From an uncultured Candidatus Saccharibacteria bacterium (GTDB lineage: Bacteria > Patescibacteriota > Minisyncoccia > Phycocordibacterales > JACOZG01), in assembly GCA_964564105.1 (NCBI GenBank), contig CAZLZS010000003.1:1-56418 (forward strand): a stretch of DNA of 56,418 nt. The letters are read 5' to 3'. The notes beneath the pieces were generated by a model. The model was not told the origin of the DNA. It was given only the letters and a program-made list of their open reading frames with translations, and ran no database searches. Position numbers and translations under genes: made by a program. This document shows positions 1 to 56,418 of the stretch, piece after piece. Every line of letters starts with the position of its first letter. The first letter of the stretch is position 1.

Positions 1-108
1 GGGATTAATTATCAAACTCCCTTACAGCTGGTTCCAAGGTCTTGAACTTATTTAGTGACGCTGTTGGCAGCCAGTTGCGGGATAATTTCCATGCCGATTT
101 TTTCTCGG

Positions 109-924
109 CTATTTCAGTTCTTCGGCTTTGCTGTCTTTAACAACTTTAACAATGTAGTTGGCGCCAACTAAATCGCCGTTTTGGTCAAACTTAATTTCTT
201 GAGATGATATTCCGCCGCGATAGGTGGTCTGGTAGAGTTCATTCTTTATCGCCGTACCGTCAGGACCAACTTTAGTCAACACTTGAGCCAAAATCTTCAA
301 ACCATCATAGGCCGTAGGTGTGCAGACGGCGATTTCATCATTGCCAATCTTGGCGCGCATACTCGTCTTAAAACTTTCCGAGGGGGCGACTGAAGCTACT
401 GAATACATAGCGCCCTCACCGGCACTTGTCGTTTCCGTCCAAATTTTAGAATCATCCCAGGTATCGCCGCCGAAAATCTGGAGACTTAATTTTAATTCTG
501 CGGCCTGCTTCAACCCCGGAATGCTGGCTTCGGTGTACCCGAGGAAGTATAGAAGCTCGGGCTTGGCCGATTTAATTTTTGTTAAATTAGTTCGCAAATC
601 ACGCGCGGTTTGCTCGTATCCTTCCTCGGCTAAAACCGTGCCGCCGAGTTTCTTGAATTCCTGCACAAACACATCTTTAATACCCGTACCCCGATCGGAC
701 TTAACATAAAGTACGGCTACCTTAGATTTTTTCAGCCCTTCCTTGATGTATTTTGCGGCAAACGCTCCTTGAAAAGTATCAGACGGATAATCGCGGAAAA
801 TATAATCACCAGCCGTAGTCAGTGCCGGTGCCGATGAACAATAACTTAAGACTGTGGTCTGTGTTTGCTCGGCCAGACCGGTGAAAGAAGAGGTCTCACC
901 AGAACAGGCGCCGCCTAGAATCAC
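109..924 (-). CDS. Periplasmic substrate-binding protein, LivJ/LivK-like type I PBP of an ABC transporter; apparently 5'-truncated (possible gene remnant)
   Basis: 271-aa ORF with a GTG start. Its sequence (ILGGACSGETS..., VAVLYVKSDRGTGIKD, FLGYTEASIPGLKQA) fits the Leu/Ile/Val-binding protein family. The homologous frame continues upstream (..AVNAANKLINIDKVPV) to about 1005 with no start codon or signal peptide, and it abuts the comEC stop. Confidence 0.6.
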   Translation of the reverse strand: MILGGACSGETSSFTGLAEQTQTTVLSYCSSAPALTTAGDYIFRDYPSDTFQGAFAAKYIKEGLKKSKVAVLYVKSDRGTGIKDVFVQEFKKLGGTVLAEEGYEQTARDLRTNLTKIKSAKPELLYFLGYTEASIPGLKQAAELKLSLQIFGGDTWDDSKIWTETTSAGEGAMYSVASVAPSESFKTSMRAKIGNDEIAVCTPTAYDGLKILAQVLTKVGPDGTAIKNELYQTTYRGGISSQEIKFDQNGDLVGANYIVKVVKDSKAEELK

Positions 925-1008
925 CGGTACTTTATCAATATTGATCAGCTTATTAGCCGCGTTTACGGCTAATGAAGACCAAAACTTCAGTAAGTATAGA
1001 GGCGGGGG

Positions 1009-2352
1009 TTAGAAAAGTAAAGCGCCCCAAGCAGCAATGGTGAGGATATATTTGGCGAGGAGCCAGGCCGGAGCAGCGATAAGCGGCCAGGGCAGAAGCA
1101 TGGCTAAAAAGCCGAAAAACATCGCGTAGGGCACTGCCGGCAGAACGATCAGATTGACCGGCAGAGCGAGCCAGGGCACTTGGCCGGTCTTGAGAATCAG
1201 CCAGGGCAGCACTGCCAATTGCGCCGCCAGGGTCGTGGCGGCCAGCGCCCGGACGCCACACCGTTCGGTTAAAAAGAGCAACCTCTTTTCCAAACGCGGG
1301 GTCAGATAAATGAGACCGGCGGTCGCGAGAAACGACAGCTGGAAACCGAGATCGAAAACAAGCACCTTGGGGTTGACGACGACCATCAAGATGCCGGCCA
1401 AGACGAGCGCCCGGCCGGCGGCGAGCGGCCGGCCAGTGGCGACCGCGAGAAGCGCAATGAGCGCCATCACTGCCGCGCGCACGGTTGCCGGCTCGGCGCC
1501 GGTCATCATCGTGAATAAAATAATGGCCAAACCCGCCAGAGGCAGACCAAAGCGGCGCGGCAAGGGGCGCAAGACCCGTAAAATTACAGCCGCGATCACC
1601 GCCAGATTAAAACCGGACAAAACAACGATATGCGAGAGCCCGACGCGGCGGAAGTGGTCATTCCACTCGCTACCCAGCGACTGCCGGCCGCCAAAGACAA
1701 GACCGCCGACGAGCGACGACTCTGGCTCGGGCAAAGCCAGAGCCAATTTCTCGATGAAACTTCGCTTCAAACGAAATAACGAGTGTTTAATGATTGAACC
1801 GCCGCGGCCGACAAACATCGTTTCGGGCTCGAACAGCTGAAAGTAAATTTCATTGACCGCCAGATAATCTCGGTAATGCACCAAATTGCCGCCAGTGGAA
1901 ACAAAATCCCGCGCCGGGGCCAAGTTGCCGACAATCTGCAAACGATCGCCGTAAGAAAATTTCGGATAAGGCGGCGTAATCAATAAAATCTTGACTGGCC
2001 AATGGTCCGGCTGGAAAACTAGCTGGCGATTTTGATCACGCTCCAACGGCTCCGTCACCACAGCGCCGACAAGGGTTACCCGTTCCTGATTTCCCGCCGC
2101 CTGACGCACCGCGGCGGCGAACGCGGATTGGTCTTTAACCTCAAAACGAATGACCCCGAGCGCCGCCGCCAAGCACAATAAAGCCAGAGCCAACCACGGC
2201 CGGCACCGGCTCGCCGCGCTCAAGTGAGATTGAAAGAAAGCGACTAGAGCCAAAAGCGCCAGCCAAAACCAAAAGGCGTCGCCGAGATCGACAAACGATC
2301 GGCTGATGACGCCAGTGCCAAACCCCGCCGCCAGCCACCAAAAGTTATTCAC
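1009..2352 (-). CDS. comEC: ComEC/Rec2-family DNA internalisation channel protein (DUF4131 + Competence domains, no metallo-beta-lactamase domain)
   Basis: 447-aa polytopic membrane protein. The ComEC core pattern is present (RRVGLSHIVVLSGFNLAVI ... MMTGAEPATVRAAVMALIALLA). The ORF ends right after the membrane domain. Confidence 0.75.
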   Translation of the reverse strand: MNNFWWLAAGFGTGVISRSFVDLGDAFWFWLALLALVAFFQSHLSAASRCRPWLALALLCLAAALGVIRFEVKDQSAFAAAVRQAAGNQERVTLVGAVVTEPLERDQNRQLVFQPDHWPVKILLITPPYPKFSYGDRLQIVGNLAPARDFVSTGGNLVHYRDYLAVNEIYFQLFEPETMFVGRGGSIIKHSLFRLKRSFIEKLALALPEPESSLVGGLVFGGRQSLGSEWNDHFRRVGLSHIVVLSGFNLAVIAAVILRVLRPLPRRFGLPLAGLAIILFTMMTGAEPATVRAAVMALIALLAVATGRPLAAGRALVLAGILMVVVNPKVLVFDLGFQLSFLATAGLIYLTPRLEKRLLFLTERCGVRALAATTLAAQLAVLPWLILKTGQVPWLALPVNLIVLPAVPYAMFFGFLAMLLPWPLIAAPAWLLAKYILTIAAWGALLF

Positions 2353-2390
2353 AGTATTGCGCTTGCCGACAGTGCTTCTATAATAAACCC

Positions 2391-2771
2391 ATGACCAGTT
2401 TACGCGAGGAGTACGACGAACACCAATGTTGGGGGATGGTGGCTTCGATTGATCTCTACCACTGCCATCCCCAGATGATCAAAGATCCGAAAAAAATTCA
2501 GGTCCTCATCAACGGACTCTGCGACGCGATTAAAATGAAAAAATTCGGCGACGCACTGATCGAGCGTTTTGCCGAAGGAACGCTCGAGGGTTACTCGGCG
2601 ATGCAATTCATCGAAACCTCTTCGATCACCATGCATTTCGACGAGGTCAAAAATCGCGCCTTCATTGATATTTTCTCCTGCAAATTTTTCGAGCCCAAGA
2701 CGGCCGAAAATTTTTGCAAAGAATTTCTCGAAGCGAGTGCGGCCCAAACCCGCCACTACTTCCGCACCTAA
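2391..2771 (+). CDS. S-adenosylmethionine decarboxylase-like protein (SpeH/SpeD small pyruvoyl-enzyme fold)
   Basis: 126 aa. The family pattern is G..ASIDLYHC ... GYSAMQFIETSSITMHFDE ... AFIDIFSC. ETSS sits where the canonical E-S self-cleavage site (ESH) lies. Confidence 0.5.
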   Translation: MTSLREEYDEHQCWGMVASIDLYHCHPQMIKDPKKIQVLINGLCDAIKMKKFGDALIERFAEGTLEGYSAMQFIETSSITMHFDEVKNRAFIDIFSCKFFEPKTAENFCKEFLEASAAQTRHYFRT

Positions 2772-3217
2772 AATAAACTTGGCGGTGATGGCAAGCTGTT
2801 GTCGTCCATCGCTTGATTGGCCAGACGGTCGGCGGCGCGGTTTTGTGAGCGTGGAATCTGAATAAAAGCCAGGTAGGGAAAATCCGTAACCCGCTTATTC
2901 CAAATTTTCATAAACAGCGGCTGCAGGTTTGTTTCTTTAATCTGAAATTTACCAGCAAGCTGTTTGACGACCAATTCACTATCAAGCCGCAGCTCAATCC
3001 GAGCCGCGGCCGCCCGGGCCTTGCCCAGCGCTTTCTTAACCGTTTCGAGTCCCAGGATCACGGCCTGATATTCAGCTTCGTTATTTGTCATGACGCCAAG
3101 CGCGCGGTGAGCTTCTCGCAAAACAGCGCCGGTTTTATCTGTCACCACTGCGCCCGCTCCCGCCGGCCCCGGATTCCCCCGTGCCCCGCCGTCGGTGTAA
3201 ATGATAAAATTTTCCAT
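2768..3217 (-). CDS. rnhA: Ribonuclease HI family protein
   Basis: 149 aa. RNase H type-1 catalytic motifs are present: IYTDGGARGNPGPAGAGAV, NNEAEYQAVILGLE, LDSELVVKQL, NRAADRLAN. Confidence 0.8.
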   Translation of the reverse strand: MENFIIYTDGGARGNPGPAGAGAVVTDKTGAVLREAHRALGVMTNNEAEYQAVILGLETVKKALGKARAAAARIELRLDSELVVKQLAGKFQIKETNLQPLFMKIWNKRVTDFPYLAFIQIPRSQNRAADRLANQAMDDNSLPSPPSLF

Positions 3218-3229
3218 GACTTGATTAAA

Positions 3230-4975
3230 TCAGAGTGATTCCCGCCAATCAACAATCCGTAAACGCAATTCGGAGCGTCCACGATAATAAGATTTTTCTA
3301 GATTGGCTAGCAGATCGATCGGTTCGCCCAGATTTGGGAGACGGGCCGAGATCGGGAAAAATTGCACCGCCCGCAAACGTCCCAGCCGCTCGCCCGGTAA
3401 GACAAATTCAAAATGATTAGCCCCGTTACCAAAACGCCGCGCGGCCGTAAGCGGCAAACGTGGAAAATGAAAAACGGGTCTGGGATTTTCCGGACCAAAA
3501 GGCGCCAATCGCTCGATGACCGCATAGATCTCCTCGCCTACCCTCCCGGCCGGCCACTCCAAATCAAACAGTGAGTCTGTCTCGGCGGCGGGAAATTTTT
3601 TAAGCTCGCGATAGGCCTCGGACAAACACGGCGCCAACTCGGGCAGTCGTTCTGGCGCGAGCGAGAAACCGCCAGCTCCAGCATGGCCGCCGTGATTTAA
3701 AAATAGTCCACCGCCGGCCAATGCCTCAGCCGCCGCCATCAATTCAACGACGTTGACCGCACCGTCCGAGCGGCACGACCCCCTGATCTCGCCGCGGCCG
3801 TTCTGCCCCCACAAGAACACCGGCCGGCGGCGCTCTTCCGCCAGACGGCTGGCGGCCAGACCCAAAACGCCGAGCGGCCAATTCAACTCGCCGGCGACGA
3901 GCACGACCCCGCCAGCCGCGGTGGCAGAATCAGAGCGAACCGTTTCTAAAATCGCCGCGACCGAGGCGCGCCGTTCCTTATTCTTAGCTTCCAAATGCCG
4001 CGCGAGACGATCAGCTTCAACTTCGTCATCGGCCGTCAACAGCGCGTAGGCCTCCCGACCGTGCGACATCCGACTAGCTGAATTCAAACGCGGCCCGATC
4101 AAAAAACCAATGTCGTCTTCAGTAATAAACTCGGGAGTTAAATTAAGAACGCGGAAAAGCGCTTGGAGTCCAAGCCGCGGCGTCCGCCGCAAAACCTTGA
4201 GGCCAAAATGAACTAGAGCCCGATTCTCGCCGGTCAAAGGAACCATATCCGACACCGTCGCAATGGCGACGAGATCCAAGAGCCACTTTTCCCAGCCAGG
4301 CTCTACTCGGTGGAAATCAGATATCCACGGTTCGTGGATATCTGATTTCCACCAGAACTGCACTAACCCCTGCACCAACTTGAAAGCCACGCCGGCACCG
4401 GCGAGCATTTTGTAAGGATAGGGATCGCCGGGACGTTTGGGATTAATGATCGCGTAAGCCGCGGGCGGCGCCTCGGGCACTAAATGATGATCGGTAATAA
4501 TTACTTCCAGCCCCAGCCGCGTCGCTTCAGCCACTGCCGCGACATCAGTCACACCGCAATCAACCGTGATTACCAGTTTGACTCCCGCCACGGCCAGTTG
4601 TGCCAAGGCTTGATTATTCAAACCGTAAGATTCTTCATGCCGATCCGGAATATAGACGGTAAAATTTGAGAAATTGATCCGGCGGAAGAAAGCAGTAAGA
4701 ATCGCCGCGGCCGGCACGCCGTCGGCGTCATAATCAGCGAAAATCGCGATCCGCTCGCCGTCCCGAACCGCCGCCAGAATCCGCGCCGCCGCCCGATCCA
4801 TATCCAACATCAAAAACGGATCGTGAAGATCACGTTCGTAATCCGGCGCGAGAAATCTTTCGGCCGCTGACTGATCCGTGATACCGCGGCCCACCAAAAG
4901 CTGACGCAGTAAATCAGAATTAACCGACAAATTATGTTCTGCCGGTATCGAACGCGGGAGCCAACTCTTTTGCAT
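3230..4975 (-). CDS. recJ: Single-stranded-DNA-specific exonuclease RecJ
   Basis: 581 aa with DHH motifs (IFADYDADGV, VITVDCGV, IITDHH) and a DHHA1 region (GGHAGAGG). Confidence 0.9.
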   Translation of the reverse strand: MQKSWLPRSIPAEHNLSVNSDLLRQLLVGRGITDQSAAERFLAPDYERDLHDPFLMLDMDRAAARILAAVRDGERIAIFADYDADGVPAAAILTAFFRRINFSNFTVYIPDRHEESYGLNNQALAQLAVAGVKLVITVDCGVTDVAAVAEATRLGLEVIITDHHLVPEAPPAAYAIINPKRPGDPYPYKMLAGAGVAFKLVQGLVQFWWKSDIHEPWISDFHRVEPGWEKWLLDLVAIATVSDMVPLTGENRALVHFGLKVLRRTPRLGLQALFRVLNLTPEFITEDDIGFLIGPRLNSASRMSHGREAYALLTADDEVEADRLARHLEAKNKERRASVAAILETVRSDSATAAGGVVLVAGELNWPLGVLGLAASRLAEERRRPVFLWGQNGRGEIRGSCRSDGAVNVVELMAAAEALAGGGLFLNHGGHAGAGGFSLAPERLPELAPCLSEAYRELKKFPAAETDSLFDLEWPAGRVGEEIYAVIERLAPFGPENPRPVFHFPRLPLTAARRFGNGANHFEFVLPGERLGRLRAVQFFPISARLPNLGEPIDLLANLEKSYYRGRSELRLRIVDWRESL

Positions 4976-5401
4976 CCGGTAATTCTAACATATAATGAGG
5001 AGGTGGCTGATTGTATCTTTTGCAAAATTGTGAACAAAGAAATACCGGCCGAGGTGGTGTACGAAACAGAAGACTGGCTGGCTTTTCTTGACCTCAAGCC
5101 GGTCAATCTCGGCCACACCTTATTGATACCAAAGACACACCACGAGATGCTGGTGGACGCGCCAGATAAATTATTAAGCCAGGCCATCGTGCTCGTTAAA
5201 AAATTAATGATCGCCATAAAAAAAGCCGCGGGCGCCGACTTCACCGTACTTTCAGTAGTTGGTATTGATGTTCCCCATCTCCATTTCCATATTCTGCCGC
5301 GTTACCATAATGACGGACTGGCCAATTTTTGGCCGACAAAGACCGCTACCGCCGAGGAGCAAAAACAGATAGCCGCCAAAATCAAAACCGAACTCCAATA
5401 A
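4934..5401 (+). CDS. HIT-family (histidine triad) nucleotide hydrolase
   Basis: Contains CIFCKIV..IPAEVVYE, NLGHTLLIPK and the histidine triad HLHFHILPR. The first 23 codons overlap the recJ start. The true start is probably GTG at 5003, just after GAGGAG. Confidence 0.85.
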   Translation: MFCRYRTREPTLLHPVILTYNEEVADCIFCKIVNKEIPAEVVYETEDWLAFLDLKPVNLGHTLLIPKTHHEMLVDAPDKLLSQAIVLVKKLMIAIKKAAGADFTVLSVVGIDVPHLHFHILPRYHNDGLANFWPTKTATAEEQKQIAAKIKTELQ

Positions 5402-5442
5402 AAAAACCCGCTCAACCATTTATTGTTAAACGGCGAGCGGGT

Positions 5443-6012
5443 CTAGAAGTCACCGGTCGAACCAAGCCCGGCCCCGCCCCGAAGGGTGGCTGAAAGATCG
5501 GACAGCGATCCCACTGGTTCAAATCTGGGAAGGAGCGTTGGCAAAAAGATGATCTGGGCAATCTTCATGCCGTGCCTGATCTGGAAAATCCGCGACGACT
5601 CATTCACCAGCCTCACCACCAGTTCGCCGCGGAAATCAGAGTCACCCAAAGACGGGGAATTGCCGATGTGAATCTGCCTGTTTCTGACCTTGCTTGAATG
5701 ACCGCTACGGGCAATCACCAAACAACCGACCTCGCGAGGCATCTCGAGGACAAACCCGACCCCGACTAAAGCTGATTCGCCTGGCGGCAGGGGATAATCG
5801 GTATTTCTATTCATCCCCGCCGCCTGCCACAGAGGCAAAAGGGGCAAACGCAAGTTCGGATGTTGCGGATCCATCTTTTCATCATCCACTACCGCTCGCG
5901 CAAACACATCGTAGGCGTTTGCTCCGCGAGAGCCCAACTCCGGCATTCTTCCGCCAGGCAAAACATGGATCTTGACTAACGGATGCCAAAAAGTATCCCA
6001 ATCCAAATTCAC
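5443..6012 (-). CDS. dut: dUTP diphosphatase (dUTPase) with an internal insertion
   Basis: Motif 3 (GDSDFRGEL) and C-terminal motif 5 (RGGAGLGSTG) are present. An AGGAGG RBS lies upstream. A TTG at 6004-6006 has better spacing to the RBS than the GTG at 6012. Confidence 0.75.
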   Translation of the reverse strand: MNLDWDTFWHPLVKIHVLPGGRMPELGSRGANAYDVFARAVVDDEKMDPQHPNLRLPLLPLWQAAGMNRNTDYPLPPGESALVGVGFVLEMPREVGCLVIARSGHSSKVRNRQIHIGNSPSLGDSDFRGELVVRLVNESSRIFQIRHGMKIAQIIFLPTLLPRFEPVGSLSDLSATLRGGAGLGSTGDF

Positions 6013-6022
6013 TCACCTCCTT

Positions 6023-6445
6023 TCAGAAGATCAAAGCCAACTCGCGTCTGGCGTCATCGTAACTTTCCGAACCGTGAACCGCGTTACAGGGCAGGGTCGT
6101 GCCGTAACGACCACGAATTGTACTCTCATCCGCCTGCGATGGATCGGTAGCGCCGTTCAAAAAACGCACTCTGGATATTGAATCTTCTACACCGCTTGCA
6201 CTTACCAAGCGTAAAGCTATAACCAGTCCGCTAGTCATAAACTCGATTAGAGATCCGTAGAAAGTTTGATGGCGATGTGCCGCGTAGAAATTTTCGGCGA
6301 GCGGCCGCGACATCACCAAACATCTCACCTCCACCACTTCCAAACCGTGTGTCCTGTAATAATCAATGATTCTGAGAAAATTTCCCGCCGCCACCGCATC
6401 CGGCTTGATCAAAACCAATGTTTCGATTAGTGTATGTTCCAACAC
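6023..6445 (-). CDS. ndk: Nucleoside diphosphate kinase
   Basis: 140 aa with TLVLIKPDAV, FY..H....FY..L..FM.SG and the NAVHGSES active-site histidine motif. An AGGAGG RBS lies upstream. Confidence 0.85.
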   Translation of the reverse strand: MLEHTLIETLVLIKPDAVAAGNFLRIIDYYRTHGLEVVEVRCLVMSRPLAENFYAAHRHQTFYGSLIEFMTSGLVIALRLVSASGVEDSISRVRFLNGATDPSQADESTIRGRYGTTLPCNAVHGSESYDDARRELALIF

Positions 6446-6567
6446 ATAACCTCCTATTCTGGCTCATTGCCATGTTAAAGACCTAGATTCACACAAACCA
6501 CACTGCTCCTCAAACTACCTGACCCTGATTAAAAAATCAACTCGGGTGGGCCCACAGCAAGGACTCT

Positions 6568-6746
6568 CCTTGCCGGAGGACTAATGTCACCATGTCAAGA
6601 AACCATGTCAAGGCGTTGCCTTGCCGGAGGCAACACCTTGCCGGAGGCAACACTCGGTGTTGAACAGGCAATTGCGCTGGGAAGTGTCAAGGTTTAACCT
6701 TGCCCCGGCCGAGCACAATGTCAAGGCGTTGCCTTGCCGGAGGACT
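6568..6746. repeat. Cluster of short direct and hairpin repeats in the spacer upstream of ndk
   Basis: CCTTGCCGGAGG occurs exactly at 6568, 6619, 6636 and 6732. A perfect 26-nt direct repeat ATGTCAAGGCGTTGCCTTGCCGGAGG lies at 6605-6630 and 6718-6743. The module TGTCAAGG-N5-CCTTGCC (a CAAGG/CCTTG hairpin) lies at 6606-6625, 6685-6704 and 6719-6738. Confidence 0.9.
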
Positions 6747-6747
6747 G

Positions 6748-8751
6748 TCAAAAATCAACACACATCGCCGCACAGCCGCCGCCGCTCGCTCTGGTCGCCA
6801 TACTACCTGATCCCTTAAGGTACCAGTGAGGCTTAGGATTGTTGTTGGTAGCCGGAAAATTCCAAGAATCAGCAGTATTTACAATGCAATCGGCGGCGCC
6901 GGCCAAGGAAAATCCTTGTAGAAAACAAACATCGTGAGTTCCTAAATCTTTAACGCCGGTGCCAACGGAGTAAAAGCTGCGACTGAGATTGTTTCCTATC
7001 GCTGATAACATAGCATCCAGTGATACCCATTTCGCATCACCGCTAGTGTTAAGAGCAGATAATATTGCGCTACCCTCTGGTGAACCGCCGCTAATTCTTA
7101 TGCTTCCGTCGACCCTTAAATTACCACTGAATCTGCCGTCACCGCCCGTGCTGAAAGATAGACCGTCATCCGAACTACCATCATAAGTAATCTTTTTAGT
7201 TCTAGTTTGTAAATCTAGAGTCATAGTATGATTCCCCAGATTGTCGCCGCCGGTGGTCGAACCGGTAGCATCATCAGCGCACTCCCAACCCTCCAACCCA
7301 GCGCCGGTCGGTTTCCATTTAAGTATCTTGCCATTGGCGCAATCTCGGCGCAAAGAAATAATGGCGTCGCCAGCCAAAGATTCTCCGCCCACGGCGGAAC
7401 CGTCACCAATCGCGGAATCTTTAATCGTTAGGCCGCTTTTAGCCCCGCTTGATTTAACGCTAGTGATATCGCCGGTACCCTGGGCGCCACCGTCATCGAA
7501 CTCGCAGGTTACAGCGCCGTTCACATCAATCGCCCGGATTGAATAACCCGCATCGCAGGCGCCGCTTACCCGCTTCTGCCAGATATTAGGATCAGTCGGA
7601 CCGCCACCGCCGCCGCCGGTCCGGTCAGAATCGCATTTGAAAACTCCGGAGCTAGTGTCGTACCAAACCTTGCCGGAGGCGGCGTCACCGCAAGCCACCA
7701 TATACCTCTTGTCCAGACCAACCATGCCAGTATTGCCGTTAACCGAGGCTGTCAGACCATCCTGCCCGGACAGAGCGGTTATCCCGCCGCCCGGACCGCT
7801 GCTTGGCGTGCCCAAGACCACCTGGCCGGCGGAATTAGTGGTCAGGAATTGACCGGCCGGAGCAATCAACGACGGCAGTTTGAGCACCCCTTGGATAAAA
7901 GCGCTGCCAAACACGCCTAAACCATTTACTCCCAGCCGGCCAGTTTTAATCTGATCAACATTAGAGATATTGACCGGCGGATGGCAACCAGGAACGCTAG
8001 AATCAGTACACGCTGTCGGCGCATTTGGCGGCTCTTTCCAACCCGGTACAATACCCGGCACAATGTCGTCACCGCCACCACCGTCGTCACCAGTGCCATC
8101 GGCCGCGATCGCGAAGGTATTACTTTGATCAGAAACCGTAGAGTCGTCTTGTTTACTTAAAGTATAGTAATAGGAGGTGTTTTCAACGAAATTCGGACTG
8201 GCCACTGGCACATCATGTTGGCCGTCATTAACGGTATCAGCTTGAGCAACCGGTGTAGTAGGGTCAGCGGCATTAAAGCGTTTTATCCTAATTACATAGT
8301 TTGACGGGATGCCGGTACTGGTCCACCGGAGATTGATCGTGTCGCCAATCTGGTACGAAGAGTTAAGCGGCGTCAGATCAATGGCGGCCGGCGCGGGTTC
8401 GAAATTAGCATTCCCCCAAAGATCTTGGGTAACGGTAAAGGTAATCGGATTATCAAACTGGCTTTTACCCAATTCTAACAAGAAACCTATATAATCACCG
8501 CTCCAAGTCCTAAAATGGTAGCCCGACGCTGGCACAGCGGTTAACGTCACTTGGGTACCCATCGCATATAATCTGGCCGTGGGCGACTCAAGAATTTCGC
8601 CTTCAGGTGAAAAATTAACTGCACAATTGTTAGGACAACCTGATATAAAGGCGCGGATGGCCGCTACTGTTTGTTGCGCCGAGACGAAACGAGCAGAGAC
8701 TAAAAACAAAACCGGGATGATAAAAAGAGACGCCAGCAGATATTTTTTCAT
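6748..8751 (-). CDS. Large secreted/cell-surface protein of unknown function (signal peptide, InlB-B-repeat-like module, Gly/Ser-rich body)
   Basis: 667 aa. The N-terminal signal is MKKYLLASLFIIPVLFLVSARFVSAQ. A GYHFRTWSGDY beta-repeat module is present, along with poly-G tracts. GGDNLGNHTMTLDL resembles motifs seen in tail-fibre-like proteins (from memory, unverified). Confidence 0.6.
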   Translation of the reverse strand: MKKYLLASLFIIPVLFLVSARFVSAQQTVAAIRAFISGCPNNCAVNFSPEGEILESPTARLYAMGTQVTLTAVPASGYHFRTWSGDYIGFLLELGKSQFDNPITFTVTQDLWGNANFEPAPAAIDLTPLNSSYQIGDTINLRWTSTGIPSNYVIRIKRFNAADPTTPVAQADTVNDGQHDVPVASPNFVENTSYYYTLSKQDDSTVSDQSNTFAIAADGTGDDGGGGDDIVPGIVPGWKEPPNAPTACTDSSVPGCHPPVNISNVDQIKTGRLGVNGLGVFGSAFIQGVLKLPSLIAPAGQFLTTNSAGQVVLGTPSSGPGGGITALSGQDGLTASVNGNTGMVGLDKRYMVACGDAASGKVWYDTSSGVFKCDSDRTGGGGGGPTDPNIWQKRVSGACDAGYSIRAIDVNGAVTCEFDDGGAQGTGDITSVKSSGAKSGLTIKDSAIGDGSAVGGESLAGDAIISLRRDCANGKILKWKPTGAGLEGWECADDATGSTTGGDNLGNHTMTLDLQTRTKKITYDGSSDDGLSFSTGGDGRFSGNLRVDGSIRISGGSPEGSAILSALNTSGDAKWVSLDAMLSAIGNNLSRSFYSVGTGVKDLGTHDVCFLQGFSLAGAADCIVNTADSWNFPATNNNPKPHWYLKGSGSMATRASGGGCAAMCVDF

Positions 8752-8772
8752 AAATTAATACTTATTTTTGTT

Positions 8773-9117
8773 TTATTTTAACGACTTTAAAATTTCGGCT
8801 TTCTCGGCCTCGGTTAAAGGTGGGGTATTGGGCGGGAGTTGAAGAGATTTCAGGATGGCATCTTTCTCGACTTGAGTCAGCGGCTTGGTGCCGGGCGGCA
8901 GTTGGAGCGATCTGAGAATCTCGGCTTTTTCGGCTTCGGTGAGTCCAGTCGGCTCCTCGACGACGCTCGGAGCCGGCACGCCATACTGGCGGCCGAGGTA
9001 GATCAAACCAGCCGCCAGTAAAATCAGCACGATCACTAAAATTACGATCAGCCGATTTTTATTAGACGACGGCTGAAGGTTATTCTGGTTGTTATTTTCT
9101 ACGACCTCTGGCGGCAT
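8773..9117 (-). CDS. Small membrane-anchored protein with a tandem 21-aa repeat
   Basis: 114 aa with one TM helix (LIVILVIVLILLAAGLIYL). It is followed by LTEAEKAEILRSLQLPPGTKP / LTQVEKDAILKSLQLPPNTPP / LTEAEKAEILKSLK. Confidence 0.55.
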   Translation of the reverse strand: MPPEVVENNNQNNLQPSSNKNRLIVILVIVLILLAAGLIYLGRQYGVPAPSVVEEPTGLTEAEKAEILRSLQLPPGTKPLTQVEKDAILKSLQLPPNTPPLTEAEKAEILKSLK

Positions 9118-9179
9118 ATTACTATTTTATGATAGCATAGCCTCTAGGCGGCCGAAGGCCGTCAGTTGTTGATAACTCT

Positions 9180-10328
9180 ATGATGGATCTAAAGAATCTA
9201 CGCTCGTCGCTCGAACAACTCGAGGAAGAGCGTGGCATCCCTCAAGACAAAATCCTCGGCGCCATCGAGGATGCTTTAGTCGCGGCTTACAAAAAAGACT
9301 ACGGCAAAAAAAGTCAGATTCTTAAAGCAAAATTTGACCTGAACACCGGCAAGGCGGATTTTTATCAGGTGAAAATCGCGGTCAGTGAAGAGATGCTCGC
9401 GAAAGAGGAAGAAGAGTCCTTGAAAGCGACAAGAGTAAAATTCAACGAGGACCAGCACCTGATGCTTGGAGACGCTCAAAAGATCAAAAAAGATGTTAAA
9501 CCTGGAGACGAACTTATTTTCCCGCTCGAGACCAAGGATGATTACGGTCGGATCGCCGCCCAGACCGCCAAACAGGTGATTATTCAACGGCTGCGCGAGG
9601 CCGAGAAACTCTCGGTGCTGGCCGAATACGCCGACAAGGTCGGCGAGATCCTAAACGGCAAAGTGCAGAAGATCGAGCGCGGCAATGTCTTTATTGACCT
9701 CAGCCGGACCACCGGCCTTTTGCCTTACGAAGAACAAATTCCCGGCGAACGCTACCATCAGGGCGAACGGGTCCGGGCCTACCTCGCGGCGGTAGAAGAT
9801 ACGCCGCGCGGCGTTAATCTCCGTCTGTCGCGGGCTCACTCCAAGTTCATTGAGAAATTGTTTGAGCTGGAGGCGCCGGAAATCGCCAACAAGCTAGTAG
9901 AGATCAAAGCCATCGCCCGCGAAGCCGGATCCAGGACAAAAATTGCCGTGGCTTCGACCCACCCAAACATTGACCCGGTCGGCGCCTGCGTCGGCCAACG
10001 CGGCATCCGCGTCAACACGGTCATTAACGAATTGGGCGGAGAAAAAATTGATATTATCAAGTGGGCCGAGGACCCCAATGAATTGATCGCCAATGCCTTA
10101 GCCCCGGCCAAAATCAACCGGTTAATCTTAAACGAGGAGAACCGCGAAGCCGTGGCCCTAGTGGCGCCGGATCAATTTTCCTTGGCGGTTGGCAAAAAAG
10201 GCCAAAACGTGCGCTTGGCGGCCAAACTCAGCGGTTGGCGGATTGAGATTAAGCCGCCTTCAGCCGAAGGGGAACCCTTGCCGGAGGAAAAGGCCTCGCC
10301 TTCCTCTGAAGGCGAGGCTTTGATATAA
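9180..10328 (+). CDS. nusA: Transcription termination/antitermination factor NusA
   Basis: 382 aa. It has the NusA N-terminal domain, an S1 domain (GEILNGKVQKIERGNVFIDL) and two KH domains (DPVGACVGQRGIRV, VGKKGQNVRLAAKLSGWRIEI). Confidence 0.9.
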   Translation: MMDLKNLRSSLEQLEEERGIPQDKILGAIEDALVAAYKKDYGKKSQILKAKFDLNTGKADFYQVKIAVSEEMLAKEEEESLKATRVKFNEDQHLMLGDAQKIKKDVKPGDELIFPLETKDDYGRIAAQTAKQVIIQRLREAEKLSVLAEYADKVGEILNGKVQKIERGNVFIDLSRTTGLLPYEEQIPGERYHQGERVRAYLAAVEDTPRGVNLRLSRAHSKFIEKLFELEAPEIANKLVEIKAIAREAGSRTKIAVASTHPNIDPVGACVGQRGIRVNTVINELGGEKIDIIKWAEDPNELIANALAPAKINRLILNEENREAVALVAPDQFSLAVGKKGQNVRLAAKLSGWRIEIKPPSAEGEPLPEEKASPSSEGEALI

Positions 10329-10336
10329 TCTAAATT

Positions 10337-10864
10337 ATGAATCTTTGGCACGACCTCGCGCCCGGCGAAGCGCAGAAGATCAATGTCATCGTCGAAATTC
10401 CCAAGGGCTCAAAAAATAAATACGAAATAGATAAAGAGACTGGTCTCATCGCCCTCGATCGCGTCAGTCATACAACGCAAGAGTTTCCCTTTGATTACGG
10501 CTTTATCCCGCAAACGCTCTGGGACGACGACGACCCGGTGGATGTAATCCTCCTCACCACCTTTTCGCTCCTGCCCGGGGTGCTGGTGCACGCCCGACCA
10601 GTGGCCGTAATCCGTATGACCGATGACGGCGAATCAGACGACAAGGTAATCGCCGTACCCGTCGGCGACCCGCGCTGGGAAAAAACGACCGATCTTAAAG
10701 ACATCCACCCCCACACCCTTAAAGAAATGGAACACTTCTATTCCACTTACAAAAAGCTGCAAAATAAGGAGGTGCGGGTCGCGGGTTTTGAGGGTCGGGT
10801 CGCGGCCAATGAGATGTTCGAACGCGGCCAGAAACTCTATGATGAAAAATTTGCCAAAAAATAA
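10337..10864 (+). CDS. ppa: Inorganic pyrophosphatase (family I)
   Basis: 175 aa with VIVEIPKGSKNKYEIDKETG, YGFIPQTLWDDDDPVDV and DDKVIAVP. Confidence 0.9.
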   Translation: MNLWHDLAPGEAQKINVIVEIPKGSKNKYEIDKETGLIALDRVSHTTQEFPFDYGFIPQTLWDDDDPVDVILLTTFSLLPGVLVHARPVAVIRMTDDGESDDKVIAVPVGDPRWEKTTDLKDIHPHTLKEMEHFYSTYKKLQNKEVRVAGFEGRVAANEMFERGQKLYDEKFAKK

Positions 10865-10910
10865 GGTCGGGATTATAATGATTTATTATTAACCGTTAAA
10901 AAATAGAATC

Positions 10911-11429
10911 ATGACTAAATCAAAATACCTTCTGTTCATCGGACTCGCGGCCGGCTTGGCCTTGAACAGTCTGCCAGCACCAATGTCCGCCCAAACACCG
11001 AGTTCGGACACGCGACAAAACAGCCGAGACAATCGTGGCCAAACCACGGAGGAGCGGATCAAAAATTTCGGCGAGCGGCTAGAACTTCGACTGACGGCGG
11101 CCCTCCAGCGGGCCGACAACCTCCGAGCGCGCGTCGCCGACCGCGTCAGCCAATTCCCGAATCCGAGATTCGACCGAGCGTTAGTGGAACAGAAATTAAC
11201 CGAAGCGGCCGCGGCGATCGCCGCCGGCCGAGCCAAGGTGGCCACCATTGAAGCCGAGGTGGCGAGAGCGCTAACCGCGGCCAACCAGACTACCGCCTTT
11301 GCTAATTTGCGAACGGCCGTGCGGGAAATCATCGGGAGTGTCCGCCTCGCGCATCAAAAAGTGGTGGAAGCGATCCGACTCATCAAAAGCGCCTACCCGA
11401 CCACGGCAACTACCACGTCTAATCAATAA
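10911..11429 (+). CDS. Secreted alpha-helical hypothetical protein
   Basis: 172 aa with a signal peptide (MTKSKYLLFIGLAAGLALNSLPAPMSAQ). No recognisable domain. Confidence 0.5.
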   Translation: MTKSKYLLFIGLAAGLALNSLPAPMSAQTPSSDTRQNSRDNRGQTTEERIKNFGERLELRLTAALQRADNLRARVADRVSQFPNPRFDRALVEQKLTEAAAAIAAGRAKVATIEAEVARALTAANQTTAFANLRTAVREIIGSVRLAHQKVVEAIRLIKSAYPTTATTTSNQ

Positions 11430-11452
11430 AATTACCAGCTAAAATCATCACT

Positions 11453-11758
11453 ATGAATGGAGATAACCAAATGAATCAATTCCCGATCGCTGACCGGCCG
11501 TCGAAAGGCCCGATGCTCGGCATCATCATTATTGTTTTGTTAATCATCCTCGGTGGCATCTACATTTTGTCTTCGCGCGGCGGCCGACCGGAGCAACCGG
11601 CGGATACGACCATCCCGACAGACAGTCCAGCCGGGCGAAACGGTGACGGCGCAACGTCCCCTGACGTCGGACAAACGCCAGACCTGTCAGACCTCGAAAC
11701 TGAAGCTGACGGTCTCGGCGCTGATCTCCAGAATCTCGATCAAGAAGCCGCTCAGTAA
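11453..11758 (+). CDS. Single-pass membrane hypothetical protein
   Basis: 101 aa with one TM helix (MLGIIIIVLLIILGGIYIL) and an acidic, disordered tail. It is followed by a clear terminator. Confidence 0.5.
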   Translation: MNGDNQMNQFPIADRPSKGPMLGIIIIVLLIILGGIYILSSRGGRPEQPADTTIPTDSPAGRNGDGATSPDVGQTPDLSDLETEADGLGADLQNLDQEAAQ

Positions 11759-11774
11759 CTAAACAATAGTCAAA

Positions 11775-11818
11775 GAAGCCCCGACTCATAAAACAAGATG
11801 AGGATTCGGGGCTTTTTT
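11775..11818 (+). terminator. Rho-independent terminator
   Basis: The stem AGCCCCGA (11777-11784) pairs with TCGGGGCT (11806-11813). An inner CTCAT/ATGAG pairing is also present. A run of six T follows, ending at 11818. Confidence 0.75.
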
Positions 11819-12140
11819 AGACCAATCGTGGTGGCGGCAGATCACTCGTGAAAAGTAGCGGGACGACAAAATCAAACCTCCCCGCCCCCCTCTCTCTGTC
11901 TCTCGTCTGCACCAGAAACAGACAGTCCCGAAATTTACTCGGCCAATCACGGAAACGTAGAAATTGACCATAGGAGAATTTCACGGGCACCCCGCTCGCC
12001 GGCAGACCCTTAATCAATCGCTCCAGGGGTACGGCCCGGATCGCGGGTTTAAAGCGATAGACATTGCCGACAAGCAATTGAGAAACAATTCTCAAATGAT
12101 GCTCTTGTTCCTCAAGGCTTAAATCACTGAACAATTTCAT
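11817..12140 (-). CDS. Hypothetical protein
   Basis: 107-aa ORF preceded by a strong RBS (GAAAGGAGGTGTTCA-ATG on the minus strand). No recognisable domain. Confidence 0.45.
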   Translation of the reverse strand: MKLFSDLSLEEQEHHLRIVSQLLVGNVYRFKPAIRAVPLERLIKGLPASGVPVKFSYGQFLRFRDWPSKFRDCLFLVQTRDRERGAGRFDFVVPLLFTSDLPPPRLV

Positions 12141-12170
12141 TGAACACCTCCTTTCTGGAAACAGATATTA

Positions 12171-12200
12171 TTGACAAAAACCCTGTCAGTCAAGTAAGAT
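12171..12200 (+). promoter_or_regulatory. Candidate sigma70-type promoter of clpP (TTGACA-18-TAAGAT)
   Basis: TTGACA lies at 12171-12176 and TAAGAT at 12195-12200. The clpP ATG is only 9 nt downstream and no SD is visible. Confidence 0.4.
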
Positions 12201-12209
12201 GGCGATGCG

Positions 12210-12791
12210 ATGCTAATTCCCACCGTGATTGAAAAATCGCCTTTCGGCGAACGGGCCTATGACATTTATTCCCGACTCTTAAAGGATCGGATCATTTTTT
12301 TAGGCGGGGCGATTGACGACCATGTGGCCAACATCATCATTGCCCAGCTTTTGTTCCTGGAATCGGAAAGCCCAAAGAAAGACATCACTCTCTACATCAA
12401 CTCCCCGGGCGGCCAAGTAACCTCAACCATGGCGATCTTGGACACCATGAACTATGTCAAATCCGATGTGGCCACGATTTGCGTCGGGCTCGCCGCCTCC
12501 GGCGGCGCCATCATCCTTTCGGCCGGGAAACGTGGCAAGCGCTTTGCTCTGCCGAACGCTGAGATGATGATTCACCAACCGCTTGGCGGCACCGAAGGTC
12601 AAGCCACAGATATCGCCATCACCGCCAAACAGATTCTTAAAATTAAGGAGAAACTCAATAAGATTCTCGCCAAGCACTGTGGCCAAACAGTCGCCCAAGT
12701 CGAGAAAGATTCTGACCGCGATTACTACATGTCCGCCGAGGAAGCAGTCAAATACGGCCTGATTGATGAAATTATTAAAACAAAGGTTTAA
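12210..12791 (+). CDS. clpP: ATP-dependent Clp protease proteolytic subunit
   Basis: 193 aa with [29 protein letters not shown] and the catalytic-serine context ([11 protein letters not shown]) and MIHQP. Confidence 0.95.
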
Positions 12792-12833
12792 TCAAGTCGG
12801 GCAGACAAACTAAGCAAGGGGTTTTGTTGGGTC

Positions 12834-13586
12834 TTAGTTTGCGAGGCAGAGCCATTGTTCGAATTTTAAATTTTCCGCCCGGGCGCGTTCGGCTATCTGG
12901 CAAGCCGCGAACCTTTCTGGTTCAAGCGGCAAATTATTTTTCAACATCTTACGTCTAGCGGCAAAACCGCGTTTGAGGAGGTAGAAAAATTTTTCTTCAC
13001 TGACTTGGCGGAAATTATCCCGGCTGATTTTATCAATTAAGACCACCGCCGAGTCCACCTTTGGCCGCGGCGAGAAAAGTTTGGCTGACACGGTTTTGAG
13101 ATAACGCGGTTCGCCGTAAGCTTTCACGCTGATTGACAGGATACTCCCCCGCCCGTCTTTGGCGATAACTCGTTCGGCGACTTCTTTTTGGAGCATAAGC
13201 ACGGCGAGTATCGGTTGATGATCGCTCGTTAAAAATTTGCGCAGGAGTCGGCCAGTTAGATAATAAGGGATGTTAGCAATTAGTTTGTAGGTTTTTAATT
13301 TATTAGCTTGTAGAGAAAAATCAAGTATATCGGCGTGAATTAATTCTAATTGTTTATTTTTAACCGCGGCGGCAAATTTTTCTTGCAAAAGCGAAAACAG
13401 CTGGTCGTCTTTTTCGACCGCGATGACGCGCGCGCCGGCCTCAAGCAGGGCCACGGTCAAAACGCCGGCGCCCGGGCCGACCTCGAGCACTGTTTCGCCA
13501 GACTGCAATCGAGCGGCGGCGATTATGATTTTGATAATCTCACGCGAGCGGAGGAAATTTTGGCCAAGCGATTTTTTAGCCCGCAT
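12834..13586 (-). CDS. rsmA: 16S rRNA (adenine1518/1519-N6)-dimethyltransferase RsmA/KsgA
   Basis: Contains KKSLGQNFL, VLEVGPGAGVLT and IANIPYY. The ORF track begins at 13616, but the internal ATG at 13586 (MRAKKSLGQNFL) avoids most of the overlap with the helicase stop at 13576. Confidence 0.9.
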   Translation of the reverse strand: MRAKKSLGQNFLRSREIIKIIIAAARLQSGETVLEVGPGAGVLTVALLEAGARVIAVEKDDQLFSLLQEKFAAAVKNKQLELIHADILDFSLQANKLKTYKLIANIPYYLTGRLLRKFLTSDHQPILAVLMLQKEVAERVIAKDGRGSILSISVKAYGEPRYLKTVSAKLFSPRPKVDSAVVLIDKISRDNFRQVSEEKFFYLLKRGFAARRKMLKNNLPLEPERFAACQIAERARAENLKFEQWLCLAN

Positions 13587-15495
13587 AAATTGTTTCTTCA
13601 AACAGCGCCGGATCAAGATCTTGTAGGAATTCCGACGGTTGGTTTAGACGAGTTGAGCCGTAAATGGTTCGCGTCTCGGCGTAAGACAGATAGAGTTTGT
13701 CACGGGCGCGGGTGAGCGCCACATAGAAGAGCCGCCGTTCCTCCTCCGGATCGTAATCCGGATCAGCGACCGCGCCAAAACGCTCGTGCGGAAAAAGCGC
13801 CTGCTCCAGGCCGATGACGAAAACACGATTGAATTCCAAACCCTTGGCCGCGTGCACAGTCATTAAATTGACAGCTGGTTGATGGTGGAGATCGAGTGAG
13901 TCTTGGTCAGAGACCAGCGCCACGTCCGCCAGCAAGGTCGCTACGGCTTCCGCCGGCGGCAACTCGTCATATTTCAGAGCCAGAGTTACTAATTCTTGAA
14001 TGTTCTCTAATCGTTCACGATCGCTCGCGCTACCGCTAACCAGCGCCTCACCGAAACCTGAAACGCGAATGAGGTGGCTCAGAACTTTGGATACTGGCTG
14101 AGATTGGGCCAATTCCGCCAATTCGGTTAGGAGTTTCTGAAAGTCATGGAATGCTCGCCTTTGCTTGACTGGCAAATTATCGGCTTGGCCCGAAAGGATT
14201 TTAGCCAACGCCACCTTGCCCAAACCGCGCGCCGGGGCACCCAGCGCCCGCTTCAAGCTCTCAAAATCAGCCGGATTCAGAGCCGCTTTGAGATAAGCCA
14301 AAATATCTTTGATTTCCTGACGTTCAAAAAAGCGCGTGCCGAGCACTCGGTAGGGCACGCCGGCTTTAAGCATCGCCTCTTCCATGACTCGCGACTGAAA
14401 ATTGGCGCGATAGAGCACGGCCATTTTCTCGGGGTGCTCCCCGGCTTCAAGGAGTGTAGCCAGGCGCGCCGCGACGGCCGCGGCCTCCTGCCGTTCGTCA
14501 ACCGCCACAGCCAGATCAATTTTTTCACCATCGGGACGGTTAGTGAAAAGCGTTTTGGCCAGCCGATTCAAATTTTTACTGATGATCTGATTGGCGGCGG
14601 CGAGAATGGCCTTGGTCGAGCGGTAATTTTCTTCAAGGGTAATGATAGTCGCCCCGGGGTAATCGTCGGCAAAACGTCGAAGATGTCGGCAATCCGCTCC
14701 GCGCCAGCTGTAAATGGCTTGATCGAGATCGCCGACGGCACAAATGTTTTGGCGCGGGCCAGCCAAAAGCCGCGCCAATTGGTATTGGATAAAGTTAGTA
14801 TCTTGGTATTCGTCAATCAAAAGGTAGCGCCAGCGCTCGCGATAGCCGGCGAGAATCTCAGGTCGCGTTTCCAACAGGCCGAGCGGCCAGAGCAACAAAT
14901 CGTCAAAATCAAACGCCAGCCGGCGGCGGAGCGCCTGCTCATATCTTTCCCAAACTGGCCGGACCAGCCGGGGCCAAAAACTCGCTGGGCCGTCGTCGAT
15001 GACCGCCTCGACATAACGTTTCAGGGTGATACCCCGGCCCTTTTCCCGCGAGATCAGACGGAGAAATTGGCGGGGTTCAAAACGTTCTGAGTTAAGACCA
15101 GACTCCTTAATGGCGGCCTTAATTAGTCCCAGCGAGTCGTCTTGATCGAGAATGGTGAAATGACGATTGAATCCCAGCGCTTGGGCATTGTCTCGCAAGA
15201 TGCTCGCGCCCAGAGTGTGGAAGGTAGAGACGCTCGGCCCGCCTGGACTAGGCCAGACCGGAACGCGAGCCGAGAGTTTGATTACCCGTTCGAGCATTTC
15301 GCGGGCGGCCTTATTGGTAAAGGTGACAGCCAAAATTTTATGTGGAGCGATACCGCTGGCAATCAGCTGGAAAATTCGGTAAGCAATAGTTCGAGTTTTG
15401 CCGGCGCCAGCGCCGGCGACCACCAGGAGCGGCCCGTCGCGATGAAGCGCGGCGCGGCGCTGGGCCTGATTTAATTCAGTTAGAGCTTGGTGCAT
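13576..15495 (-). CDS. pcrA: UvrD/PcrA-family SF1 ATP-dependent DNA helicase
   Basis: 639 aa with Walker A AGAGAGKTRT, LLIDEYQDTN, helicase motifs (VGDLDQAIYSWRGA, YRS, TVHAAKGLEF) and LFYVALTRAR. Confidence 0.9.
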   Translation of the reverse strand: MHQALTELNQAQRRAALHRDGPLLVVAGAGAGKTRTIAYRIFQLIASGIAPHKILAVTFTNKAAREMLERVIKLSARVPVWPSPGGPSVSTFHTLGASILRDNAQALGFNRHFTILDQDDSLGLIKAAIKESGLNSERFEPRQFLRLISREKGRGITLKRYVEAVIDDGPASFWPRLVRPVWERYEQALRRRLAFDFDDLLLWPLGLLETRPEILAGYRERWRYLLIDEYQDTNFIQYQLARLLAGPRQNICAVGDLDQAIYSWRGADCRHLRRFADDYPGATIITLEENYRSTKAILAAANQIISKNLNRLAKTLFTNRPDGEKIDLAVAVDERQEAAAVAARLATLLEAGEHPEKMAVLYRANFQSRVMEEAMLKAGVPYRVLGTRFFERQEIKDILAYLKAALNPADFESLKRALGAPARGLGKVALAKILSGQADNLPVKQRRAFHDFQKLLTELAELAQSQPVSKVLSHLIRVSGFGEALVSGSASDRERLENIQELVTLALKYDELPPAEAVATLLADVALVSDQDSLDLHHQPAVNLMTVHAAKGLEFNRVFVIGLEQALFPHERFGAVADPDYDPEEERRLFYVALTRARDKLYLSYAETRTIYGSTRLNQPSEFLQDLDPALFEETIYAG

Positions 15496-15516
15496 CGCTT
15501 AATTTTATAGCACAGA

Positions 15517-15525
15517 TTATCCACA
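15517..15525 (+). promoter_or_regulatory. Perfect consensus DnaA box TTATCCACA, 22 nt upstream of the helicase start codon
   Basis: Exact 9-mer. The extended match GATTATCCACAG is shared with the site at 25463-25474. Confidence 0.5.
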
Positions 15526-15787
15526 GCAACCTCTTTTCTGGCTTTGACCTAAGGCTCTGGTCTGTTAAAATAATAGATAATCTAGAATTGCTGACTGGTT
15601 AAAAAATGGCTCCAGACAGCCATTTTCTGATAGAGACGTTAGACAAATCCCTGAAATCCGGCTTATTTTACCTAAATTTAATCGAAAACGCTTATTCCTA
15701 GTCCTTTTTTCTAAAGGACTTATTATCCTATGGTTAATAAATATCAATCTTACCCACGCTAGTTACTCTTCCCTTAACTCACAAAAT

Positions 15788-16642
15788 ATGTTCCTATTGG
15801 GACCAGATTTGGCGCTCGACCCGAACTGGTCGCGCGGCGGCGGCGAAATTACCGTGGTTGACGAGAGCGCCTTAGAACCGGAACTTGGCCCGCTCGGCAC
15901 GGTTAGCGACCTTAAGGATTTACCGACCAGTGACCAAATCAGCATCTATGTGGTGCGGCAGGGCGATACTTTGTCCGAGATCGCTGAAATGTTCAAAGTT
16001 TCGGTCAATACGATTATTTGGGCTAATGATTTGCGTCGGGCGACCGACATCAAAGAAGGCCAGGTGCTCGTGATCTTGCCGATCACCGGTATTCGTCACA
16101 CCGTCGCCAAGGGTGAAACTCTTCAAAGTATCGTCAAGAAATATCGTGGTGATCTCGAAGAAGTTATCCAGTTCAATGGTTTGGAAACTGACGCCGCGCT
16201 AGCGGTCGGCGCGGTCATCATTATTCCTGACGGCGAGCTCAGCGCGCCGGCCGCGGCGGGTCAACCGCGCCTTGTCCGCGGCGGCGGGCCGGAATATGCA
16301 GGTTATTACCTGCGGCCGATTCGCGGCGGCGTTAAAACGCAGGGTCTGCATGGTTATAACGGGGTGGATTTGGCCACGGCCACGGGCGAGCCGATTTACG
16401 CCGCGGCCGCTGGCCGGGTCATCACCAGTCGGGCGAGCGGCTGGAACGGCGGCTACGGCAATTATTTGGCGATTAAGCACGATAATGGCACCCAAACGCT
16501 CTATGCTCACAATCAGAGCAATATCGTTTCGGTAGGGCAATGGGTGGTGCAGGGGCAGGTCATCGGCTATGTCGGTTCGACCGGCAAGTCTACTGGTCCC
16601 CATGTTCATTTCGAGGTCCGCGGGGCCAAGAATCCGTTTTAG
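15788..16642 (+). CDS. LysM-domain M23 family metallopeptidase (peptidoglycan hydrolase)
   Basis: Two LysM modules are present (YVVRQGDTLSEIAEMFKVSVNTIIWANDL; HTVAKGETLQSIVKKYRGDLEEVIQFNGL). The M23 motifs are GVDLATATGEPIYAAAAGRV and GSTGKSTGPHVHFEV. The annotated N-terminus has no signal sequence. Confidence 0.85.
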   Translation: MFLLGPDLALDPNWSRGGGEITVVDESALEPELGPLGTVSDLKDLPTSDQISIYVVRQGDTLSEIAEMFKVSVNTIIWANDLRRATDIKEGQVLVILPITGIRHTVAKGETLQSIVKKYRGDLEEVIQFNGLETDAALAVGAVIIIPDGELSAPAAAGQPRLVRGGGPEYAGYYLRPIRGGVKTQGLHGYNGVDLATATGEPIYAAAAGRVITSRASGWNGGYGNYLAIKHDNGTQTLYAHNQSNIVSVGQWVVQGQVIGYVGSTGKSTGPHVHFEVRGAKNPF

Positions 16643-16706
16643 ATAAAACGATCTAGATAATACCCCCCCCGGCGCGCCCCACCAGAGGCGAGTCTCGTTC
16701 GTGATA

Positions 16707-16727
16707 CTGGGAGGCAACGCCTCCCAG
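16707..16727. terminator. GC-rich hairpin between convergent genes (possible bidirectional terminator)
   Basis: CTGGGAGGC-AAC-GCCTCCCAG forms a perfect 9-bp stem. No T-tract follows on either side. Confidence 0.4.
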
Positions 16728-16736
16728 CAATACTCC

Positions 16737-17306
16737 CTATTTTATGACTTCTAAGACACCGGGTAATTCGGTTACCCCGTCACTGCCGCTGAAGTGGCCG
16801 CGGTTGTGCTCGACGATGATTTTTGCTCCCAGTTCGTCTCCGAAAATCCGTTTGTTCTCTTCCGTGAGGCGAGTAAATTTATCGTTATCAGAAAAAATCG
16901 CCGTAAATTTTTTGGCTTGCTGTTTTACTTTGGATAGATTAATTGGCGTCTCGATCCACGGCTTAGCAATAATTAATTCTTCTGGCGACAGATCGCCATC
17001 AAGGCGATTTATCCAACCGGCCACAAGCACTATACCGCCGGCGACTTGATTATCAGGCAAGCTTTCTAAAAATCGCAGAATGGTTTGGCAGCCAATGCTA
17101 TGGCCGACGAAAAAAGTGTTTTCATCAACCTCGCCGACTGTGGCCGTTAAATGGGCGAGCCAAGTGTCAATTTTTGGCTCGGCTGATTCGGGCATCGCCG
17201 GCACGGTGACTTGGAAACCTTTTTTCTTTAACTCCCGTTTCAGCCACGGGAACCAACCTTCCGCCGGATAACCGTCCCAACCGTGGATGATAAAAACTCG
17301 TTTCAT
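16737..17306 (-). CDS. Alpha/beta serine hydrolase, YdeN/RBBP9-like family
   Basis: 189 aa with IIHGW.G....WFPWLK, the nucleophile elbow VGHSIGC and a C-terminal GHF. Confidence 0.7.
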   Translation of the reverse strand: MKRVFIIHGWDGYPAEGWFPWLKRELKKKGFQVTVPAMPESAEPKIDTWLAHLTATVGEVDENTFFVGHSIGCQTILRFLESLPDNQVAGGIVLVAGWINRLDGDLSPEELIIAKPWIETPINLSKVKQQAKKFTAIFSDNDKFTRLTEENKRIFGDELGAKIIVEHNRGHFSGSDGVTELPGVLEVIK

Positions 17307-17626
17307 TGAAATAATTGTTTGATCATACCCATTATTTTTTGAAGTGCTGGTTTCTCTGTCACACCGATGGCTTTGATCAGTCGCCTTTTATCAATCGAAC
17401 GAAGATGAAAAACTAATGCGACGGAATCAACATTCAATCCATTCCGTTTTGTTGGCTCAATCTGGATGGTATAATGGAATCGCAGGGCCTTCAGGTTGGC
17501 AGTTAGAGGAACGACCAGAGCTAGACTCGTCGGTGTGTCGGTCAAAATAATTGCCGGGCGTAATCCCTGCTGTTCATGCCCGGCTGTTTCGTCTAGTTGA
17601 ACCAGCCAAATTTCCCCGCGCTTCAT
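17303..17626 (-). CDS. mazF: MazF/PemK-family type II toxin (mRNA interferase)
   Basis: 107 aa with KRGEIWLVQLDETAGHEQQGLRPAIIL and LVVPLT. It has a 4-nt overlap with the upstream small gene. Confidence 0.8.
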   Translation of the reverse strand: MKRGEIWLVQLDETAGHEQQGLRPAIILTDTPTSLALVVPLTANLKALRFHYTIQIEPTKRNGLNVDSVALVFHLRSIDKRRLIKAIGVTEKPALQKIMGMIKQLFQ

Positions 17627-17826
17627 GAGATTCGTTCCACCGCGGCCAGAGCCTCGTTGGCAAGCTTATCCCAAGCCGCTAACTCGTTTTTTAAATCTAG
17701 ATAAGGACTAAGATTATCAAGATAAAGAGTGACGGCATTATTGACCAACTCAGCCTTTTTAACCCCGAGTCTTTTCGAAGCCAGTTTTATTTTGGTATTC
17801 AGATTGTTTGATAATTTTGTTAGCAT
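17623..17826 (-). CDS. Putative cognate antitoxin (ribbon-helix-helix-like)
   Basis: 67-aa ORF directly upstream of mazF and overlapping it. The call rests on position and size. The fold assignment is inferred. Confidence 0.6.
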   Translation of the reverse strand: MLTKLSNNLNTKIKLASKRLGVKKAELVNNAVTLYLDNLSPYLDLKNELAAWDKLANEALAAVERIS

Positions 17827-17851
17827 ACCTAAAAGCTATCATTAATAGCAC

Positions 17852-17880
17852 TTGTTTTCAAGGTCCTCCACAGGTATAAT
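17852..17880 (+). promoter_or_regulatory. Candidate promoter TTGTTT-17-TATAAT
   Basis: TTGTTT lies at 17852-17857 and TATAAT at 17875-17880, upstream of the small ORF at 17916. Confidence 0.35.
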
Positions 17881-17915
17881 TATCAATCAGTCCCCTAACT
17901 CGTTATGCGCCGGCG

Positions 17916-18104
17916 TTGGATAAAACGGGCAAACTAATCCCCCTTAACGAGCTCAGCGACGAAGCGCAAAAGTACATCGCCGAACATCCAACCACACCGC
18001 AGGCGACTACCTTATCCGAGATTATTCGAGTAATAACAGACGGCATTTACTCCGCTATTATATTCTGGCTCGTCTACCTTATCTTTCGAAAGAAAAACTG
18101 GTGA
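17916..18104 (+). CDS. Small hypothetical protein with a C-terminal TM helix
   Basis: 62-aa ORF with a TTG start, a candidate promoter upstream and a hydrophobic tail (IYSAIIFWLVYLIF). Confidence 0.3.
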   Translation: MDKTGKLIPLNELSDEAQKYIAEHPTTPQATTLSEIIRVITDGIYSAIIFWLVYLIFRKKNW

Positions 18105-18126
18105 AGGCTGAAGTTCAGTTTTAGTT

Positions 18127-19695
18127 TCACGAATTATTTTTGGGTCGGTATTGGAGGGCTTCCAAAAGATGCGGTTCGGCAATGATTTCGGCTTCAGTGA
18201 GATCGGCGATGGTGCGGGCGAGTTTGATAACACGATGATAGGCCCGGGCCGAGAGATCCAACCGTCGGGCCGATTCGTTTAAAAGTTTTAAGCACTCGAC
18301 TGAGAGCGGGGCGTAGAATTTTAATTCGCGCACGCCCATTTGACTATTCAATTTGAGGCCGCTTTTCGCCCCGCGGAACCGTTCGGCTTGAATGGCGCGC
18401 GCCCTGACCACTCGCGCCCGGACCACCTCTGAACCTTCCTCATTGGGCCCGCCGTTACCCGATAATTTTTCCGGATCAATTTGCGGCACTTCGAGCCAGA
18501 GATCAATCCGATCAACAATCGGGCCGGAAAGTTTACGTTGGTAGCGCATGAGCGCGCCGGGATTGCAAATACACTCTCGGCCGCGCAATCCCCGGTTGCC
18601 GCAGGGGCAATAATTCATCGTGGCCACGAGCAGAAAATTGGCCGGAAACGACATGGTGCCCTTAGCTCGGGCAATACTCACGACCCGGTCTTCGAGTGGT
18701 TGACGGAGCGATTCGATCACCCGCTTATCGAATTCCGGAAATTCATCCAAGAACAGCACCCCGCGGTGGGCCAGGGTGATCTCGCCAGGTTTGGGCGTTG
18801 ACCCGCCGCCGACAAGCGCGATGTACGAAGCGGTATGGTGCGGAGCGCGGAACACCGGGCGGGTGATGAGGTCGCCGACGAGCGCGCCGGCGGCGGAATG
18901 GATGCCGGTAACCTCCAAGATCTCGTCAAAGGAGAGGGGTGGCAGGATGCTCGACAGGGCCCGAGCCAGCATAGTTTTGCCCGTGCCCGGTGGGCCGAAC
19001 ATGGCGATATTATGACCACCAGCCGCCGCGATCTCCAAACCGCGTTTAGCCGTAATTTGACTCTTAATGTCCGCCAAGTCAATGAGGTGTTCCCGTGTTT
19101 CGTATTCGATCTCAGTCGGGTCCTGCTCGGTCAACCGTTCGATTTTGACGCGGTGGAACTCTTCATCTGATCGCGGATCGAGATAGTTAACCAATTGACG
19201 TAAACTTTTCACGCCGAAAATCTTCGGGCCGCGGATGAGCGCCGCTTCCCGGGCGTTCGGCGATGGCAGATAGATCTCGCGGAACCCGCTCGAGACTAAT
19301 TTCCGGACCAGAAGCAGCACGCCTCGGATTGGCCGGAGCTCGCCGTTTAGAGCGAGCTCCCCGAGGAAAGCGCTGGGGACGGCTTGGTCGGTGGCAAATT
19401 TGACTTCCCCAGACGCTAAAAGATAAGCCAGAGCAATCGCCAGATCAAAACCCGATCCCTCTTTTTTTAAATCCGCCGGCGCGAGCGCCACGATTATTTT
19501 CCGGTTGCCTTTTTGCGGTGAGGCAAAGCCGGAATTCTTAATCGCCGCCGCGATCCGGTCGCGGGCTTCTTCGACCGCCTGATCCGGCAAGCCGACGATG
19601 GCAAAGGAATGGAGGCCACGGCCGATGTCAATCTCCACCTCCACGATGTCGGGCCGGAGTCCGACCACTTGGGCGGCATAAACTTTAGCGAGCAT
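18127..19695 (-). CDS. comM: YifB/ComM family Mg-chelatase-like AAA+ ATPase (competence-associated helicase family)
   Basis: 522 aa with a Lon-like N-terminal domain, Walker A GPPGTGKTM, Walker B VLFLDEFPEF and C-terminal ARAYHRVIKLARTIADL. Confidence 0.9.
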   Translation of the reverse strand: MLAKVYAAQVVGLRPDIVEVEIDIGRGLHSFAIVGLPDQAVEEARDRIAAAIKNSGFASPQKGNRKIIVALAPADLKKEGSGFDLAIALAYLLASGEVKFATDQAVPSAFLGELALNGELRPIRGVLLLVRKLVSSGFREIYLPSPNAREAALIRGPKIFGVKSLRQLVNYLDPRSDEEFHRVKIERLTEQDPTEIEYETREHLIDLADIKSQITAKRGLEIAAAGGHNIAMFGPPGTGKTMLARALSSILPPLSFDEILEVTGIHSAAGALVGDLITRPVFRAPHHTASYIALVGGGSTPKPGEITLAHRGVLFLDEFPEFDKRVIESLRQPLEDRVVSIARAKGTMSFPANFLLVATMNYCPCGNRGLRGRECICNPGALMRYQRKLSGPIVDRIDLWLEVPQIDPEKLSGNGGPNEEGSEVVRARVVRARAIQAERFRGAKSGLKLNSQMGVRELKFYAPLSVECLKLLNESARRLDLSARAYHRVIKLARTIADLTEAEIIAEPHLLEALQYRPKNNS

Positions 19696-19699
19696 TAAG

Positions 19700-20083
19700 T
19701 CAACGGGGTCTCCCTTGTTCTAAATGTTGTTTGCAGGTCGCGGCCGCCGGGCTGGCCTCGAGCCGCTCACGTTCAATCGGCTTTTGGCAGACCGCGCAGA
19801 AACCGTAACTGGCCTGACTGATTTGCTCGAGCGCGGCCCGGATGTCGTGGAGACGAATTTCCAGCGGCCCGACCGTGGCGGCGCGATCATCCAGTTCTTC
19901 GAGCCGATCCGCGACTTCGTCGCGGAAAGTGGTCTCGTCCGACTCGGCCGGCACCGCTTCCCAATCATTAGGATTCTTAGGATTAATACGGGCGATGCCG
20001 CCGAGTGCCTCCTCGAGCGCCGCTTTCTCGGTCTCGAGTTTTTTCCGGAAATAATCCAGATCCGCTTTTTCCATTGGGCGCAT
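19700..20083 (-). CDS. DksA/TraR-type zinc-finger protein (YteA-like)
   Basis: 127 aa with a coiled-coil N-terminus. The C-terminus reads CAVCQKPIERERLEASPAAATCKQH, so the last ligand position is His rather than Cys. Confidence 0.7.
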   Translation of the reverse strand: MRPMEKADLDYFRKKLETEKAALEEALGGIARINPKNPNDWEAVPAESDETTFRDEVADRLEELDDRAATVGPLEIRLHDIRAALEQISQASYGFCAVCQKPIERERLEASPAAATCKQHLEQGRPR

Positions 20084-20086
20084 TGT

Positions 20087-20155
20087 ATCCCGTTAGAAAA
20101 TCAAATAAAACTTGAATTTCATCATGAATTATAGTCTGTTATTTTCTAACGGGAT
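20087..20155. repeat. Perfect 15-bp inverted repeat ATCCCGTTAGAAAAT / ATTTTCTAACGGGAT with a 39-nt spacer (CCCGTTAGAA family)
   Basis: The arms lie at 20087-20101 and 20141-20155. The left arm ends 4 nt from the start codon of the DksA-like gene. Confidence 0.9.
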
Positions 20156-20199
20156 TGTAACAAATCCTTTTAGTTTGGCAATCGAGTGTTAACCCAGTC

Positions 20200-21396
20200 C
20201 TAACGGATCGCCCGGCGGCGATTCAAAATTTCCCCGAGAGCGTTTTCATTTTCAGCGGCGGCGATGGTTGCTTGGTCAAGAAACCCATAAAGCAGAATTG
20301 TTTTGCCGTCTTGTTTGATCTGGCGCGTCTCCAGATTGTTAATTAGCCGGTCGGCGAAAATCGAAGTGGTAGCGGTCGGTGCCAGCGCCGTCCGGCCAGT
20401 GAGCTGGTAGAAAAGATTGACCAATAATTTCTCGTTTTGCCGGAGAGTGCTAAAACTCGTTTCATAGCTTTTGGTTTTTAGCAGGAGAAAGGCGCTGGGG
20501 CTATCTATGCCGTCATAACGGCCGAGTAAAAATTTTGGCTCCAGCGACTGGATTAATTTTTCCGGCGGACTGATCGACAGTTGCTCGAGCCACGGTTTTA
20601 AAGCCAGCGGTCGCTCGGCGTCTGTCGGAACGAGCCGTGTGACCCGGCCGGCGGTCACCGCTCCATCATTTAGCGCTTGGCGGAGTTTAATCACCAAAAC
20701 CTCACGGTTCTGGTCCTGCTTAATTTCTATCTGTTCATCAGTGAAGAGAAAGGGTTGTTCGTCCGGAGCAACGATCATCCCGCCGGCCGGCGGCGGTGGT
20801 GGTGGCCAATAAATATAGACCAAGGCCGCTCCACCGAGAAGGAACAAGACCAGAGCGAAAATGGCTAACCAACCGCGATGGGATTTTGGCGCCTTGGCGC
20901 TTGGGCCGAACTTCGTCGGTTCCCGTCCCTGGTCGCGGATGATCGCTTGCGTCAAGGTGGCTCCAGCGGCGGCGGCTTGAGCCAGATCAGTTTTAAGAGT
21001 GCGGATTGGGCTCATTTCGATCGGACTGGCTTTTAGACGGACGATTGTTTGACTAGTGACTTCGGCTTTCCGTTGGCGCGCGGTTGACTCAGCCGCGGCT
21101 TGAACCGCCCGCTGCCGCTCGGCGGCCACGGCGGATTGAGCCGCTTGCCGCTCAGTTCCTTTTTTCTCTTCTTCAGCCAGTCTGGCCGCCACGACTGCCG
21201 CGGCGGCGGCCCGGCGGACAGTTTCGGCCGCTTGCCGCTTGCTTCGTCGCTCACTACCCTCCATAGCTAACTGCGCCTCTTCCCTCCGGCGCCGCAGAAT
21301 CTCTCCCTCGGCCTCCCGTTTCTTCTGCCAAACCTCGCCTTCCATGGCCCGTCTGGCCTCGGCCCGACGGGCCTCTACTAAAATGGTTTCAGACAT
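20200..21396 (-). CDS. Membrane-anchored hypothetical protein (N-terminal charged coiled coil, one TM, extracytoplasmic domain)
   Basis: The ORF track starts at 21567. The likely start is the ATG at 21396 (MSETILVEARRAEARRAMEG), which overlaps the upstream gene stop (ATGTCTGA). The TM helix is WLAIFALVLFLLGGAALVYIYW, followed by PPPPPP. Confidence 0.55.
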   Translation of the reverse strand: MSETILVEARRAEARRAMEGEVWQKKREAEGEILRRRREEAQLAMEGSERRSKRQAAETVRRAAAAAVVAARLAEEEKKGTERQAAQSAVAAERQRAVQAAAESTARQRKAEVTSQTIVRLKASPIEMSPIRTLKTDLAQAAAAGATLTQAIIRDQGREPTKFGPSAKAPKSHRGWLAIFALVLFLLGGAALVYIYWPPPPPPAGGMIVAPDEQPFLFTDEQIEIKQDQNREVLVIKLRQALNDGAVTAGRVTRLVPTDAERPLALKPWLEQLSISPPEKLIQSLEPKFLLGRYDGIDSPSAFLLLKTKSYETSFSTLRQNEKLLVNLFYQLTGRTALAPTATTSIFADRLINNLETRQIKQDGKTILLYGFLDQATIAAAENENALGEILNRRRAIR

Positions 21397-21889
21397 GAAG
21401 GGCCGCCGCCTGTTTTTTGGCCTCGTCTTCTTCGTCCAACCGGGCACGGTACTTAACGGTGTTGGCCTCAATCGCGCTCTCGATCTGCCAAATTTTCTCT
21501 TGGAGCACCCACTTTTCTTTCTCCGCCGCCTGTCTTGTCTCTTGAATGATTTGACGTTTCCTCTCAACCTCTTGTTTGTCTTTGACCAGGGCGGTTTTTG
21601 CCTCGTCGAGCTCGAGTTTGGCCTCAGCTTCCTCGGCCTGTCTTTCCCGTTCGAGAATGGGCGCCAGTTTCTCGCGGACGATCTTTCGTTGATCGTCCAA
21701 CCGGACCCATTCGATCTCCAGAGTCTCTTTTTGTTTATCTAGGTTCGCGAGCAATTGTTCAAGTCTGCTTTGTTCGGCCGCGTTTTGCCGCTCGCGAGTT
21801 TCACGCTCGCGTTTGGCGGTCCACTCCGGCCCTTCCATAGCAGTTCTGGCTTCGAGCCGTTTTATCTCCAGGGGGTCTTCCGGACTCAT
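21389..21889 (-). CDS. Coiled-coil hypothetical protein
   Basis: 166 aa, rich in Glu/Lys/Arg/Gln. Its N-terminal motif LEARTAMEGPEWTAKRERE is repeated in the downstream gene. Confidence 0.5.
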   Translation of the reverse strand: MSPEDPLEIKRLEARTAMEGPEWTAKRERETRERQNAAEQSRLEQLLANLDKQKETLEIEWVRLDDQRKIVREKLAPILERERQAEEAEAKLELDEAKTALVKDKQEVERKRQIIQETRQAAEKEKWVLQEKIWQIESAIEANTVKYRARLDEEDEAKKQAAALHV

Positions 21890-21916
21890 TAGGGTTAATT
21901 ATACTAAATTTAAAAT

Positions 21917-22474
21917 TTAATGGCGATTTTGCTCTGGTGTCGCGGGTCGAGCTCGGCGCTCACGGCCGAAACCGAGGAGGTAGCGCCGCGGATTGTCGCC
22001 GAGATCGAGGAAATCGTCCGCCGCTTCCTTAAGCTTGGCTGAGGTGCTTTTACCAAAGGCCACCACTTCCACTTGATTGCCGCTATGAATCTTTAGATAT
22101 TCAACCAGCGGGACAAAATCGCCGTCGCCCGAAGCGATAATCACCGCATCAAGCCGCGGCGCGAGCTTAACAGTGTCCATCGCTAACCCGACATCCCAAT
22201 CCGCTTTCTTAGCTCCGCCGATGAAAATTTGCAGGTCCTTAGTTTTAATCTCAATCCCGACTTTGCCCAGTGCCTCCAAAAAGTTTTTTTCTTCCCCGGA
22301 TTCAGTGGTGACGACATAAGCAATGGCCCGAACCAGCGTCCGATTGGCCACGGCGTCCTTTAAAATAGCGCCGAAATTGACGCGCGCCTGGTAGAGGTTT
22401 TTGGCGCAGTGGTAAAGATTCTGAGTGTCAATAAACATCCCTACCCGCTGCCCTTGATGTTTAACGACGGGCAT
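21917..22474 (-). CDS. NYN-domain (LabA/DUF88-like) protein
   Basis: 185 aa with [12 protein letters not shown] and [16 protein letters not shown], typical of the LabA-like PIN/NYN fold. Confidence 0.75.
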
Positions 22475-22688
22475 GTTTTTCGAGGTATTTGAGATGAGAC
22501 CGACGTTTGGCCACCAGTTTCAGCAGGCCGCGGCGCGAATGTTCATCCTGCTTGTGCTGTTTGAGATGTTTCGTCAATTGACTGATCTGTTCAGTGAGAA
22601 GCGCCGCCTGTACTTGCACTGAACCGGTGTCGGTGTCGTGAAGATGAGTCTTCTTAATGACGGCTTGTTTCTTTCTAGTTGTCAGCAT
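22461..22688 (-). CDS. rpsO: 30S ribosomal protein S15
   Basis: 75 aa with [50 protein letters not shown]. Confidence 0.9.
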
Positions 22689-22716
22689 GGAGTAATCATA
22701 GCATGACCGCTATAAT

Positions 22717-23583
22717 GTGGCAATGAAAGACTTATCACAGTGGCTCAGGGAATTTTTGGAATACCTAGAGGTGGAACGAGGGCGCAGTTTGCACACCGTG
22801 GCCAATTACCATCGTTACCTCGCTGCCTTTTTTCGCTTTGCCAAACCAGCGCAGGTCGCCGACATCACTGCTGAAACTGTTCGTAAATTCCGCCTCTGGC
22901 TCAATCGGCGTAATCTGGAAAAAAACACCCAGAATTATTATTTGATCGCTCTACGCACCTTTCTGAAGTATCTCAACAGCCGTAGCGTGGCCACCACCCT
23001 TTCCCCGACGGCAATTGATTTAGCCAAAACCTCTCGAAAAGAACTGGAATTAATCAGCCAGGAAGAATTAGAACGACTTTTGGCCGCGCCGGCTAAGATG
23101 ATGAGCCGTGATAAGGCAATTTTGGAACTCTTGTTTTCCACTGGCCTACGGGTGTCGGAGTTGTGTCATTTAGATCGCGATAAGATAGATCTCAAGCGTG
23201 GTGAATTCACGGTGCGCGGCAAGGGCGGCAAGGTACGTGTGGTCTTTCTTTCACCAGCGGCCAAGCCAGTATTGACTAATTATCTCAAACAACGCAAGGA
23301 CTTGTCCGAGCCTCTCTTTATCAATAAAAAGGGCGGCCGGTTAACGGTTCGCAGTATTGAAAGATTAATAAGATTTTATGCCATCAAAGCCGGCATTGTC
23401 AAGCATGTTACTCCTCATACCTTGCGTCATAGTTTTGCCACTGATTTGCTCCGTAACGGCGCTGATTTGCGCGCTGTTCAGCTCTTGTTAGGCCACAGCA
23501 ACATTTCTACCACCCAAATTTATACCCACATTACTGACCGCGAACTACGTTCAGTACATGAACGTTTCCATCGTCGCGGTTAA
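22717..23583 (+). CDS. xerC: Tyrosine recombinase, XerC/XerD-like
   Basis: 288 aa with an SAM-like N-domain. The catalytic residues sit in GLRVSEL, HTLRHSFAT and LLGHSNISTTQIYTH. Confidence 0.85.
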   Translation: MAMKDLSQWLREFLEYLEVERGRSLHTVANYHRYLAAFFRFAKPAQVADITAETVRKFRLWLNRRNLEKNTQNYYLIALRTFLKYLNSRSVATTLSPTAIDLAKTSRKELELISQEELERLLAAPAKMMSRDKAILELLFSTGLRVSELCHLDRDKIDLKRGEFTVRGKGGKVRVVFLSPAAKPVLTNYLKQRKDLSEPLFINKKGGRLTVRSIERLIRFYAIKAGIVKHVTPHTLRHSFATDLLRNGADLRAVQLLLGHSNISTTQIYTHITDRELRSVHERFHRRG

Positions 23584-23586
23584 AAG

Positions 23587-23595
23587 TTATCCACA
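23587..23595 (+). promoter_or_regulatory. Perfect consensus DnaA box TTATCCACA (within AGTTATCCACAGTTT)
   Basis: Exact 9-mer, 4 nt after the xerC-like stop. The 13-mer TTATCCACAGTTT is shared with the site at 25460-25472 on the opposite strand. Confidence 0.5.
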
Positions 23596-23709
23596 GTTTA
23601 TAATTTGTCCTTTAGAATGTCCTATAGTAAAATAATCTCGGATATGATTAGGTCTTATATCTGAACACGATGAGTTTTGTCCTTTACGAAAATCAGCTTC
23701 GTGTCCAGC

Positions 23710-23736
23710 CCCTCCGCACTGCCGGAGGGTTTTTTT
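23710..23736 (+). terminator. Rho-independent terminator
   Basis: CCCTCCG (23710-23716) pairs with CGGAGGG (23723-23729), followed by TTTTTTT. The T-run overlaps the cca stop codon on the other strand. Confidence 0.7.
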
Positions 23737-25201
23737 ATTTCACTCCATATTTACCACGGATTTTTTCCAATTCTCCCTGTTCTATAGATTCTTTTTTTTC
23801 TTTGCCTTTTTCACCAATGGTTCTTAATTCTTCGTCAGACAGTTTGGCCAATTCTTCTGCTTTGTTTCTTAAGAAACTTTCTGTATTTAATGACGGATTA
23901 TCAAGAACTTCCTCAAGTAAGGCGTGAAGAATATGGCCAATTTTAGGACCTGATTTTAATCCTGTTTCATGTAAAACATCTTCACCATTAATCTTTAACA
24001 TCTTTACTGAAGTTGGGTCGCGCATTGCTTCCTCAATCATTGATTCATATTTCCTTAGTCGGTAAGGGCTTTCTTTGGGTCTACCCATGCCTATACGATC
24101 GCAATTGCGGACTTTCATTAAATCCCAGATGTTTTCACGTCCGACATTACGAATAATTCTTCTCACTGCTGACAAGGTGATTCTTTCAATATCAGTAAAA
24201 AACATATGGTTTCTGACTAATTTTTCTACTACATCAGTTATGTTTCGCGTGAAACGCAATCTTTCCATTATTTTTCGAGTTATTCTTGCTCCTACCAAGT
24301 CGTGGCCATAAAACGTCCAATCTTTCTTTTCTTCACCCCATTTTCTAGTCCTAGGTTTACCAATGTCGTGAAATAAAGCGGCAAGTCTCACGTGTAACGG
24401 CCATTTCCTGTCCGCAGCATGCTGGGCTACCCTTAAAAGATGTTCCCAGACATCATATTTATGGTCGCCGTTTTGCTTCATACCAATTCCTTCTTCTAGT
24501 TCAGGAAGAAACTGTTTAAGTGCCCCGATCTTTTGCAGAATTACAATACCTGACATCAGATTGTTAGACATTAAAATTCTTGAAAATTCATCACGAATCC
24601 GCTCTCCGGCAACAAATTCCAATAATTTTGAGTATTTGACCATAGCTTGCATAGTTTCTAGGTTGATGGTGAAGTCCAATTCCGAGGCTAACCTAACTCC
24701 CCGTAAGATTCTCAATGGGTCTTCCTCAAATCTATCACTTGCTTGGCCAACCGCGCGAACGATTTTGTCCCTTATGTCCTTTTGACCTCCGGATAAGTCA
24801 ATAATCTGTCCTTTATCTGTCTCATAGGCAAGAGCGTTGATCGTAAAATCGCGCCGACTTAGATCAGTTTGCAAATCGCTCGTAAAAATCACCTTATCTG
24901 GATGTCGTTTGTCAGAATATTTCGACTCTTGACGAAAAGGAGTAATTTCTATATGGCGCAGACTATTATCTCTTGCCTCTTCATTGACAATTGTAACGGT
25001 GCCAAAGGTATTTTCATAAAAAGTTTTATCGAATAATCCAGCAATTTGTTCTGGGCTAGCGTCAGTGGCAATATCCCAATCTTTTGGTTCTTTTCTCATC
25101 AACAGGGCGCGCACGCAACCACCGACTAAGTAACTGACAAACCCATGTTTTCCTAGCTGGCGAGAAATTTCGATGATTTCTTCTGGTATTTTCATTTCCA
25201 A
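23735..25201 (-). CDS. cca: CCA-adding enzyme (tRNA nucleotidyltransferase with an HD domain)
   Basis: 488 aa with the PolA head (LVGGCVRALLMRKEPKDWDIAT, RRDFTINALA) and an HD domain (LAALFHDIGKP). Confidence 0.9.
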   Translation of the reverse strand: MEMKIPEEIIEISRQLGKHGFVSYLVGGCVRALLMRKEPKDWDIATDASPEQIAGLFDKTFYENTFGTVTIVNEEARDNSLRHIEITPFRQESKYSDKRHPDKVIFTSDLQTDLSRRDFTINALAYETDKGQIIDLSGGQKDIRDKIVRAVGQASDRFEEDPLRILRGVRLASELDFTINLETMQAMVKYSKLLEFVAGERIRDEFSRILMSNNLMSGIVILQKIGALKQFLPELEEGIGMKQNGDHKYDVWEHLLRVAQHAADRKWPLHVRLAALFHDIGKPRTRKWGEEKKDWTFYGHDLVGARITRKIMERLRFTRNITDVVEKLVRNHMFFTDIERITLSAVRRIIRNVGRENIWDLMKVRNCDRIGMGRPKESPYRLRKYESMIEEAMRDPTSVKMLKINGEDVLHETGLKSGPKIGHILHALLEEVLDNPSLNTESFLRNKAEELAKLSDEELRTIGEKGKEKKESIEQGELEKIRGKYGVK

Positions 25202-25258
25202 CCATTCTAGCTCAGATTTTGTGGTTTAACTATACTTTTGTTAGACTAGAGATAGTCT

Positions 25259-25330
25259 GTCCTCGTGGTGAAATGGATATCACAACGGTCTTCGGAACCG
25301 TTATTGGGGGTTCGAATCCTCCCGGGGACG
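25259..25330 (+). tRNA. tRNA-Arg (anticodon TCG)
   Basis: Hand-folded cloverleaf. The acceptor is GTCCTCG/CGGGGAC, the anticodon stem ACGGT/ACCGT, the loop CTTCGGA and the T-loop TTCGAAT. CCA is not encoded. Confidence 0.85.
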
Positions 25331-25350
25331 CCCGGGACTTATAGTGGAAA

Positions 25351-25421
25351 GCGGGTATGGTTTAGTGGTAGAATGCATCCTTGCCAAGGATGAGACGGGA
25401 GTCCGATTCTCCCTACCCGCA
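25351..25421 (+). tRNA. tRNA-Gly (anticodon GCC)
   Basis: The acceptor is GCGGGTA/TACCCGC, the anticodon stem CATCC/GGATG, and the loop TTGCCAA. Confidence 0.85.
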
Positions 25422-25463
25422 TATCGGACAAGTCTGCCTGCCGGTAGGCAAGTCCTTTAAAAC

Positions 25464-25472
25464 TGTGGATAA
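25464..25472 (-). promoter_or_regulatory. Perfect consensus DnaA box (TGTGGATAA on the plus strand), with a 7/9 box at 25476-25484
   Basis: Exact 9-mer, 30 nt upstream of the yraN-like start. Confidence 0.5.
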
Positions 25473-25501
25473 TCTTGTGGATTCTGTGCATAAAAGACAT
25501 A

Positions 25502-25900
25502 ATGTCCCAGACGACTAAACAAACAATCGGTAAAAAAGGTGAAGATTTAGCCATTGAGTTCCTTAAGAAACAAGATTACGAGATTCTTGATCGTAATTAT
25601 TGGCAAAAATGGGGTGAAATAGACATTGTGGCTAAAAAAGATGGGATTATTCACTTTGTGGAAGTGAAAACTGTATCACGAGATCATCTATTAATATTGA
25701 ACCGAGAAGAAGATTTTTATGAGCCGGAAGATAATTTGCACCCTTGGAAACTCCGGCGGCTGGCGCGCGCCGTCGAAACTTATCTATTGGACAAAAAAGT
25801 TAGTGACGACATTGACTGGCAAACTGATGCTATCTCTATTTATTTAGATCACAGTGATCAATTATTGAAGATTGATTATTTGCCAAATATTACTTTGTAA
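25502..25900 (+). CDS. yraN: YraN-family (UPF0102) endonuclease-like protein
   Basis: Contains GKKGEDLAIEFLKKQDYEILDRNY...GEIDIVAKKDGIIHFVEVKT. The likely start is the ATG at 25502 (MSQTTKQ), not the track start at 25475. Confidence 0.8.
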   Translation: MSQTTKQTIGKKGEDLAIEFLKKQDYEILDRNYWQKWGEIDIVAKKDGIIHFVEVKTVSRDHLLILNREEDFYEPEDNLHPWKLRRLARAVETYLLDKKVSDDIDWQTDAISIYLDHSDQLLKIDYLPNITL

Positions 25901-25909
25901 ATTCTTAAA

Positions 25910-25980
25910 CGGGGTATAGTGTAATGGCAGCACGAGTCCTTTGGGAGGATTTAGTCTCGGTTCAAATCCGAGTACCCCGA
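25910..25980 (+). tRNA. tRNA-Pro (anticodon TGG)
   Basis: The acceptor is CGGGGTA/TACCCCG, the anticodon stem AGTCC/GGATT, the loop TTTGGGA and the T-loop TTCAAAT. Confidence 0.85.
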
Positions 25981-26083
25981 TCTTGACTTTTTAAACTTGG
26001 TATGCTAGACTATAAATAGTTCAGTTTGGCAAGTAGAGAACCTTGTAAGATAGCCCCAAATCGGGCGGAAAGGATGGTGTCTT

Positions 26084-26431
26084 GTGCATATACTGAAGAG
26101 TTTGACAACAACATTAGTCCTCGTGATCTTGATTCTTGCTGGTCTCCTCATCCTCTGGTCTTTACCCGGGTGTACCGTGGTCAGGACAGAACGATTCGCG
26201 GCCGGAGTGTCAGGAAAAGAAGGCCAAGTGGTGGAACGCGAAACAAGGTACGAGCCGGTTGTTTTTCCGGTGGTGGTCGCGCCAACTTACCCGGGGATGG
26301 GAGTGGTAAATCCGGCAGTGTACGTTTATCGACGACCAATTTACTACCACTACTATCCGGCCGCAGTTTACCGGTACCAGACACCAGTGATCTATCCTCG
26401 ACAGGTGGTCCATGTCCATCGGCATCGGTAG
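26084..26431 (+). CDS. Small lipoprotein, Tyr/Pro/Val-rich
   Basis: 115 aa with a GTG start. A signal peptide with the lipobox LWSLPGC is present. The C-terminal half has YY/PV repeats and ends in HVHRHR. A terminator follows. Confidence 0.5.
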   Translation: MHILKSLTTTLVLVILILAGLLILWSLPGCTVVRTERFAAGVSGKEGQVVERETRYEPVVFPVVVAPTYPGMGVVNPAVYVYRRPIYYHYYPAAVYRYQTPVIYPRQVVHVHRHR

Positions 26432-26457
26432 GGAATCGGGCGGATTCCGCTTTAGAA

Positions 26458-26493
26458 GCTCTCGGTTGTTTTACGCCGAGGGCTTTTTTCTTT
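26458..26493 (+). terminator. Rho-independent terminator
   Basis: GCTCTCGG (26458-26465) pairs with CCGAGGGC (26476-26483), followed by TTTTTTCTTT. Confidence 0.7.
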
Positions 26494-26504
26494 ATGATGT
26501 CATC

Positions 26505-26807
26505 CTAACGGGCTGTAGCCCGTTAGAAGCGCTTATGTTTTACGTTTACATTTTGCAAAGTAAAAGTGATGGTGGGTGGTATACCGGCTATACTCCAGAT
26601 TTGAGAGAAAGAATTTTAGCGCACAATGCTGGAAAAGTCAGATCAACAAAGTCTCGTGTGCCGCTAAGTTTGCTTTATTATGAAGCATGCCATAATTTAC
26701 ATGATGCCCGGGCGAGAGAACGTTATCTTAAAACAGGAATGGGCAAAAGATATTTGAAACAGCGCTTAAAATTCTTTCTCAAAAACGGCGCTTCTAACGG
26801 GCTGTAG
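26505..26807 (+). mobile_element. Putative GIY-YIG cassette abutting tRNA-Pro(GGG)
   Basis: A 15-bp perfect inverted repeat flanks the ORF: GCCCGTTAGAAGCGC at 26518-26532 and GCGCTTCTAACGGGC at 26788-26802. A 14-nt direct repeat CTAACGGGCTGTAG lies at 26505-26518 and 26794-26807. The right copy contains the first 10 nt of the tRNA. Confidence 0.45.
26535..26807 (+). CDS. Small GIY-YIG nuclease-superfamily protein
   Basis: 90 aa from the ATG at 26535, with MFYVYILQSKSDGGWYTGYTPDLRERILAHNAGK ... ARERYLK. The stop TAG is nt 8-10 of the downstream tRNA. Confidence 0.8.
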   Translation: MFYVYILQSKSDGGWYTGYTPDLRERILAHNAGKVRSTKSRVPLSLLYYEACHNLHDARARERYLKTGMGKRYLKQRLKFFLKNGASNGL

Positions 26808-26868
26808 TATACCGGCAGTACGAGCCGATGGGGTCGGCTTAGACCGAGTTCGATTCTCGGCAGCCCGA
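26798..26868 (+). tRNA. tRNA-Pro (anticodon GGG)
   Basis: The acceptor is CGGGCTG/CAGCCCG, the anticodon stem AGCCG/CGGCT, the loop ATGGGGT and the T-arm CCGAG-TTCGATT-CTCGG. Its first 10 nt overlap the GIY-YIG CDS. Confidence 0.8.
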
Positions 26869-26975
26869 AAATTCCCAGTTGCATTTTCTCGAGCTTGTGC
26901 TAGGATGATTTTGGAATCAGCCGGATTGTCTGGCTGTCATTGGTCTTTGTGAAGATTTAGAAAGGAAGTGAAATC

Positions 26976-27782
26976 ATGCAGTGCGATCAATGTGATGGAA
27001 GGGGTCGGAGATTCGTCACTGAAAGAGTTGTCCAAGGGCACAGTTACGGTCCAGAGACCGAGGGCCACTACGAGAAGTGTTGGCAGTGTGATGGTAGTGG
27101 AGAAACTCGGCCTTTCGACATGAACGAGCAAGAGGTTCTCGATATTCTGGCTAGAGTCGGGGCAGTGATCACTGGCAGCCATATCGTCTACACTTCTGGC
27201 AGGCATGGCACGGCGTATGTCAACAAAGATGCCATCTATCCGCACACCGCGGAAACTTCCCGCCTTTGTCGCGCACTCGCCGATCGGTTCGCGAACGACA
27301 GCAGGGTGGAGGTGGTCATCGCTCCGGCCATCGGCGGTGTGATCCTCTCGCAATGGACGGCGCATCATCTTTCCGAGCTTACCGGTCAGGAGGTGCTTGC
27401 GATTTATGCCGAGTATTGGAGAGAGCCCGCTGACGTTTTTGTTATCAAACGTGGCTACGATAAGATTATCACTGGCAAAAACGTTCTGGTGGTGGAAGAT
27501 GTTCTTACCACCGGCAGCTCGGCTAAGAAGGTGATCGAGGCCACACGCGCGGTCGGTGGAAACGTCATCGGTCTCGGCGCTCTCGTGAATCGCGGTGGAA
27601 TTACGGCCGCGGCCATTGGTCTGGAGACCGGACGGCTCGAAGCCCTCGTCAACCTGCCGCTCGACTCGTGGGATGAAAAGGAGTGCTCGCGGACTGGCCC
27701 GTGCTCTCGCGGTGTACCCATTAACACAGATGTTGGCAAGGGGCGTGAATTTCTAGAACGGAGAAAAAGGGATGGATCATAG
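26976..27782 (+). CDS. Type I phosphoribosyltransferase (orotate-PRT-like) with an N-terminal DnaJ-type CxxCxGxG zinc-finger pair
   Basis: 268 aa. The zinc-finger pair is CDQCDGRG and CWQCDGSG. The PRPP-binding loop is VLVVEDVLTTGSS. A Cys-containing C-terminus follows (ECSRTGPCSRGVPI). Confidence 0.7.
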   Translation: MQCDQCDGRGRRFVTERVVQGHSYGPETEGHYEKCWQCDGSGETRPFDMNEQEVLDILARVGAVITGSHIVYTSGRHGTAYVNKDAIYPHTAETSRLCRALADRFANDSRVEVVIAPAIGGVILSQWTAHHLSELTGQEVLAIYAEYWREPADVFVIKRGYDKIITGKNVLVVEDVLTTGSSAKKVIEATRAVGGNVIGLGALVNRGGITAAAIGLETGRLEALVNLPLDSWDEKECSRTGPCSRGVPINTDVGKGREFLERRKRDGS

Positions 27783-27891
27783 ACGATATGGTCTTGTTGA
27801 TGTGTTGATCAGTGCCGCGTTTTTCCTGTTCGCCGTATTAGCAGTTTTCTTTTTTAGAAGAGAGGACCGACCGTAATCGTCCTCGCTAATC

Positions 27892-27917
27892 GCCCCGCCT
27901 TCGGCGGGGCTCATTTT
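27892..27917 (+). terminator. Rho-independent terminator
   Basis: GCCCCGC-CTTCG-GCGGGGC is followed by TCATTTTGT. Confidence 0.6.
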
Positions 27918-27949
27918 GTCTGGCGAGACGAGTTTGTTAGAATAAACCG

Positions 27950-28366
27950 ATGGATAATTTACTGCGGTTCTTGATTGTGGCGACAGCGGGCGGCGGTTTT
28001 GCCGTCGCTTTTTACATTTGGCGCCAGAAACGGCGCGCCGAAGCACTCGTCTGCCCGCTCAATTCCAATTGCGCCACCGTCATCCACAGTCAATATTCGA
28101 CTTTTTTAAGTCTGCCGCTTGAACTCTGGGGGATGGCTTACTATGGACTTGTGGTTTTAACTTATCTCTCTCTCATTCTTTCACCCGCGGCCCGGGCGCT
28201 CAATCTGATACCCCTCATCTCGTGGCTAAGCGTTTTAGCCTTTCTTTTCTCTCTCTACCTAACTTATATTCAAGCCGTCAAACTGCGCGAGTGGTGCACT
28301 TGGTGTTTGATCTCGGCTCTTTTCTGCTCCATAATCTTTCTGACTTCGCTGGCGCTTTATCAATAA
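27950..28366 (+). CDS. Vitamin K epoxide reductase (VKOR) family membrane protein
   Basis: 138 aa with 4 TM helices, a loop Cys pair (CPLNSNC) and the CTWC redox motif in the last helix. Confidence 0.75.
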   Translation: MDNLLRFLIVATAGGGFAVAFYIWRQKRRAEALVCPLNSNCATVIHSQYSTFLSLPLELWGMAYYGLVVLTYLSLILSPAARALNLIPLISWLSVLAFLFSLYLTYIQAVKLREWCTWCLISALFCSIIFLTSLALYQ

Positions 28367-28370
28367 ATTC

Positions 28371-28432
28371 GCGGGAATAGTTTAACGGCAGAATGACTGC
28401 CCTGTCTGCCGACAGGCAGGCTTCCAAGCAGG
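28371..28432 (+). pseudogene. Orphan tRNA-Gly(TCC)-like 5' fragment (acceptor-5', D-arm, anticodon-arm remnant) with a 19-nt hairpin insertion
   Basis: GCGGGAATAGTTTAACGGCAGAATGACTGCC...CTTCCAAGCAGG aligns with GCGGACATAGTATAGTGGCAGTACGGCTGCCTTCCAAGCAGC of the intact tRNA at 28673. No matching 3' acceptor (TTCCCGC) was seen in the flanking sequence by eye. Confidence 0.6.
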
Positions 28433-28436
28433 ATTT

Positions 28437-28682
28437 ATGATACTTGTATATGCGATTTGCGATCGACCCAGTAAAGAAATATATGTTGGTTTGACCAATA
28501 ATTTGGAACGGCGGATTAGAGAACATCGACGGGGTCAAAGTTTCTACACGAGAAGATTTAGAGATTTTGTTGTTTTGTATCAAGAGGAGTATCCTGATTA
28601 TCGTTCGGCACGTAAACGAGAGAAATATCTCAAATCTGGTATTGGTAAGGAGTTTCTTCGCTCCTTAATATCGCGGACATAG
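28437..28682 (+). CDS. Small GIY-YIG nuclease-superfamily protein
   Basis: 81 aa with MILVYAICDRPSKEIYVGLTNNLERRIREHRRGQ ... ARKREKYLKSG. The stop TAG (28680-28682) is nt 8-10 of the downstream tRNA. Confidence 0.8.
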   Translation: MILVYAICDRPSKEIYVGLTNNLERRIREHRRGQSFYTRRFRDFVVLYQEEYPDYRSARKREKYLKSGIGKEFLRSLISRT

Positions 28683-28743
28683 TATAGTGGCAGTACGGCT
28701 GCCTTCCAAGCAGCAGAGGCGAGTCCGATTCTCGCTGTCCGCA
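28673..28743 (+). tRNA. tRNA-Gly (anticodon TCC)
   Basis: The acceptor is GCGGACA/TGTCCGC, the anticodon stem GCTGC/GCAGC, and the loop CTTCCAA. Its first 10 nt overlap the GIY-YIG CDS. Confidence 0.85.
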
Positions 28744-28801
28744 AAATGGGCTCAAGAGATCAGTTTCGCATAATTTTTTTCTTAACCATATTTGCCGTTG
28801 T

Positions 28802-29887
28802 TTGGATAGCGATATTTTTTCCCAGATAGAAAAAGAATCAATCGTCAATATTTCTCAAATTAGTCAAACTAAGCAAGAAAATCTCGCCGCCGTAAGTCCA
28901 ATTATTTCACGGGTTAGAAAAATGTCGCTTGACGAGAAAATTGGACAAATGTTGATTATCGGTTTCGAACATCAATATCTCGATGACCACATTCGTAATA
29001 TGATCACGCGATATCATATTGGCGGAGTTAATCTTCTTGGTAGGAATGTGAGAGACAAAAATCAAGTTAAACAACTCATTGCTGATTTGCAGCGAATAAC
29101 AACCATCCCACTTTTTATTGCTACCGACCAAGAAGGTGGAAAAGTCACTCGTTTTAATTTTTTAAGTGAACTAACACCTCAAATCACAATCAGAAATAAT
29201 CGGCAAGCAGAACAAATTGCCATCAACAGAGCCAAAGAACTGCGAGGACTCGGCGTTAATATGAATTTTTCTCCTGTGTTAGATTATGTTTCTGACAGCA
29301 AATCCTATCTTTACAATCGGACGTTCGGTACTAAACCAGTCACTACCGGAGAATTAGGAAGTGCCATGATTAAAGGTTATAGAAAGGGCGGTATAATCCC
29401 TGTTGCCAAGCATTTTCCAGGATATGGAAATATTTTTCCTGATCCACATAAAAATCAAGCAACACTGGATATTGACAGTGAAGAATTAGAGTCAAATCTA
29501 ATTCCATTCCGGGAAGTCATTGATGATAATTCTGCAATCGCAATTATGACTGCCCACATTTTAATACCAGAAATAGATGAAAGAGTAGCGACACTTTCCT
29601 CCGAATTTCTTAACGAAATTCTTAGAAAACGACTCGGTTTCAATGGGGTCATTATTACTGATGATCTAGAAATGATCTCGGTCGGCAAAACAATCGAGCA
29701 ATCGGCAGTGGATGCTGTCGAAGCCGGCGCGGATATTATCATTAGTACATACACGCCAGAAAAACAAATTAGGATTTTTAATTCCTTAAAGAATTCAGTA
29801 TTGAATGATGGCATAACTGAAGAAAGAATAAATGAGTCCGTGGTCAGAATTCTGAATTTAAAAATTGCTTTCGGATTTTCACCATGA
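28802..29887 (+). CDS. nagZ: Beta-N-acetylhexosaminidase, glycoside hydrolase family 3 (NagZ-like)
   Basis: Contains KIGQMLIIGF, GGVNLLGRNV, ATDQEGGKVTRF and KHFPGYG. The TTG start is uncertain, and the ATG at about 28922 (MSLDEKIGQ) is an alternative. Confidence 0.85.
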   Translation: MDSDIFSQIEKESIVNISQISQTKQENLAAVSPIISRVRKMSLDEKIGQMLIIGFEHQYLDDHIRNMITRYHIGGVNLLGRNVRDKNQVKQLIADLQRITTIPLFIATDQEGGKVTRFNFLSELTPQITIRNNRQAEQIAINRAKELRGLGVNMNFSPVLDYVSDSKSYLYNRTFGTKPVTTGELGSAMIKGYRKGGIIPVAKHFPGYGNIFPDPHKNQATLDIDSEELESNLIPFREVIDDNSAIAIMTAHILIPEIDERVATLSSEFLNEILRKRLGFNGVIITDDLEMISVGKTIEQSAVDAVEAGADIIISTYTPEKQIRIFNSLKNSVLNDGITEERINESVVRILNLKIAFGFSP

Positions 29888-31140
29888 AAGTTTCACCGGA
29901 CCACTATTCGCAAATGCGCCTCGCAATTTTAGGATTCGGCCGGGAGGGGAAGTCAGTGCTCAAATTTTTGAGGCGGGCACCGCCGTATCGGGGCGCTAAA
30001 ATTTTTATTCTCGATCAGAAATTGGATAAAAATTATTTAAAAGATTTGGCGCGTTTTGATCTTATTTTTCGCTCGCCCGGGGTGCCCCATAATCTGCCGG
30101 CGCTCGTCAAAGCCAGAAAAAGGGGAGTCAAGTTTTCCAGCGCCACCAAATTATTTTTTGAACATTGCCCCAGTCCGATCATCGGCATTACCGGCACCAA
30201 GGGTAAGGGGACGGTGGCCACTTTGCTTTATAAAATTTTGCGCGCGGCTGGTAAAAAGACGTATTTGGTCGGCAACATCGGCCGAGCAGCGCTTGATTGC
30301 TTGCCGCGTTTGACTAAACAAGCTCTGGTCGTGTTTGAACTATCAAGTTTCCAACTTCAGGGTTTGGACATTTCACCGTCGGTCGCCGTGATGCTTGATA
30401 TTTTCCCCGATCATCAAGACAGCCACTTTAGTCTCCGCGAGTATTACGCGGCCAAGGGCAATATCGCCCGTTATCAAAACCCCGCTGATACGGTTTTCTT
30501 TTTTTCAAATTCGCCCCGCGCCCGGCACACCGCGCGCCAGAGCCGCGGCCGGAAAATTCCGGTTAATCCGAAAAGTTTTAAGTTGTTTTCGCCGGGCGCT
30601 CTGCCTTTGCTCGGCCGGCATAATTTCCGCAATGCGGTGATGACGGCGATAGTGGCAAGTAAACTGGGCATACCCTCGTCGATAATTACCAAGGTGGTGA
30701 AACGTTTTCGCGGTTTGCCCCACCGTCTGCAATTAGTTCGCCGAATCGGGCAGACAAGTTTTTATGACGATTCGGCCGCGACCAATCCAAGGGCCGCGGC
30801 CGCCGCCCTTGAGGCTTTCGCTGGCAAGCCACTCGCACTCATCGCCGGCGGCCGGGGCAAGAGACTGGATTACGCGCCGCTCGCGGCGGCGATCAAACAT
30901 TCAGAGACCAGGGCTGTCCTGCTTTTTGGCCAAGATCGGAAAGTTTTAGCTCGGGCGCTCCGTCAAACCGGTGTCAAAGTAATTTCAGTTGCCACACTGC
31001 CGCAAGCGGTTCGAAAAATCTCTCGTTTCATCTCCGAAGTGACGGTGGTCTTATTGTCCCCTGGAACCACTAGCCTCGATCAATTTCGAGATTACATTGC
31101 CCGTGGCGACAAATTCCAAGAACTTGTGAGGCGACTTTAA
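29884..31140 (+). CDS. murD: UDP-N-acetylmuramoylalanine--D-glutamate ligase
   Basis: 418 aa with the Mur ligase P-loop GITGTKGKGT and a MurD-type N-terminal Rossmann region. It has a 4-nt overlap with nagZ. Confidence 0.85.
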   Translation: MKVSPDHYSQMRLAILGFGREGKSVLKFLRRAPPYRGAKIFILDQKLDKNYLKDLARFDLIFRSPGVPHNLPALVKARKRGVKFSSATKLFFEHCPSPIIGITGTKGKGTVATLLYKILRAAGKKTYLVGNIGRAALDCLPRLTKQALVVFELSSFQLQGLDISPSVAVMLDIFPDHQDSHFSLREYYAAKGNIARYQNPADTVFFFSNSPRARHTARQSRGRKIPVNPKSFKLFSPGALPLLGRHNFRNAVMTAIVASKLGIPSSIITKVVKRFRGLPHRLQLVRRIGQTSFYDDSAATNPRAAAAALEAFAGKPLALIAGGRGKRLDYAPLAAAIKHSETRAVLLFGQDRKVLARALRQTGVKVISVATLPQAVRKISRFISEVTVVLLSPGTTSLDQFRDYIARGDKFQELVRRL

Positions 31141-31158
31141 TTTGTTACCATAGCGGCA

Positions 31159-32280
31159 ATGAAGAAAATCAGGGACGGACATTTGCGAACTTGGATCGAG
31201 GTTGAGCGCAAGGCAGTGGCGCACAATTACCGCGTGTTCCGGCGGCTCGTCGGTCTGAAGGTGAAGCTGATGGCCGTGGTTAAATCAAACGGCTATGGCC
31301 ACGGTTTGGTGCCGTTTGCCAAATTGCTTTCTCGGCTCGGCGCGGACTGGCTCGGCGTGGATTCAATGGTTGAAGCCGAGCGTCTGCGCGAGGAAGGGCT
31401 GATCATACCGATTCTCGTGCTTGGTTACACTCGGCCGGAAAATTTCGCCCGGGCGGCGTTTGATCAGATCAGTTTGACGATTTCCACTCCGGAATCGCTG
31501 TCGGCGGTCGGCAAATTTGTAAGGCGCGAGCCGATTTTGGGCCGTCAACTTAGACTCCAGCTCAAAGTTGACACCGGCATGCATCGCCAGGGCTTTTTGT
31601 TGGCGGAGTTCCAAAAACTCCAGCCAGTATTTAAATCTAGATCGTGGCAGGGCATTTACAGTCATTTGGCGGCGTCTGAGGGGAAAGCGCGCCCCGCGAC
31701 AAAAGCGCAAATCAGAGAATTTGAAAATTTTTTGTCCCGCGCGCCGAGCCGTCAACTGCTCAAACATCTCGCCGCCACCGGCGGCGCGCTCGCTTACCCG
31801 GAAGCCCGCTTTGACCTAGTCCGAATCGGACTCGGACTCTATGGTCTATGGCCGAACCAGAGTTTGCGTCGCCGCTTTGGGTCAAAAATCAAATTGCACC
31901 CGGCCTTGCAATGGAAAACGGTTATCAGTGAGGTTAAAATTTTGCCGGCTGGCGGACGCGTTGGTTATGATCTGACCGAGAGCGTCAGACCAGGAACTAA
32001 ACTTGCTGTTTGCCCGGTCGGTTACTGGCACGGCTACCCGCGCGCGCTTTCTGGTCTCGGCCGGGTACGGATTAAAAATCAATGGGCCAAGGTCATCGGC
32101 CGCGTCTCGATGGATATGATCACAGTTGATGTCAGCCGCGTAAACAATGCGCGGGTGGGAGACGAGGTGGTCTTAATCGGCAAGGGTTGCCCGGCCGAGC
32201 AACTGGCGCAACTTGCTCACACCTCCAATTACGAAATTGTTACTCGTTTGAATCCATTGATCGAGAGATTTTATATCTAG
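31159..32280 (+). CDS. alr: Alanine racemase
   Basis: 373 aa with the PLP-lysine motif AVVKSNGYGHG and the C-terminal beta domain (GRVSMDMITVDV). Confidence 0.9.
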   Translation: MKKIRDGHLRTWIEVERKAVAHNYRVFRRLVGLKVKLMAVVKSNGYGHGLVPFAKLLSRLGADWLGVDSMVEAERLREEGLIIPILVLGYTRPENFARAAFDQISLTISTPESLSAVGKFVRREPILGRQLRLQLKVDTGMHRQGFLLAEFQKLQPVFKSRSWQGIYSHLAASEGKARPATKAQIREFENFLSRAPSRQLLKHLAATGGALAYPEARFDLVRIGLGLYGLWPNQSLRRRFGSKIKLHPALQWKTVISEVKILPAGGRVGYDLTESVRPGTKLAVCPVGYWHGYPRALSGLGRVRIKNQWAKVIGRVSMDMITVDVSRVNNARVGDEVVLIGKGCPAEQLAQLAHTSNYEIVTRLNPLIERFYI

Positions 32281-32284
32281 AATT

Positions 32285-32314
32285 AAAGAAGACCCGTTGC
32301 GGCGGGTCTTCTTT
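32285..32314. terminator. Bidirectional terminator hairpin between alr and hup
   Basis: AAAGAAGACCCG (32285-32296) pairs with CGGGTCTTCTTT (32303-32314) in a 12-bp stem. A/T runs lie on both sides. Confidence 0.75.
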
Positions 32315-32348
32315 CTGACTTTCAACTTTTCACCTCCAAATTATTTCA

Positions 32349-32621
32349 TTATTTCACCGCATCTTTCAAGGCTTTGGCGGCGCGGAATTTCGGCACCTTC
32401 ATGGCCGCGACCTGGATGGCCTCGCCGGTGCGCGGGTTCCGCGCCGTGCGGGCGGCGCGCTGTTTGGTGGAAAAAATACCCAAACCGGCGATCGAGACTT
32501 CCTCACCCTTCTTTAAGCTGTTGACGATGGCCTCGATTATGGTGTCGACGGCTTGTTCGGCTTGGACCTTGGTTCCGCCAATCTTGTCGTGGACGGCGTC
32601 AATAAGTGATTGTTTATTCAT
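32349..32621 (-). CDS. hup: HU-family DNA-binding protein
   Basis: 90 aa with MNKQSLIDAV..., GLGIFSTKQRAARTARNPRTGEAIQVAAMKVPKFRAAKALKDAV. Confidence 0.95.
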   Translation of the reverse strand: MNKQSLIDAVHDKIGGTKVQAEQAVDTIIEAIVNSLKKGEEVSIAGLGIFSTKQRAARTARNPRTGEAIQVAAMKVPKFRAAKALKDAVK

Positions 32622-32795
32622 AAAATATTGCTGACCGTGGCTTTTAATCGTCGACCATTGTTTATACCGACTAGGGTGATTATACCGTTAAGCCATTTTT
32701 AACGCAACTATCTGTGTATGAATTTTGTTATTGTCTCGATTTTCGTGTTATGATGAATATTATCAATATATTAACCTTAACTAATCGAATCAACT

Positions 32796-35054
32796 ATGAC
32801 TTTCACTAGATATCGTTTCCTCGCTCTGCTTCTTGGTCTCTTCCTGGTCCTCGCCCTCGCGATCACAGCCCAGACCGTCTTCGCCCAGACCAGTCAGTCG
32901 AACCAATCTCCCTTGAGTTTCCTCTACCAGCAGTTAGCCACTCTCCGTCAGCATCTCACGGCCCTAACGAACGGTGGTTCTACTGCAACAACCCCGGCCG
33001 CCTCGGCCACGTGCACGGCCGGTTGGCCGCAGGAACTCTTGGCTTCAGACGGCGCGCCCTCTGACTTTTTCGGCTACTCGGTGGCCGTGTCCGGCGATGT
33101 GGCTCTCATCGGGGCGCGGCTCGATGACGACAAGGGCACGAACTCCGGCTCGGCCTATGTCTTCCGCTGGAACGGCTCGAGCTGGATTCAGGATCAGAAG
33201 TTGGTCGCTTCAGACGGAACAGCGGCTGAATTTTTCGGTACGTCCGTAGCGACTGATGGCAATACGGTTGCCGTCGGGGCACCAGGACACCTGGGCCGCG
33301 GGGCGGTCTACGTTTTCGGCTTCAATGGCTCGAGTTGGGTTCAACAACAAAAACTGGTGGCTTCGGATGGGGCGTCGAATGACGGGTTCGGCAGCTCGGT
33401 AGGCCTTTCCGGCAACGTCATGGCCGTGGGAGCGTACCTGGATGACGACAGGGGGTTTGACTCGGGATCGGGATACGTGTTCCGGTGGAGCGGCGCGAGC
33501 TGGGTGCAGGAGCAAAAACTGCTGGCTTCGGATGGGGCGTCGGTTGACAAGTTCGGGTTTGCCGTCAGCGCTTCCGACGACGTGATTCTGATCGGGGCCT
33601 ATAGTGATGATGATCGAGGGAATAGCTCCGGGTCGGCGTATGTTTTCGGATTCAACGGTTCAAGTTGGGTTCAAAGACAAAAGCTGGTGCCGCCGGACGG
33701 TGCGGCCTACGACCAGTTTGGCTATGCCGTGGCGGTCTCCGCTGGCTTGGCAGTCGTCGGAGCCAATCAGGATAGCAGCAAGGGCCTGGGCGTTGGGTCG
33801 GCTTATGTCTTCCGCTTCAACGGCTCAACTTGGATCCAGGAGACCGAGCTCTATGGTTCCGATAGCGCCACGAATGATTACTTCGGCGCTGCCGTCGCCA
33901 TTTCCAGCGACATGGTCGTCATCGGCGCTCCTCGTGATGACCACGATGGTTTCTCCGACTCGGGGACGGCCTATGTCTTCCGCCTGAACGGCTCCGCTTG
34001 GACGGAAGAAACCAAACTTCGGCACGGCAACGGTGCCTCAAGTGACTATTTCGGCTACGCCGTCGGCGCCTCGGGCGATCGGGTGATGGTCGGGGTCTAT
34101 TGGGATGACAATATTAACGGCGCCGACGCCGGTTCGGCCCACATCTTCACCGAGACCTGCACCACCCCCACCAACCTCCCCCCCGTGATCAACGCCGGCC
34201 CAGACCAGATCATTACTCTGCCAAACACTGCCACTCTAAGCGGCACGGTCACTGACGATGGCCTGCCTTCAGGCACGCTCACCACGAGCTGGAGTCAGGT
34301 CTCTGGCCCGGGCACAGCCACTTTTGCCAACCCGACCGCCCTGTCCACCATTGCCAGCTTCTTCGCCTCGGGCACCTATGTCCTGCGTCTGACCGCCACT
34401 GACAGCGCTCTTACCACCACGGACGATGTCGTCATCACCGTCAATCCGGCGGTGTCCACCGCCGACATCACCCCGCCCACCACGACTATTACAGCGCCCA
34501 CTAAGGGCGCCACGGTCTCGGGGACAGTGACAGTTTCAGTTACTGCCACTGACCCGATCGTGGCCAATCAAACCACCAGCGGTATGCGGGAGGTCACTTT
34601 AGTTATTGACAACACACTGCTCGCCACTGACACCACCTCTCCCTACTCGTTTGTCTGGGACACGACCACCCTTCCCGATGGCAGCCACACCATTTTCGCC
34701 ACCGCCGAAGACCAGGCCGGCAACCAGACCACAGTCTCAGTCATGGTCACGGTCAACAATCCCGTGATTGATAATGTCGTTCCCACTGTGGCCATCACTT
34801 TTCCTTTAAACAACAGCACGGTGGCCAGACGTTTGACTACCACCATAACGGTGAGCGCCACTGACAATGTTGGCGTCAGCCAAGTCCGCTTCTATGTTAA
34901 CGGCACGTTAAATTGCACCGATGCTTTAGCGCCTTACACCTGCGCTTGGAAAGTCGGCGGCAAGTCTGGTACTACCTTCCGATTGGACGCTCAAGCGTCT
35001 GATGCCGCCGGCCACATTGGCTACTCGGCGCCGGTGGTGGTGATAGGGAGGTGA
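32796..35054 (+). CDS. Secreted FG-GAP/integrin-alpha-like beta-propeller protein with C-terminal Ig-like domains
   Basis: 752 aa with a signal peptide. About seven repeats of SDGA..D.FG.SV..SG....IGA..DD.....SGSAYVF are present. These are followed by PPVINAGPDQIITLPNTATLSGTVTDDGLP and Ig-like repeats. Confidence 0.75.
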   Translation: MTFTRYRFLALLLGLFLVLALAITAQTVFAQTSQSNQSPLSFLYQQLATLRQHLTALTNGGSTATTPAASATCTAGWPQELLASDGAPSDFFGYSVAVSGDVALIGARLDDDKGTNSGSAYVFRWNGSSWIQDQKLVASDGTAAEFFGTSVATDGNTVAVGAPGHLGRGAVYVFGFNGSSWVQQQKLVASDGASNDGFGSSVGLSGNVMAVGAYLDDDRGFDSGSGYVFRWSGASWVQEQKLLASDGASVDKFGFAVSASDDVILIGAYSDDDRGNSSGSAYVFGFNGSSWVQRQKLVPPDGAAYDQFGYAVAVSAGLAVVGANQDSSKGLGVGSAYVFRFNGSTWIQETELYGSDSATNDYFGAAVAISSDMVVIGAPRDDHDGFSDSGTAYVFRLNGSAWTEETKLRHGNGASSDYFGYAVGASGDRVMVGVYWDDNINGADAGSAHIFTETCTTPTNLPPVINAGPDQIITLPNTATLSGTVTDDGLPSGTLTTSWSQVSGPGTATFANPTALSTIASFFASGTYVLRLTATDSALTTTDDVVITVNPAVSTADITPPTTTITAPTKGATVSGTVTVSVTATDPIVANQTTSGMREVTLVIDNTLLATDTTSPYSFVWDTTTLPDGSHTIFATAEDQAGNQTTVSVMVTVNNPVIDNVVPTVAITFPLNNSTVARRLTTTITVSATDNVGVSQVRFYVNGTLNCTDALAPYTCAWKVGGKSGTTFRLDAQASDAAGHIGYSAPVVVIGR

Positions 35055-35057
35055 TGT

Positions 35058-36587
35058 CTACCGCGCGTATTCAATGATGCGGGATTCGCGAATGACGGTC
35101 ACCTTGATTTCGCCCGGGTATTTGAGTTCTTGTTCGATTCGCAGGGCGATATTGCGGGCTAATTGTTTAGCTTCCAGGTCGCCGACTGCCTCTGGTTTGA
35201 CGAAAACTCGGACTTCCCGCCCGGCCTGAATGGCGTAAGTTTTTTCAATCCCCGGGAAAGAGTTCGCTAGATCTTCCAGGTCTTTCAGCCGGCGCAGATA
35301 ATTCTCAATGCTGTCGCGCCGCGCGCCCGGCCGGCCGCCGGAGATGGCGTCGGCGGTTTGAACAATGACTGCTTCCAGTGTTTCGTAAGGGTATTCGCCG
35401 TGATGGGACTGCATCGCTTTGATTACGGCCGGCGCGGCGCCGAATTTTTCCAGAATCCGTTTGCCGATCTCCACATGCGTTCCCGAGACTTCGTGGTCCA
35501 CGGCCTTGCCGAGGTCATGGAGCAGGGCGCCGGCCCGGGCCACTTGCGAATCCGCGCCGAGTTCCTCGGCAAGCATACCGGCGAGATGGGCCATTTCCAC
35601 CGAATGCTGGAGCACATTCTGACCGTAACTGGTGCGGAAGTGAAGCCGTCCCAAGATCAAAATAATCCGCGGGTCGAGGTTAAAAACATTAGCTTCATAG
35701 GCCGCTTGCTCGCCCTTATCTTTGATAATTTGGGCGATATTTTCTTTGGCTTTCTCCATCATTTCCTCGATTTTGGCCGGGTGGATCCGGCCGTCAAGAA
35801 TCAGGTTTTCAAGAGCGACCTTGGCGACCTGTCGACGCACCGGATCAAAAGAGGAAAGAGTGATGACCCCGGGCGTGTCGTCAATGATTACTTCGACGCC
35901 GGTCGCTTTTTCAAAAGCCCGAATGTTCCGACCTTCCTTGCCGATAATCTTACCCTTAACGTCATCCGACGGGAGGGCGACGACCGAAGAACTGATCTCG
36001 GCGACCGTGGAGTTAGCGAGACGTTGGATGGTGGCGGCCAAAATTTCTTTGGCGCGCGTTTCCAACTTTTCGCTGCCGGCGGTTTCGAGTTGGCGCAGAC
36101 GCAAGAGGAAGTCCTCCTCATAATTTTTGGTGATCGTCTGGATGATTTCCGTTCGGGCTTCCTCGGTGGTCAGTTTGGCCACGCGCTCCAGTTCCGCGGC
36201 CCGGACCGCTTCTTCTTCCTGAAGTTTGTCTTTCAGTTTTTTAATCTCCTCGAGCCGATTCCTGATCGTTTCCAGCTCGCGGTCAATGTCGAGCTGACGT
36301 TTGTCGAGAAGCTCGTCTTTTTTGAGCAGCCGTTCCTCCTTCTTTTTCAGTTCGTCTTCCTTAATCCGTTCCTTTTCTTTGATTTCCTTGAGCAGTTCCT
36401 CAGATTGTTTCTCGGCCCGGTCGGTAATTTTCTGGGCCTGGTCTTTGGCCTCAAGAATTGTCCGTTTGACCGAGATTTCAACCGATCCTTTCTGACCGAG
36501 AGTAATCAGCCACCGCAGGAAGTAACCCAAGACCACACCCCCGAGTCCGCTCGTGGCAATTAAGAATAGTAAGGTTTTGATTGGCAC
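35058..36587 (-). CDS. rny: Ribonuclease Y
   Basis: 509 aa with an N-terminal TM anchor, a long coiled coil, a KH domain (GKIIGKEGRNIRAFE) and an HD domain (LLHDLGKAVDHE). Confidence 0.95.
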   Translation of the reverse strand: MPIKTLLFLIATSGLGGVVLGYFLRWLITLGQKGSVEISVKRTILEAKDQAQKITDRAEKQSEELLKEIKEKERIKEDELKKKEERLLKKDELLDKRQLDIDRELETIRNRLEEIKKLKDKLQEEEAVRAAELERVAKLTTEEARTEIIQTITKNYEEDFLLRLRQLETAGSEKLETRAKEILAATIQRLANSTVAEISSSVVALPSDDVKGKIIGKEGRNIRAFEKATGVEVIIDDTPGVITLSSFDPVRRQVAKVALENLILDGRIHPAKIEEMMEKAKENIAQIIKDKGEQAAYEANVFNLDPRIILILGRLHFRTSYGQNVLQHSVEMAHLAGMLAEELGADSQVARAGALLHDLGKAVDHEVSGTHVEIGKRILEKFGAAPAVIKAMQSHHGEYPYETLEAVIVQTADAISGGRPGARRDSIENYLRRLKDLEDLANSFPGIEKTYAIQAGREVRVFVKPEAVGDLEAKQLARNIALRIEQELKYPGEIKVTVIRESRIIEYAR

Positions 36588-36695
36588 AGGGATTAATCAT
36601 CTAAATTTAATAAAAGAACACCCTATACTAGCAAAGGCGATGACGTTTGGCAAATTTTAAAAGTGCTACACTGGAAGAAACGCGATGAAGTAATT

Positions 36696-37145
36696 ATGGG
36701 TAAACATTATTTTTTGATTATTGCCCTGGCGCTCGGCGCGTTATGGTTTGTCCTCACCAATTTTGTTCAACACCGGGGGTTGAACGCTCAATACTTAGAA
36801 ATCGGTGGGCAACGACTCGCGGTGGAAATCGCCGACGACGAGACTGAACGCTCACGCGGTCTCTCGGGCCGAACGCGTTTGGCGTCCAACGAGGGAATGC
36901 TGTTTGTCTTTGACGCACCCGGATCATACGGTTTCTGGATGAAAGAGATGAATTTTCCAATTGACATTATCTGGCTTGACGAGGATTGGCGAATCACGGG
37001 CATTACCGCTAATCTCTCGCCCGATTCATACCCGCAAGTTTTCTACCCGCCCGAACCGGTCAAATATGTGCTGGAGGTGAACGCTGGCTTGGCCGCGGCG
37101 CAACAACTCTCAATCGGGGCAAAACTCAAGTTAAGGCAAAAATAA
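36696..37145 (+). CDS. DUF192-domain protein
   Basis: Contains a signal anchor and RSRGLSGRTRLASNEGMLFVF........FWMKEMNFPIDIIWLDED. The ATG at 36696 is preferred over the track start at 36663. Confidence 0.75.
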   Translation: MGKHYFLIIALALGALWFVLTNFVQHRGLNAQYLEIGGQRLAVEIADDETERSRGLSGRTRLASNEGMLFVFDAPGSYGFWMKEMNFPIDIIWLDEDWRITGITANLSPDSYPQVFYPPEPVKYVLEVNAGLAAAQQLSIGAKLKLRQK

Positions 37146-37163
37146 CCCCGCTGCTGGCGGGGT
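37141..37163 (-). terminator. Terminator hairpin downstream of acpP (shared with the convergent DUF192 gene)
   Basis: ACCCCGC-TGCTG-GCGGGGT. On the minus strand it is followed by TATTTT. Confidence 0.5.
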
Positions 37164-37178
37164 AATTGGGTGGAGACA

Positions 37179-37427
37179 CTAACGTCTGGGCTTTCTCAAG
37201 ACATAATCGATGGTTTGGCCAATGGTCTTAAGCTGATTAGCTTCCTCATCGGGAATCGTGATGTGAAAGGCATCTTCGATTTCCATCACCATCTCGAACA
37301 AATCAAGAGAATCAGCCCCAAAATCTTTGGCAAAATCAGCGTCCTCGGTAAGCGTTTTCTCGTCTTCTGGACAAAGCTGCTGTTTAACGATCAGAAAAAT
37401 CTTATACCCGACTTCTTCTCTGGTCAT
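37179..37427 (-). CDS. acpP: Acyl carrier protein
   Basis: 82 aa with the phosphopantetheine attachment motif (FGADSLDLFEMVMEIEDAF). Confidence 0.85.
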   Translation of the reverse strand: MTREEVGYKIFLIVKQQLCPEDEKTLTEDADFAKDFGADSLDLFEMVMEIEDAFHITIPDEEANQLKTIGQTIDYVLRKPRR

Positions 37428-37502
37428 ACGCGCCTCCTTTCTGTTTTTGGCCGCGATCCAAGGGTCAAATTAACAAACAGGCGGCTAAAGGTCAAGCAGC
37501 GA

Positions 37503-37862
37503 CTAAAAAGCCGAGGAGCCGATTTTATCGACAATGCCGAGCACCGGGAGGGGCACGAGGCAAAAGGCAATGGCCTCAAAACACGGCGTGCCGCCAGCCG
37601 GTAGCGCCGTGCCCAAGACATTGGGCCCGGGCGTGAACACATTGTAGTAAGGGAAGATAACCGTGCCGGAAGTGATGAGAAAGCGCCCGGGTCGCGGCGC
37701 GCCAACCGTAATGGCCACGCCATTGCAGCAATACTCCACCACCAAAATCCGGCCGCCAAAGGGAATCAGGCCCTGGCCGGAGGCGCGCAAGCCGCCGCCG
37801 AAGAAAAAGAAAATCATTCCCAGCGCGGCGACGGACAGAAAAATTAAATAAATTTTGGTCAT
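37503..37862 (-). CDS. Small secreted Cys-containing hypothetical protein
   Basis: 119 aa with a signal peptide (MTKIYLIFLSVAALGMIFFFF). It has a 4-nt overlap with the upstream IPT-domain gene. Confidence 0.5.
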   Translation of the reverse strand: MTKIYLIFLSVAALGMIFFFFGGGLRASGQGLIPFGGRILVVEYCCNGVAITVGAPRPGRFLITSGTVIFPYYNVFTPGPNVLGTALPAGGTPCFEAIAFCLVPLPVLGIVDKIGSSAF

Positions 37863-38389
37863 AAATCCAGCACGAATTCACCCGGGGTCTTGGTCGCGCC
37901 GTTCGCGTTTCTAATGTAAAAACGATAACGCAGTTCCGGAAAGGTCTCGGTTTTAATCGCCCCGAGATTAGCCGGCAGGCCCGGCGGCTCAACGCGCAGA
38001 GTGATGGTTTGGCCGTCGGGCGAGGAGAGATCGGGAAGAGTGCTGTAACTGGCGTAAACATTGTTGCCGGTCGGCGTAAAACCCGAACCGCGGATGGTAA
38101 TGATTGTACCAACCCCGCCGTGGGACGGTGTGATACCAGAAATTTCCGGCTGGCCATAAATTGTTAGAGGAGAAATCGGGGTGGCGACTGATTTTTCCGG
38201 CGCCGGCCGGTAAACCCCGTTAGAAACTTCGTTTCTAACGGGGTAAATAATTGTCGGCCTGTTTTGAGCCGCTAAAACCTCACTCAGGCGCGTGAGTAAA
38301 ACTTGCAATTGCCTCAATAATTCCGGGTTGATGATCAGGGCTGACCACAACAGGATCGAGGCGGCTAATTTCTTATTCATTTTATCCAC
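37859..38389 (-). CDS. Secreted IPT/TIG-like domain protein
   Basis: 176 aa with a signal peptide. An IPT-like segment is present (ISGITPSHGGVGTIITIRGSGFTPTGNNVY). The linker PVRNEVSNGV is encoded by the palindrome at 38214-38244. Confidence 0.6.
   Translation of the reverse strand: MDKMNKKLAASILLWSALIINPELLRQLQVLLTRLSEVLAAQNRPTIIYPVRNEVSNGVYRPAPEKSVATPISPLTIYGQPEISGITPSHGGVGTIITIRGSGFTPTGNNVYASYSTLPDLSSPDGQTITLRVEPPGLPANLGAIKTETFPELRYRFYIRNANGATKTPGEFVLDL
38214..38244. repeat. 31-nt perfect palindrome ACCCCGTTAGAAAC-TTC-GTTTCTAACGGGGT inside a CDS (CCCGTTAGAA family)
   Basis: Exact 14-bp arms. It is identical to the copy at 52111-52141 except for one loop base. Confidence 0.9.
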
Positions 38390-38432
38390 TTTATCATAAA
38401 ATCTGGTATCTCGCCGGAAAAAATCGGATATA

Positions 38433-38502
38433 ACCCCGTTAGAAGTTCAACCACCTTAACTTATTCACTAAAAACTGCTGTGAACGAAACTTCTAACGGG
38501 GT
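38433..38502. repeat. Perfect 15-bp inverted repeat ACCCCGTTAGAAGTT / AACTTCTAACGGGGT with a 40-nt spacer (CCCGTTAGAA family)
   Basis: The arms lie at 38433-38447 and 38488-38502, in the divergent promoter region. The right arm runs into TATAAT (38502-38507), 8 nt before the ATG at 38515. Confidence 0.9.
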
Positions 38503-38514
38503 ATAATGTAGCCG

Positions 38515-39186
38515 ATGAAGAAACTCGGGATAATAATTTTGTTTATCCTGTTATTTTCCGTCTGGGGTTTATGGTATTTGGGCGGCCAGAAGACTGTCGA
38601 GCCGACAGCGACGGCACCAACTGAATTGACTGGGGATGAGAAACTCGTCGCTCTGGTACAGAAAACCCGCGCCGCAACCGGCCGACCCCTGCTTGATCCG
38701 GCGGCCGCGGCCGGCGCTAGGCCGGCGAGCGCCTTTCAAGTGACGGAAAACGACCTAGTGATCGAGACGGGCGACAATCCGGACGAAACGCGGCGCTACG
38801 GCCAAGCGGTCAGCCAACTTTTCCAAAATATCGCACCCAGTCAAGCCGGCACTGAATTAAAACTGGCGCTCGAGGCCCTGGAAGAGCAGTCGCCGGTCAA
38901 GGCCGCGACCGTAAAGCAAGAGGCCGAGCGCTACGGCCGGTTGGCCGCCGGACTCCAGCGACTGGTGGCGCCAGCGGCACTAAAAGTCGTGCATCTAAAT
39001 CTTTTAAACGCGGTTTTGGGTCTGGCCGAGATTGATTCGTACTTGGCGGAAATCTTGACTGAACCGATCCTGGCCCTGGATCAGGCACCGATCTTTGCGC
39101 ACCGCTACGAGCGGCTGGCCGGCGCGGTGATGATTCTGAATCAAGTGCTGGCGGTTCATAATCTGCCCTTGATTGCCGCCTTATGA
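38515..39186 (+). CDS. Membrane-anchored hypothetical protein, first gene of the T4SS-like operon
   Basis: 223 aa with an N-terminal TM helix (LGIIILFILLFSVWGLWYL) and a helical body. It has a 4-nt overlap with the next gene. Confidence 0.55.
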   Translation: MKKLGIIILFILLFSVWGLWYLGGQKTVEPTATAPTELTGDEKLVALVQKTRAATGRPLLDPAAAAGARPASAFQVTENDLVIETGDNPDETRRYGQAVSQLFQNIAPSQAGTELKLALEALEEQSPVKAATVKQEAERYGRLAAGLQRLVAPAALKVVHLNLLNAVLGLAEIDSYLAEILTEPILALDQAPIFAHRYERLAGAVMILNQVLAVHNLPLIAAL

Positions 39187-42100
39187 TCATGATCACGACA
39201 AAAACAATTCGTCTTCCCACGGCGGCCATTCTGATTCTCACCTTGCTGGGGCAATTCCTGGCGCCGCTCACGGCCTTCGCCCAACCGACTGACCTGCCGC
39301 CGGCCGAGACGGTCGTCGGCCCGCCGGCGCCAGATATAGTTGGCTTGCCCGGCGGCCCGGCCGGGCCGCCGTCTGAACTCGCGCCCCTGCCGCCAGGCCG
39401 GCCGAAAAACCCAGCCCAGATTCTGGCTGAAGCGCGGCGCGACGACGCCCGGGCCTGCCAAGCCGAGTCCACGGCCGGCACCGGCGTCTCGGCCCTGAAA
39501 CCAGAATCATTGCAAAACGGCTTGGCCGACGACATCGGCCAAGCCCTGCCGCCCATTGTGAGCGACGCCCTGACCAATGACCTGCCGCGGCGATTGCAAA
39601 CCGCGCTCCAGCGGGAACTGCCGAGCATTGTGAGCGACGGCCTGCGCCGCGAACTGCCGCCGCTGCTGGCGGAAAAAATCCAACTCTTAAATCAAGAACA
39701 ATTAGGGAATTTTGAAACTCATTTTCCGGACTTGCTTAACGACACGATCCGCGAGGCCCTGCCCGGCATTCTGACTGACGGGATTGAGACCCGCCTGCCG
39801 CGGCTCGTGGGTGAGAGCGTCCGCGGCTCGCTCGGCGCGCGCCTGGGCCCGGGGCTTAACAATGCCACCGAGATTTTCGTCCGGGCCGAGTTCGGCGGCC
39901 AGATTAACGACCAGATTTCAGAAATCTTCGGTTTCATGATTTCTTACATCGGCGATCTGTTTAATTCCGTCAATGCTTCAATTGAAGGATTACGGGCAAC
40001 AGTTACTGCTTTACAATCTTCACTGACTAGCCTCACTGGCATCTTATCTATACCGGGTCAAATCAATCAATTGATTCAGCAAATCAATGATTTGAGGCAA
40101 AAAGCCACAGAGATTGGACAATTCATCACCTGGTTGCAAAATCGCCAGGCCAATCAAGAACAAATGACCGAAGATATCATCAAGGGGTTGACCGTAACGA
40201 TCCAGGAAAGTTTGACTCGGGGCGACACCATGGAACGGCTGACTGACGCCCTGGCCGCGGACATGACCGGGCCGATTATTAATTCGCTGGAAGGCGGCAT
40301 GGATGACATCACAACCGCGTTCTTGGAACCGGTCAACCGAGCGCTCGGCAGCATTGAGAATCTGCCCAATGTTTTCTTTGATCCAATCAACCGCGCGGTT
40401 GACAACTTGGTCAACACCGCGACCGGCGTGATTGACGCCCAAATCCGCGCTGTCACGAGCGCCATCACCGCGCCGATTGATGCCATCACCCAATCCCTAA
40501 GCCAGACGATTGAGCAGACAATGACCGCGGCGCTCCAACCAATCACCGGCACTCTAACCGGCGTAGTTAGCCAAGCCAGTAATTTTATTGCCGCGCCGAT
40601 CAATCTTGCCAGCCAGCAGATTAATGATTTCTTTCTCGGCTCTGGTCTGCCGGCGGCTGATTTAAGTCAAGCGCTTTATCCAAATAGTTATTACCAGTCC
40701 CTGCAAGCGCCGCCCTCGCCGCTTGACCCGACCACCCTGCCCGGTTACACCCCGGGGGTCGGCGAGATCGGCAGTCCTCTGGCCGGACCGCCGGCAGAAC
40801 TGCCGCTCACCGAGACTATCAGCGGAATGGCGAGCGAAGGCGCCAGCGCTGCAAGCGGCGCCACCCAGGGGATTGCCGAGCAAGCGGTCAACAATCAAAT
40901 TACGGCCGGCGACCTAACCGGCAATATCGGCACCACTTTTGCCCAAGTAGGACTAACCGGCGCTATAAACGCCACTCTCGGCGGACTGGTGGCCGGCATA
41001 CCGATTATCGGCGGCGCGGCTCAAAATTTGGTGGCTAATTTCGCCAATCGGGCCGCGGCGGCGCTCGGCTTATCGGGCGCGGTCGGTCTCGCTGTACCAA
41101 CTACTGAAATCGGCGCCCTGCTTTCCACCGAGCAAAGCACCAACCAGATCACCGGCCAGATCAAGGGCATCAATGAACAGATGAAGAAAACCCAGGATCA
41201 GATTTTGAAACTGACGGCCGAGATCAAAAGTTTGCAGATTGAATCCTGCACCTATTTGAAAACCATCCGCCGGATCCAATTGGCTTTTGAGGCCAAAGAA
41301 TTTGTCCAAGACCCGGACGCCAAAAAAGCCCTTGGCCGGGCAATTGAATATCACAACCGGCAATTATTTACGGATTTGCGAGCCGGGCGGGCGCCAGCGA
41401 ACGCGGAAAATCTTAATCCGGAAAAGGATAAAGAACCGGTGGTGCCTAAGAATCTCAACGCGGCCATTACCGAAGGACGGCAAGAGGTAACCGGCGCTTT
41501 TCTTGATGAACTGAAAAACATTGACTCGCGGTTCAAAGACGAGATTGTGACCAAACTCAAAACCGAGCAGGCGGAGACATTTGCCGACCGGATTAAACCA
41601 ACCTTGAGCCAAGAACAATATCAGAAAATTACCTCGGGCGAAGAATTCAGCTGGGACACCTGGCTGGAACTGGTCAAACCCCAGAACACGCCGGCCGGAG
41701 CCGAATTCTTGGCCCGGGAAGAATTGGCGCGACGCCAGGCCGCCAACGAACAAAATACCCGCGAAGAACTGCTGGCTGGCCTCGGTTTTCTGAACACCGA
41801 CGAGTGCGCGAAATACAGCGAGAACGGCTGGTGTATCGAGCGAAAAACTCTAACCCCGGGATCGGTTAGCCAGGGTTACGCCGTAGAAGGACTAACGAGC
41901 GTCATTCGCAAAACCGAAAACACCGAGATTCTTGATGACTACATCACGCCGGAACTGGAGACCAATCTGGAACGGCTCAAAGATATCGGTGATTACAGCG
42001 GCGCGAGCGAGGACACCGTCTATAACCAGCCCGACCCGTGCCCGGGGCCCGGACCCTGCCCGGACTCGGGCTGGGGCAAGATTCCGGCGCCGCGGCCGGC

Positions 42101-42818
42101 TGGCACCGGTTACACCACACCGCCGACTCCCGATCCAGCTGAACTGCCGCCTCTCATTCTGCCGGAGATCATTAATAATGTTTTGACGCTTAATCTGACT
42201 TTTGAAACACCGACCCTGACAGAAGTGAATAACGGCGCGGGCAATACTACGATTATCAAATGGCGATCTACAAACGCCGAGGAGTGCCGCGCGGACAACA
42301 ACTGGCTCTCGGGTTCAACCGCCGGCGCGCCGGCCGCGGCCGCGGGCTCTCTTCTCACGGCGACTGGCGAACGGCGCATTACCCATCCAGTAGATCTTGA
42401 TCTCCAGATTACCCGTCTCGCCGCTGACGGCAATCAAAGCGATGTGCCATTAACCAAGCCTGAAACGGCCGATAAACTCCGGGCAAAAATTATCTTTGAC
42501 GCGCGAACCGTCAGCGACATCCAGCCGGACGATATCTACCAAATCGTCTTCACCAGCGCCGGCGCCGCTGATCTTGGTTTTGAAGTCGGCGGCGCGGGAA
42601 AAATTAATCCGGCCACGCCAGCCACAGTAGTCCAGCTCATCCAGCGGGAAATCGCGAACTTGCTGACGCAAGAAACGGCGCTCGCCAGCGAGCTCGCGAA
42701 ATACATTTTCACCGGCTTTTCCGGCGGCACCCTCACCATCACGCCGAAACTGACTTACGGCTTATCCTGCTACCAGGGCGCGAGCCAAGTCAGCCAGAGC
42801 GTGGAGATAAAACGATGA
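39183..42818 (+). CDS. Very large secreted hypothetical protein (1211 aa) of the T4SS-like operon
   Basis: It has a signal peptide ending AFAQP and a Pro-rich segment. Repeated (E)LP..(V/L)(S/T)D motifs, long coiled-coil-like regions and a C-terminal beta-rich region follow. It overlaps both neighbours by 4 nt. Confidence 0.65.
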   Translation: MIMITTKTIRLPTAAILILTLLGQFLAPLTAFAQPTDLPPAETVVGPPAPDIVGLPGGPAGPPSELAPLPPGRPKNPAQILAEARRDDARACQAESTAGTGVSALKPESLQNGLADDIGQALPPIVSDALTNDLPRRLQTALQRELPSIVSDGLRRELPPLLAEKIQLLNQEQLGNFETHFPDLLNDTIREALPGILTDGIETRLPRLVGESVRGSLGARLGPGLNNATEIFVRAEFGGQINDQISEIFGFMISYIGDLFNSVNASIEGLRATVTALQSSLTSLTGILSIPGQINQLIQQINDLRQKATEIGQFITWLQNRQANQEQMTEDIIKGLTVTIQESLTRGDTMERLTDALAADMTGPIINSLEGGMDDITTAFLEPVNRALGSIENLPNVFFDPINRAVDNLVNTATGVIDAQIRAVTSAITAPIDAITQSLSQTIEQTMTAALQPITGTLTGVVSQASNFIAAPINLASQQINDFFLGSGLPAADLSQALYPNSYYQSLQAPPSPLDPTTLPGYTPGVGEIGSPLAGPPAELPLTETISGMASEGASAASGATQGIAEQAVNNQITAGDLTGNIGTTFAQVGLTGAINATLGGLVAGIPIIGGAAQNLVANFANRAAAALGLSGAVGLAVPTTEIGALLSTEQSTNQITGQIKGINEQMKKTQDQILKLTAEIKSLQIESCTYLKTIRRIQLAFEAKEFVQDPDAKKALGRAIEYHNRQLFTDLRAGRAPANAENLNPEKDKEPVVPKNLNAAITEGRQEVTGAFLDELKNIDSRFKDEIVTKLKTEQAETFADRIKPTLSQEQYQKITSGEEFSWDTWLELVKPQNTPAGAEFLAREELARRQAANEQNTREELLAGLGFLNTDECAKYSENGWCIERKTLTPGSVSQGYAVEGLTSVIRKTENTEILDDYITPELETNLERLKDIGDYSGASEDTVYNQPDPCPGPGPCPDSGWGKIPAPRPAGTGYTTPPTPDPAELPPLILPEIINNVLTLNLTFETPTLTEVNNGAGNTTIIKWRSTNAEECRADNNWLSGSTAGAPAAAAGSLLTATGERRITHPVDLDLQITRLAADGNQSDVPLTKPETADKLRAKIIFDARTVSDIQPDDIYQIVFTSAGAADLGFEVGGAGKINPATPATVVQLIQREIANLLTQETALASELAKYIFTGFSGGTLTITPKLTYGLSCYQGASQVSQSVEIKR

Positions 42819-45208
42819 TGAAAAAAGGTGTTTTAACTTCCATCCTCTGCTTGATTCTGTTATCTGGTTTTTCTTCGCTCGTCAGACCTAATATATCTTT
42901 TGCCGACCATGACCGCTTTCACACTCTAGAACAACAGTTGGCCAACGGAGAAATAACCGAGGCGGATTACAATCGTTTCGTTGCAGAGGAAAACATGCTA
43001 CAAGTGATTGAAACCAACCTTAAATATCTGCGAAACCAATTGAACTCACCAGGGATAACAGAGGAAGAAAAACGAGTGATAAATGAAGAAATTGCTCGCC
43101 AGCAAGCCGAACTTAGATCGAGAGGCAGGGTGCAAGACCGAAATGTAACGGCCGCCGTGGTGGGTGGCAGAAACACTAGCTACGAATCCTGCGGCTGGTT
43201 TAGTTTCAATGTCCCATGTTGGATCAGAAACGGCATCACTTTTATCGGGGTGGTTTTTAAAGAAATCTTCGGCGGGGTCTTATCTGTAGTTGGGGTGATA
43301 TTTGATCAATCGGTGAAATTCTCCATCAGCGAATTTTCCAGTTTAGCCGGCGGAACCGATGAAACGGGCAACGCCGTTCAGGTGACTTGGAAAATTCTTC
43401 GCGATCTGGCCAATCTGTTTTTCATTTTCATCCTGCTTTACATTGCCATAGGAATGATTTTGCAATTATCCAGTTTCGGCGGGAAGCGGCTCCTAGTCAA
43501 TGTAATTATCGTCGCGCTCCTGATTAACTTCTCGGCCTTTTTCACCCGGATCGTGATAGACGCCTCCAATGTCGCGGCTTATCAATTTTATAAAGCCATA
43601 GGATCCTTGGGGGGAGAAAACAACGGGAATATTGCCGCGGCCTATATGAAAACCTTGCCGCTCGGCACCGCTTTCAGTTTAACCGAAGTCGCGGCCACCG
43701 ATGTAGCCGGATTGGTCTATGAAGAGTTCGGGGCTTTTGCCAGAACCACCTTGCTGGCCTTCGGCACAGTGGTGATGTTAATAATTGCCATCTTTCTATT
43801 TCTCGCGGCCACCATTCTTTTTGCTGTGCGGACTGTTACTTTAATTTTCATGATTATTCTCTCGCCGCTCGCTTTTTTAATGTATGCCTTCCCCAATCAA
43901 AAAGGCTTGTTTGATAAATGGTTGGACACTCTGCTTAAACAATCGTTTTTCGCACCTCTCTATCTTCTAATGATATATGTCTCGCTTCTGGTTCTTAATA
44001 GTCCGCCTCTTCAAGCCCAATTAAGGGCCTCTACTGCCAGTTTCAGCCATCTCGTTTTTTACTATCTTATTGCCGCTGGCCTGATGTTCGGCGCCTTGAT
44101 CATCGCCAAATCGCTCGGGGCCAAGGGGGCGTCAGGGGCGATAGGTATCGGCAAAAAATGGGCGGGTTACGGCGTTGGGGCAATGTACACTCCAGTCCGG
44201 GGAATTGGCCGCGGCATCAAACATAAGGTTCAAACCGGACTTGGACAATTAGAGACCGGGAAGGGGAGAATCGGCGGAACCGCCACAATGAAAAAACTCA
44301 TCAGCGTCATTCCCTACGCCCGGGCTGGTATGCAGCGGGCGGCCGGCGCTTATCGGGCTGAAGTGGCCAAGAAGGGTGAGGACTTCTCCCGATTAAAGAC
44401 GAGCGAGATGCTCCGTCGTCTCGGCCAAACGGGTATTTTCCCGACCACCAGAATGGCGATGCTCCAAGCCATTGCCAAGAAAGATGACTTGGACGAGGTG
44501 CCGGTGAAAGAATTGCAGCGGGCGCGTGAACTTATGAAACAAGTCGGCGTCTCTACCACGGCAATGGAGAAATTACGACCTGATGCCGGAGAAAACCCGG
44601 TGGAAATTGAAAAAATGGTGGCCCGGCACAAACAGCCGGATATCGCTAAACTCCACAGAGTCATCGTTAGCGGTGAGGGAGCCAATGATGTTGTGGGCAA
44701 GGACGACCAGGGTAAGGATATAACCCGCCGCGATGCCTTAGCCAGTGCCATGATCAATCAATACGACGGCGGCTCGGCTAATTCGATCATCCGCCGCGGT
44801 GACGCTATTTCCGATGCTTTCCTAAGCGAACTGCTGAAACGGGCCAACAGCAAAGCCGGCACGACAGGCGAACGCAGTTCTGAACAAATAATCAAATATC
44901 TGGAAGAAGACATCCTTAAACCGATTAATGATAAACTCGCCCAAAAGCAAGAACAGATTAAACAAATTGAGACGATACCGGAAACCCAAAAGACCAGAGA
45001 CCAAAAGAAAGGGTTAAAGAAAGAGGTTGATGATTTGCGCGTCCAAGCCGGCAAGATTGCATCTCACGCGCGTTCATATCGTCTCGGCAATACCAGACGA
45101 GACGCCGGCCTTGACGAATTCGCGGGTAAAAAAGGTCCGGGACCAAAAACCACACCCCCTGCGCCCGCCAATCAACCGGGCGCGCCGGCCGGAGGAGTGG
45201 GAATATAA
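42815..45208 (+). CDS. VirB6/TrbL-like polytopic membrane protein with a long hydrophilic C-terminal extension
   Basis: 797 aa. It has a signal/anchor and a short coiled coil, then about 6-8 TM helices (LANLFFIFILLYIAIGMIL, LLVNVIIVALLINFSAFF, VMLIIAIFLFLAATILFAV, and others). A charged tail of about 330 aa follows. Position and topology match T4SS channel subunits. Confidence 0.55.
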   Translation: MMKKGVLTSILCLILLSGFSSLVRPNISFADHDRFHTLEQQLANGEITEADYNRFVAEENMLQVIETNLKYLRNQLNSPGITEEEKRVINEEIARQQAELRSRGRVQDRNVTAAVVGGRNTSYESCGWFSFNVPCWIRNGITFIGVVFKEIFGGVLSVVGVIFDQSVKFSISEFSSLAGGTDETGNAVQVTWKILRDLANLFFIFILLYIAIGMILQLSSFGGKRLLVNVIIVALLINFSAFFTRIVIDASNVAAYQFYKAIGSLGGENNGNIAAAYMKTLPLGTAFSLTEVAATDVAGLVYEEFGAFARTTLLAFGTVVMLIIAIFLFLAATILFAVRTVTLIFMIILSPLAFLMYAFPNQKGLFDKWLDTLLKQSFFAPLYLLMIYVSLLVLNSPPLQAQLRASTASFSHLVFYYLIAAGLMFGALIIAKSLGAKGASGAIGIGKKWAGYGVGAMYTPVRGIGRGIKHKVQTGLGQLETGKGRIGGTATMKKLISVIPYARAGMQRAAGAYRAEVAKKGEDFSRLKTSEMLRRLGQTGIFPTTRMAMLQAIAKKDDLDEVPVKELQRARELMKQVGVSTTAMEKLRPDAGENPVEIEKMVARHKQPDIAKLHRVIVSGEGANDVVGKDDQGKDITRRDALASAMINQYDGGSANSIIRRGDAISDAFLSELLKRANSKAGTTGERSSEQIIKYLEEDILKPINDKLAQKQEQIKQIETIPETQKTRDQKKGLKKEVDDLRVQAGKIASHARSYRLGNTRRDAGLDEFAGKKGPGPKTTPPAPANQPGAPAGGVGI

Positions 45209-45214
45209 TGGAAT

Positions 45215-46057
45215 ATGCCTAATCCAACGCTCCAAGAAATTAGCAAGCGCCTTGAGGTCATACCGCCGACCCTAAAAAACCTCTATCTCTCGGCCGAACT
45301 CGGCCAAAAATACCGCGGGCTCGAGGACAAATACGTTCTCGAATTTGAGCCAGCCGGGCGGCTAGCAAACGAGGTTGATTTCACCTTATTAAAATTCGCC
45401 CCCGTTTCCGATCTAGCCGAACGCATTCAAAGCCAAGTCGGAATGCCAGAAGATCGGGCCCGAAATATCACCTTAGACATTGATAGAGAGATACTTTCTC
45501 CGGTTAGGCAATTATTAAACGCTCAAACTGGCGCCGAACCAAAACAAGAAGAACATGGGTTTGGACGCCTACCGGCGGTAATCCAAAAAGCACTTGAGGC
45601 CATTGATTTGCATGGCATTATGCGAAAAATCGGCACTGAACAAAAACTCCACATTGACCAAATGGGAATACTAGATAACGAGGTGGGGGCGGTACTGGTC
45701 GGCGAAACTCGGCCGGAGGAATTTTTGTCGCGCCTCAAGTCAAAACTTCAGATTGACCAAACCGCGGCCGAGAGCATCGGCCGCGAGGCGAATGAACAGA
45801 TTTTCCTGCCGATCCGAGAGTCGCTACGGAAACTGCACGAGGAGACGGAAATGAGCGGGGGGGTGAAAACAATTGCTTCTCTGCCAAAACCGGAAACTCC
45901 GGCCGGGGAATTGCCGGACAAAGATAAACTGCTGGACGAGATCGAGCATCCGTCCAAGACGCCCGAGGACACGGTGTTTGAGAAAAAACTCGGGCAACTC
46001 TTCCGCATCCCACGGGAAGAAGTCGATTTAGACCCGTATCTGGAAAAGCCAGAGTAG
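45215..46057 (+). CDS. Acidic hypothetical protein with an internal duplication
   Basis: 280 aa. Two related segments are seen (LANEVDFTLL...DIDREILSPVRQLL and LDNEVGAVLV...EANEQIFLPIRESL). No TM helix is present. Confidence 0.5.
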   Translation: MPNPTLQEISKRLEVIPPTLKNLYLSAELGQKYRGLEDKYVLEFEPAGRLANEVDFTLLKFAPVSDLAERIQSQVGMPEDRARNITLDIDREILSPVRQLLNAQTGAEPKQEEHGFGRLPAVIQKALEAIDLHGIMRKIGTEQKLHIDQMGILDNEVGAVLVGETRPEEFLSRLKSKLQIDQTAAESIGREANEQIFLPIRESLRKLHEETEMSGGVKTIASLPKPETPAGELPDKDKLLDEIEHPSKTPEDTVFEKKLGQLFRIPREEVDLDPYLEKPE

Positions 46058-46104
46058 AAGCAACGTAAAACTCAAAACGAAAAGCGTAAAACATACAACT
46101 AAAA

Positions 46105-46485
46105 GTGCAAAACACTGAGCAGGAAAACAAAAGGGGGTTAAAAGAAAGATCCTATCATTATGCATTGGAAATAATAGCCCTGGTAAACCATCTGCCCAAA
46201 CAAGACTCGGCTGCAATGGTTATCTACAAGCAACTAATACGTAGCGCCACCAGCATCGGAGCCAATATTATAGAAGCCCAAGCCGGCAGTTCAAGAAAAG
46301 ATTTTACAAACTTTTTCAGTTACGCCCTAAAATCCGCCAATGAGAGCAAATTTTGGTTAGGATTATTGAGAGATTCTGGTAAAATAGACAGCGGTCGAGC
46401 CAGTGGCCTGTTAAACGAAACTGCCGAATTGGCCAACATTTTAGCTTCAAGTATCATAACCTTAAAAGGCAAGAGGAATTTATGA
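46105..46485 (+). CDS. Four-helix-bundle protein (23S rRNA intervening-sequence protein family)
   Basis: 126 aa with YHYALEIIALVNHLP......IYKQLIRSATSIGANIIEAQAGSSRKDFTNFFSYALKSANESKFWLGLL, the family signature. Confidence 0.85.
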   Translation: MQNTEQENKRGLKERSYHYALEIIALVNHLPKQDSAAMVIYKQLIRSATSIGANIIEAQAGSSRKDFTNFFSYALKSANESKFWLGLLRDSGKIDSGRASGLLNETAELANILASSIITLKGKRNL

Positions 46486-46537
46486 TTTTAGTTTTAACTT
46501 GTTGTTTTAAATTTTTCGCTTTTCACTTTACGCTTCC

Positions 46538-46939
46538 ATGAACTTTCAGGTGCCGCAATTTATCGAGGTGGAAGATAAAATCTTCGGCCCGCTGACCTTC
46601 AAACAATTCGTCTATCTCGCCGGTGGCGGGGGCGCGGTGTTCATGGCCTATGCCCTTCTACCAATTTATCTGAGCCTCTGGCTGATGATCCCGCTCACCA
46701 TTCTGGCGCTCGCCCTGGCGTTCTATAAAGTCAACAACCGGCCATTCGTCAATATCCTAGAATCGGCCTTTCGTTACACCCTCACGACCAAACTCTACCT
46801 CTGGAAAAAACAACCAAAAGCCGTCGAGCCGGCCGGCATCGCTTTAGGCCGGGAAAAACCAGTCGAGATTCCGAAACTATCCCGGAGCAAACTGCGCGAT
46901 CTGGCTTGGAGTTTGGATGTCAAGGAAAACATTAGATAA
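46538..46939 (+). CDS. PrgI-family (VirB3-like) T4SS membrane protein
   Basis: 133 aa with QVPQFIEVEDKIFGPLTFKQFVYLAGGG followed by two TM helices, the pattern of PrgI family proteins encoded next to VirB4. Confidence 0.7.
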   Translation: MNFQVPQFIEVEDKIFGPLTFKQFVYLAGGGGAVFMAYALLPIYLSLWLMIPLTILALALAFYKVNNRPFVNILESAFRYTLTTKLYLWKKQPKAVEPAGIALGREKPVEIPKLSRSKLRDLAWSLDVKENIR

Positions 46940-46972
46940 CGCAAAACTAAAAGCGAAAAACTAAAAACATAA

Positions 46973-47632
46973 ATGGAAACGGCAAAGGTAGAAAACAAAA
47001 CCAAGGCCCGGGCGGCGCAGGACTTTGTGCCGATTGAAGAAATCCGCGACGGCGTGGTGATTTTGAAAACGAGCGGCCTGCGGCTCGTGCTTATCTCATC
47101 CTCAATCAACTTCGCGCTTAAATCCGAGGACGAACAAACCGCTCTACTCCTGCAGTATCAGAACTTTCTCAACGCGCTCGAATTCCACATTCAAATTTTC
47201 GTCGAATCGCGAAAACTGGATATCCGGCCCTACCTGACAATTCTGGAAGATCTGGAGAAAAATCAATTGAACGATTTGATTAAGATTCAAACTCGCGAAT
47301 ACGTCGAGTTCGTTCGCACCTTCACCGAGAACACCAACATTATGTCCAAAACTTTTTTCGTCGTCATTCCCTACGAGCCGCCGGTGCTTGAGAAACCGAG
47401 CGGCATCTTCGTCAAACTCGGTCTGAGTCGCCGCCCCGCCTCGGGCGGGGCGGCGGGGGCGCCGGATAAATTTGAAGAATACCGCTCGCAACTGGAACAG
47501 CGCGCCACCGTCGTGGCGCAAGGGCTCTCACGCTTGGGCCTGCGGGTAGTCCAGCTCGGCACCGAGGAATTGGTCGAGTTGTTCTTTAAAATTTTCAACC
47601 CGGGCGAAGCCGAAGCGCCGCAGTTATCATGA
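46973..47632 (+). CDS. Stand-alone VirB4 N-terminal-domain-like protein
   Basis: 219 aa. FVPIEEIRDGVVILKTSGLRLVLISSSINFALKSEDEQTALLLQYQNFLNALEFHIQIF resembles the extreme N-terminus of Gram-positive VirB4 homologues (recalled pattern, not searched). It has an ATGA overlap with the ATPase gene. Confidence 0.5.
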   Translation: METAKVENKTKARAAQDFVPIEEIRDGVVILKTSGLRLVLISSSINFALKSEDEQTALLLQYQNFLNALEFHIQIFVESRKLDIRPYLTILEDLEKNQLNDLIKIQTREYVEFVRTFTENTNIMSKTFFVVIPYEPPVLEKPSGIFVKLGLSRRPASGGAAGAPDKFEEYRSQLEQRATVVAQGLSRLGLRVVQLGTEELVELFFKIFNPGEAEAPQLS

Positions 47633-49485
47633 GCTTGTTTGGCAAGAGAAAACCATCAGAAAACATCATCGCGCCGATTCTGCCGGCCGACATTTACAAA
47701 ATGGGGGTGCTCGAGCTCAAAGACATCATCGCGCCCTCGGCCTTAAAGATTACCCCGCGCCTGATCCACCTCGGCGAGAAAATGGCCCGGACCCTGTTTG
47801 TCATTTCCTATCCGCGGTTTCTAGCCGGCGATTGGTTTTCGCCCATCGTCAATCTGGACAAAATTTTTGACATTTCCATTCTCGTCCACCCCATCGACAC
47901 GGCGGTGGCTCTCCGGCAGCTCGAAAAAAAGGTCGCCGAGGTCCAAAGCCAGATCAGCATCAAAGAGGAAAAAGGGCTGGTGCGCGATCCGATCCTCGAC
48001 ATCGCTTATCAGGATATTGAAAATCTCCGCGACGCTCTCCAGCAGGCGCGGGAGAAAATTTTTGATGTCGGACTTTACCTGACGATTTACGGCGACTCGG
48101 AAGACGAACTCAATAAAATTGAAACCGAGATCAAGGGCATCCTGGACGCCAAATTGGTCTACCTGAAACCGGCTCTGTTCCAACAGGAAGAGGGTTTCAA
48201 AAGCACCTTGCCGGTGGCGGAGGATCGGCTCGGCGTCAATTACAAACTCAATTCCGCGCCGCTGTCGTCGCTGTTCCCATTTGTCTCTTTTGATCTGACT
48301 TCCAACCGCGGCATCCTCTACGGCATCAACCGGCATAACTCATCGCTGGTTCTGTTTGATCGTTTTTCGCTGGAAAATTACAACTCGGTGATCTTCGCCA
48401 AGTCCGGCGCCGGCAAATCCTACGCCACCAAACTGGAGATTCTGCGAAGCTTAATGTTTGACGCCGACATTATCGTGGTTGATCCCGAGCGGGAGTATGA
48501 ATTCCTGGCCGAGGCCGTGGGCGGCCGATATTTCAACATTTCTCTCACCTCCGAGCACCACATCAACCCCTTTGACCTGCCGTACCCCCGCGAGGACGAA
48601 TCGCCGGCCGATGTCCTGCGCTCGAACATCATCAACCTCGTCGGCCTGTTCCGGCTGATGTTGGGCGGCCTGACGCCCGATGAGGATGCGATCTTGGACA
48701 GCGCCATTACGGAAACCTACGCCTTGAAAGACATCGCGCCGGAGGCGGATTTTACCGGCAAGCCGGCACCCTTGTTATCGGATTTAGAGCTGGTGCTAGC
48801 CGGGATGGAGGGCGGCGAGTCACTGGCTCAACGGCTTGCCAAATACACCCAGGGCACCTGGGCTGGTTTTATCAACAAGCCGACCAACGTGGACATCAAT
48901 AAAAAATTCGTCGTGTTTTCGGTCCGCGATATGGAAGATGAGTTAAAGCCAGTGGCGATGTATATTGTCATGCACAACATCTGGAACGCCATCCGGCGGA
49001 ACTTGAAAAAGCGGCTCTTGGTGATTGACGAGGCCTGGTGGATGATGAAGGCCAAGGATACGGCATCCTTTCTTTTCTCCCTGGTCAAACGCGGTCGGAA
49101 ATACTATTTGGGTGTGGCGACGATCACCCAGGATGTCGGCGACTTCTTACTCTCGCCCTACGGTTTGCCGATCATCACTAATTCCTCGCTCCAGCTCCTC
49201 TTGAAGCAGTCGCCGGCCTCAATTGATCTGGTCCAGAAAACCTTTCAGCTTACTGATGAAGAAAAGTATCTGCTCTTGGAATCAAATGTTGGAGAGGGGA
49301 TCTTCTTCGCCGGACTCAAACACATCGCCGTCAAAATCATCGCCTCCTACACCGAGGATCAAATCATCACCTCGGATCCGTCTCAACTCCTGACGATCAA
49401 AAAGGCCAAGCAAGAACTGGCGGCGGGTGACTGGGAAGTCGGACTTCCAAATGGAAGTCCGACTTCCCAACCTCGGCAAACATGA
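47629..49485 (+). CDS. virB4: VirB4-family T4SS ATPase
   Basis: 618 aa with Walker A FAKSGAGKSY and Walker B LLVIDEAWWMM, plus GVATITQD. The N-terminal half has the VirB4 pattern (RTLFVISYPRFL..DWFSPI). Confidence 0.85.
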   Translation: MSLFGKRKPSENIIAPILPADIYKMGVLELKDIIAPSALKITPRLIHLGEKMARTLFVISYPRFLAGDWFSPIVNLDKIFDISILVHPIDTAVALRQLEKKVAEVQSQISIKEEKGLVRDPILDIAYQDIENLRDALQQAREKIFDVGLYLTIYGDSEDELNKIETEIKGILDAKLVYLKPALFQQEEGFKSTLPVAEDRLGVNYKLNSAPLSSLFPFVSFDLTSNRGILYGINRHNSSLVLFDRFSLENYNSVIFAKSGAGKSYATKLEILRSLMFDADIIVVDPEREYEFLAEAVGGRYFNISLTSEHHINPFDLPYPREDESPADVLRSNIINLVGLFRLMLGGLTPDEDAILDSAITETYALKDIAPEADFTGKPAPLLSDLELVLAGMEGGESLAQRLAKYTQGTWAGFINKPTNVDINKKFVVFSVRDMEDELKPVAMYIVMHNIWNAIRRNLKKRLLVIDEAWWMMKAKDTASFLFSLVKRGRKYYLGVATITQDVGDFLLSPYGLPIITNSSLQLLLKQSPASIDLVQKTFQLTDEEKYLLLESNVGEGIFFAGLKHIAVKIIASYTEDQIITSDPSQLLTIKKAKQELAAGDWEVGLPNGSPTSQPRQT

Positions 49486-49835
49486 TGGGCGGCGGGAAGA
49501 TCCAATATCGCATTCCGGTTTGGGAAAGCAGTTTGATGATCGCCGTGGCGGTAATTTATGACCTAGTCCAAATTGCCTTGACTTGGCTACTCGGTTGGCT
49601 TGGCCTTGGTTTTATCGGCGCTTGGCTCATGACGCTCTGGGCCGGCCTAACCTTTGGCTTGTGGTTTACCTTGAAAGGAGCGAGTATAATGAACGGCAGG
49701 CGCGCGGCTTCGTTCGGCCTCGGCGCGATCATTGAGGCCATCCCGCTCTTAAACGCTCTCCCGGGGTGGACGGTTTCCACAATCATAAGTTTGTCGGTCA
49801 CGCGGGCCGAGGACATTTTAACCAGTAGGCGATGA
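49482..49835 (+). CDS. Small polytopic membrane protein (T4SS-like operon)
   Basis: 117 aa with 3-4 TM helices. Both ends overlap neighbours by 4 nt. Confidence 0.55.
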   Translation: MMGGGKIQYRIPVWESSLMIAVAVIYDLVQIALTWLLGWLGLGFIGAWLMTLWAGLTFGLWFTLKGASIMNGRRAASFGLGAIIEAIPLLNALPGWTVSTIISLSVTRAEDILTSRR

Positions 49836-50527
49836 AAAAATTACTTATTATCTCGCTATTGATTCTTGCTCCCGTCTTCACCGGAGCGCAAACTTCGGCA
49901 GTAGATCTTGTTTGGGAAGCCGAGACTTATGTTCCGCCCGGCTATCGCGGTCGCACTCGGCCTAGCCCCGAGAGTCTGGTCCGGGTGGTGGCGATCACGT
50001 CGATTAAAAATCCGATTTTCCATTGGCGGAAAGACGGCGCGGACCTAAAGAGCGCCTCCGGCGCCGGCAAAAACACGTTTGACTTCCGCGCCGCCCCAAG
50101 CGGCAGTAATTTAATCGAAGTAACGGTAACGCGCTCGGACGGCTCGATCGGCGCCTCTGGCGCGGCTCAGATCCCCATCGCCGCGCCGAAAATTTTATTC
50201 TACGAGGTTAAAGACGGCCAGATTGATTACCGTCGGGCGCTGAAAAACTTAAATATTGTCACTGACCAGACCAAAATTATCGCCGAGCCGTTTTATTTTT
50301 CATCAATAGATTGGCTCAACCGCCGGCTCGTCTTCAACTGGTCGGCTAATCAGCAAAAGGTCGAACCAGCGACCGAAGACCCGCGCTTCCTGACGCTCAT
50401 CACCAACGCCGATTCCGGCGCCGGCGAAACTACGCTTGACTTAAAAATCACCAATACCGAACATCCGCTCCAAACCGCCGCGGCCAAGTTACTGATCAGT
50501 TTCGGTCAGTCAGGTTTTGGATTTTAA
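49832..50527 (+). CDS. Secreted hypothetical protein (T4SS-like operon)
   Basis: 231 aa with a signal peptide (MKKLLIISLLILAPVFTGAQT) and beta-rich sequence. Confidence 0.55.
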   Translation: MKKLLIISLLILAPVFTGAQTSAVDLVWEAETYVPPGYRGRTRPSPESLVRVVAITSIKNPIFHWRKDGADLKSASGAGKNTFDFRAAPSGSNLIEVTVTRSDGSIGASGAAQIPIAAPKILFYEVKDGQIDYRRALKNLNIVTDQTKIIAEPFYFSSIDWLNRRLVFNWSANQQKVEPATEDPRFLTLITNADSGAGETTLDLKITNTEHPLQTAAAKLLISFGQSGFGF

Positions 50528-50532
50528 TTATT

Positions 50533-50880
50533 ATGTTGAGAAATAAAAAATTATGGATCCTGTTCACACCAGGTGTTCTTCTGTTAGAACCGATCTCCGA
50601 CCCCGCAACCCAATCTACTCTTTCTCAACCAGATAGTTTAACCACTTATCTAGGCACTATCTTCCCGATCATCATCGGCCTGGCCGCCACTTTAGCGATA
50701 ATTATGATTGTGATCGGCGGCCTGGAATATATTTTGAGTCCCATACCAGGCAAAAAAGAAGAAGGGAAGAGGCGGATTACTGAAGCAATCTGGGGGTTGA
50801 TTCTTGCCCTGGCCGCTTATTTGATTCTCAAAACCATTAACCCCAATTTGGTAACTCTGCAGTTTCTTATTCCATCATGA
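50533..50880 (+). CDS. VirB2/TrbC-like T4SS pilin
   Basis: 115 aa. Two hydrophobic helices flank a short charged loop (IIGLAATLAIIMIVIGGLEYILSPIPGKKEEGKRRITEAIWGLILALAAYLILKTI), the typical T4SS pilin architecture. Confidence 0.65.
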   Translation: MLRNKKLWILFTPGVLLLEPISDPATQSTLSQPDSLTTYLGTIFPIIIGLAATLAIIMIVIGGLEYILSPIPGKKEEGKRRITEAIWGLILALAAYLILKTINPNLVTLQFLIPS

Positions 50881-52178
50881 CCAAACGATTGATAATCTTA
50901 ATCGTCATTTTAATCGTTCTGCTGGCAGGCGTGGGGATTTGGTGGTGGGTGGCGTCGAGAGCGGCGCCTCCGGCGGCGCCGCCGGTTGATCTAAGTCAGG
51001 CCTTTCCGGTTTCGCCGCCTCGGCCGCCGGCGCCAGTTACCGGAACAACATCGATAACATCACTAGCGACGACACCGATTCCCGAAACGCCCAGCTACCG
51101 ATCCAACCGACTTATCACTTTGAGCGAACGCGCCGTGGCCGGTGTGACGATTATTCCTGCCGCCACCTCTACCGAATCCGACCGAGTCTTATTTCTGGAG
51201 CGCGAAACTGGTCTGATTGTGGAAATGGCTCTGGCCGAGCGCGCCAGACGCGAGCTGGCGCGGCTACCGCTCCGGGCGCCGCTGGCCGAAACGATTTTAA
51301 CTTTAGACTCTCAAAAATTATCGGTTTGGTTTTCCACCATTGCCAGCACTGGTCAAAAAAATTATTTTAGCGGCGCGGTCAATCTCGACAGCGGCGCCAC
51401 TGACAGCTTGACCTTGCCGGAAATTGAATCCGCGCCCCTCGGCGACGCGGTGCAAAACTTGACTCTGGCCCCGGGCCGCGACCGGCTCTTTACTCTCGAA
51501 CGAGTGGGGCAAGAAACGATCGGCAAGGTGCTTGATTTGAAAATTAAAAAGAGCCAGTTGGTTTTCAACTCCCGCGCCAATCAGTGGCTCGTCCACTGGC
51601 CGGAGAAAAATCTGATTGCCCTAACCAGCAAACCAACGGCCGAAGCCCCTGGTTATCTTTATTTATTGAATTTGAGAAATGCTGACTGGCAAAAAATATT
51701 CGGCGGCGTGAACGGTCTCGCCACCCTGGTGAGCCCTGACGGGCAAAAAATTCTCTACAGCCGAAGCAACGGTCGCGGCTTGGAACTTGGGTTGTACGAC
51801 CGACTAAAGAATGAGAGTCGGACTCTGGCCATCGCCACTCTGCCGGAAAAATGTGTTTGGGCGGGCGATGCCGCAACAATCTATTGCGCCGTGCCGCGAT
51901 CTTTGCCTCGGGCGACTTACCCGGACGATTGGCTAGCGGGCGAAATAATCTTTGATGATTTACTATGGCAAATCAACGTTGAAAGCGGCGTGAGCCGCCT
52001 CAGCTGGGCCGACGAGCCCGGACTCGGCGATGTTATCAATCTCCTGACCGTTCGCGGCGGCGAGAAATTCATCTTTATTGACCGGCTGACGAGCCGTCTT
52101 TTTCTGATTGACCCCGTTAGAAACTTTGTTTCTAACGGGGTTGATGAGTTAATACCGCCGCCGCTTGCCGCCGAATAA
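50877..52178 (+). CDS. Membrane-anchored protein with a Pro-rich linker and a beta-propeller-like (TolB/PD40-like) domain
   Basis: 433 aa with a TM helix (LIILIVILIVLLAGVGIWWWV), a PPAAPP linker and a PD40-like segment (LVSPDGQKILYSRSNGRGLELGLYD). The last 23 codons run through the palindrome and overlap the yidC 3' end. Confidence 0.55.
   Translation: MTKRLIILIVILIVLLAGVGIWWWVASRAAPPAAPPVDLSQAFPVSPPRPPAPVTGTTSITSLATTPIPETPSYRSNRLITLSERAVAGVTIIPAATSTESDRVLFLERETGLIVEMALAERARRELARLPLRAPLAETILTLDSQKLSVWFSTIASTGQKNYFSGAVNLDSGATDSLTLPEIESAPLGDAVQNLTLAPGRDRLFTLERVGQETIGKVLDLKIKKSQLVFNSRANQWLVHWPEKNLIALTSKPTAEAPGYLYLLNLRNADWQKIFGGVNGLATLVSPDGQKILYSRSNGRGLELGLYDRLKNESRTLAIATLPEKCVWAGDAATIYCAVPRSLPRATYPDDWLAGEIIFDDLLWQINVESGVSRLSWADEPGLGDVINLLTVRGGEKFIFIDRLTSRLFLIDPVRNFVSNGVDELIPPPLAAE
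52111..52141. repeat. 31-nt perfect palindrome ACCCCGTTAGAAAC-TTT-GTTTCTAACGGGGT at the convergent 3' ends of two genes
   Basis: Exact 14-bp arms. The yidC stop codon TAG (52132-52134, minus strand) lies in the right arm. Confidence 0.9.
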
Positions 52179-52848
52179 GAAGTTCATGGACAATGGCAAA
52201 CAGATTGCTGGTCAACCAATAGAGCGAGATCGCCGCCGGCAAGCTGGCTGAAGCAAAAACAATGAAGATCGGTAGCCAGTAGCGCATTTGTTTTTGGATC
52301 TGGGAAGCCGGGGATGTGGGGCTAGAAACAGTGCCGGGAGCCGCTAGCCATAACTGGATAAATTGCGACAACCCGACCAATAAAGAAAGGGGTAGGAAAG
52401 CTTTAGTTAAATCTATTAACCCCAACCAATCAGCCGAGATTGTTTCTGGCCGCGGCACAAATGAATAGAGAAGGTCGGGATGCAGGGTGGCGCTGTCGCG
52501 GAAAACAAAAAAAAGAGCCAGGACAATCGGAATCTGGATCAAAATCGTCCAGAAGCTAGTCAGAGGATTAACTCCGTGAGTTTGATACAGAGCCATGATC
52601 TGTTTCGCTTGCTCATTTCTGTCTTGCTGATAATTTTTTTTCAGGGTCTGCAACTGCGGCTCGAGAAGTTTTAGTTTTTTCTGCATTTTCAGTGTTTGGT
52701 GTTGAAATGGCAAAAGCGCCAGTTTAACAATGATGGTTAAAACAATAATGGCCCCGCCCAGATTCTGGCCGGGCAAAAAAGCGCTGATAGCGATCAGAAG
52801 ATTATACAGGGGGTTGAAGAAAATTTGCCGCCAGAGATTGGAAATCAT
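52132..52848 (-). CDS. yidC: Membrane protein insertase YidC (short, Oxa1-like form)
   Basis: 238 aa with LALLPFQHQTLKMQKKLKLLEPQLQTLKKNY and MALYQTHGVNPL. It sits in the conserved position next to rnpA. Confidence 0.9.
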   Translation of the reverse strand: MISNLWRQIFFNPLYNLLIAISAFLPGQNLGGAIIVLTIIVKLALLPFQHQTLKMQKKLKLLEPQLQTLKKNYQQDRNEQAKQIMALYQTHGVNPLTSFWTILIQIPIVLALFFVFRDSATLHPDLLYSFVPRPETISADWLGLIDLTKAFLPLSLLVGLSQFIQLWLAAPGTVSSPTSPASQIQKQMRYWLPIFIVFASASLPAAISLYWLTSNLFAIVHELLIRRQAAAVLTHQPR

Positions 52849-52859
52849 TGTTGCTGAGA

Positions 52860-53207
52860 TTAATTAATCAGTAAATTGGCTTGGAGAAATACCTGCCTGA
52901 TCGTTTGCGATAATTGTCTAAAGGACAAAGTGGTTATTCCTTTTTTAAAAAACAGGAGGCAGTAATGGTTGTCCCTTAGTTGCGGCGAGAGCTCGGTGAG
53001 GATGGCGTGGGCGCGCCTTTTCCACAAATTTCGTTCCACCGCCTTGCCAGATACTTTACTGCCGGTGATGACGGCAAAGCTGGTTGGCGCTGAGCGGGTG
53101 GGGTCGCGCCAGACCCTTAAAGACAAAAACTGGGTCGGCCAAACTCGACCAGATTGCAAAATGGTTGGGAAAAGAGTTTTGGGCACTCGGCGAGAACGCG
53201 GCAACAT
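52860..53207 (-). CDS. rnpA: Ribonuclease P protein component
   Basis: 115 aa with SKVSGKAVERNLWKRRAHAIL. It lies between rpmH and yidC. Confidence 0.85.
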   Translation of the reverse strand: MLPRSRRVPKTLFPTILQSGRVWPTQFLSLRVWRDPTRSAPTSFAVITGSKVSGKAVERNLWKRRAHAILTELSPQLRDNHYCLLFFKKGITTLSFRQLSQTIRQVFLQANLLIN

Positions 53208-53212
53208 TAATC

Positions 53213-53347
53213 TTAGACCGTGAGTCTGGCCCGCTGTTTGCGCCGGCGACGCCGCAACACTCTTCGACCGGCCGGCGACCGTTGTCTAACTAAAAAACCA
53301 TGAGTTTTATAACGTTTTCTTTTTTTAGGTTGAAAGGTTTGCGACAT
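53213..53347 (-). CDS. rpmH: 50S ribosomal protein L34
   Basis: Not in the ORF track (44 aa). Hand translation gives [44 protein letters not shown], the L34 signature. Confidence 0.9.
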
Positions 53348-53410
53348 TTAGGGAAAAGGTTAGCATACTTATCAACATTAATCCACTGATTATTAACAGA
53401 TTGACGCCAG

Positions 53411-53439
53411 TTGAGTATCTGGTGGTCGACCTCTATAAT
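53411..53439 (+). promoter_or_regulatory. Candidate dnaA promoter TTGAGT-17-TATAAT, preceded by DnaA-box-like sites
   Basis: TTGAGT lies at 53411-53416 and TATAAT at 53434-39. TTATCAACA (8/9) lies at 53369-53377. Confidence 0.4.
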
Positions 53440-53457
53440 CTATAATGTCTCTCAACT

Positions 53458-54825
53458 ATGCTGCTGGATAACAAAAAACTTTGGGAAACGGTTTTAGCGG
53501 AAATTGAACTGGGTATTTCTCAGGCGACTTTCGGCACCTGGTTTAAAAACACCAATATCGCCAAGCTGGAAACCGGAGTGGTTTATTTGAACGTCCCCAA
53601 TGCTTTTGTTAAAGAATGGCTGTTAAATAAATACCACAAATTTATTCTCAAAACTCTCCGCCATTATCAGCCCGAGGTCCGCGGTGTTGAATATGCTATT
53701 AGTAAGATTGAAGACGGGTCAAAAACAAAAAAGGTTGGGGAGTATTCGCCACCGGTCGAGTGGGGGAATCAACAAATACCCATGGCTGAGATTTACATCA
53801 ATAAAGAAGATAATTTAAATCCCCGATATACCTTTGAGCTATTTATCGTTGGCTCATTTAATGAATTGGCTCACGCCGCTTCGCAGGCGGTGGTGAAAAA
53901 ACCCGGAACTCTCTATAATCCGCTTCTAATTTACGGCGGCACTGGACTCGGCAAAACCCATTTAATCCAGGCGGTTGGCAACCAGTTGAAGAGCGTTGGG
54001 GGAGGGAAAAAAATCTACTACATTACCTCGGAACGTTTTATGCTTGATTACATCAACTCGGTGCAAAACAACCGCGGCAATTTGTTTAAAGAAAAATACC
54101 GAAAATATGATATTTTAATCATGGATGACGTTCAATTCCTCTCGGAAAAAGAAAAAACCCAAGAAGAACTCTTTCACCTTTTCAATGTTTTTTATGAAAA
54201 TAACAAGCAAATAATATTTTCCTCCGATAAACCGCCGAAATACTTAAGTGGCATCGAGGAGCGCCTGCGGTCGAGATTGGAAGGGGGAATGATTGTGGAT
54301 ATTGGCCGGCCGGATTTTGAATCGCGGCTAGCGATTCTTAAATATAAAGCAGGGTTGAGCAATTTTTCACCCAATGAAGAAACCTTGGAATATGTCGCCT
54401 CGGTCATTCAGGACAACATCAGGGAATTAGAGGGGGCGCTAAACACCATCAACTGTCAAGCTTACTTAAAAAAACACCCACTTTCCATGAATGAAGTGAA
54501 AAATCTCATAAAAAACAGTATCCGGCCCAAGAGAAATATCTCAATTAAGGATGTCACAACAGTGGTCGCTGATTTCTACCACATTGAAGAACGACGATTA
54601 TACGAGAAGACTAGGAAAAAAGAAGTGGTCAAGCCGCGACAAGTGGCGATGTATTTATTAAGAGAAGATTTTAACACTTCTTACCCGTATATCGGACAAC
54701 AATTAGGCGGGCGCGACCACACCACAGTGATTCACGCTTATGATAAAATAAAAAATGATTTAGGGAATAACCAGTTATTAAATCGTGAGTTAGACCAGAT
54801 TCGTAATTTGTTATACCAAAACTAA
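53458..54825 (+). CDS. dnaA: Chromosomal replication initiator protein DnaA
   Basis: 455 aa with Walker A GGTGLGKTHL, Walker B ILIMDDVQFL, sensor/box VII regions and the C-terminal DNA-binding domain (PRQVAMYLLRE...GGRDHTTVIHA). Confidence 0.95.
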   Translation: MLLDNKKLWETVLAEIELGISQATFGTWFKNTNIAKLETGVVYLNVPNAFVKEWLLNKYHKFILKTLRHYQPEVRGVEYAISKIEDGSKTKKVGEYSPPVEWGNQQIPMAEIYINKEDNLNPRYTFELFIVGSFNELAHAASQAVVKKPGTLYNPLLIYGGTGLGKTHLIQAVGNQLKSVGGGKKIYYITSERFMLDYINSVQNNRGNLFKEKYRKYDILIMDDVQFLSEKEKTQEELFHLFNVFYENNKQIIFSSDKPPKYLSGIEERLRSRLEGGMIVDIGRPDFESRLAILKYKAGLSNFSPNEETLEYVASVIQDNIRELEGALNTINCQAYLKKHPLSMNEVKNLIKNSIRPKRNISIKDVTTVVADFYHIEERRLYEKTRKKEVVKPRQVAMYLLREDFNTSYPYIGQQLGGRDHTTVIHAYDKIKNDLGNNQLLNRELDQIRNLLYQN

Positions 54826-54951
54826 TCAACAATTATTAACAGATTACTAAAATAATAAATACTAAATAATCAAAGAAACCATGACTAGAAACATTTATCC
54901 ACTTATCCACCAAGCTAATTAAAATAATATTCTTTCTATAATTAATTTATT
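54826..54951. promoter_or_regulatory. Candidate oriC core in the AT-rich dnaA-dnaN spacer, with tandem DnaA boxes
   Basis: TTATCCACT (54895-54903) and TTATCCACC (54903-54911) lie head-to-tail, each 8/9 to consensus. The flanks are very AT-rich (AATAATAAATACTAAATAAT; TTAAAATAATATTCTTTCTATAATTAATTTATT). Confidence 0.6.
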
Positions 54952-56055
54952 ATGAATCTGGAATGCTCCTTAGGTAAAATTAAAACCGCGATATTATCCG
55001 CTGAACGGCTAACTGGTAAAAATCTATCTTTACCAGTTTTTTCTAATATTATTCTAGAAGCTGAAAATCAAACTCTAAAAATAAAAGCCACTAATCTTGA
55101 TCTTGGTTTAGAAATATCTCTGCCTTGTAAAATTAACCAAACTGGGTTGGTGGCGGTCAGTGGAAATTTGCTGGGTAATTTTTTCAACCACTTGCCGGCC
55201 TCAGAAGATAAAATAAAACTCGAATTACTGAAAGGCAATCTGAACATTTCTTCAACCCACCACACCACCACCATTAAATGTTACCCCGCCGATGATTTTC
55301 CCCTTATTCCTCGGCCGGATAAACCCTCCATCCTACTCATTAATTCAGAGCAATTATCTCAGGGGTTGCAGAGTGTTTGGTATAGCGCCTCGTCTTCTAA
55401 TCTTAAGCCGGAAATTTCCAGCGTCTGTTTTTATGAACAGCCAAGCGGTTTGTGTTTGGTCGCCACTGACTCTTTCCGCTTGGCGGAAAAACATCTTGGC
55501 GGCGACAAGTTGAGATTGAATCTACCCTACCTGATTCTACCTCTTAAAAATACATTGGAATTGATGAAAATAATCGAGAATTTAAATGTCGATTTGGAGA
55601 TTCAATATAACCAGAACCAAATTTCTTTTTTCGCTCCTCACTTTTATCTCACCTCACGTTTAATTGACGGTGTTTTTCCTGATTATCGGCAGATTATTCC
55701 CACTCGTTTTTCCACCGAGGTAACCACTAACCGCGCGCAACTACTCGAACTTTTGAAATTAGCCAATGTTTTTGTTGATAAGTTTAATCAAGCCGACCTG
55801 TCGCTTAACAAAGAAGGGAAATTAGAAATCAGAACCATCAACGACAATGGCAATAACTTGGTTTGGGTTGTTCCCCAGGCGGTTTCTGGCGAACCAGTGG
55901 CGATTAGTCTAAATTTGAAGTACTTGCTCGATGGTTTGGTCGCATTCTCTGACGAACAAGTCATTCTTCGTTTCAACGGCGCCGCCAAACCAATAATGCT
56001 CACTGGTTGGGGCGACACCACCTTGGTCTATCTGATCATGCCGATCAAACGCTAA
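54952..56055 (+). CDS. dnaN: DNA polymerase III beta sliding clamp
   Basis: 367 aa with three-domain clamp length and pattern (ATDSFRLAE, RLIDGVFPDYRQIIP, LIMPI). It lies immediately after dnaA. Confidence 0.9.
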   Translation: MNLECSLGKIKTAILSAERLTGKNLSLPVFSNIILEAENQTLKIKATNLDLGLEISLPCKINQTGLVAVSGNLLGNFFNHLPASEDKIKLELLKGNLNISSTHHTTTIKCYPADDFPLIPRPDKPSILLINSEQLSQGLQSVWYSASSSNLKPEISSVCFYEQPSGLCLVATDSFRLAEKHLGGDKLRLNLPYLILPLKNTLELMKIIENLNVDLEIQYNQNQISFFAPHFYLTSRLIDGVFPDYRQIIPTRFSTEVTTNRAQLLELLKLANVFVDKFNQADLSLNKEGKLEIRTINDNGNNLVWVVPQAVSGEPVAISLNLKYLLDGLVAFSDEQVILRFNGAAKPIMLTGWGDTTLVYLIMPIKR

Positions 56056-56171
56056 CCATGTTAGAATAGAGCCATTCATTATGAAAAACACCCCTTCCTC
56101 GTTCTCGTTTTGCTCGTTATTCTTTGACTAGTTGGTTGACATTTGCTAACATATTATTTTATCTATCAACT

Positions 56172-56408
56172 ATGACCATCATTACCATTCCTAAAATTTT
56201 ATCCGGCCGGCGACCGCAAAAATTAGTCGCCGTGCCAGCCGCAGCTTATAAGGAGTTTTTAACTTGGCAGAAAGAGACCCGCGCCTTCAAGACCTTTAAG
56301 CCCACGATTGGGGAAAAAAGAGAATTAGCCAGAGCCAAGAAAAATTTTGCTCAAGGAAATTACATCAAGTGGTCTGATCTGAAACATGAATTGGGTCTTG
56401 CTGGTTGA
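56172..56408 (+). CDS. Small hypothetical protein (possible antitoxin-like; function unknown)
   Basis: The ORF track starts at 56124. The ATG at 56172 (MTIITIPKIL) lies downstream of a TTGACA hexamer (56137-56142). The stop overlaps a possible next ORF that is cut by the window end. Confidence 0.35.
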   Translation: MTIITIPKILSGRRPQKLVAVPAAAYKEFLTWQKETRAFKTFKPTIGEKRELARAKKNFAQGNYIKWSDLKHELGLAG

Positions 56409-56418
56409 TCCGGCCGTT

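Follow-up and report, generated by a model that had tools for sequence, protein, structure and literature searches.

We studied five inverted-repeat loci in a contig of an uncultured Candidatus Saccharibacteria bacterium (56,418 nucleotides, the whole of which is called the window here), and we consider it probable that they belong to a single family of tiny mobile DNA elements, for which a GIY-YIG nuclease is proposed as the mobiliser. The full form, E2, holds one gene only, and the short forms, E1, E3, E4 and E5, are arms around an arbitrary interior. The general ends of the family read Y-CCCGTTAGA(A/G)NN...NN(T/C)TCTAACGGG-R, with an invariant arm core of about 9-10 bp and a perfect inverted repeat of 11-16 bp, and the insertion sites are R-T-N-N-A-Y, the duplicated part being T-N(2-3)-A. 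The features concerned are as follows.

20088-20154, no strand assigned: E1, ORF-less element, 67 nt, T-CCCGTTAGAAAAT...ATTTTCTAACGGG-A, seen in the sequence
26518-26802, plus strand: E2, element carrying an ORF, G-CCCGTTAGAAGCGC...GCGCTTCTAACGGG-C, 283 nt long (CCCG to CGGG), with the same architecture in 67 of 80 protein-selected loci
26535-26807, plus strand: GIY-YIG nuclease ORF, 90 aa, by Pfam PF01541 and 639 homologues
26798-26868, plus strand: tRNA-Pro(GGG), by ARAGORN, and Rfam tRNA at 47.3 bits with filters relaxed
38215-38243, no strand assigned: E3, palindromic element, 29 nt (27 nt between ends), from sequence and homologue comparison
38434-38501, no strand assigned: E4, ORF-less element, 68 nt, from sequence and syntenic comparison
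52112-52140, no strand assigned: E5, palindromic element, 29 nt, from sequence and hairpin energy

Ten exact matches to CCCGTTAGAA occur in the window, forming five inverted pairs, where 0.12 would be expected from shuffled sequence and no shuffle gave more than 2; a window search with one or two mismatches returned nothing above chance except a one-mismatch copy at 26503-26512. The five loci of the original prediction were confirmed in position, with the pairs 20087-20101/20141-20155 at E1 (15-nt arms, 39-nt spacer), 26517-26532/26788-26803 at E2 (16 nt, spacer 255 nt), 38214-38227/38231-38244 at E3 (14 nt, loop 3 nt), 38433-38447/38488-38502 at E4 (15 nt, spacer 40 nt) and 52111-52141 at E5 (perfect 14-nt arms, loop 3 nt), and the 31-nt palindromes at E3 and E5 do differ solely at loop position 3 (TTC versus TTT). 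Every window copy has Y-CCCGTTAGAA...TTCTAACGGG-R ends and a short flanking direct repeat, of the form TNNA in three copies and TNNNA in two: TTGTA at E1 (20083-20087 and 20155-20159), TGTA at E2 (26514-26517 and 26803-26806), TAAA at E3 (38211-38214 and 38244-38247), TATAA at E4 (38429-38433 and 38502-38506) and TTGA at E5 (52108-52111 and 52141-52144). The short copies, four in 56 kb, are non-coding, 29-68 nt long and bounded by perfect arms of 14-15 nt, and are thus small, dispersed and terminally inverted as MITEs are.

The elements have moved. Both occupied and empty sites, a comparison that had been recommended for these loci, were found among related Patescibacteria genomes, from which the empty sites were taken. 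The 11 residues contributed by E3 are missing in nine of nine homologues of its host protein, and DNA alignment with the syntenic loci L211 and L212 finds E3 in the window only. E4 is present in the window and in L211 and lacking in L212, whose unoccupied site has the sequence GTATTATATCGG; conversely, L211 has a GIY-YIG-bearing element with TATGA duplicated, and the matching window site is empty. Empty sites in the aligned relatives keep a single copy of the repeat, so that the family has target-site duplications together with empty sites in relatives, as expected of MITEs.

The search for further copies that had also been advised, run as a motif scan of one genome per species, found many in other genomes: 137 copies at no fewer than 120 loci in at least five phyla, those among the matches listed being Patescibacteria, Planctomycetota, Omnitrophota, Desulfobacterota and Nitrospirota. 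Flanking duplications are present in these genomes as in the window, since the direct repeats agree at four or more of six positions in 89 of the 137 copies, compared with about 10 of 137 at shifted registers. The conserved flanks are RY(T)NRY on the left and RYN(A)RY on the right, and reconstruction from 94 non-redundant copies gives RTNNAY as the target, the positions beyond it being uninformative. L031 and L063, two contigs of one MAG, carry near-identical 38-nt copies. However, about a third of the ORF-bearing copies have no clean direct repeat (e.g. GTTTAC/GTGAAC, or the inverted flanks CCTTGC/GCAAGT), and in one closely related ORF-bearing subgroup the flanks themselves are repeated, both of which count against our reading.

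Short copies elsewhere measure 24-132 nt among the matches listed, and 29 of the 137 copies lie in long ORFs, with a length divisible by three in 27 of these 29. Two of the three reading frames of the arms are open, so short copies survive in-frame when their length divides by three, giving the peptide PVR[NS]...SNG within essential genes; Pfam confirmed as hosts DnaE, SecA, GatB, UvrC, IF-2, TsaD, FolD, RsmH, HolB and ProB. In the window, E3 indeed lies within a CDS, a minus-strand TIG-domain protein gene (37859-38389) that has gained 33 nt in-frame (11 codons, PVRNEVSNGVY), and the ORF at 50877-52178 translates E5 in-frame as PVRNFVSNGV. Palindromic in-frame insertion in protein-coding genes is also seen in the Rickettsia palindromic elements (RPEs), likewise dispersed palindromes found in housekeeping genes and intergenic DNA. 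RPEs are about 100-150 bp long and known only from Rickettsia, and we know of no autonomous partner or enzyme for them, whereas the elements here, set apart by host range and size, go down to 24-31 nt, are spread over at least five phyla, have T-N2-3-A duplications and include an ORF-bearing form.

These in-frame insertions, with the duplications and empty sites, are left unexplained if the palindromes are chiefly functional sites rather than mobile DNA, i.e. operators for a palindrome-binding regulator, hairpins for transcript ends or RNA processing, or modules of promoters, and binding sites or structured RNA, which the original prediction had offered as an alternative, thus fail as the primary function; we regard this possibility as very improbable. 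It draws on the setting of several copies. E1 lies directly upstream of a DksA/TraR-type zinc-finger gene (19700-20083, minus strand) and E4 between divergent genes, its right repeat making a TATAAT 7 nt ahead of the ATG at 38515, and both E1 and E4 stop right in front of a TACAAT/TATAAT, from which 7 nt lead to an ATG. E5 lies where the 3' ends of two convergent ORFs overlap, and the stop codon of the YidC-like gene (52132-52848) is a TAG within its arm. A subfamily mostly from Saccharibacteria ends exactly at start codons, with TATAAT-like boxes in several interiors, and the hairpins are stable (E1 as DNA, -14.3 kcal/mol, z -4.9). Yet the hairpins lack a T-tract behind them, no promoter or terminator consensus was called at E3 or E4, and at the variable stem position G-T and A-C combinations are about equal (19 versus 15), which gives no strand-specific RNA wobble signal. 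Co-option of some sites is possible as a secondary role of the mobile elements that we favour.

The GIY-YIG ORF enclosed by the arms of E2 (PF01541, E=3.5e-13) had been proposed as the coding member of the family, and the same arms regularly bound this ORF elsewhere. Among 80 metagenomic loci selected solely by similarity to the window GIY-YIG protein, both arms surround the ORF in 67, for which we estimate a chance rate of about 4e-5 per locus. From CCCG to CGGG the ORF-bearing elements measure 267-314 nt, most often 275-277 nt; the ORF starts 5-50 nt past the left arm and ends within the right arm, which encodes a C-terminal LTG or SNG in 76 of 120 homologues, and the stop codon often falls within the duplicated target. 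Variants of the arms are always compensated across both sides (GTTACA/TGTAAC, GTGAGA/TCTCAC, CACG/CGTG, GTTCCA/TGGAAC), and the proteins group by arm variant, the nearest neighbour being of the same class in 51 of 65 cases, a value reached by none of 2000 permutations. Short copies sharing this core, about 30 in all, were found within 1.5 kb on the protein-selected loci. The predicted MITE-like family with a single coding member is thus borne out by the copies elsewhere, the duplications, the empty sites and the arm-bounded ORF.

The protein is a single stand-alone domain of 84-90 residues. Of the residues that we assign as catalytic, Tyr, Tyr, Arg and His are invariant, and the Glu is kept in at least 90% of sequences. 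Its profile matched PDB entries 1zg2 (E=2e-11) and 1ywl (E=4.4e-7), and Foldseek with the AlphaFold model (pLDDT 87.7) gave 1zg2 as the best match and also the I-TevI catalytic domain 1ln0, so that, among solved structures, UPF0213 BH0048, the nuclease domain of Slx1 (TM about 0.6) and the I-TevI catalytic domain come nearest. No NCBIfam model scored above its cut-off against the protein, TIGR01453 lying far below and covering the N-terminal part only, while whole-protein similarity places it with the UPF0213/YhbQ-like proteins. Judged from sequence and model, it is a stand-alone UPF0213/SLX1-like catalytic domain, and the nuclease looks active. UPF0213/YhbQ-type proteins and the SLX1 domain are its closest relatives in sequence and structure, alike in stand-alone size; SLX1 acts with SLX4 on branched DNA and is not carried by a mobile element, and the literature searched assigns no function or mobile context to UPF0213 proteins.

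On these grounds we infer that mobilisation is the work of the GIY-YIG protein. The nuclease would bind both arms and cut where element and flank meet as well as at T-N2-3-A targets. Since the target is palindromic, it would probably do so as a symmetric oligomer, the duplication then arising by host gap-filling and ligation, and the short forms would move in trans in the manner of MITEs. Two points count against this reading. Known GIY-YIG enzymes are nucleases that act by hydrolysis, and because, to our knowledge, none performs transposition, insertion would rest on host repair; and at arm position 10 the short copies are often unlike the ORF-bearing copy on the same contig.

Alternatively, the palindromes may be mobile through another, unlinked enzyme, with the GIY-YIG gene either riding along as a passenger or having settled in the loop as a selfish gene of the homing type, perhaps cutting ORF-less palindromes and being copied in by repair. 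The protein is a nuclease domain lacking a DNA-binding or strand-transfer module, and a palindromic target of two abutting arms would suit a small homodimeric nuclease. The interiors of the short copies have no similarity to the ORF-bearing copies, and the short copies are therefore not simple deletion derivatives. Armless GIY-YIG genes exist, both in the window (28437-28682) and at 13 of the 80 protein-selected loci, and a GIY-YIG gene was found within 8 kb at only 2 of 120 motif-selected loci, neither of them arm-flanked; these findings, like the unrelated interiors, also weigh against our own reading. We nevertheless hold this alternative to be unlikely, since the gene tables of the loci examined show no other recurrent neighbour gene, the ORF fits the arms (C-terminus in the right arm, stop in the duplication, tight element size), the arm variants track the protein phylogeny, and an arm homology of 12-16 bp is known to be short for recombinational homing.

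Another option is that single-stranded hairpins are handled by a HUH (Y1) transposase encoded elsewhere, in a REP/RAYT-like or IS200/IS605-like manner. Dispersed hairpin-forming repeats with one member flanking a small gene would fit it, as would the usual left flanks such as TTAC and TTGAT, which we take to be the IS608 and ISDra2 target sequences. IS200/IS605 elements and REPs make no target duplication, whereas duplications occur here, the arm-enclosed gene encodes a GIY-YIG protein and not a Y1 transposase, and the inverted repeats lie at the very ends of the element, unlike subterminal hairpins, so that we find this option scarcely credible. With the enclosed gene being GIY-YIG in the loci examined, REP/RAYT membership was rejected, and of the wording 'MITE-like or REP-like' the first half stands and the second is less apt, because REPs make no target duplication.

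Among the systems close to the mobile family with its proposed GIY-YIG mobiliser are the bacterial MITEs and their parent insertion sequences (e.g. Correia elements, or IS630/IS5-derived MITEs), with which it shares inverted ends, a preferred duplicated target, many ORF-less copies and a longer one-protein form. It differs from them in that the sole protein is GIY-YIG and falls outside the DDE, HUH, serine, tyrosine and DEDD transposases, and in that the short copies do not derive from the long form by deletion; the coding element has the same ends with unrelated interiors, and mobilisation by it would be the counterpart of MITE mobilisation. An insertion sequence in the ISfinder sense was rejected, as the only ORF is GIY-YIG by Pfam and belongs to no recognised transposase class; the smallest insertion sequences known to us are about 600-700 bp, far above the coding form of about 280 bp. 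We tentatively suggest, as somewhat short of an even chance, that the elements form a new superfamily of prokaryotic DNA transposons, in which a stand-alone UPF0213/SLX1-like GIY-YIG nuclease acts on inverted ends of about 10 bp, cuts T-N2-3-A targets, leaves the completion of insertion to host repair and mobilises arm-only palindromes from 24 nt, which would go on to settle in-frame in essential genes of many phyla. If so, at about 280 bp this would be the smallest autonomous prokaryotic DNA transposon, outside all known transposase classes, and would give the orphan UPF0213/YhbQ family its first biological role. Our literature search found no published description of these elements.

GTTAGA and TCTAAC in the arms are, we presume, the hexamers typical of attC R' and R'' core sites. 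In attC, which has an integrase as neighbour, R'' (RYYYAAC) precedes R' (GTTRRRY), giving TCTAAC...GTTAGA, and the stem is imperfect with extrahelical bases; here the two hexamers stand the other way round (GTTAGA...TCTAAC) in perfect arms, and copies go down to 24 nt and lie within genes with duplications, and an integron attC was rejected. In the same bacterial group as here, CPR rRNA genes have non-intron insertions encoding GIY-YIG proteins, with many insertions below 200 bp being ORF-less (Tsurumaki et al. 2024, PMC11270868), a likeness by description; that paper reports neither inverted ends nor duplications, and it does not connect the two kinds of insertion with each other.

Homing endonucleases of the GIY-YIG type, whether free-standing or borne by introns (I-TevI, Seg proteins of phage T4), have the same catalytic fold (PF01541; 1ln0), are selfish and favour tRNA gene regions, SegB being located in the T4 tRNA cluster. 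They have a long C-terminal DNA-binding domain and one cognate site, with no inverted ends or duplication, and such an enzyme was rejected here, where the catalytic domain of 84-90 aa stands alone and many unrelated sites, inverted ends and duplications are found. E2 itself has entered a tRNA gene. Nucleotides 1-4 (CGGG) of tRNA-Pro(GGG) are the end of its right arm, the displaced original 5' end of the tRNA gene is at 26509-26518, and a longer repeat, CTAACGGGCTGTAG, lies at 26505-26518 and 26794-26807; the final codons of the ORF (SNG) come from the right arm, and its stop TAG is within the flanking duplication. Restriction of the motif to tRNA-Pro genes, which would have spoken against a dispersed family, is not seen, as locus 2 alone touches one. 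The insertion point in tRNA-Pro is the same in L142 and L143 as in E2, and a second copy was found in a tRNA-Gly.

The repeat is best accounted for as a family of miniature transposable elements with a coding member that carries a stand-alone GIY-YIG nuclease. The MITE-like reading of the original prediction is supported by the membership of distant copies in one family, the duplications at their flanks, empty sites, in-frame insertions and the linkage of the ORF to the arms, all of which were observed. In the window, CCCGTTAGAA matched 10 times as five inverted pairs, against a mean of 0.12 and a maximum of 2 matches in dinucleotide-preserving shuffles. The predicted coordinates, perfect arms of 14-16 nt and spacers of 3, 3, 39, 40 and 255 nt were all confirmed, as was the ORF between the arms of the second locus (26535-26807), which encodes a GIY-YIG domain protein. 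A search allowing two mismatches returned chance-level extras only, except for a one-mismatch copy at 26503-26512 adjoining the second locus. When the ends are read as Y-CCCG...CGGG-R, a short direct repeat appears on both sides of all five copies (E1 to E5).

Copies of the element in the window and their flanking direct repeats
E1, 20088-20154, short copy without ORF: TTGTA, left 20083-20087, right 20155-20159
E2, 26518-26802, copy with the GIY-YIG ORF (plus strand, 90 aa): TGTA, left 26514-26517, right 26803-26806
E3, 38215-38243, short copy without ORF: TAAA, left 38211-38214, right 38244-38247
E4, 38434-38501, short copy without ORF: TATAA, left 38429-38433, right 38502-38506
E5, 52112-52140, short copy without ORF: TTGA, left 52108-52111, right 52141-52144

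With E3 a minus-strand TIG-domain gene gained 29 + 4 = 33 nt and the peptide PVRNEVSNGVY, and exactly 11 residues are missing from all nine homologues; some of these are Candidatus Vogelbacteria MAG proteins, a hint that the window derives from that lineage. E5 is translated as PVRNFVSNGV, in the same frame as E3, within ORF 50877-52178, and the convergent YidC-like gene stops at a TAG within the E5 arm. At E2, nucleotides 1-4 of the tRNA-Pro(GGG) detected by ARAGORN come from the right arm of the element, and the displaced original 5' end of the tRNA, CGGGCTGTAG, lies immediately to the left of the element. An empty tRNA-Pro site was sought via homologues of the neighbouring phosphoribosyltransferase and none was found, these homologues being at most 74% identical and non-syntenic. 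A tRNA-Pro artefact was rejected as the origin of the motif: only E2 touches a tRNA, and flank positions 4 and 6 mismatch the invariant tRNA nucleotides U8 and G10. The Rfam tRNA model at default filters failed to detect this tRNA (26798-26868) in the whole window, and a 501-nt search missed it too; with relaxed filters, a 101-nt stretch gave 47.3 bits, so a genuine tRNA had been dropped by the speed filters.

Comparison with two syntenic loci, L211 and L212, provided occupied and empty sites for E3, E4 and a GIY-YIG element of L211.

Occupied and empty sites (window strings reverse-complemented; slashes mark element ends)
E3: occupied in the window, ATTATTTAC/CCCG..CGGG/GTTTACCGG; empty in L211, ATTA-TTTATCG, and in L212, ATTA-TCTACCG
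E4: occupied in the window and L211, CATTATA/CCCCG..CGGGG/TTATATCCGATTT; empty in L212, GTATTATATCGGATTT
GIY-YIG element: occupied in L211, GGATTTATGA/CCCCGTTCCAAAT..ORF..ATTTGGAACGGGG/TATGAAAATT; empty in the window, GGATTTATGACCAAAATT

These sites show mobility with duplication of T-N2-3-A for the short and the ORF-bearing form alike, and mobility of the elements is near certain. The E4 interiors of the window and L211 are about 70% identical, so E4 is an old insertion. At the site of the L211 GIY-YIG element, where the window has no element, L212 retains a solo right-arm remnant at about 4530-4545, TATAACGGGG/TATGAAAAT, which suggests that an element was lost and left one end behind.

The further copies expected in other genomes were found: a scan of one genome per species (GTDB) for two cores 6-66 nt apart yielded at least 120 loci, with a chance yield estimated at about 30. 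Patescibacteria (many classes, including Saccharibacteria) contributed 38 of the 80 listed records, followed by Planctomycetota (17), Desulfobacterota-type (8), Omnitrophota (6), Nitrospirota-type (3) and Gammaproteobacteria (2), with 6 unclassified. Near-identical ends in such distant phyla imply extensive horizontal transfer. Interiors of the scanned copies vary in length between 4 and over 100 nt, and most are unrelated to each other; a few interior families, such as a GC-rich one of about 66 nt, recur in several genomes, and two contigs of one MAG (L031 and L063) carry near-identical 38-nt copies. The arm pair was also present in thirteen stretches of viral-classed contigs from IMG/VR (L217-L229), most of them with the usual flanks, and a single 30-kb contig had four; a search of these stretches for GIY-YIG homologues was negative. 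Such copies hint at a transfer vehicle, the contigs being a possible route between phyla or misclassified cellular DNA.

The family-wide rules rest on 137 copies, whose flanks are strongly non-random: R-Y-(T)-N-R-Y precedes CCCG and R-Y-N-(A)-R-Y follows CGGG. Left and right hexamers were identical in register at four or more of six positions in 89/137 copies, compared with about 10/137 in registers shifted by one. Reconstruction of the target from 94 non-redundant copies with flanking repeats gave the hexamer R-T-N-N-A-Y, which is palindromic at its specified positions and beyond which there is no information. A six-bp duplication with ends CCCG/CGGG suits most copies, but E1, E4, E5 and the L211 element do not fit it; a better reading places the ends at Y...R and has T-N2-3-A as the duplicated stretch.

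As single-stranded DNA the window copies fold at -14 to -15 kcal/mol (z-scores -5 to -10), and a stem extension of two bases outward is paired in 131/137 and 98/137 copies. A palindromic target that is duplicated produces this extension without any need for structural selection, and the apparent covariation of the outer stem was therefore rejected as a sign of selected structure. The two variable positions within the core are paired in 124/137 and 103/137 copies, and only these inner pairs are a true property of the element ends. An RNA structure was rejected since G-T versus A-C showed no strand asymmetry, and terminators and promoters were rejected since no consensus of either kind was called at E3 or E4; no T-tract follows the window copies.

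Copies inside long ORFs numbered 29/137, with a length divisible by three in 27 of the 29 and the frame CCC GTT AGA A in 24. Hosts confirmed by Pfam are DnaE, SecA, GatB, UvrC, IF-2, TsaD, FolD, RsmH, HolB and ProB, their domains being split or stretched at the site of the copy. In one RsmH (L004), the Ile-Asp at the start of IDGIIFDLGLSS, which we take to be a conserved RsmH motif, is encoded by the duplicated ATTGAT. In Patescibacteria, Planctomycetota, Omnitrophota and further phyla, the elements explain odd peptide insertions (PVRN...SNG, PLE...LTG) that core proteins carry. Miscalled starts and ends of adjoining genes are likewise explained. In a 64-77-nt subfamily (L030, L048, L107, L051, L087 and L001), mostly from Saccharibacteria and other Patescibacteria, the right end abuts a start codon (CGGG/ATGAAR...), five of the six left flanks read ACYTGT, and TATAAT-like or TGnTATAAT boxes occur in several of the interiors. 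E1 and E4 of the window resemble this subfamily in that TACAAT/TATAAT, a 7-nt gap and an ATG come after them, and elements may deliver or rebuild promoters of leaderless genes.

The GIY-YIG protein is a single domain that groups with UPF0213/YhbQ and resembles SLX1 and the catalytic half of I-TevI. Its putative catalytic residues Tyr5, Tyr16, Arg26 and His30 are invariant and Glu62 is at least 90% conserved; none of the NCBIfam models scored above cut-off. Among solved sequences, the UPF0213 proteins BH0048 and EF2693 come closest and SLX1 next, and the AlphaFold model (pLDDT 87.7) has structural matches to 1zg2, to Slx1 nuclease domains at a TM of about 0.6 and to the catalytic domain of I-TevI.

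Several lines of evidence tie this gene to the arms. Of the best 120 among 639 homologues at E <= 1e-10, most with lengths of 84-94 residues and identities of 61-76%, 76 have the C-terminus ...LTG or ...SNG, as TCTAACGGG is translated in its two open frames, and several miscalled N-termini begin with MNPVR or contain PLE, which are left-arm translations. A profile scan of metagenomes returned 536 relatives, and in 67 of the best 80 the ORF is bounded by both arms with at most one mismatch. Where the arms are perfect over at least 11 nt, ORF-bearing elements span 267-314 nt, most commonly 275-277 nt; about half have an ORF that ends ...LTG and uses the flanking T-(G/A)-A as its stop codon. Arm variants always alter both sides together, and the proteins group in similarity by arm variant. 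Within 1.5 kb, the protein-selected loci also contain some 30 short copies that share the 9-nt core. The element occupies an identical point of tRNA-Pro(GGG), after nucleotide 10, in three different organisms (the window, L142 and L143), and one 137-kb scaffold has two different copies, each placed precisely at the following gene's start codon (ATGAAT/.../ATGAAA and ATGAAC/.../GTGAAA). Seven tail-to-head junctions, TCTAACGGG-N5-6-CCCGTTAG, show that copies often insert beside an existing end or end-like sequence. Eight near-identical GIY-YIG elements with arms CCCGTTAGAGATCA (L145, L146, L150, L154, L155, L167, L185 and L148) have mutually related flanks, left and right partly swapped, with no simple target duplication, and appear to be embedded in another repeat family.

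We propose that the nuclease would mobilise both the short and the ORF-bearing forms, putatively as a symmetric oligomer cutting beside the T on each strand of T-N2-3-A, with insertion finished by host repair; this enzymatic role is plausible but unproven. The main rival would have the palindromes moved by another enzyme, with the GIY-YIG gene as a passenger or a gene of homing type. The account of the nuclease as mobiliser has weak points: GIY-YIG enzymes hydrolyse only, clean repeats are absent from many ORF-bearing copies, the flanks of one subgroup are themselves repeated, arm position 10 is unmatched between short and ORF-bearing copies within contigs, and the short copies were rejected as deletion derivatives because their interiors share no similarity with the ORF-bearing form.

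The short copies behave like MITEs and the palindromic elements of Rickettsia. Having no recognised transposase, the element does not count as an ordinary insertion sequence; nor is it a homing endonuclease gene, since it has no DNA-binding domain but many sites, inverted ends and duplications, nor a REP, since it makes duplications; integron attC sites have the same hexamers in reversed core order and were rejected. There is a substantial chance that it represents a transposon class of its own, not described before. Should the GIY-YIG protein prove to be the mobiliser, the few enzymes known to move prokaryotic DNA would be joined by a nuclease class, and autonomous elements would have a smaller minimum size than before. 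To our knowledge, no mobilising enzyme has been identified for in-frame palindromic elements, those of Rickettsia included; the GIY-YIG protein is a candidate, and the present elements are experimentally tractable, a 90-residue protein and a 10-bp site being sufficient. Literature searches on the repeat sequence, GIY-YIG-based transposable elements, UPF0213/YhbQ, GIY-YIG with MITEs, and palindromic in-frame elements of Patescibacteria found no description. Non-intron insertions in CPR rRNA genes, some with GIY-YIG ORFs and many short and ORF-less, have been judged to fall outside homing (Tsurumaki et al., PMC11270868). These may be the same elements; none of the loci collected here lies within an rRNA gene.

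Small nuclease genes are interleaved throughout the tRNA cluster at 25258-28743. A UPF0102 gene (YraN-like nuclease family; region 25475-25980) ends 10 nt upstream of tRNA-Pro(TGG), whose leader, TTCTTAAA/CGGGG, resembles the element arm TTCTAA/CGGGG. A second small GIY-YIG ORF (28437-28682, 81 aa, 35% identical to the first) lacks CCCGTTAGA arms; to its left is a degenerate 5' half of tRNA-Gly(TCC) (28379-28435) broken by a GC hairpin, and it overlaps the 5' end of the intact tRNA-Gly(TCC) at 28673-28743. The stretch 28379-28743 has the appearance of a GIY-YIG element of another kind, one that invades a tRNA and restores it. The GC-rich hairpin motif CTGCCG(R)YAGGCAG lies beside or within tRNA sequences at 25433-25455 and 28408-28428, and similar strings occur within some elements of other genomes (the interiors of L105 and L114). 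Two unrelated perfect palindromes, one at 4309-4353 (21-nt arms, 3-nt loop; 45 nt, a multiple of three) in the minus-strand ORF 3230-4975 and one at 49432-49469 (18-nt arms, 2-nt loop) near the end of ORF 47629-49485, have no obvious flanking repeat and may represent further families of in-frame palindromic insertions. Finally, a PrgI-family ORF (46538-46939; region 46478-46974) lies between the arms of an inverted repeat that is AT-rich, imperfect and about 30 nt long (46503-46532 and 46940-46969, 80% complementary).

Follow-up and report, generated by a model that had tools for sequence, protein, structure and literature searches.

A chromosomal type IV secretion module beside dnaA, probably the Paceibacteria version of a system widespread in Patescibacteria

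Layout and flanks of the module

The window, by which we mean the whole stretch of DNA analysed (56,418 nt of contig CAZLZS010000003.1, assembly GCA_964564105.1), carries twelve ORFs on the plus strand between positions 38515 and 52178. The ORF list gives exactly the coordinates first described for them, and all six 4-nt ATGA overlaps (39183–39186, 42815–42818, 47629–47632, 49482–49485, 49832–49835 and 50877–50880) were confirmed. The first-pass annotation took the twelve ORFs for one coupled unit; the unit is a co-oriented, translationally coupled module of eleven genes, and the remaining 126-aa ORF is an insertion. The sequence TATAAT, read directly in the DNA, stands at 38502–38507, ahead of the first gene (38515).

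The module is flanked by core genes, with DUF192 and RNase Y genes on one side and yidC, rnpA, rpmH, dnaA and dnaN on the other. As had been noted, rpmH (53213–53347, minus strand) and dnaA (start at 53458) are close by, 1.03 kb past the last ORF (52178) and ∼1.3 kb downstream of the module, respectively. The reported lack of DNA-transfer genes also held: Pfam searches of window ORFs of at least 150 aa found no relaxase, VirD4/TraG, VirB11 or VirB8/9/10 domains, and the 10 kb of contig past the window end yielded none either. The whole 66.9-kb contig, where an adjacent relaxase or coupling protein or a flanking integrase would point to an ordinary ICE, has no relaxase, coupling protein (T4CP), VirB11 or module-flanking integrase.

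Core secretion proteins and lineage-specific partners

At the core of the module are TrsD and VirB4, the two parts of a split VirB4 ATPase, together with PrgI/VirB3, an extended VirB6-like channel protein and a single VirB2-type pilin. Profile searches support the initial VirB4, PrgI/VirB3 and pilin calls with Pfam scores above the gathering score (GA), which is the curated threshold. The VirB4 ATPase (618 aa, 47629–49485) scores 88.9 bits with P-loop_TraG, 39.2 bits with AAA_10 and 29.5 bits with DUF87, and its translation contains both Walker A (AKSGAGKSY) and Walker B (LLVIDEAW). The PrgI/VirB3-like small membrane protein (46538–46939) scores 49.6 bits with PrgI (GA 27). The pilin, a two-TM hairpin encoded by a gene present in a single copy in the window (50533–50880), scores 46.1 bits with T4SS_pilin (GA 26.6) and 27.3 bits with TrbC, and matches the NCBIfam Mbov_0395 ICE pilin-like profile (E = 1.4e-5).

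The 219-aa protein encoded at 46973–47632, labelled TraC-like (weak) in the precomputed annotation of the contig, has NCBIfam matches to VirB4_plasma (E = 1.3e-8, profile positions 93–233 of 894), CD1110 VirB4 (E = 1.7e-4) and TrsD (E = 5.3e-4). By these matches it is a homologue of TrsD, a detached, free-standing VirB4 N-terminal domain; the stop of its gene is joined to the virB4 start by an ATGA overlap. The VirB6/TrbL-like call for the polytopic membrane protein at 42815–45208 has weak but repeated profile support: the TrbL match (22.0 bits, E = 1.6e-4, residues 203–426) falls below the GA of 25.9, and six of 41 VirB6-like orthologues match TrbL at E ≤ 0.01. Its predicted topology comprises a signal/anchor segment, ∼6 TM segments within residues 144–431 and a ∼360-aa hydrophilic C-terminal domain.

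Beside this core stand six lineage-specific families whose position is kept across 80 species. All six partners had been described as unplaceable; no family was found for p280 or p117, while p433, p231 and p223 now have fold classes. The first gene of the module encodes p223 (38515–39186), which is anchored in the membrane by its N-terminus and continues through a disordered linker into an all-alpha helical bundle outside the cytoplasm. Its AlphaFold2 model (mean pLDDT 61.8) contains a TM helix at residues 3–23 and the bundle at residues 89–214 (pLDDT 70–86). Foldseek comparison of the model with the PDB gave generic helical bundles only, none significant (best E = 0.3). We read p223 as an anchored helical bundle and not as a VirB8.

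The p223 gene overlaps by ATGA the gene of the secreted giant p1211 (39183–42818), which begins with a signal peptide and a helical extension of ∼600 aa and goes on with a hydrophobic Gly-rich segment (∼591–640), a coiled coil, a core and a C-terminal beta-rich region. Residues 768–922 are a divergent copy of the conserved Cys-containing core of its family (hhalign to the family profile, A8, 96.9% probability). A search for the family yielded 164 matches at E < 1e-5, every one ‘hypothetical’ and from Paceibacteria. Typical members are 430–550 aa long and combine an N-terminus like DUF4141/TrbJ with a core rich in Cys. Of 53 members, 14 gave an N-terminal DUF4141 match of ∼50 residues (best E = 4e-8) and p1211 itself gave none; TrbJ was matched weakly by one member. 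F5/8 type C, Ig-like, PKD or phage-lysozyme domains occur in some members, and a related MAG encodes the giant and VirB6 as one in-frame fusion (P0028). For the core domain, neither the sequence nor the predicted fold gave a PDB match; confidence is moderate for both AlphaFold models made (pLDDT 62 and 64), and no significant PDB neighbour turned up for either. Thus, a VirB5-like identity of the giant gains no structural support, the predicted core fold having neither VirB5 nor any other PDB neighbour.

The acidic protein p280 (45215–46057; pI 5.0) is cytoplasmic, with neither TM segments nor a signal peptide. Its ∼95-aa helical domain is duplicated, both halves matching the same region of relatives, and is followed by an acidic tail and a C-terminal DPYxE motif in which D273, P274, Y275 and E277 are nearly invariant; it had no match in Pfam, NCBIfam or the PDB. 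The p117 gene (49482–49835) encodes a small basic polytopic membrane protein (2–3 TM segments, pI 10) that matched no Pfam or NCBIfam family. The next gene (49832–50527) encodes p231, an exported or anchored protein with tandem Ig-like beta domains, whose family profile matches Ig-like phage decoration proteins in the PDB (Hoc, E = 1.1e-3; 5lxk, E = 4e-3); its relatives are mostly ∼335 aa long, with one extra N-terminal domain. The last protein, p433 (50877–52178), is a TolB-like beta-propeller tethered to the membrane through a Pro-rich linker and an N-terminal anchor; in the PDB, its family profile hits designed ‘Cake’ propellers at E = 1e-7 and TolB propellers at E = 6e-5. The Cys pair C326 and C337 is invariant in p433, and a search of 1.84 billion cluster representatives gave 2,975 at E ≤ 1e-3 and 528 at E ≤ 1e-30.

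The 126-aa ORF (46105–46485) encodes a four-helix bundle of the 23S_rRNA_IVP family (PF05635, 75.8 bits) and is flanked by imperfect 38-nt inverted repeats (46074–46111 and 46492–46529). Because it recurs at five of the 80 loci, in three different positions, we classify it as a sporadic insertion and not as a T4SS component.

Conservation in Paceibacteria and likeness to known systems

Comparison with related genomes shows that the gene order is conserved. In 80 other Paceibacteria species, whose VirB4 proteins are 73–90% identical to that of the window, the order is small anchor, giant, VirB6, p280, PrgI, TrsD, VirB4, (p117), p231, pilin and p433, followed by yidC-rnpA-dnaA-dnaN; the neighbours yidC and rnpA (both on the minus strand), dnaA and dnaN are constant. 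The TrsD-like protein was found at all 80 loci (49–68% identity) and the PrgI/VirB3-like protein at 77 (44–70% identity); then come p231 (74), the pilin (64), p433 (62, as the last gene before yidC), the VirB6/TrbL-like protein (59) and p280 (43), the latter two in the same position, and p117 (34, directly after virB4). The p223 family occurs in the same position at 34 loci, and the pair of p223-type anchor and giant keeps its place upstream of the VirB6 gene. With 80 further species showing this order, the arrangement goes far beyond what chance would give; together with the identity of the VirB4 proteins, it indicates vertical inheritance.

A system of the same chromosomal, relaxase-less kind was described in Patescibacteria by Quinonero-Coronel et al. 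(2025, Microb Genom, PMC12102498), including a Paceibacteria arrangement: the Patescibacteria VirB4 proteins form a monophyletic clade nested in MPF-FATA, and VirB4, TrsD, PrgI/VirB3, VirB6, VirB2-like pilins and the dnaA, dnaN, rnpA and rpmH neighbours are shared with the window. In that survey many VirD4 homologues lie far from virB4. The initial statement that the composition of the system is largely uncharacterised is therefore only partly true, the core of the clade having been published; still, the other neighbouring genes, labelled ‘no homology’ there, fall here into six position-conserved families, three of them with a fold class.

The T4SS of the Saccharibacterium Southlakia epibionticum ML1 (SEML1_0004–0019; Wang et al. 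2023, Cell, PMC10633639) also adjoins dnaA and dnaN and has the same core order of VirB6-like protein, PrgI, TrsD-like protein and VirB4, with no relaxase or coupling protein. An exported Ig-like protein (SEML1_0005, in the supplement of that paper) is a further shared component. By Tn-seq the Southlakia T4SS genes are essential, and the system with its pilins is required for epibiotic growth. The pilin genes number six in Southlakia against one in the window; Southlakia further encodes two VirB6-like giants, an NTF2-like (VirB8-like) protein and lysozyme/peptidase proteins after VirB4. The window has no hydrolase and no NTF2-like protein, and instead encodes the TolB-like propeller, p117, p280 and the p223-plus-giant pair.

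With the Gram-positive conjugative T4SSs of the MPF-FATA class (pCF10 Prg/Pcf, pGO1 Trs and the Mycoplasma ICE) the window shares PrgI, VirB4, TrsD, a VirB6-type membrane protein and a monoderm architecture without VirB7, VirB9 and VirB10. A relaxase, the T4CP PcfC, a VirB1-type hydrolase and VirB8-like proteins belong to those systems but are all absent from the window; conversely, VirB2 pilins are usually absent from MPF-FATA systems but one is present here. Typical members of the giant family resemble TraI (DUF4141) of Bacteroidetes conjugative transposons and TrbJ/VirB5 in starting with a signal peptide and then a DUF4141-type motif, although they are 2–6 times longer than VirB5. The giant gene lies directly upstream of the VirB6-like gene, a placement comparable with that of trbJ upstream of trbL and of the DUF4141 genes that adjoin traJ (VirB6-like) in Bacteroides conjugative transposons (PMC10434189).

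Function of the system

We consider it likely, with a probability of roughly 0.75, that the DNA from 38515 to 52178 carries, in its Paceibacteria version (here that of Candidatus Vogelbacteria), the chromosomal T4SS common to nearly all of the ultra-small Patescibacteria (CPR). That it might be an ordinary or decaying Gram-positive-type ICE, lying near the origin by chance and still transferring DNA, is very improbable, and this reading is already largely refuted. Its components do resemble MPF-FATA conjugation genes, down to the matches of TrsD to Mycoplasma ICE and CD1110 VirB4 and of the pilin to the Mbov_0395 profile, and the window holds a tyrosine recombinase (22717–23583) beside a low-GC tRNA cluster. 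Yet this recombinase is XerC/D-like and lies 15 kb from the module, with the core genes for Mur ligase, Alr and RNase Y in between; the module has no GC anomaly; and relaxases are found in only 103 of the 3,035 genomes of the published survey (PMC12102498). The chromosomal, non-conjugative reading of the first-pass annotation thus stands, on the core-gene flanks, on the contig's having no relaxase, T4CP or adjacent integrase and on the position and order identical in 80 species.

The machine would most likely serve host-cell contact and the passage of macromolecules rather than conjugation. The alternative that it only assembles an adhesive surface organelle, with a pilus that attaches the cell and nothing passing through, seems unlikely: the pilin, the Ig-like and propeller surface proteins and the adhesin-type domains (F5/8 type C, Ig-like, PKD) of giant-family members point to attachment, but Patescibacteria already use type IV pili for this, and traffic across the membrane is suggested by two conserved proteins, the VirB6 channel with its large cytoplasmic domain and the cytoplasmic p280. 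As to the direction of that traffic, non-conjugative T4SSs are mostly effector exporters. Protein export was put forward as a possibility for the Southlakia system (PMC10633639), and in the window the giant's internal Gly-rich hydrophobic segment and coiled coils recall translocon proteins, while the DPYxE motif after the acidic tail of p280 could be a recognition signal. Against a translocator that injects proteins into a host bacterium or archaeon, with p1211 or its neighbours as substrates or translocon, there is no T4CP to recruit cytoplasmic substrates, the module yielded no enzymatic domain of effector type, and the giant and other candidates have Sec-type N-termini and do not need the T4SS for exit; we regard this specific version as rather doubtful, and effector export in general as only slightly less so.

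Import of DNA or RNA to feed an organism that lacks nucleotide synthesis, by a machine resembling ComB of Helicobacter pylori or archaeal Ced and possibly with ComEC, is likewise a tentative reading at best. ComB, whose host is naturally competent, is a VirB4-based DNA-uptake T4SS that resembles the window in having no relaxase or coupling protein at its locus, and ComEC (1009–2352, minus strand, as first reported), ComM (18127–19695) and RecJ (3230–4975) are encoded in the window. A perspective article proposed the T4SS as a nucleotide-acquisition route (PMC11665869), and host RNA uptake is reported for a cultivated Minisyncoccota/Patescibacteria strain in a 2026 preprint, along with tubular structures that reach and penetrate the host and may, as its authors suggest, be T4SS pili (10.64898/2026.06.21.733656). 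However, ComB crosses two membranes with ComB7, ComB8, ComB9 and ComB10, and no homologues of these (VirB7, VirB8, VirB9 and VirB10) were found in the window with Pfam or NCBIfam; nor was a nucleic-acid-binding domain found in any partner protein. In Southlakia, deletion of comEC abolishes competence and leaves the cells viable, whereas the T4SS is essential (PMC12857230), so ComEC and the T4SS are not one pathway. The first-pass reading as a non-conjugative machine agrees with the published clade, its suggested tie to ComEC loses weight, and a role in host interaction or DNA uptake is an inference throughout the clade. Because the coupling protein is missing from the locus, we lean, with some hesitation, towards uptake of host material over effector export.

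This lineage of VirB4 machines probably derives from the monoderm (MPF-FATA) conjugation apparatus, having lost its relaxase and coupling functions and being inherited vertically beside the replication origin. A VirB4 hexamer with TrsD would dock on PrgI and VirB6 in the single membrane and power the extraction and polymerisation of pilin into a thin tube crossing the cell wall. Position, topology and fold class suggest roles for the six partners: the anchored propeller p433 and the Ig-like p231 may scaffold the wall-spanning part, and the giant, whose family shows a DUF4141/TrbJ-like N-terminus, variable adhesin domains and an occasional VirB6 fusion, would act together with its helical partner p223 at the distal, host-contacting end.

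The reading as a chromosomal, non-conjugative T4SS with a role in host interaction has been published before (Wang 2023; Quinonero-Coronel 2025; a 2025 FEMS review). To this known system the analysis adds the p433 propeller, the Ig-like p231, the p223 helical bundle, the giant family and the recognition of the 126-aa ORF as an insertion; the window would be another member of a biologically important system that papers of 2023–2025 had described.

Composition of the type IV secretion operon

Judged by its profile matches, the window has a VirB4-based type IV secretion system (T4SS), a VirB4 ATPase being encoded together with a nearby VirB3-like PrgI protein. The twelve + strand ORFs that the first-pass annotation had placed within 38515–52178 are all found at their coordinates, and the six junctions it had listed are ATGA start/stop overlaps in the sequence; the other intergenic gaps of this module measure 5–52 nt. 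The gene order is p223, the giant p1211, VirB6, p280, a 126-aa ORF (IVP), PrgI, TrsD, VirB4, p117, p231, the pilin and p433, where a name such as p223 gives the length of the product in amino acids. Direct reading of the sequence places a TATAAT hexamer 7 nt 5′ of the first ATG; scanning the module for promoters and terminators yielded no decisive result, and the consensus promoter search did not return this hexamer.

VirB4 (47629–49485) matches the Pfam families P-loop_TraG with 88.9 bits (gathering score, GA, 25.8) and AAA_10 with 39.2 bits (GA 27.5), and its translation contains AKSGAGKSY (Walker A) and LLVIDEAW (Walker B). The PrgI/VirB3-like call (46538–46939, two genes upstream of virB4) holds with 49.6 bits to PF12666 PrgI against a GA of 27, as does that of the VirB2-type pilin (50533–50880), with 46.1 bits to PF18895 T4SS_pilin against a GA of 26.6. 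The pilin also matches the Mycoplasma ICE pilin-like family, and a search of the window for further pilin copies returned this one only.

The 219-aa protein upstream of VirB4 (46973–47632), unassigned at first pass, matches VirB4_plasma (E = 1.3e-8) and TrsD (E = 5.3e-4), both under curated cut-offs; by sequence it is TrsD, resembling the N-terminal domain of FATA-type VirB4 proteins. Given this N-terminal-domain match and the ATGA overlap of the two genes, TrsD and VirB4 can be counted as one VirB4, 837 aa in all, encoded in two parts. The VirB6/TrbL-like call (42815–45208) is weaker. The TrbL match spans profile positions 5–210 of 215 with a score of only 22.0 bits, under the GA of 25.9; orthologues match TrbL at E ≤ 0.01 in only 6 of 41 cases, and a VirB6 profile found no match among PDB sequences. 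The protein is polytopic as described, and since it has about six TM segments and a 360-aa hydrophilic C-terminal domain, we regard it as an ‘extended VirB6’.

Genomic setting and conservation of the locus

The 3′ flank of the module consists of yidC (52132–52848, −), rnpA (52860–53207, −), rpmH (53213–53347, −), dnaA (53458–54825, +) and dnaN (54952–56055, +), which puts rpmH and dnaA 1.0 and 1.3 kb 3′ of the module, as originally claimed. A DUF192 gene and RNase Y are the 5′ neighbours, and the remaining window carries core genes (NusA, PPase, ClpP, KsgA, UvrD, ComM, CCA-adding enzyme, five tRNAs, Mur ligase and Alr). The GC content of the module is continuous, without a step at its borders. 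Just 5′ of the module, a small TIG-domain ORF (37859–38389) lies on the opposite strand and is kept in a few relatives. Two large surface proteins are encoded elsewhere in the window: the product of 32796–35054 (752 aa) combines FG-GAP repeats with PKD and Ig domains, and that of 6748–8751 (667 aa) has an InlB B-repeat. The 10 kb past the 3′ end of the window (contig JACOZH010000007.1, locus L081, 11221–21104) contain a ParE-like toxin gene and genes for a 1170-aa protein without Pfam match, a class A PBP, bAvd with a reverse transcriptase, and TyrRS; a bAvd and reverse-transcriptase pair, here beyond dnaN, is typical of a diversity-generating retroelement.

To assess conservation, we took the VirB4 neighbourhoods of 80 other species, one genome per species and many of the loci partial, and compared every window protein with them by tblastn. 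VirB4 identity across these loci is 73–90%. Paceibacteria/Parcubacteria lineages, for example Kaiser-, Taylor-, Vogel-, Wolfe-, Campbell-, Zambryski- and Nomurabacteria, appear in many of the locus titles, and many other titles read merely ‘Patescibacteria group’, ‘bacterium’ or ‘uncultured Candidatus Saccharibacteria’. The gene order, whose conservation the first-pass annotation had proposed to check, is invariant: [p223][giant] VirB6 p280 PrgI TrsD VirB4 [p117] p231 pilin p433, followed by yidC(−) rnpA(−) dnaA dnaN. Matches were obtained in all 80 loci for TrsD, in 77 for PrgI, 74 for p231, 64 for the pilin, 62 for p433, 59 for VirB6, 43 for p280, 34 for p117, 20 for the giant and 11 for p223. 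In nearly all loci with enough upstream sequence, a protein of 220–350 aa with a hydrophobic N-terminus and then one of 380–1350 aa are encoded ahead of VirB6, so p223 and the giant have low counts because they evolve fast and not because they are missing; the small proteins at the p223 position form a single HMM-coherent family.

The IVP ORF (46105–46485) behaves differently. It belongs to the 23S_rRNA_IVP family (75.8 bits) and sits inside the T4SS operon, yet similar ORFs occur in only 5/80 loci by tblastn, at three different operon positions. This sporadic and shifting occurrence rules it out as a T4SS component, and the three positions mark it as an insertion. Within 46058–46537, imperfect 38-nt inverted repeats (46074–46111 and 46492–46529, 74% complementary) flank the ORF; together with its scattered occurrence, they suggest a small mobile or processed cassette.

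Could the locus be an ordinary ICE? Such an element would bring a relaxase and a coupling protein (T4CP, VirD4/TraG), as well as a flanking integrase or att sites. The absence of relaxase, coupling protein, VirB11 and VirB8/9/10 claimed at first pass is borne out among window ORFs of at least 150 aa, and the annotated genes of the 10 kb past the window on the 66.9-kb contig yielded no relaxase, T4CP or related component either. The search for an integrase flanking the module gave a sole recombinase (22717–23583), XerC/D-like, 15 kb off and behind core genes. An ICE is also expected to vary in presence and position, whereas the 80 species all have the module at one site and in one order; this fixed place argues for vertical inheritance. 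The locus is not an ICE: the 66.9-kb contig yielded neither relaxase nor T4CP, the nearest recombinase does not flank the module, and its presence does not vary among these relatives. The reading as a chromosomal, non-conjugative T4SS is thus supported by the component matches, the fixed site and the absence of relaxase and T4CP on that contig.

The stretch around the recombinase (22000–30000) has a GC content of 41–46%, against ~52–55% elsewhere, and contains five tRNA genes, the XerC/D-like tyrosine recombinase gene and that of the CCA-adding enzyme; it could represent an island, or merely tRNA-rich spacer DNA, and 15 kb separate it from the T4SS.

A DNA-uptake T4SS of the ComB type, built from ComB2-4 and ComB6-10, differs from the window module, which is without VirB7/8/9/10-like counterparts of these: no module protein gave a VirB7, VirB8, VirB9 or VirB10 profile match. 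The ComEC gene is located at 1009–2352 as reported; this ORF has Competence and DUF4131 domains and no metallo-beta-lactamase domain. RecJ (3230–4975) and a ComM-type Mg-chelatase-like ATPase (18127–19695) are also encoded in the window, and ComEC, RecJ and ComM show no linkage to the T4SS.

The six partner proteins

The giant p1211 (39183–42818) is secreted and encoded upstream of VirB6. Its residues 768–922 are a divergent copy of a ~250-aa Cys-containing domain (hhalign probability 96.9%), which defines a family of secreted proteins, typically of 430–550 aa, with 164 matches at E < 1e-5, all hypothetical. Of 53 typical members, 14 begin with a DUF4141 match (best E = 4e-8, close to the gathering score), and one member has a weak TrbJ match (21 bits against a 225-bit cut-off); p1211 itself has no DUF4141 or TrbJ match in Pfam. 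Extra domains among family members are Ig-like, PKD, F5/8 type C and, once, lysozyme. In Bacteroides conjugative transposons a DUF4141 gene adjoins traJ, which is VirB6-like (PMC10434189), an arrangement mirrored by the giant upstream of VirB6. An AlphaFold2 model of a typical member (53-sequence alignment, pLDDT 63.6) is mostly alpha with a small sheet. Foldseek returned no PDB neighbour for it (best E = 2), and profile searches of PDB sequences with the core domain and with full-length members found nothing; structural homology of the giant to VirB5 is therefore unsupported. Since the predicted core is without PDB neighbour, only position and a short motif suggest a VirB5-like role.

A protein of a related Candidatus Vogelbacteria MAG (locus tag HYT46_02785) combines giant and VirB6 in one annotated in-frame product of 1960 aa, corresponding to 39183–45208 of the window; its C-terminal 800 aa are 69% identical to the window VirB6. 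Either the two genes are truly fused, which would hint at physical association of giant and VirB6, or the assembly is wrong by a single base where they overlap in ATGA.

For p223, an AlphaFold2 model (22 sequences, pLDDT 61.8) predicts a TM helix that a disordered linker joins to a helical bundle (89–214). Foldseek found generic helical bundles only (best E = 0.3) and no NTF2 neighbour, and the family profile found no match in the PDB. VirB8/PrgL would combine a TM helix with an NTF2-like alpha+beta domain; p223 is the sole bitopic candidate of fitting size, p231 being Ig-like and p433 a propeller, and its predicted anchored all-alpha bundle, in a model of moderate confidence, rules it out as VirB8. 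The model likewise leaves an assignment of p223 to VirB5 unsupported.

In p433, a TM helix at the N-terminus is followed by a Pro-rich linker and a beta-propeller, and a Cys pair is invariant; among PDB sequences, the profile of its family finds TolB at E = 6e-5 and designed propellers at E = 1e-7. The family is large and uncharacterised: an exhaustive phmmer search gave 2,975 cluster representatives at E ≤ 1e-3 and 528 at ≤ 1e-30, nearly all of 400–450 aa. Tandem Ig-like domains make up p231, whose family profile matches Hoc and phage decoration proteins; a third domain is present in most relatives. The idea that p117 and p231 are the two pieces of a single longer protein was considered and ruled out, the extra part of the longer relatives being an Ig-like domain, not the p117 membrane segment. 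The T4SS locus of Southlakia epibionticum too encodes an exported Ig-like protein, an essential one (PMC10633639), a feature it has in common with the window module.

Of the remaining partners, p117 is a small, basic membrane protein without match in family databases. The acidic, cytoplasmic p280 (45215–46057) has a duplicated ~95-aa domain, visible only through relatives and a family profile (direct BLASTP of the two halves gave nothing). Its variable acidic tail ends in DPYxE, which is nearly invariant and resembles a short linear motif for docking or recognition. Profile searches with p280 against family databases and PDB sequences gave no match.

Published systems and possible function

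Systems of this kind are already in print. A survey of 3,035 Patescibacteria genomes found VirB4 in 2,417 of them (Quinonero-Coronel et al. 2025, PMC12102498); 2,425 of the VirB4 proteins form a monophyletic clade nested in MPF-FATA, with TrsD, PrgI/VirB3, VirB6 and VirB2-like pilins near virB4, VirB8 and VirB1 mostly undetectable and relaxases in only 103 of the surveyed genomes (PMC12102498). The neighbours of the cluster in Paceibacteria and Microgenomatia are dnaA, dnaN, rnpA, rpmH and ksgA (PMC12102498). By its sequence features, namely TrsD by virB4, a VirB2-like pilin nearby and a chromosomal site by dnaA/dnaN/rnpA/rpmH without relaxase on the 66.9-kb contig, the window locus is probably a member of this published relaxase-less clade. 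The identity of 73–90% to VirB4 of 80 Paceibacteria MAGs and the matches of TrsD to FATA-type VirB4 models lend indirect support to a place of its VirB4 in the clade. Tn-seq found the S. epibionticum T4SS locus (SEML1_0004-0019), directly after dnaA-dnaN-recF, to be essential (Wang et al. 2023, PMC10633639), and the same authors remarked on its pilins and on the absence of coupling or relaxase proteins (PMC10633639). A 2025 FEMS review regards the Patescibacteria systems as a T4SS of a new type, with a pilus as the possible conduit, and reports that comEC deletion had no effect on viability (PMC12857230). In a PNAS perspective the function is termed ‘completely unknown’ and nucleotide uptake is brought up as a possibility (PMC11665869), and a 2026 preprint reports on a cultivated strain that takes up host RNA and whose host is penetrated by tubes, which may be T4SS pili (10.64898/2026.06.21.733656). 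Since the 2023–2026 literature describes these systems, the first-pass reading is correct and already published; the window brings no new kind of system, and its novelty is low. The residual interest is in the conserved, uncharacterised accessory set of the Paceibacteria variant.

From established T4SS biology, as distinct from the observed gene content, coupling and conservation, we infer that VirB4 would drive pilin extraction and pilus assembly, VirB3 would tether VirB4 to the membrane and VirB6 would form the membrane channel. By analogy, the whole would be a pilus-forming membrane machine with wall-spanning and distal parts built from lineage-specific proteins. As to the direction of transport, we tentatively favour uptake of host macromolecules over effector export, because no coupling protein is encoded in the locus, Sec-type N-termini are found on every surface partner and the organism is without biosynthetic capacity.

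A joint reading, to which we give a probability of only about 15%, would make the six partners a Paceibacteria-specific outer apparatus. The giant (DUF4141-headed, with a new Cys-rich fold and physically coupled to VirB6) and its helical partner p223 would form a tip or host-penetrating complex, the propeller and Ig-like proteins a wall scaffold, and p280 a cytoplasmic adaptor replacing the coupling protein, in a conduit importing host nucleic acids or other macromolecules. If this improbable reading of an importing outer apparatus were true, it would amount to nutrition by reverse type IV secretion.

Patescibacteria are very abundant and mostly uncultured, and their T4SS is among the few machines for which essentiality in epibiotic life has been shown. 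In Paceibacteria, its four or five recognisable genes travel with a fixed set of six more proteins, including a propeller family of about 3,000 cluster representatives and a giant whose core domain is without structural relative. Whatever distinguishes this T4SS from a conjugation machine, these six partners are the obvious candidates for it, and a genetically tractable Paceibacterium would make them concrete targets.
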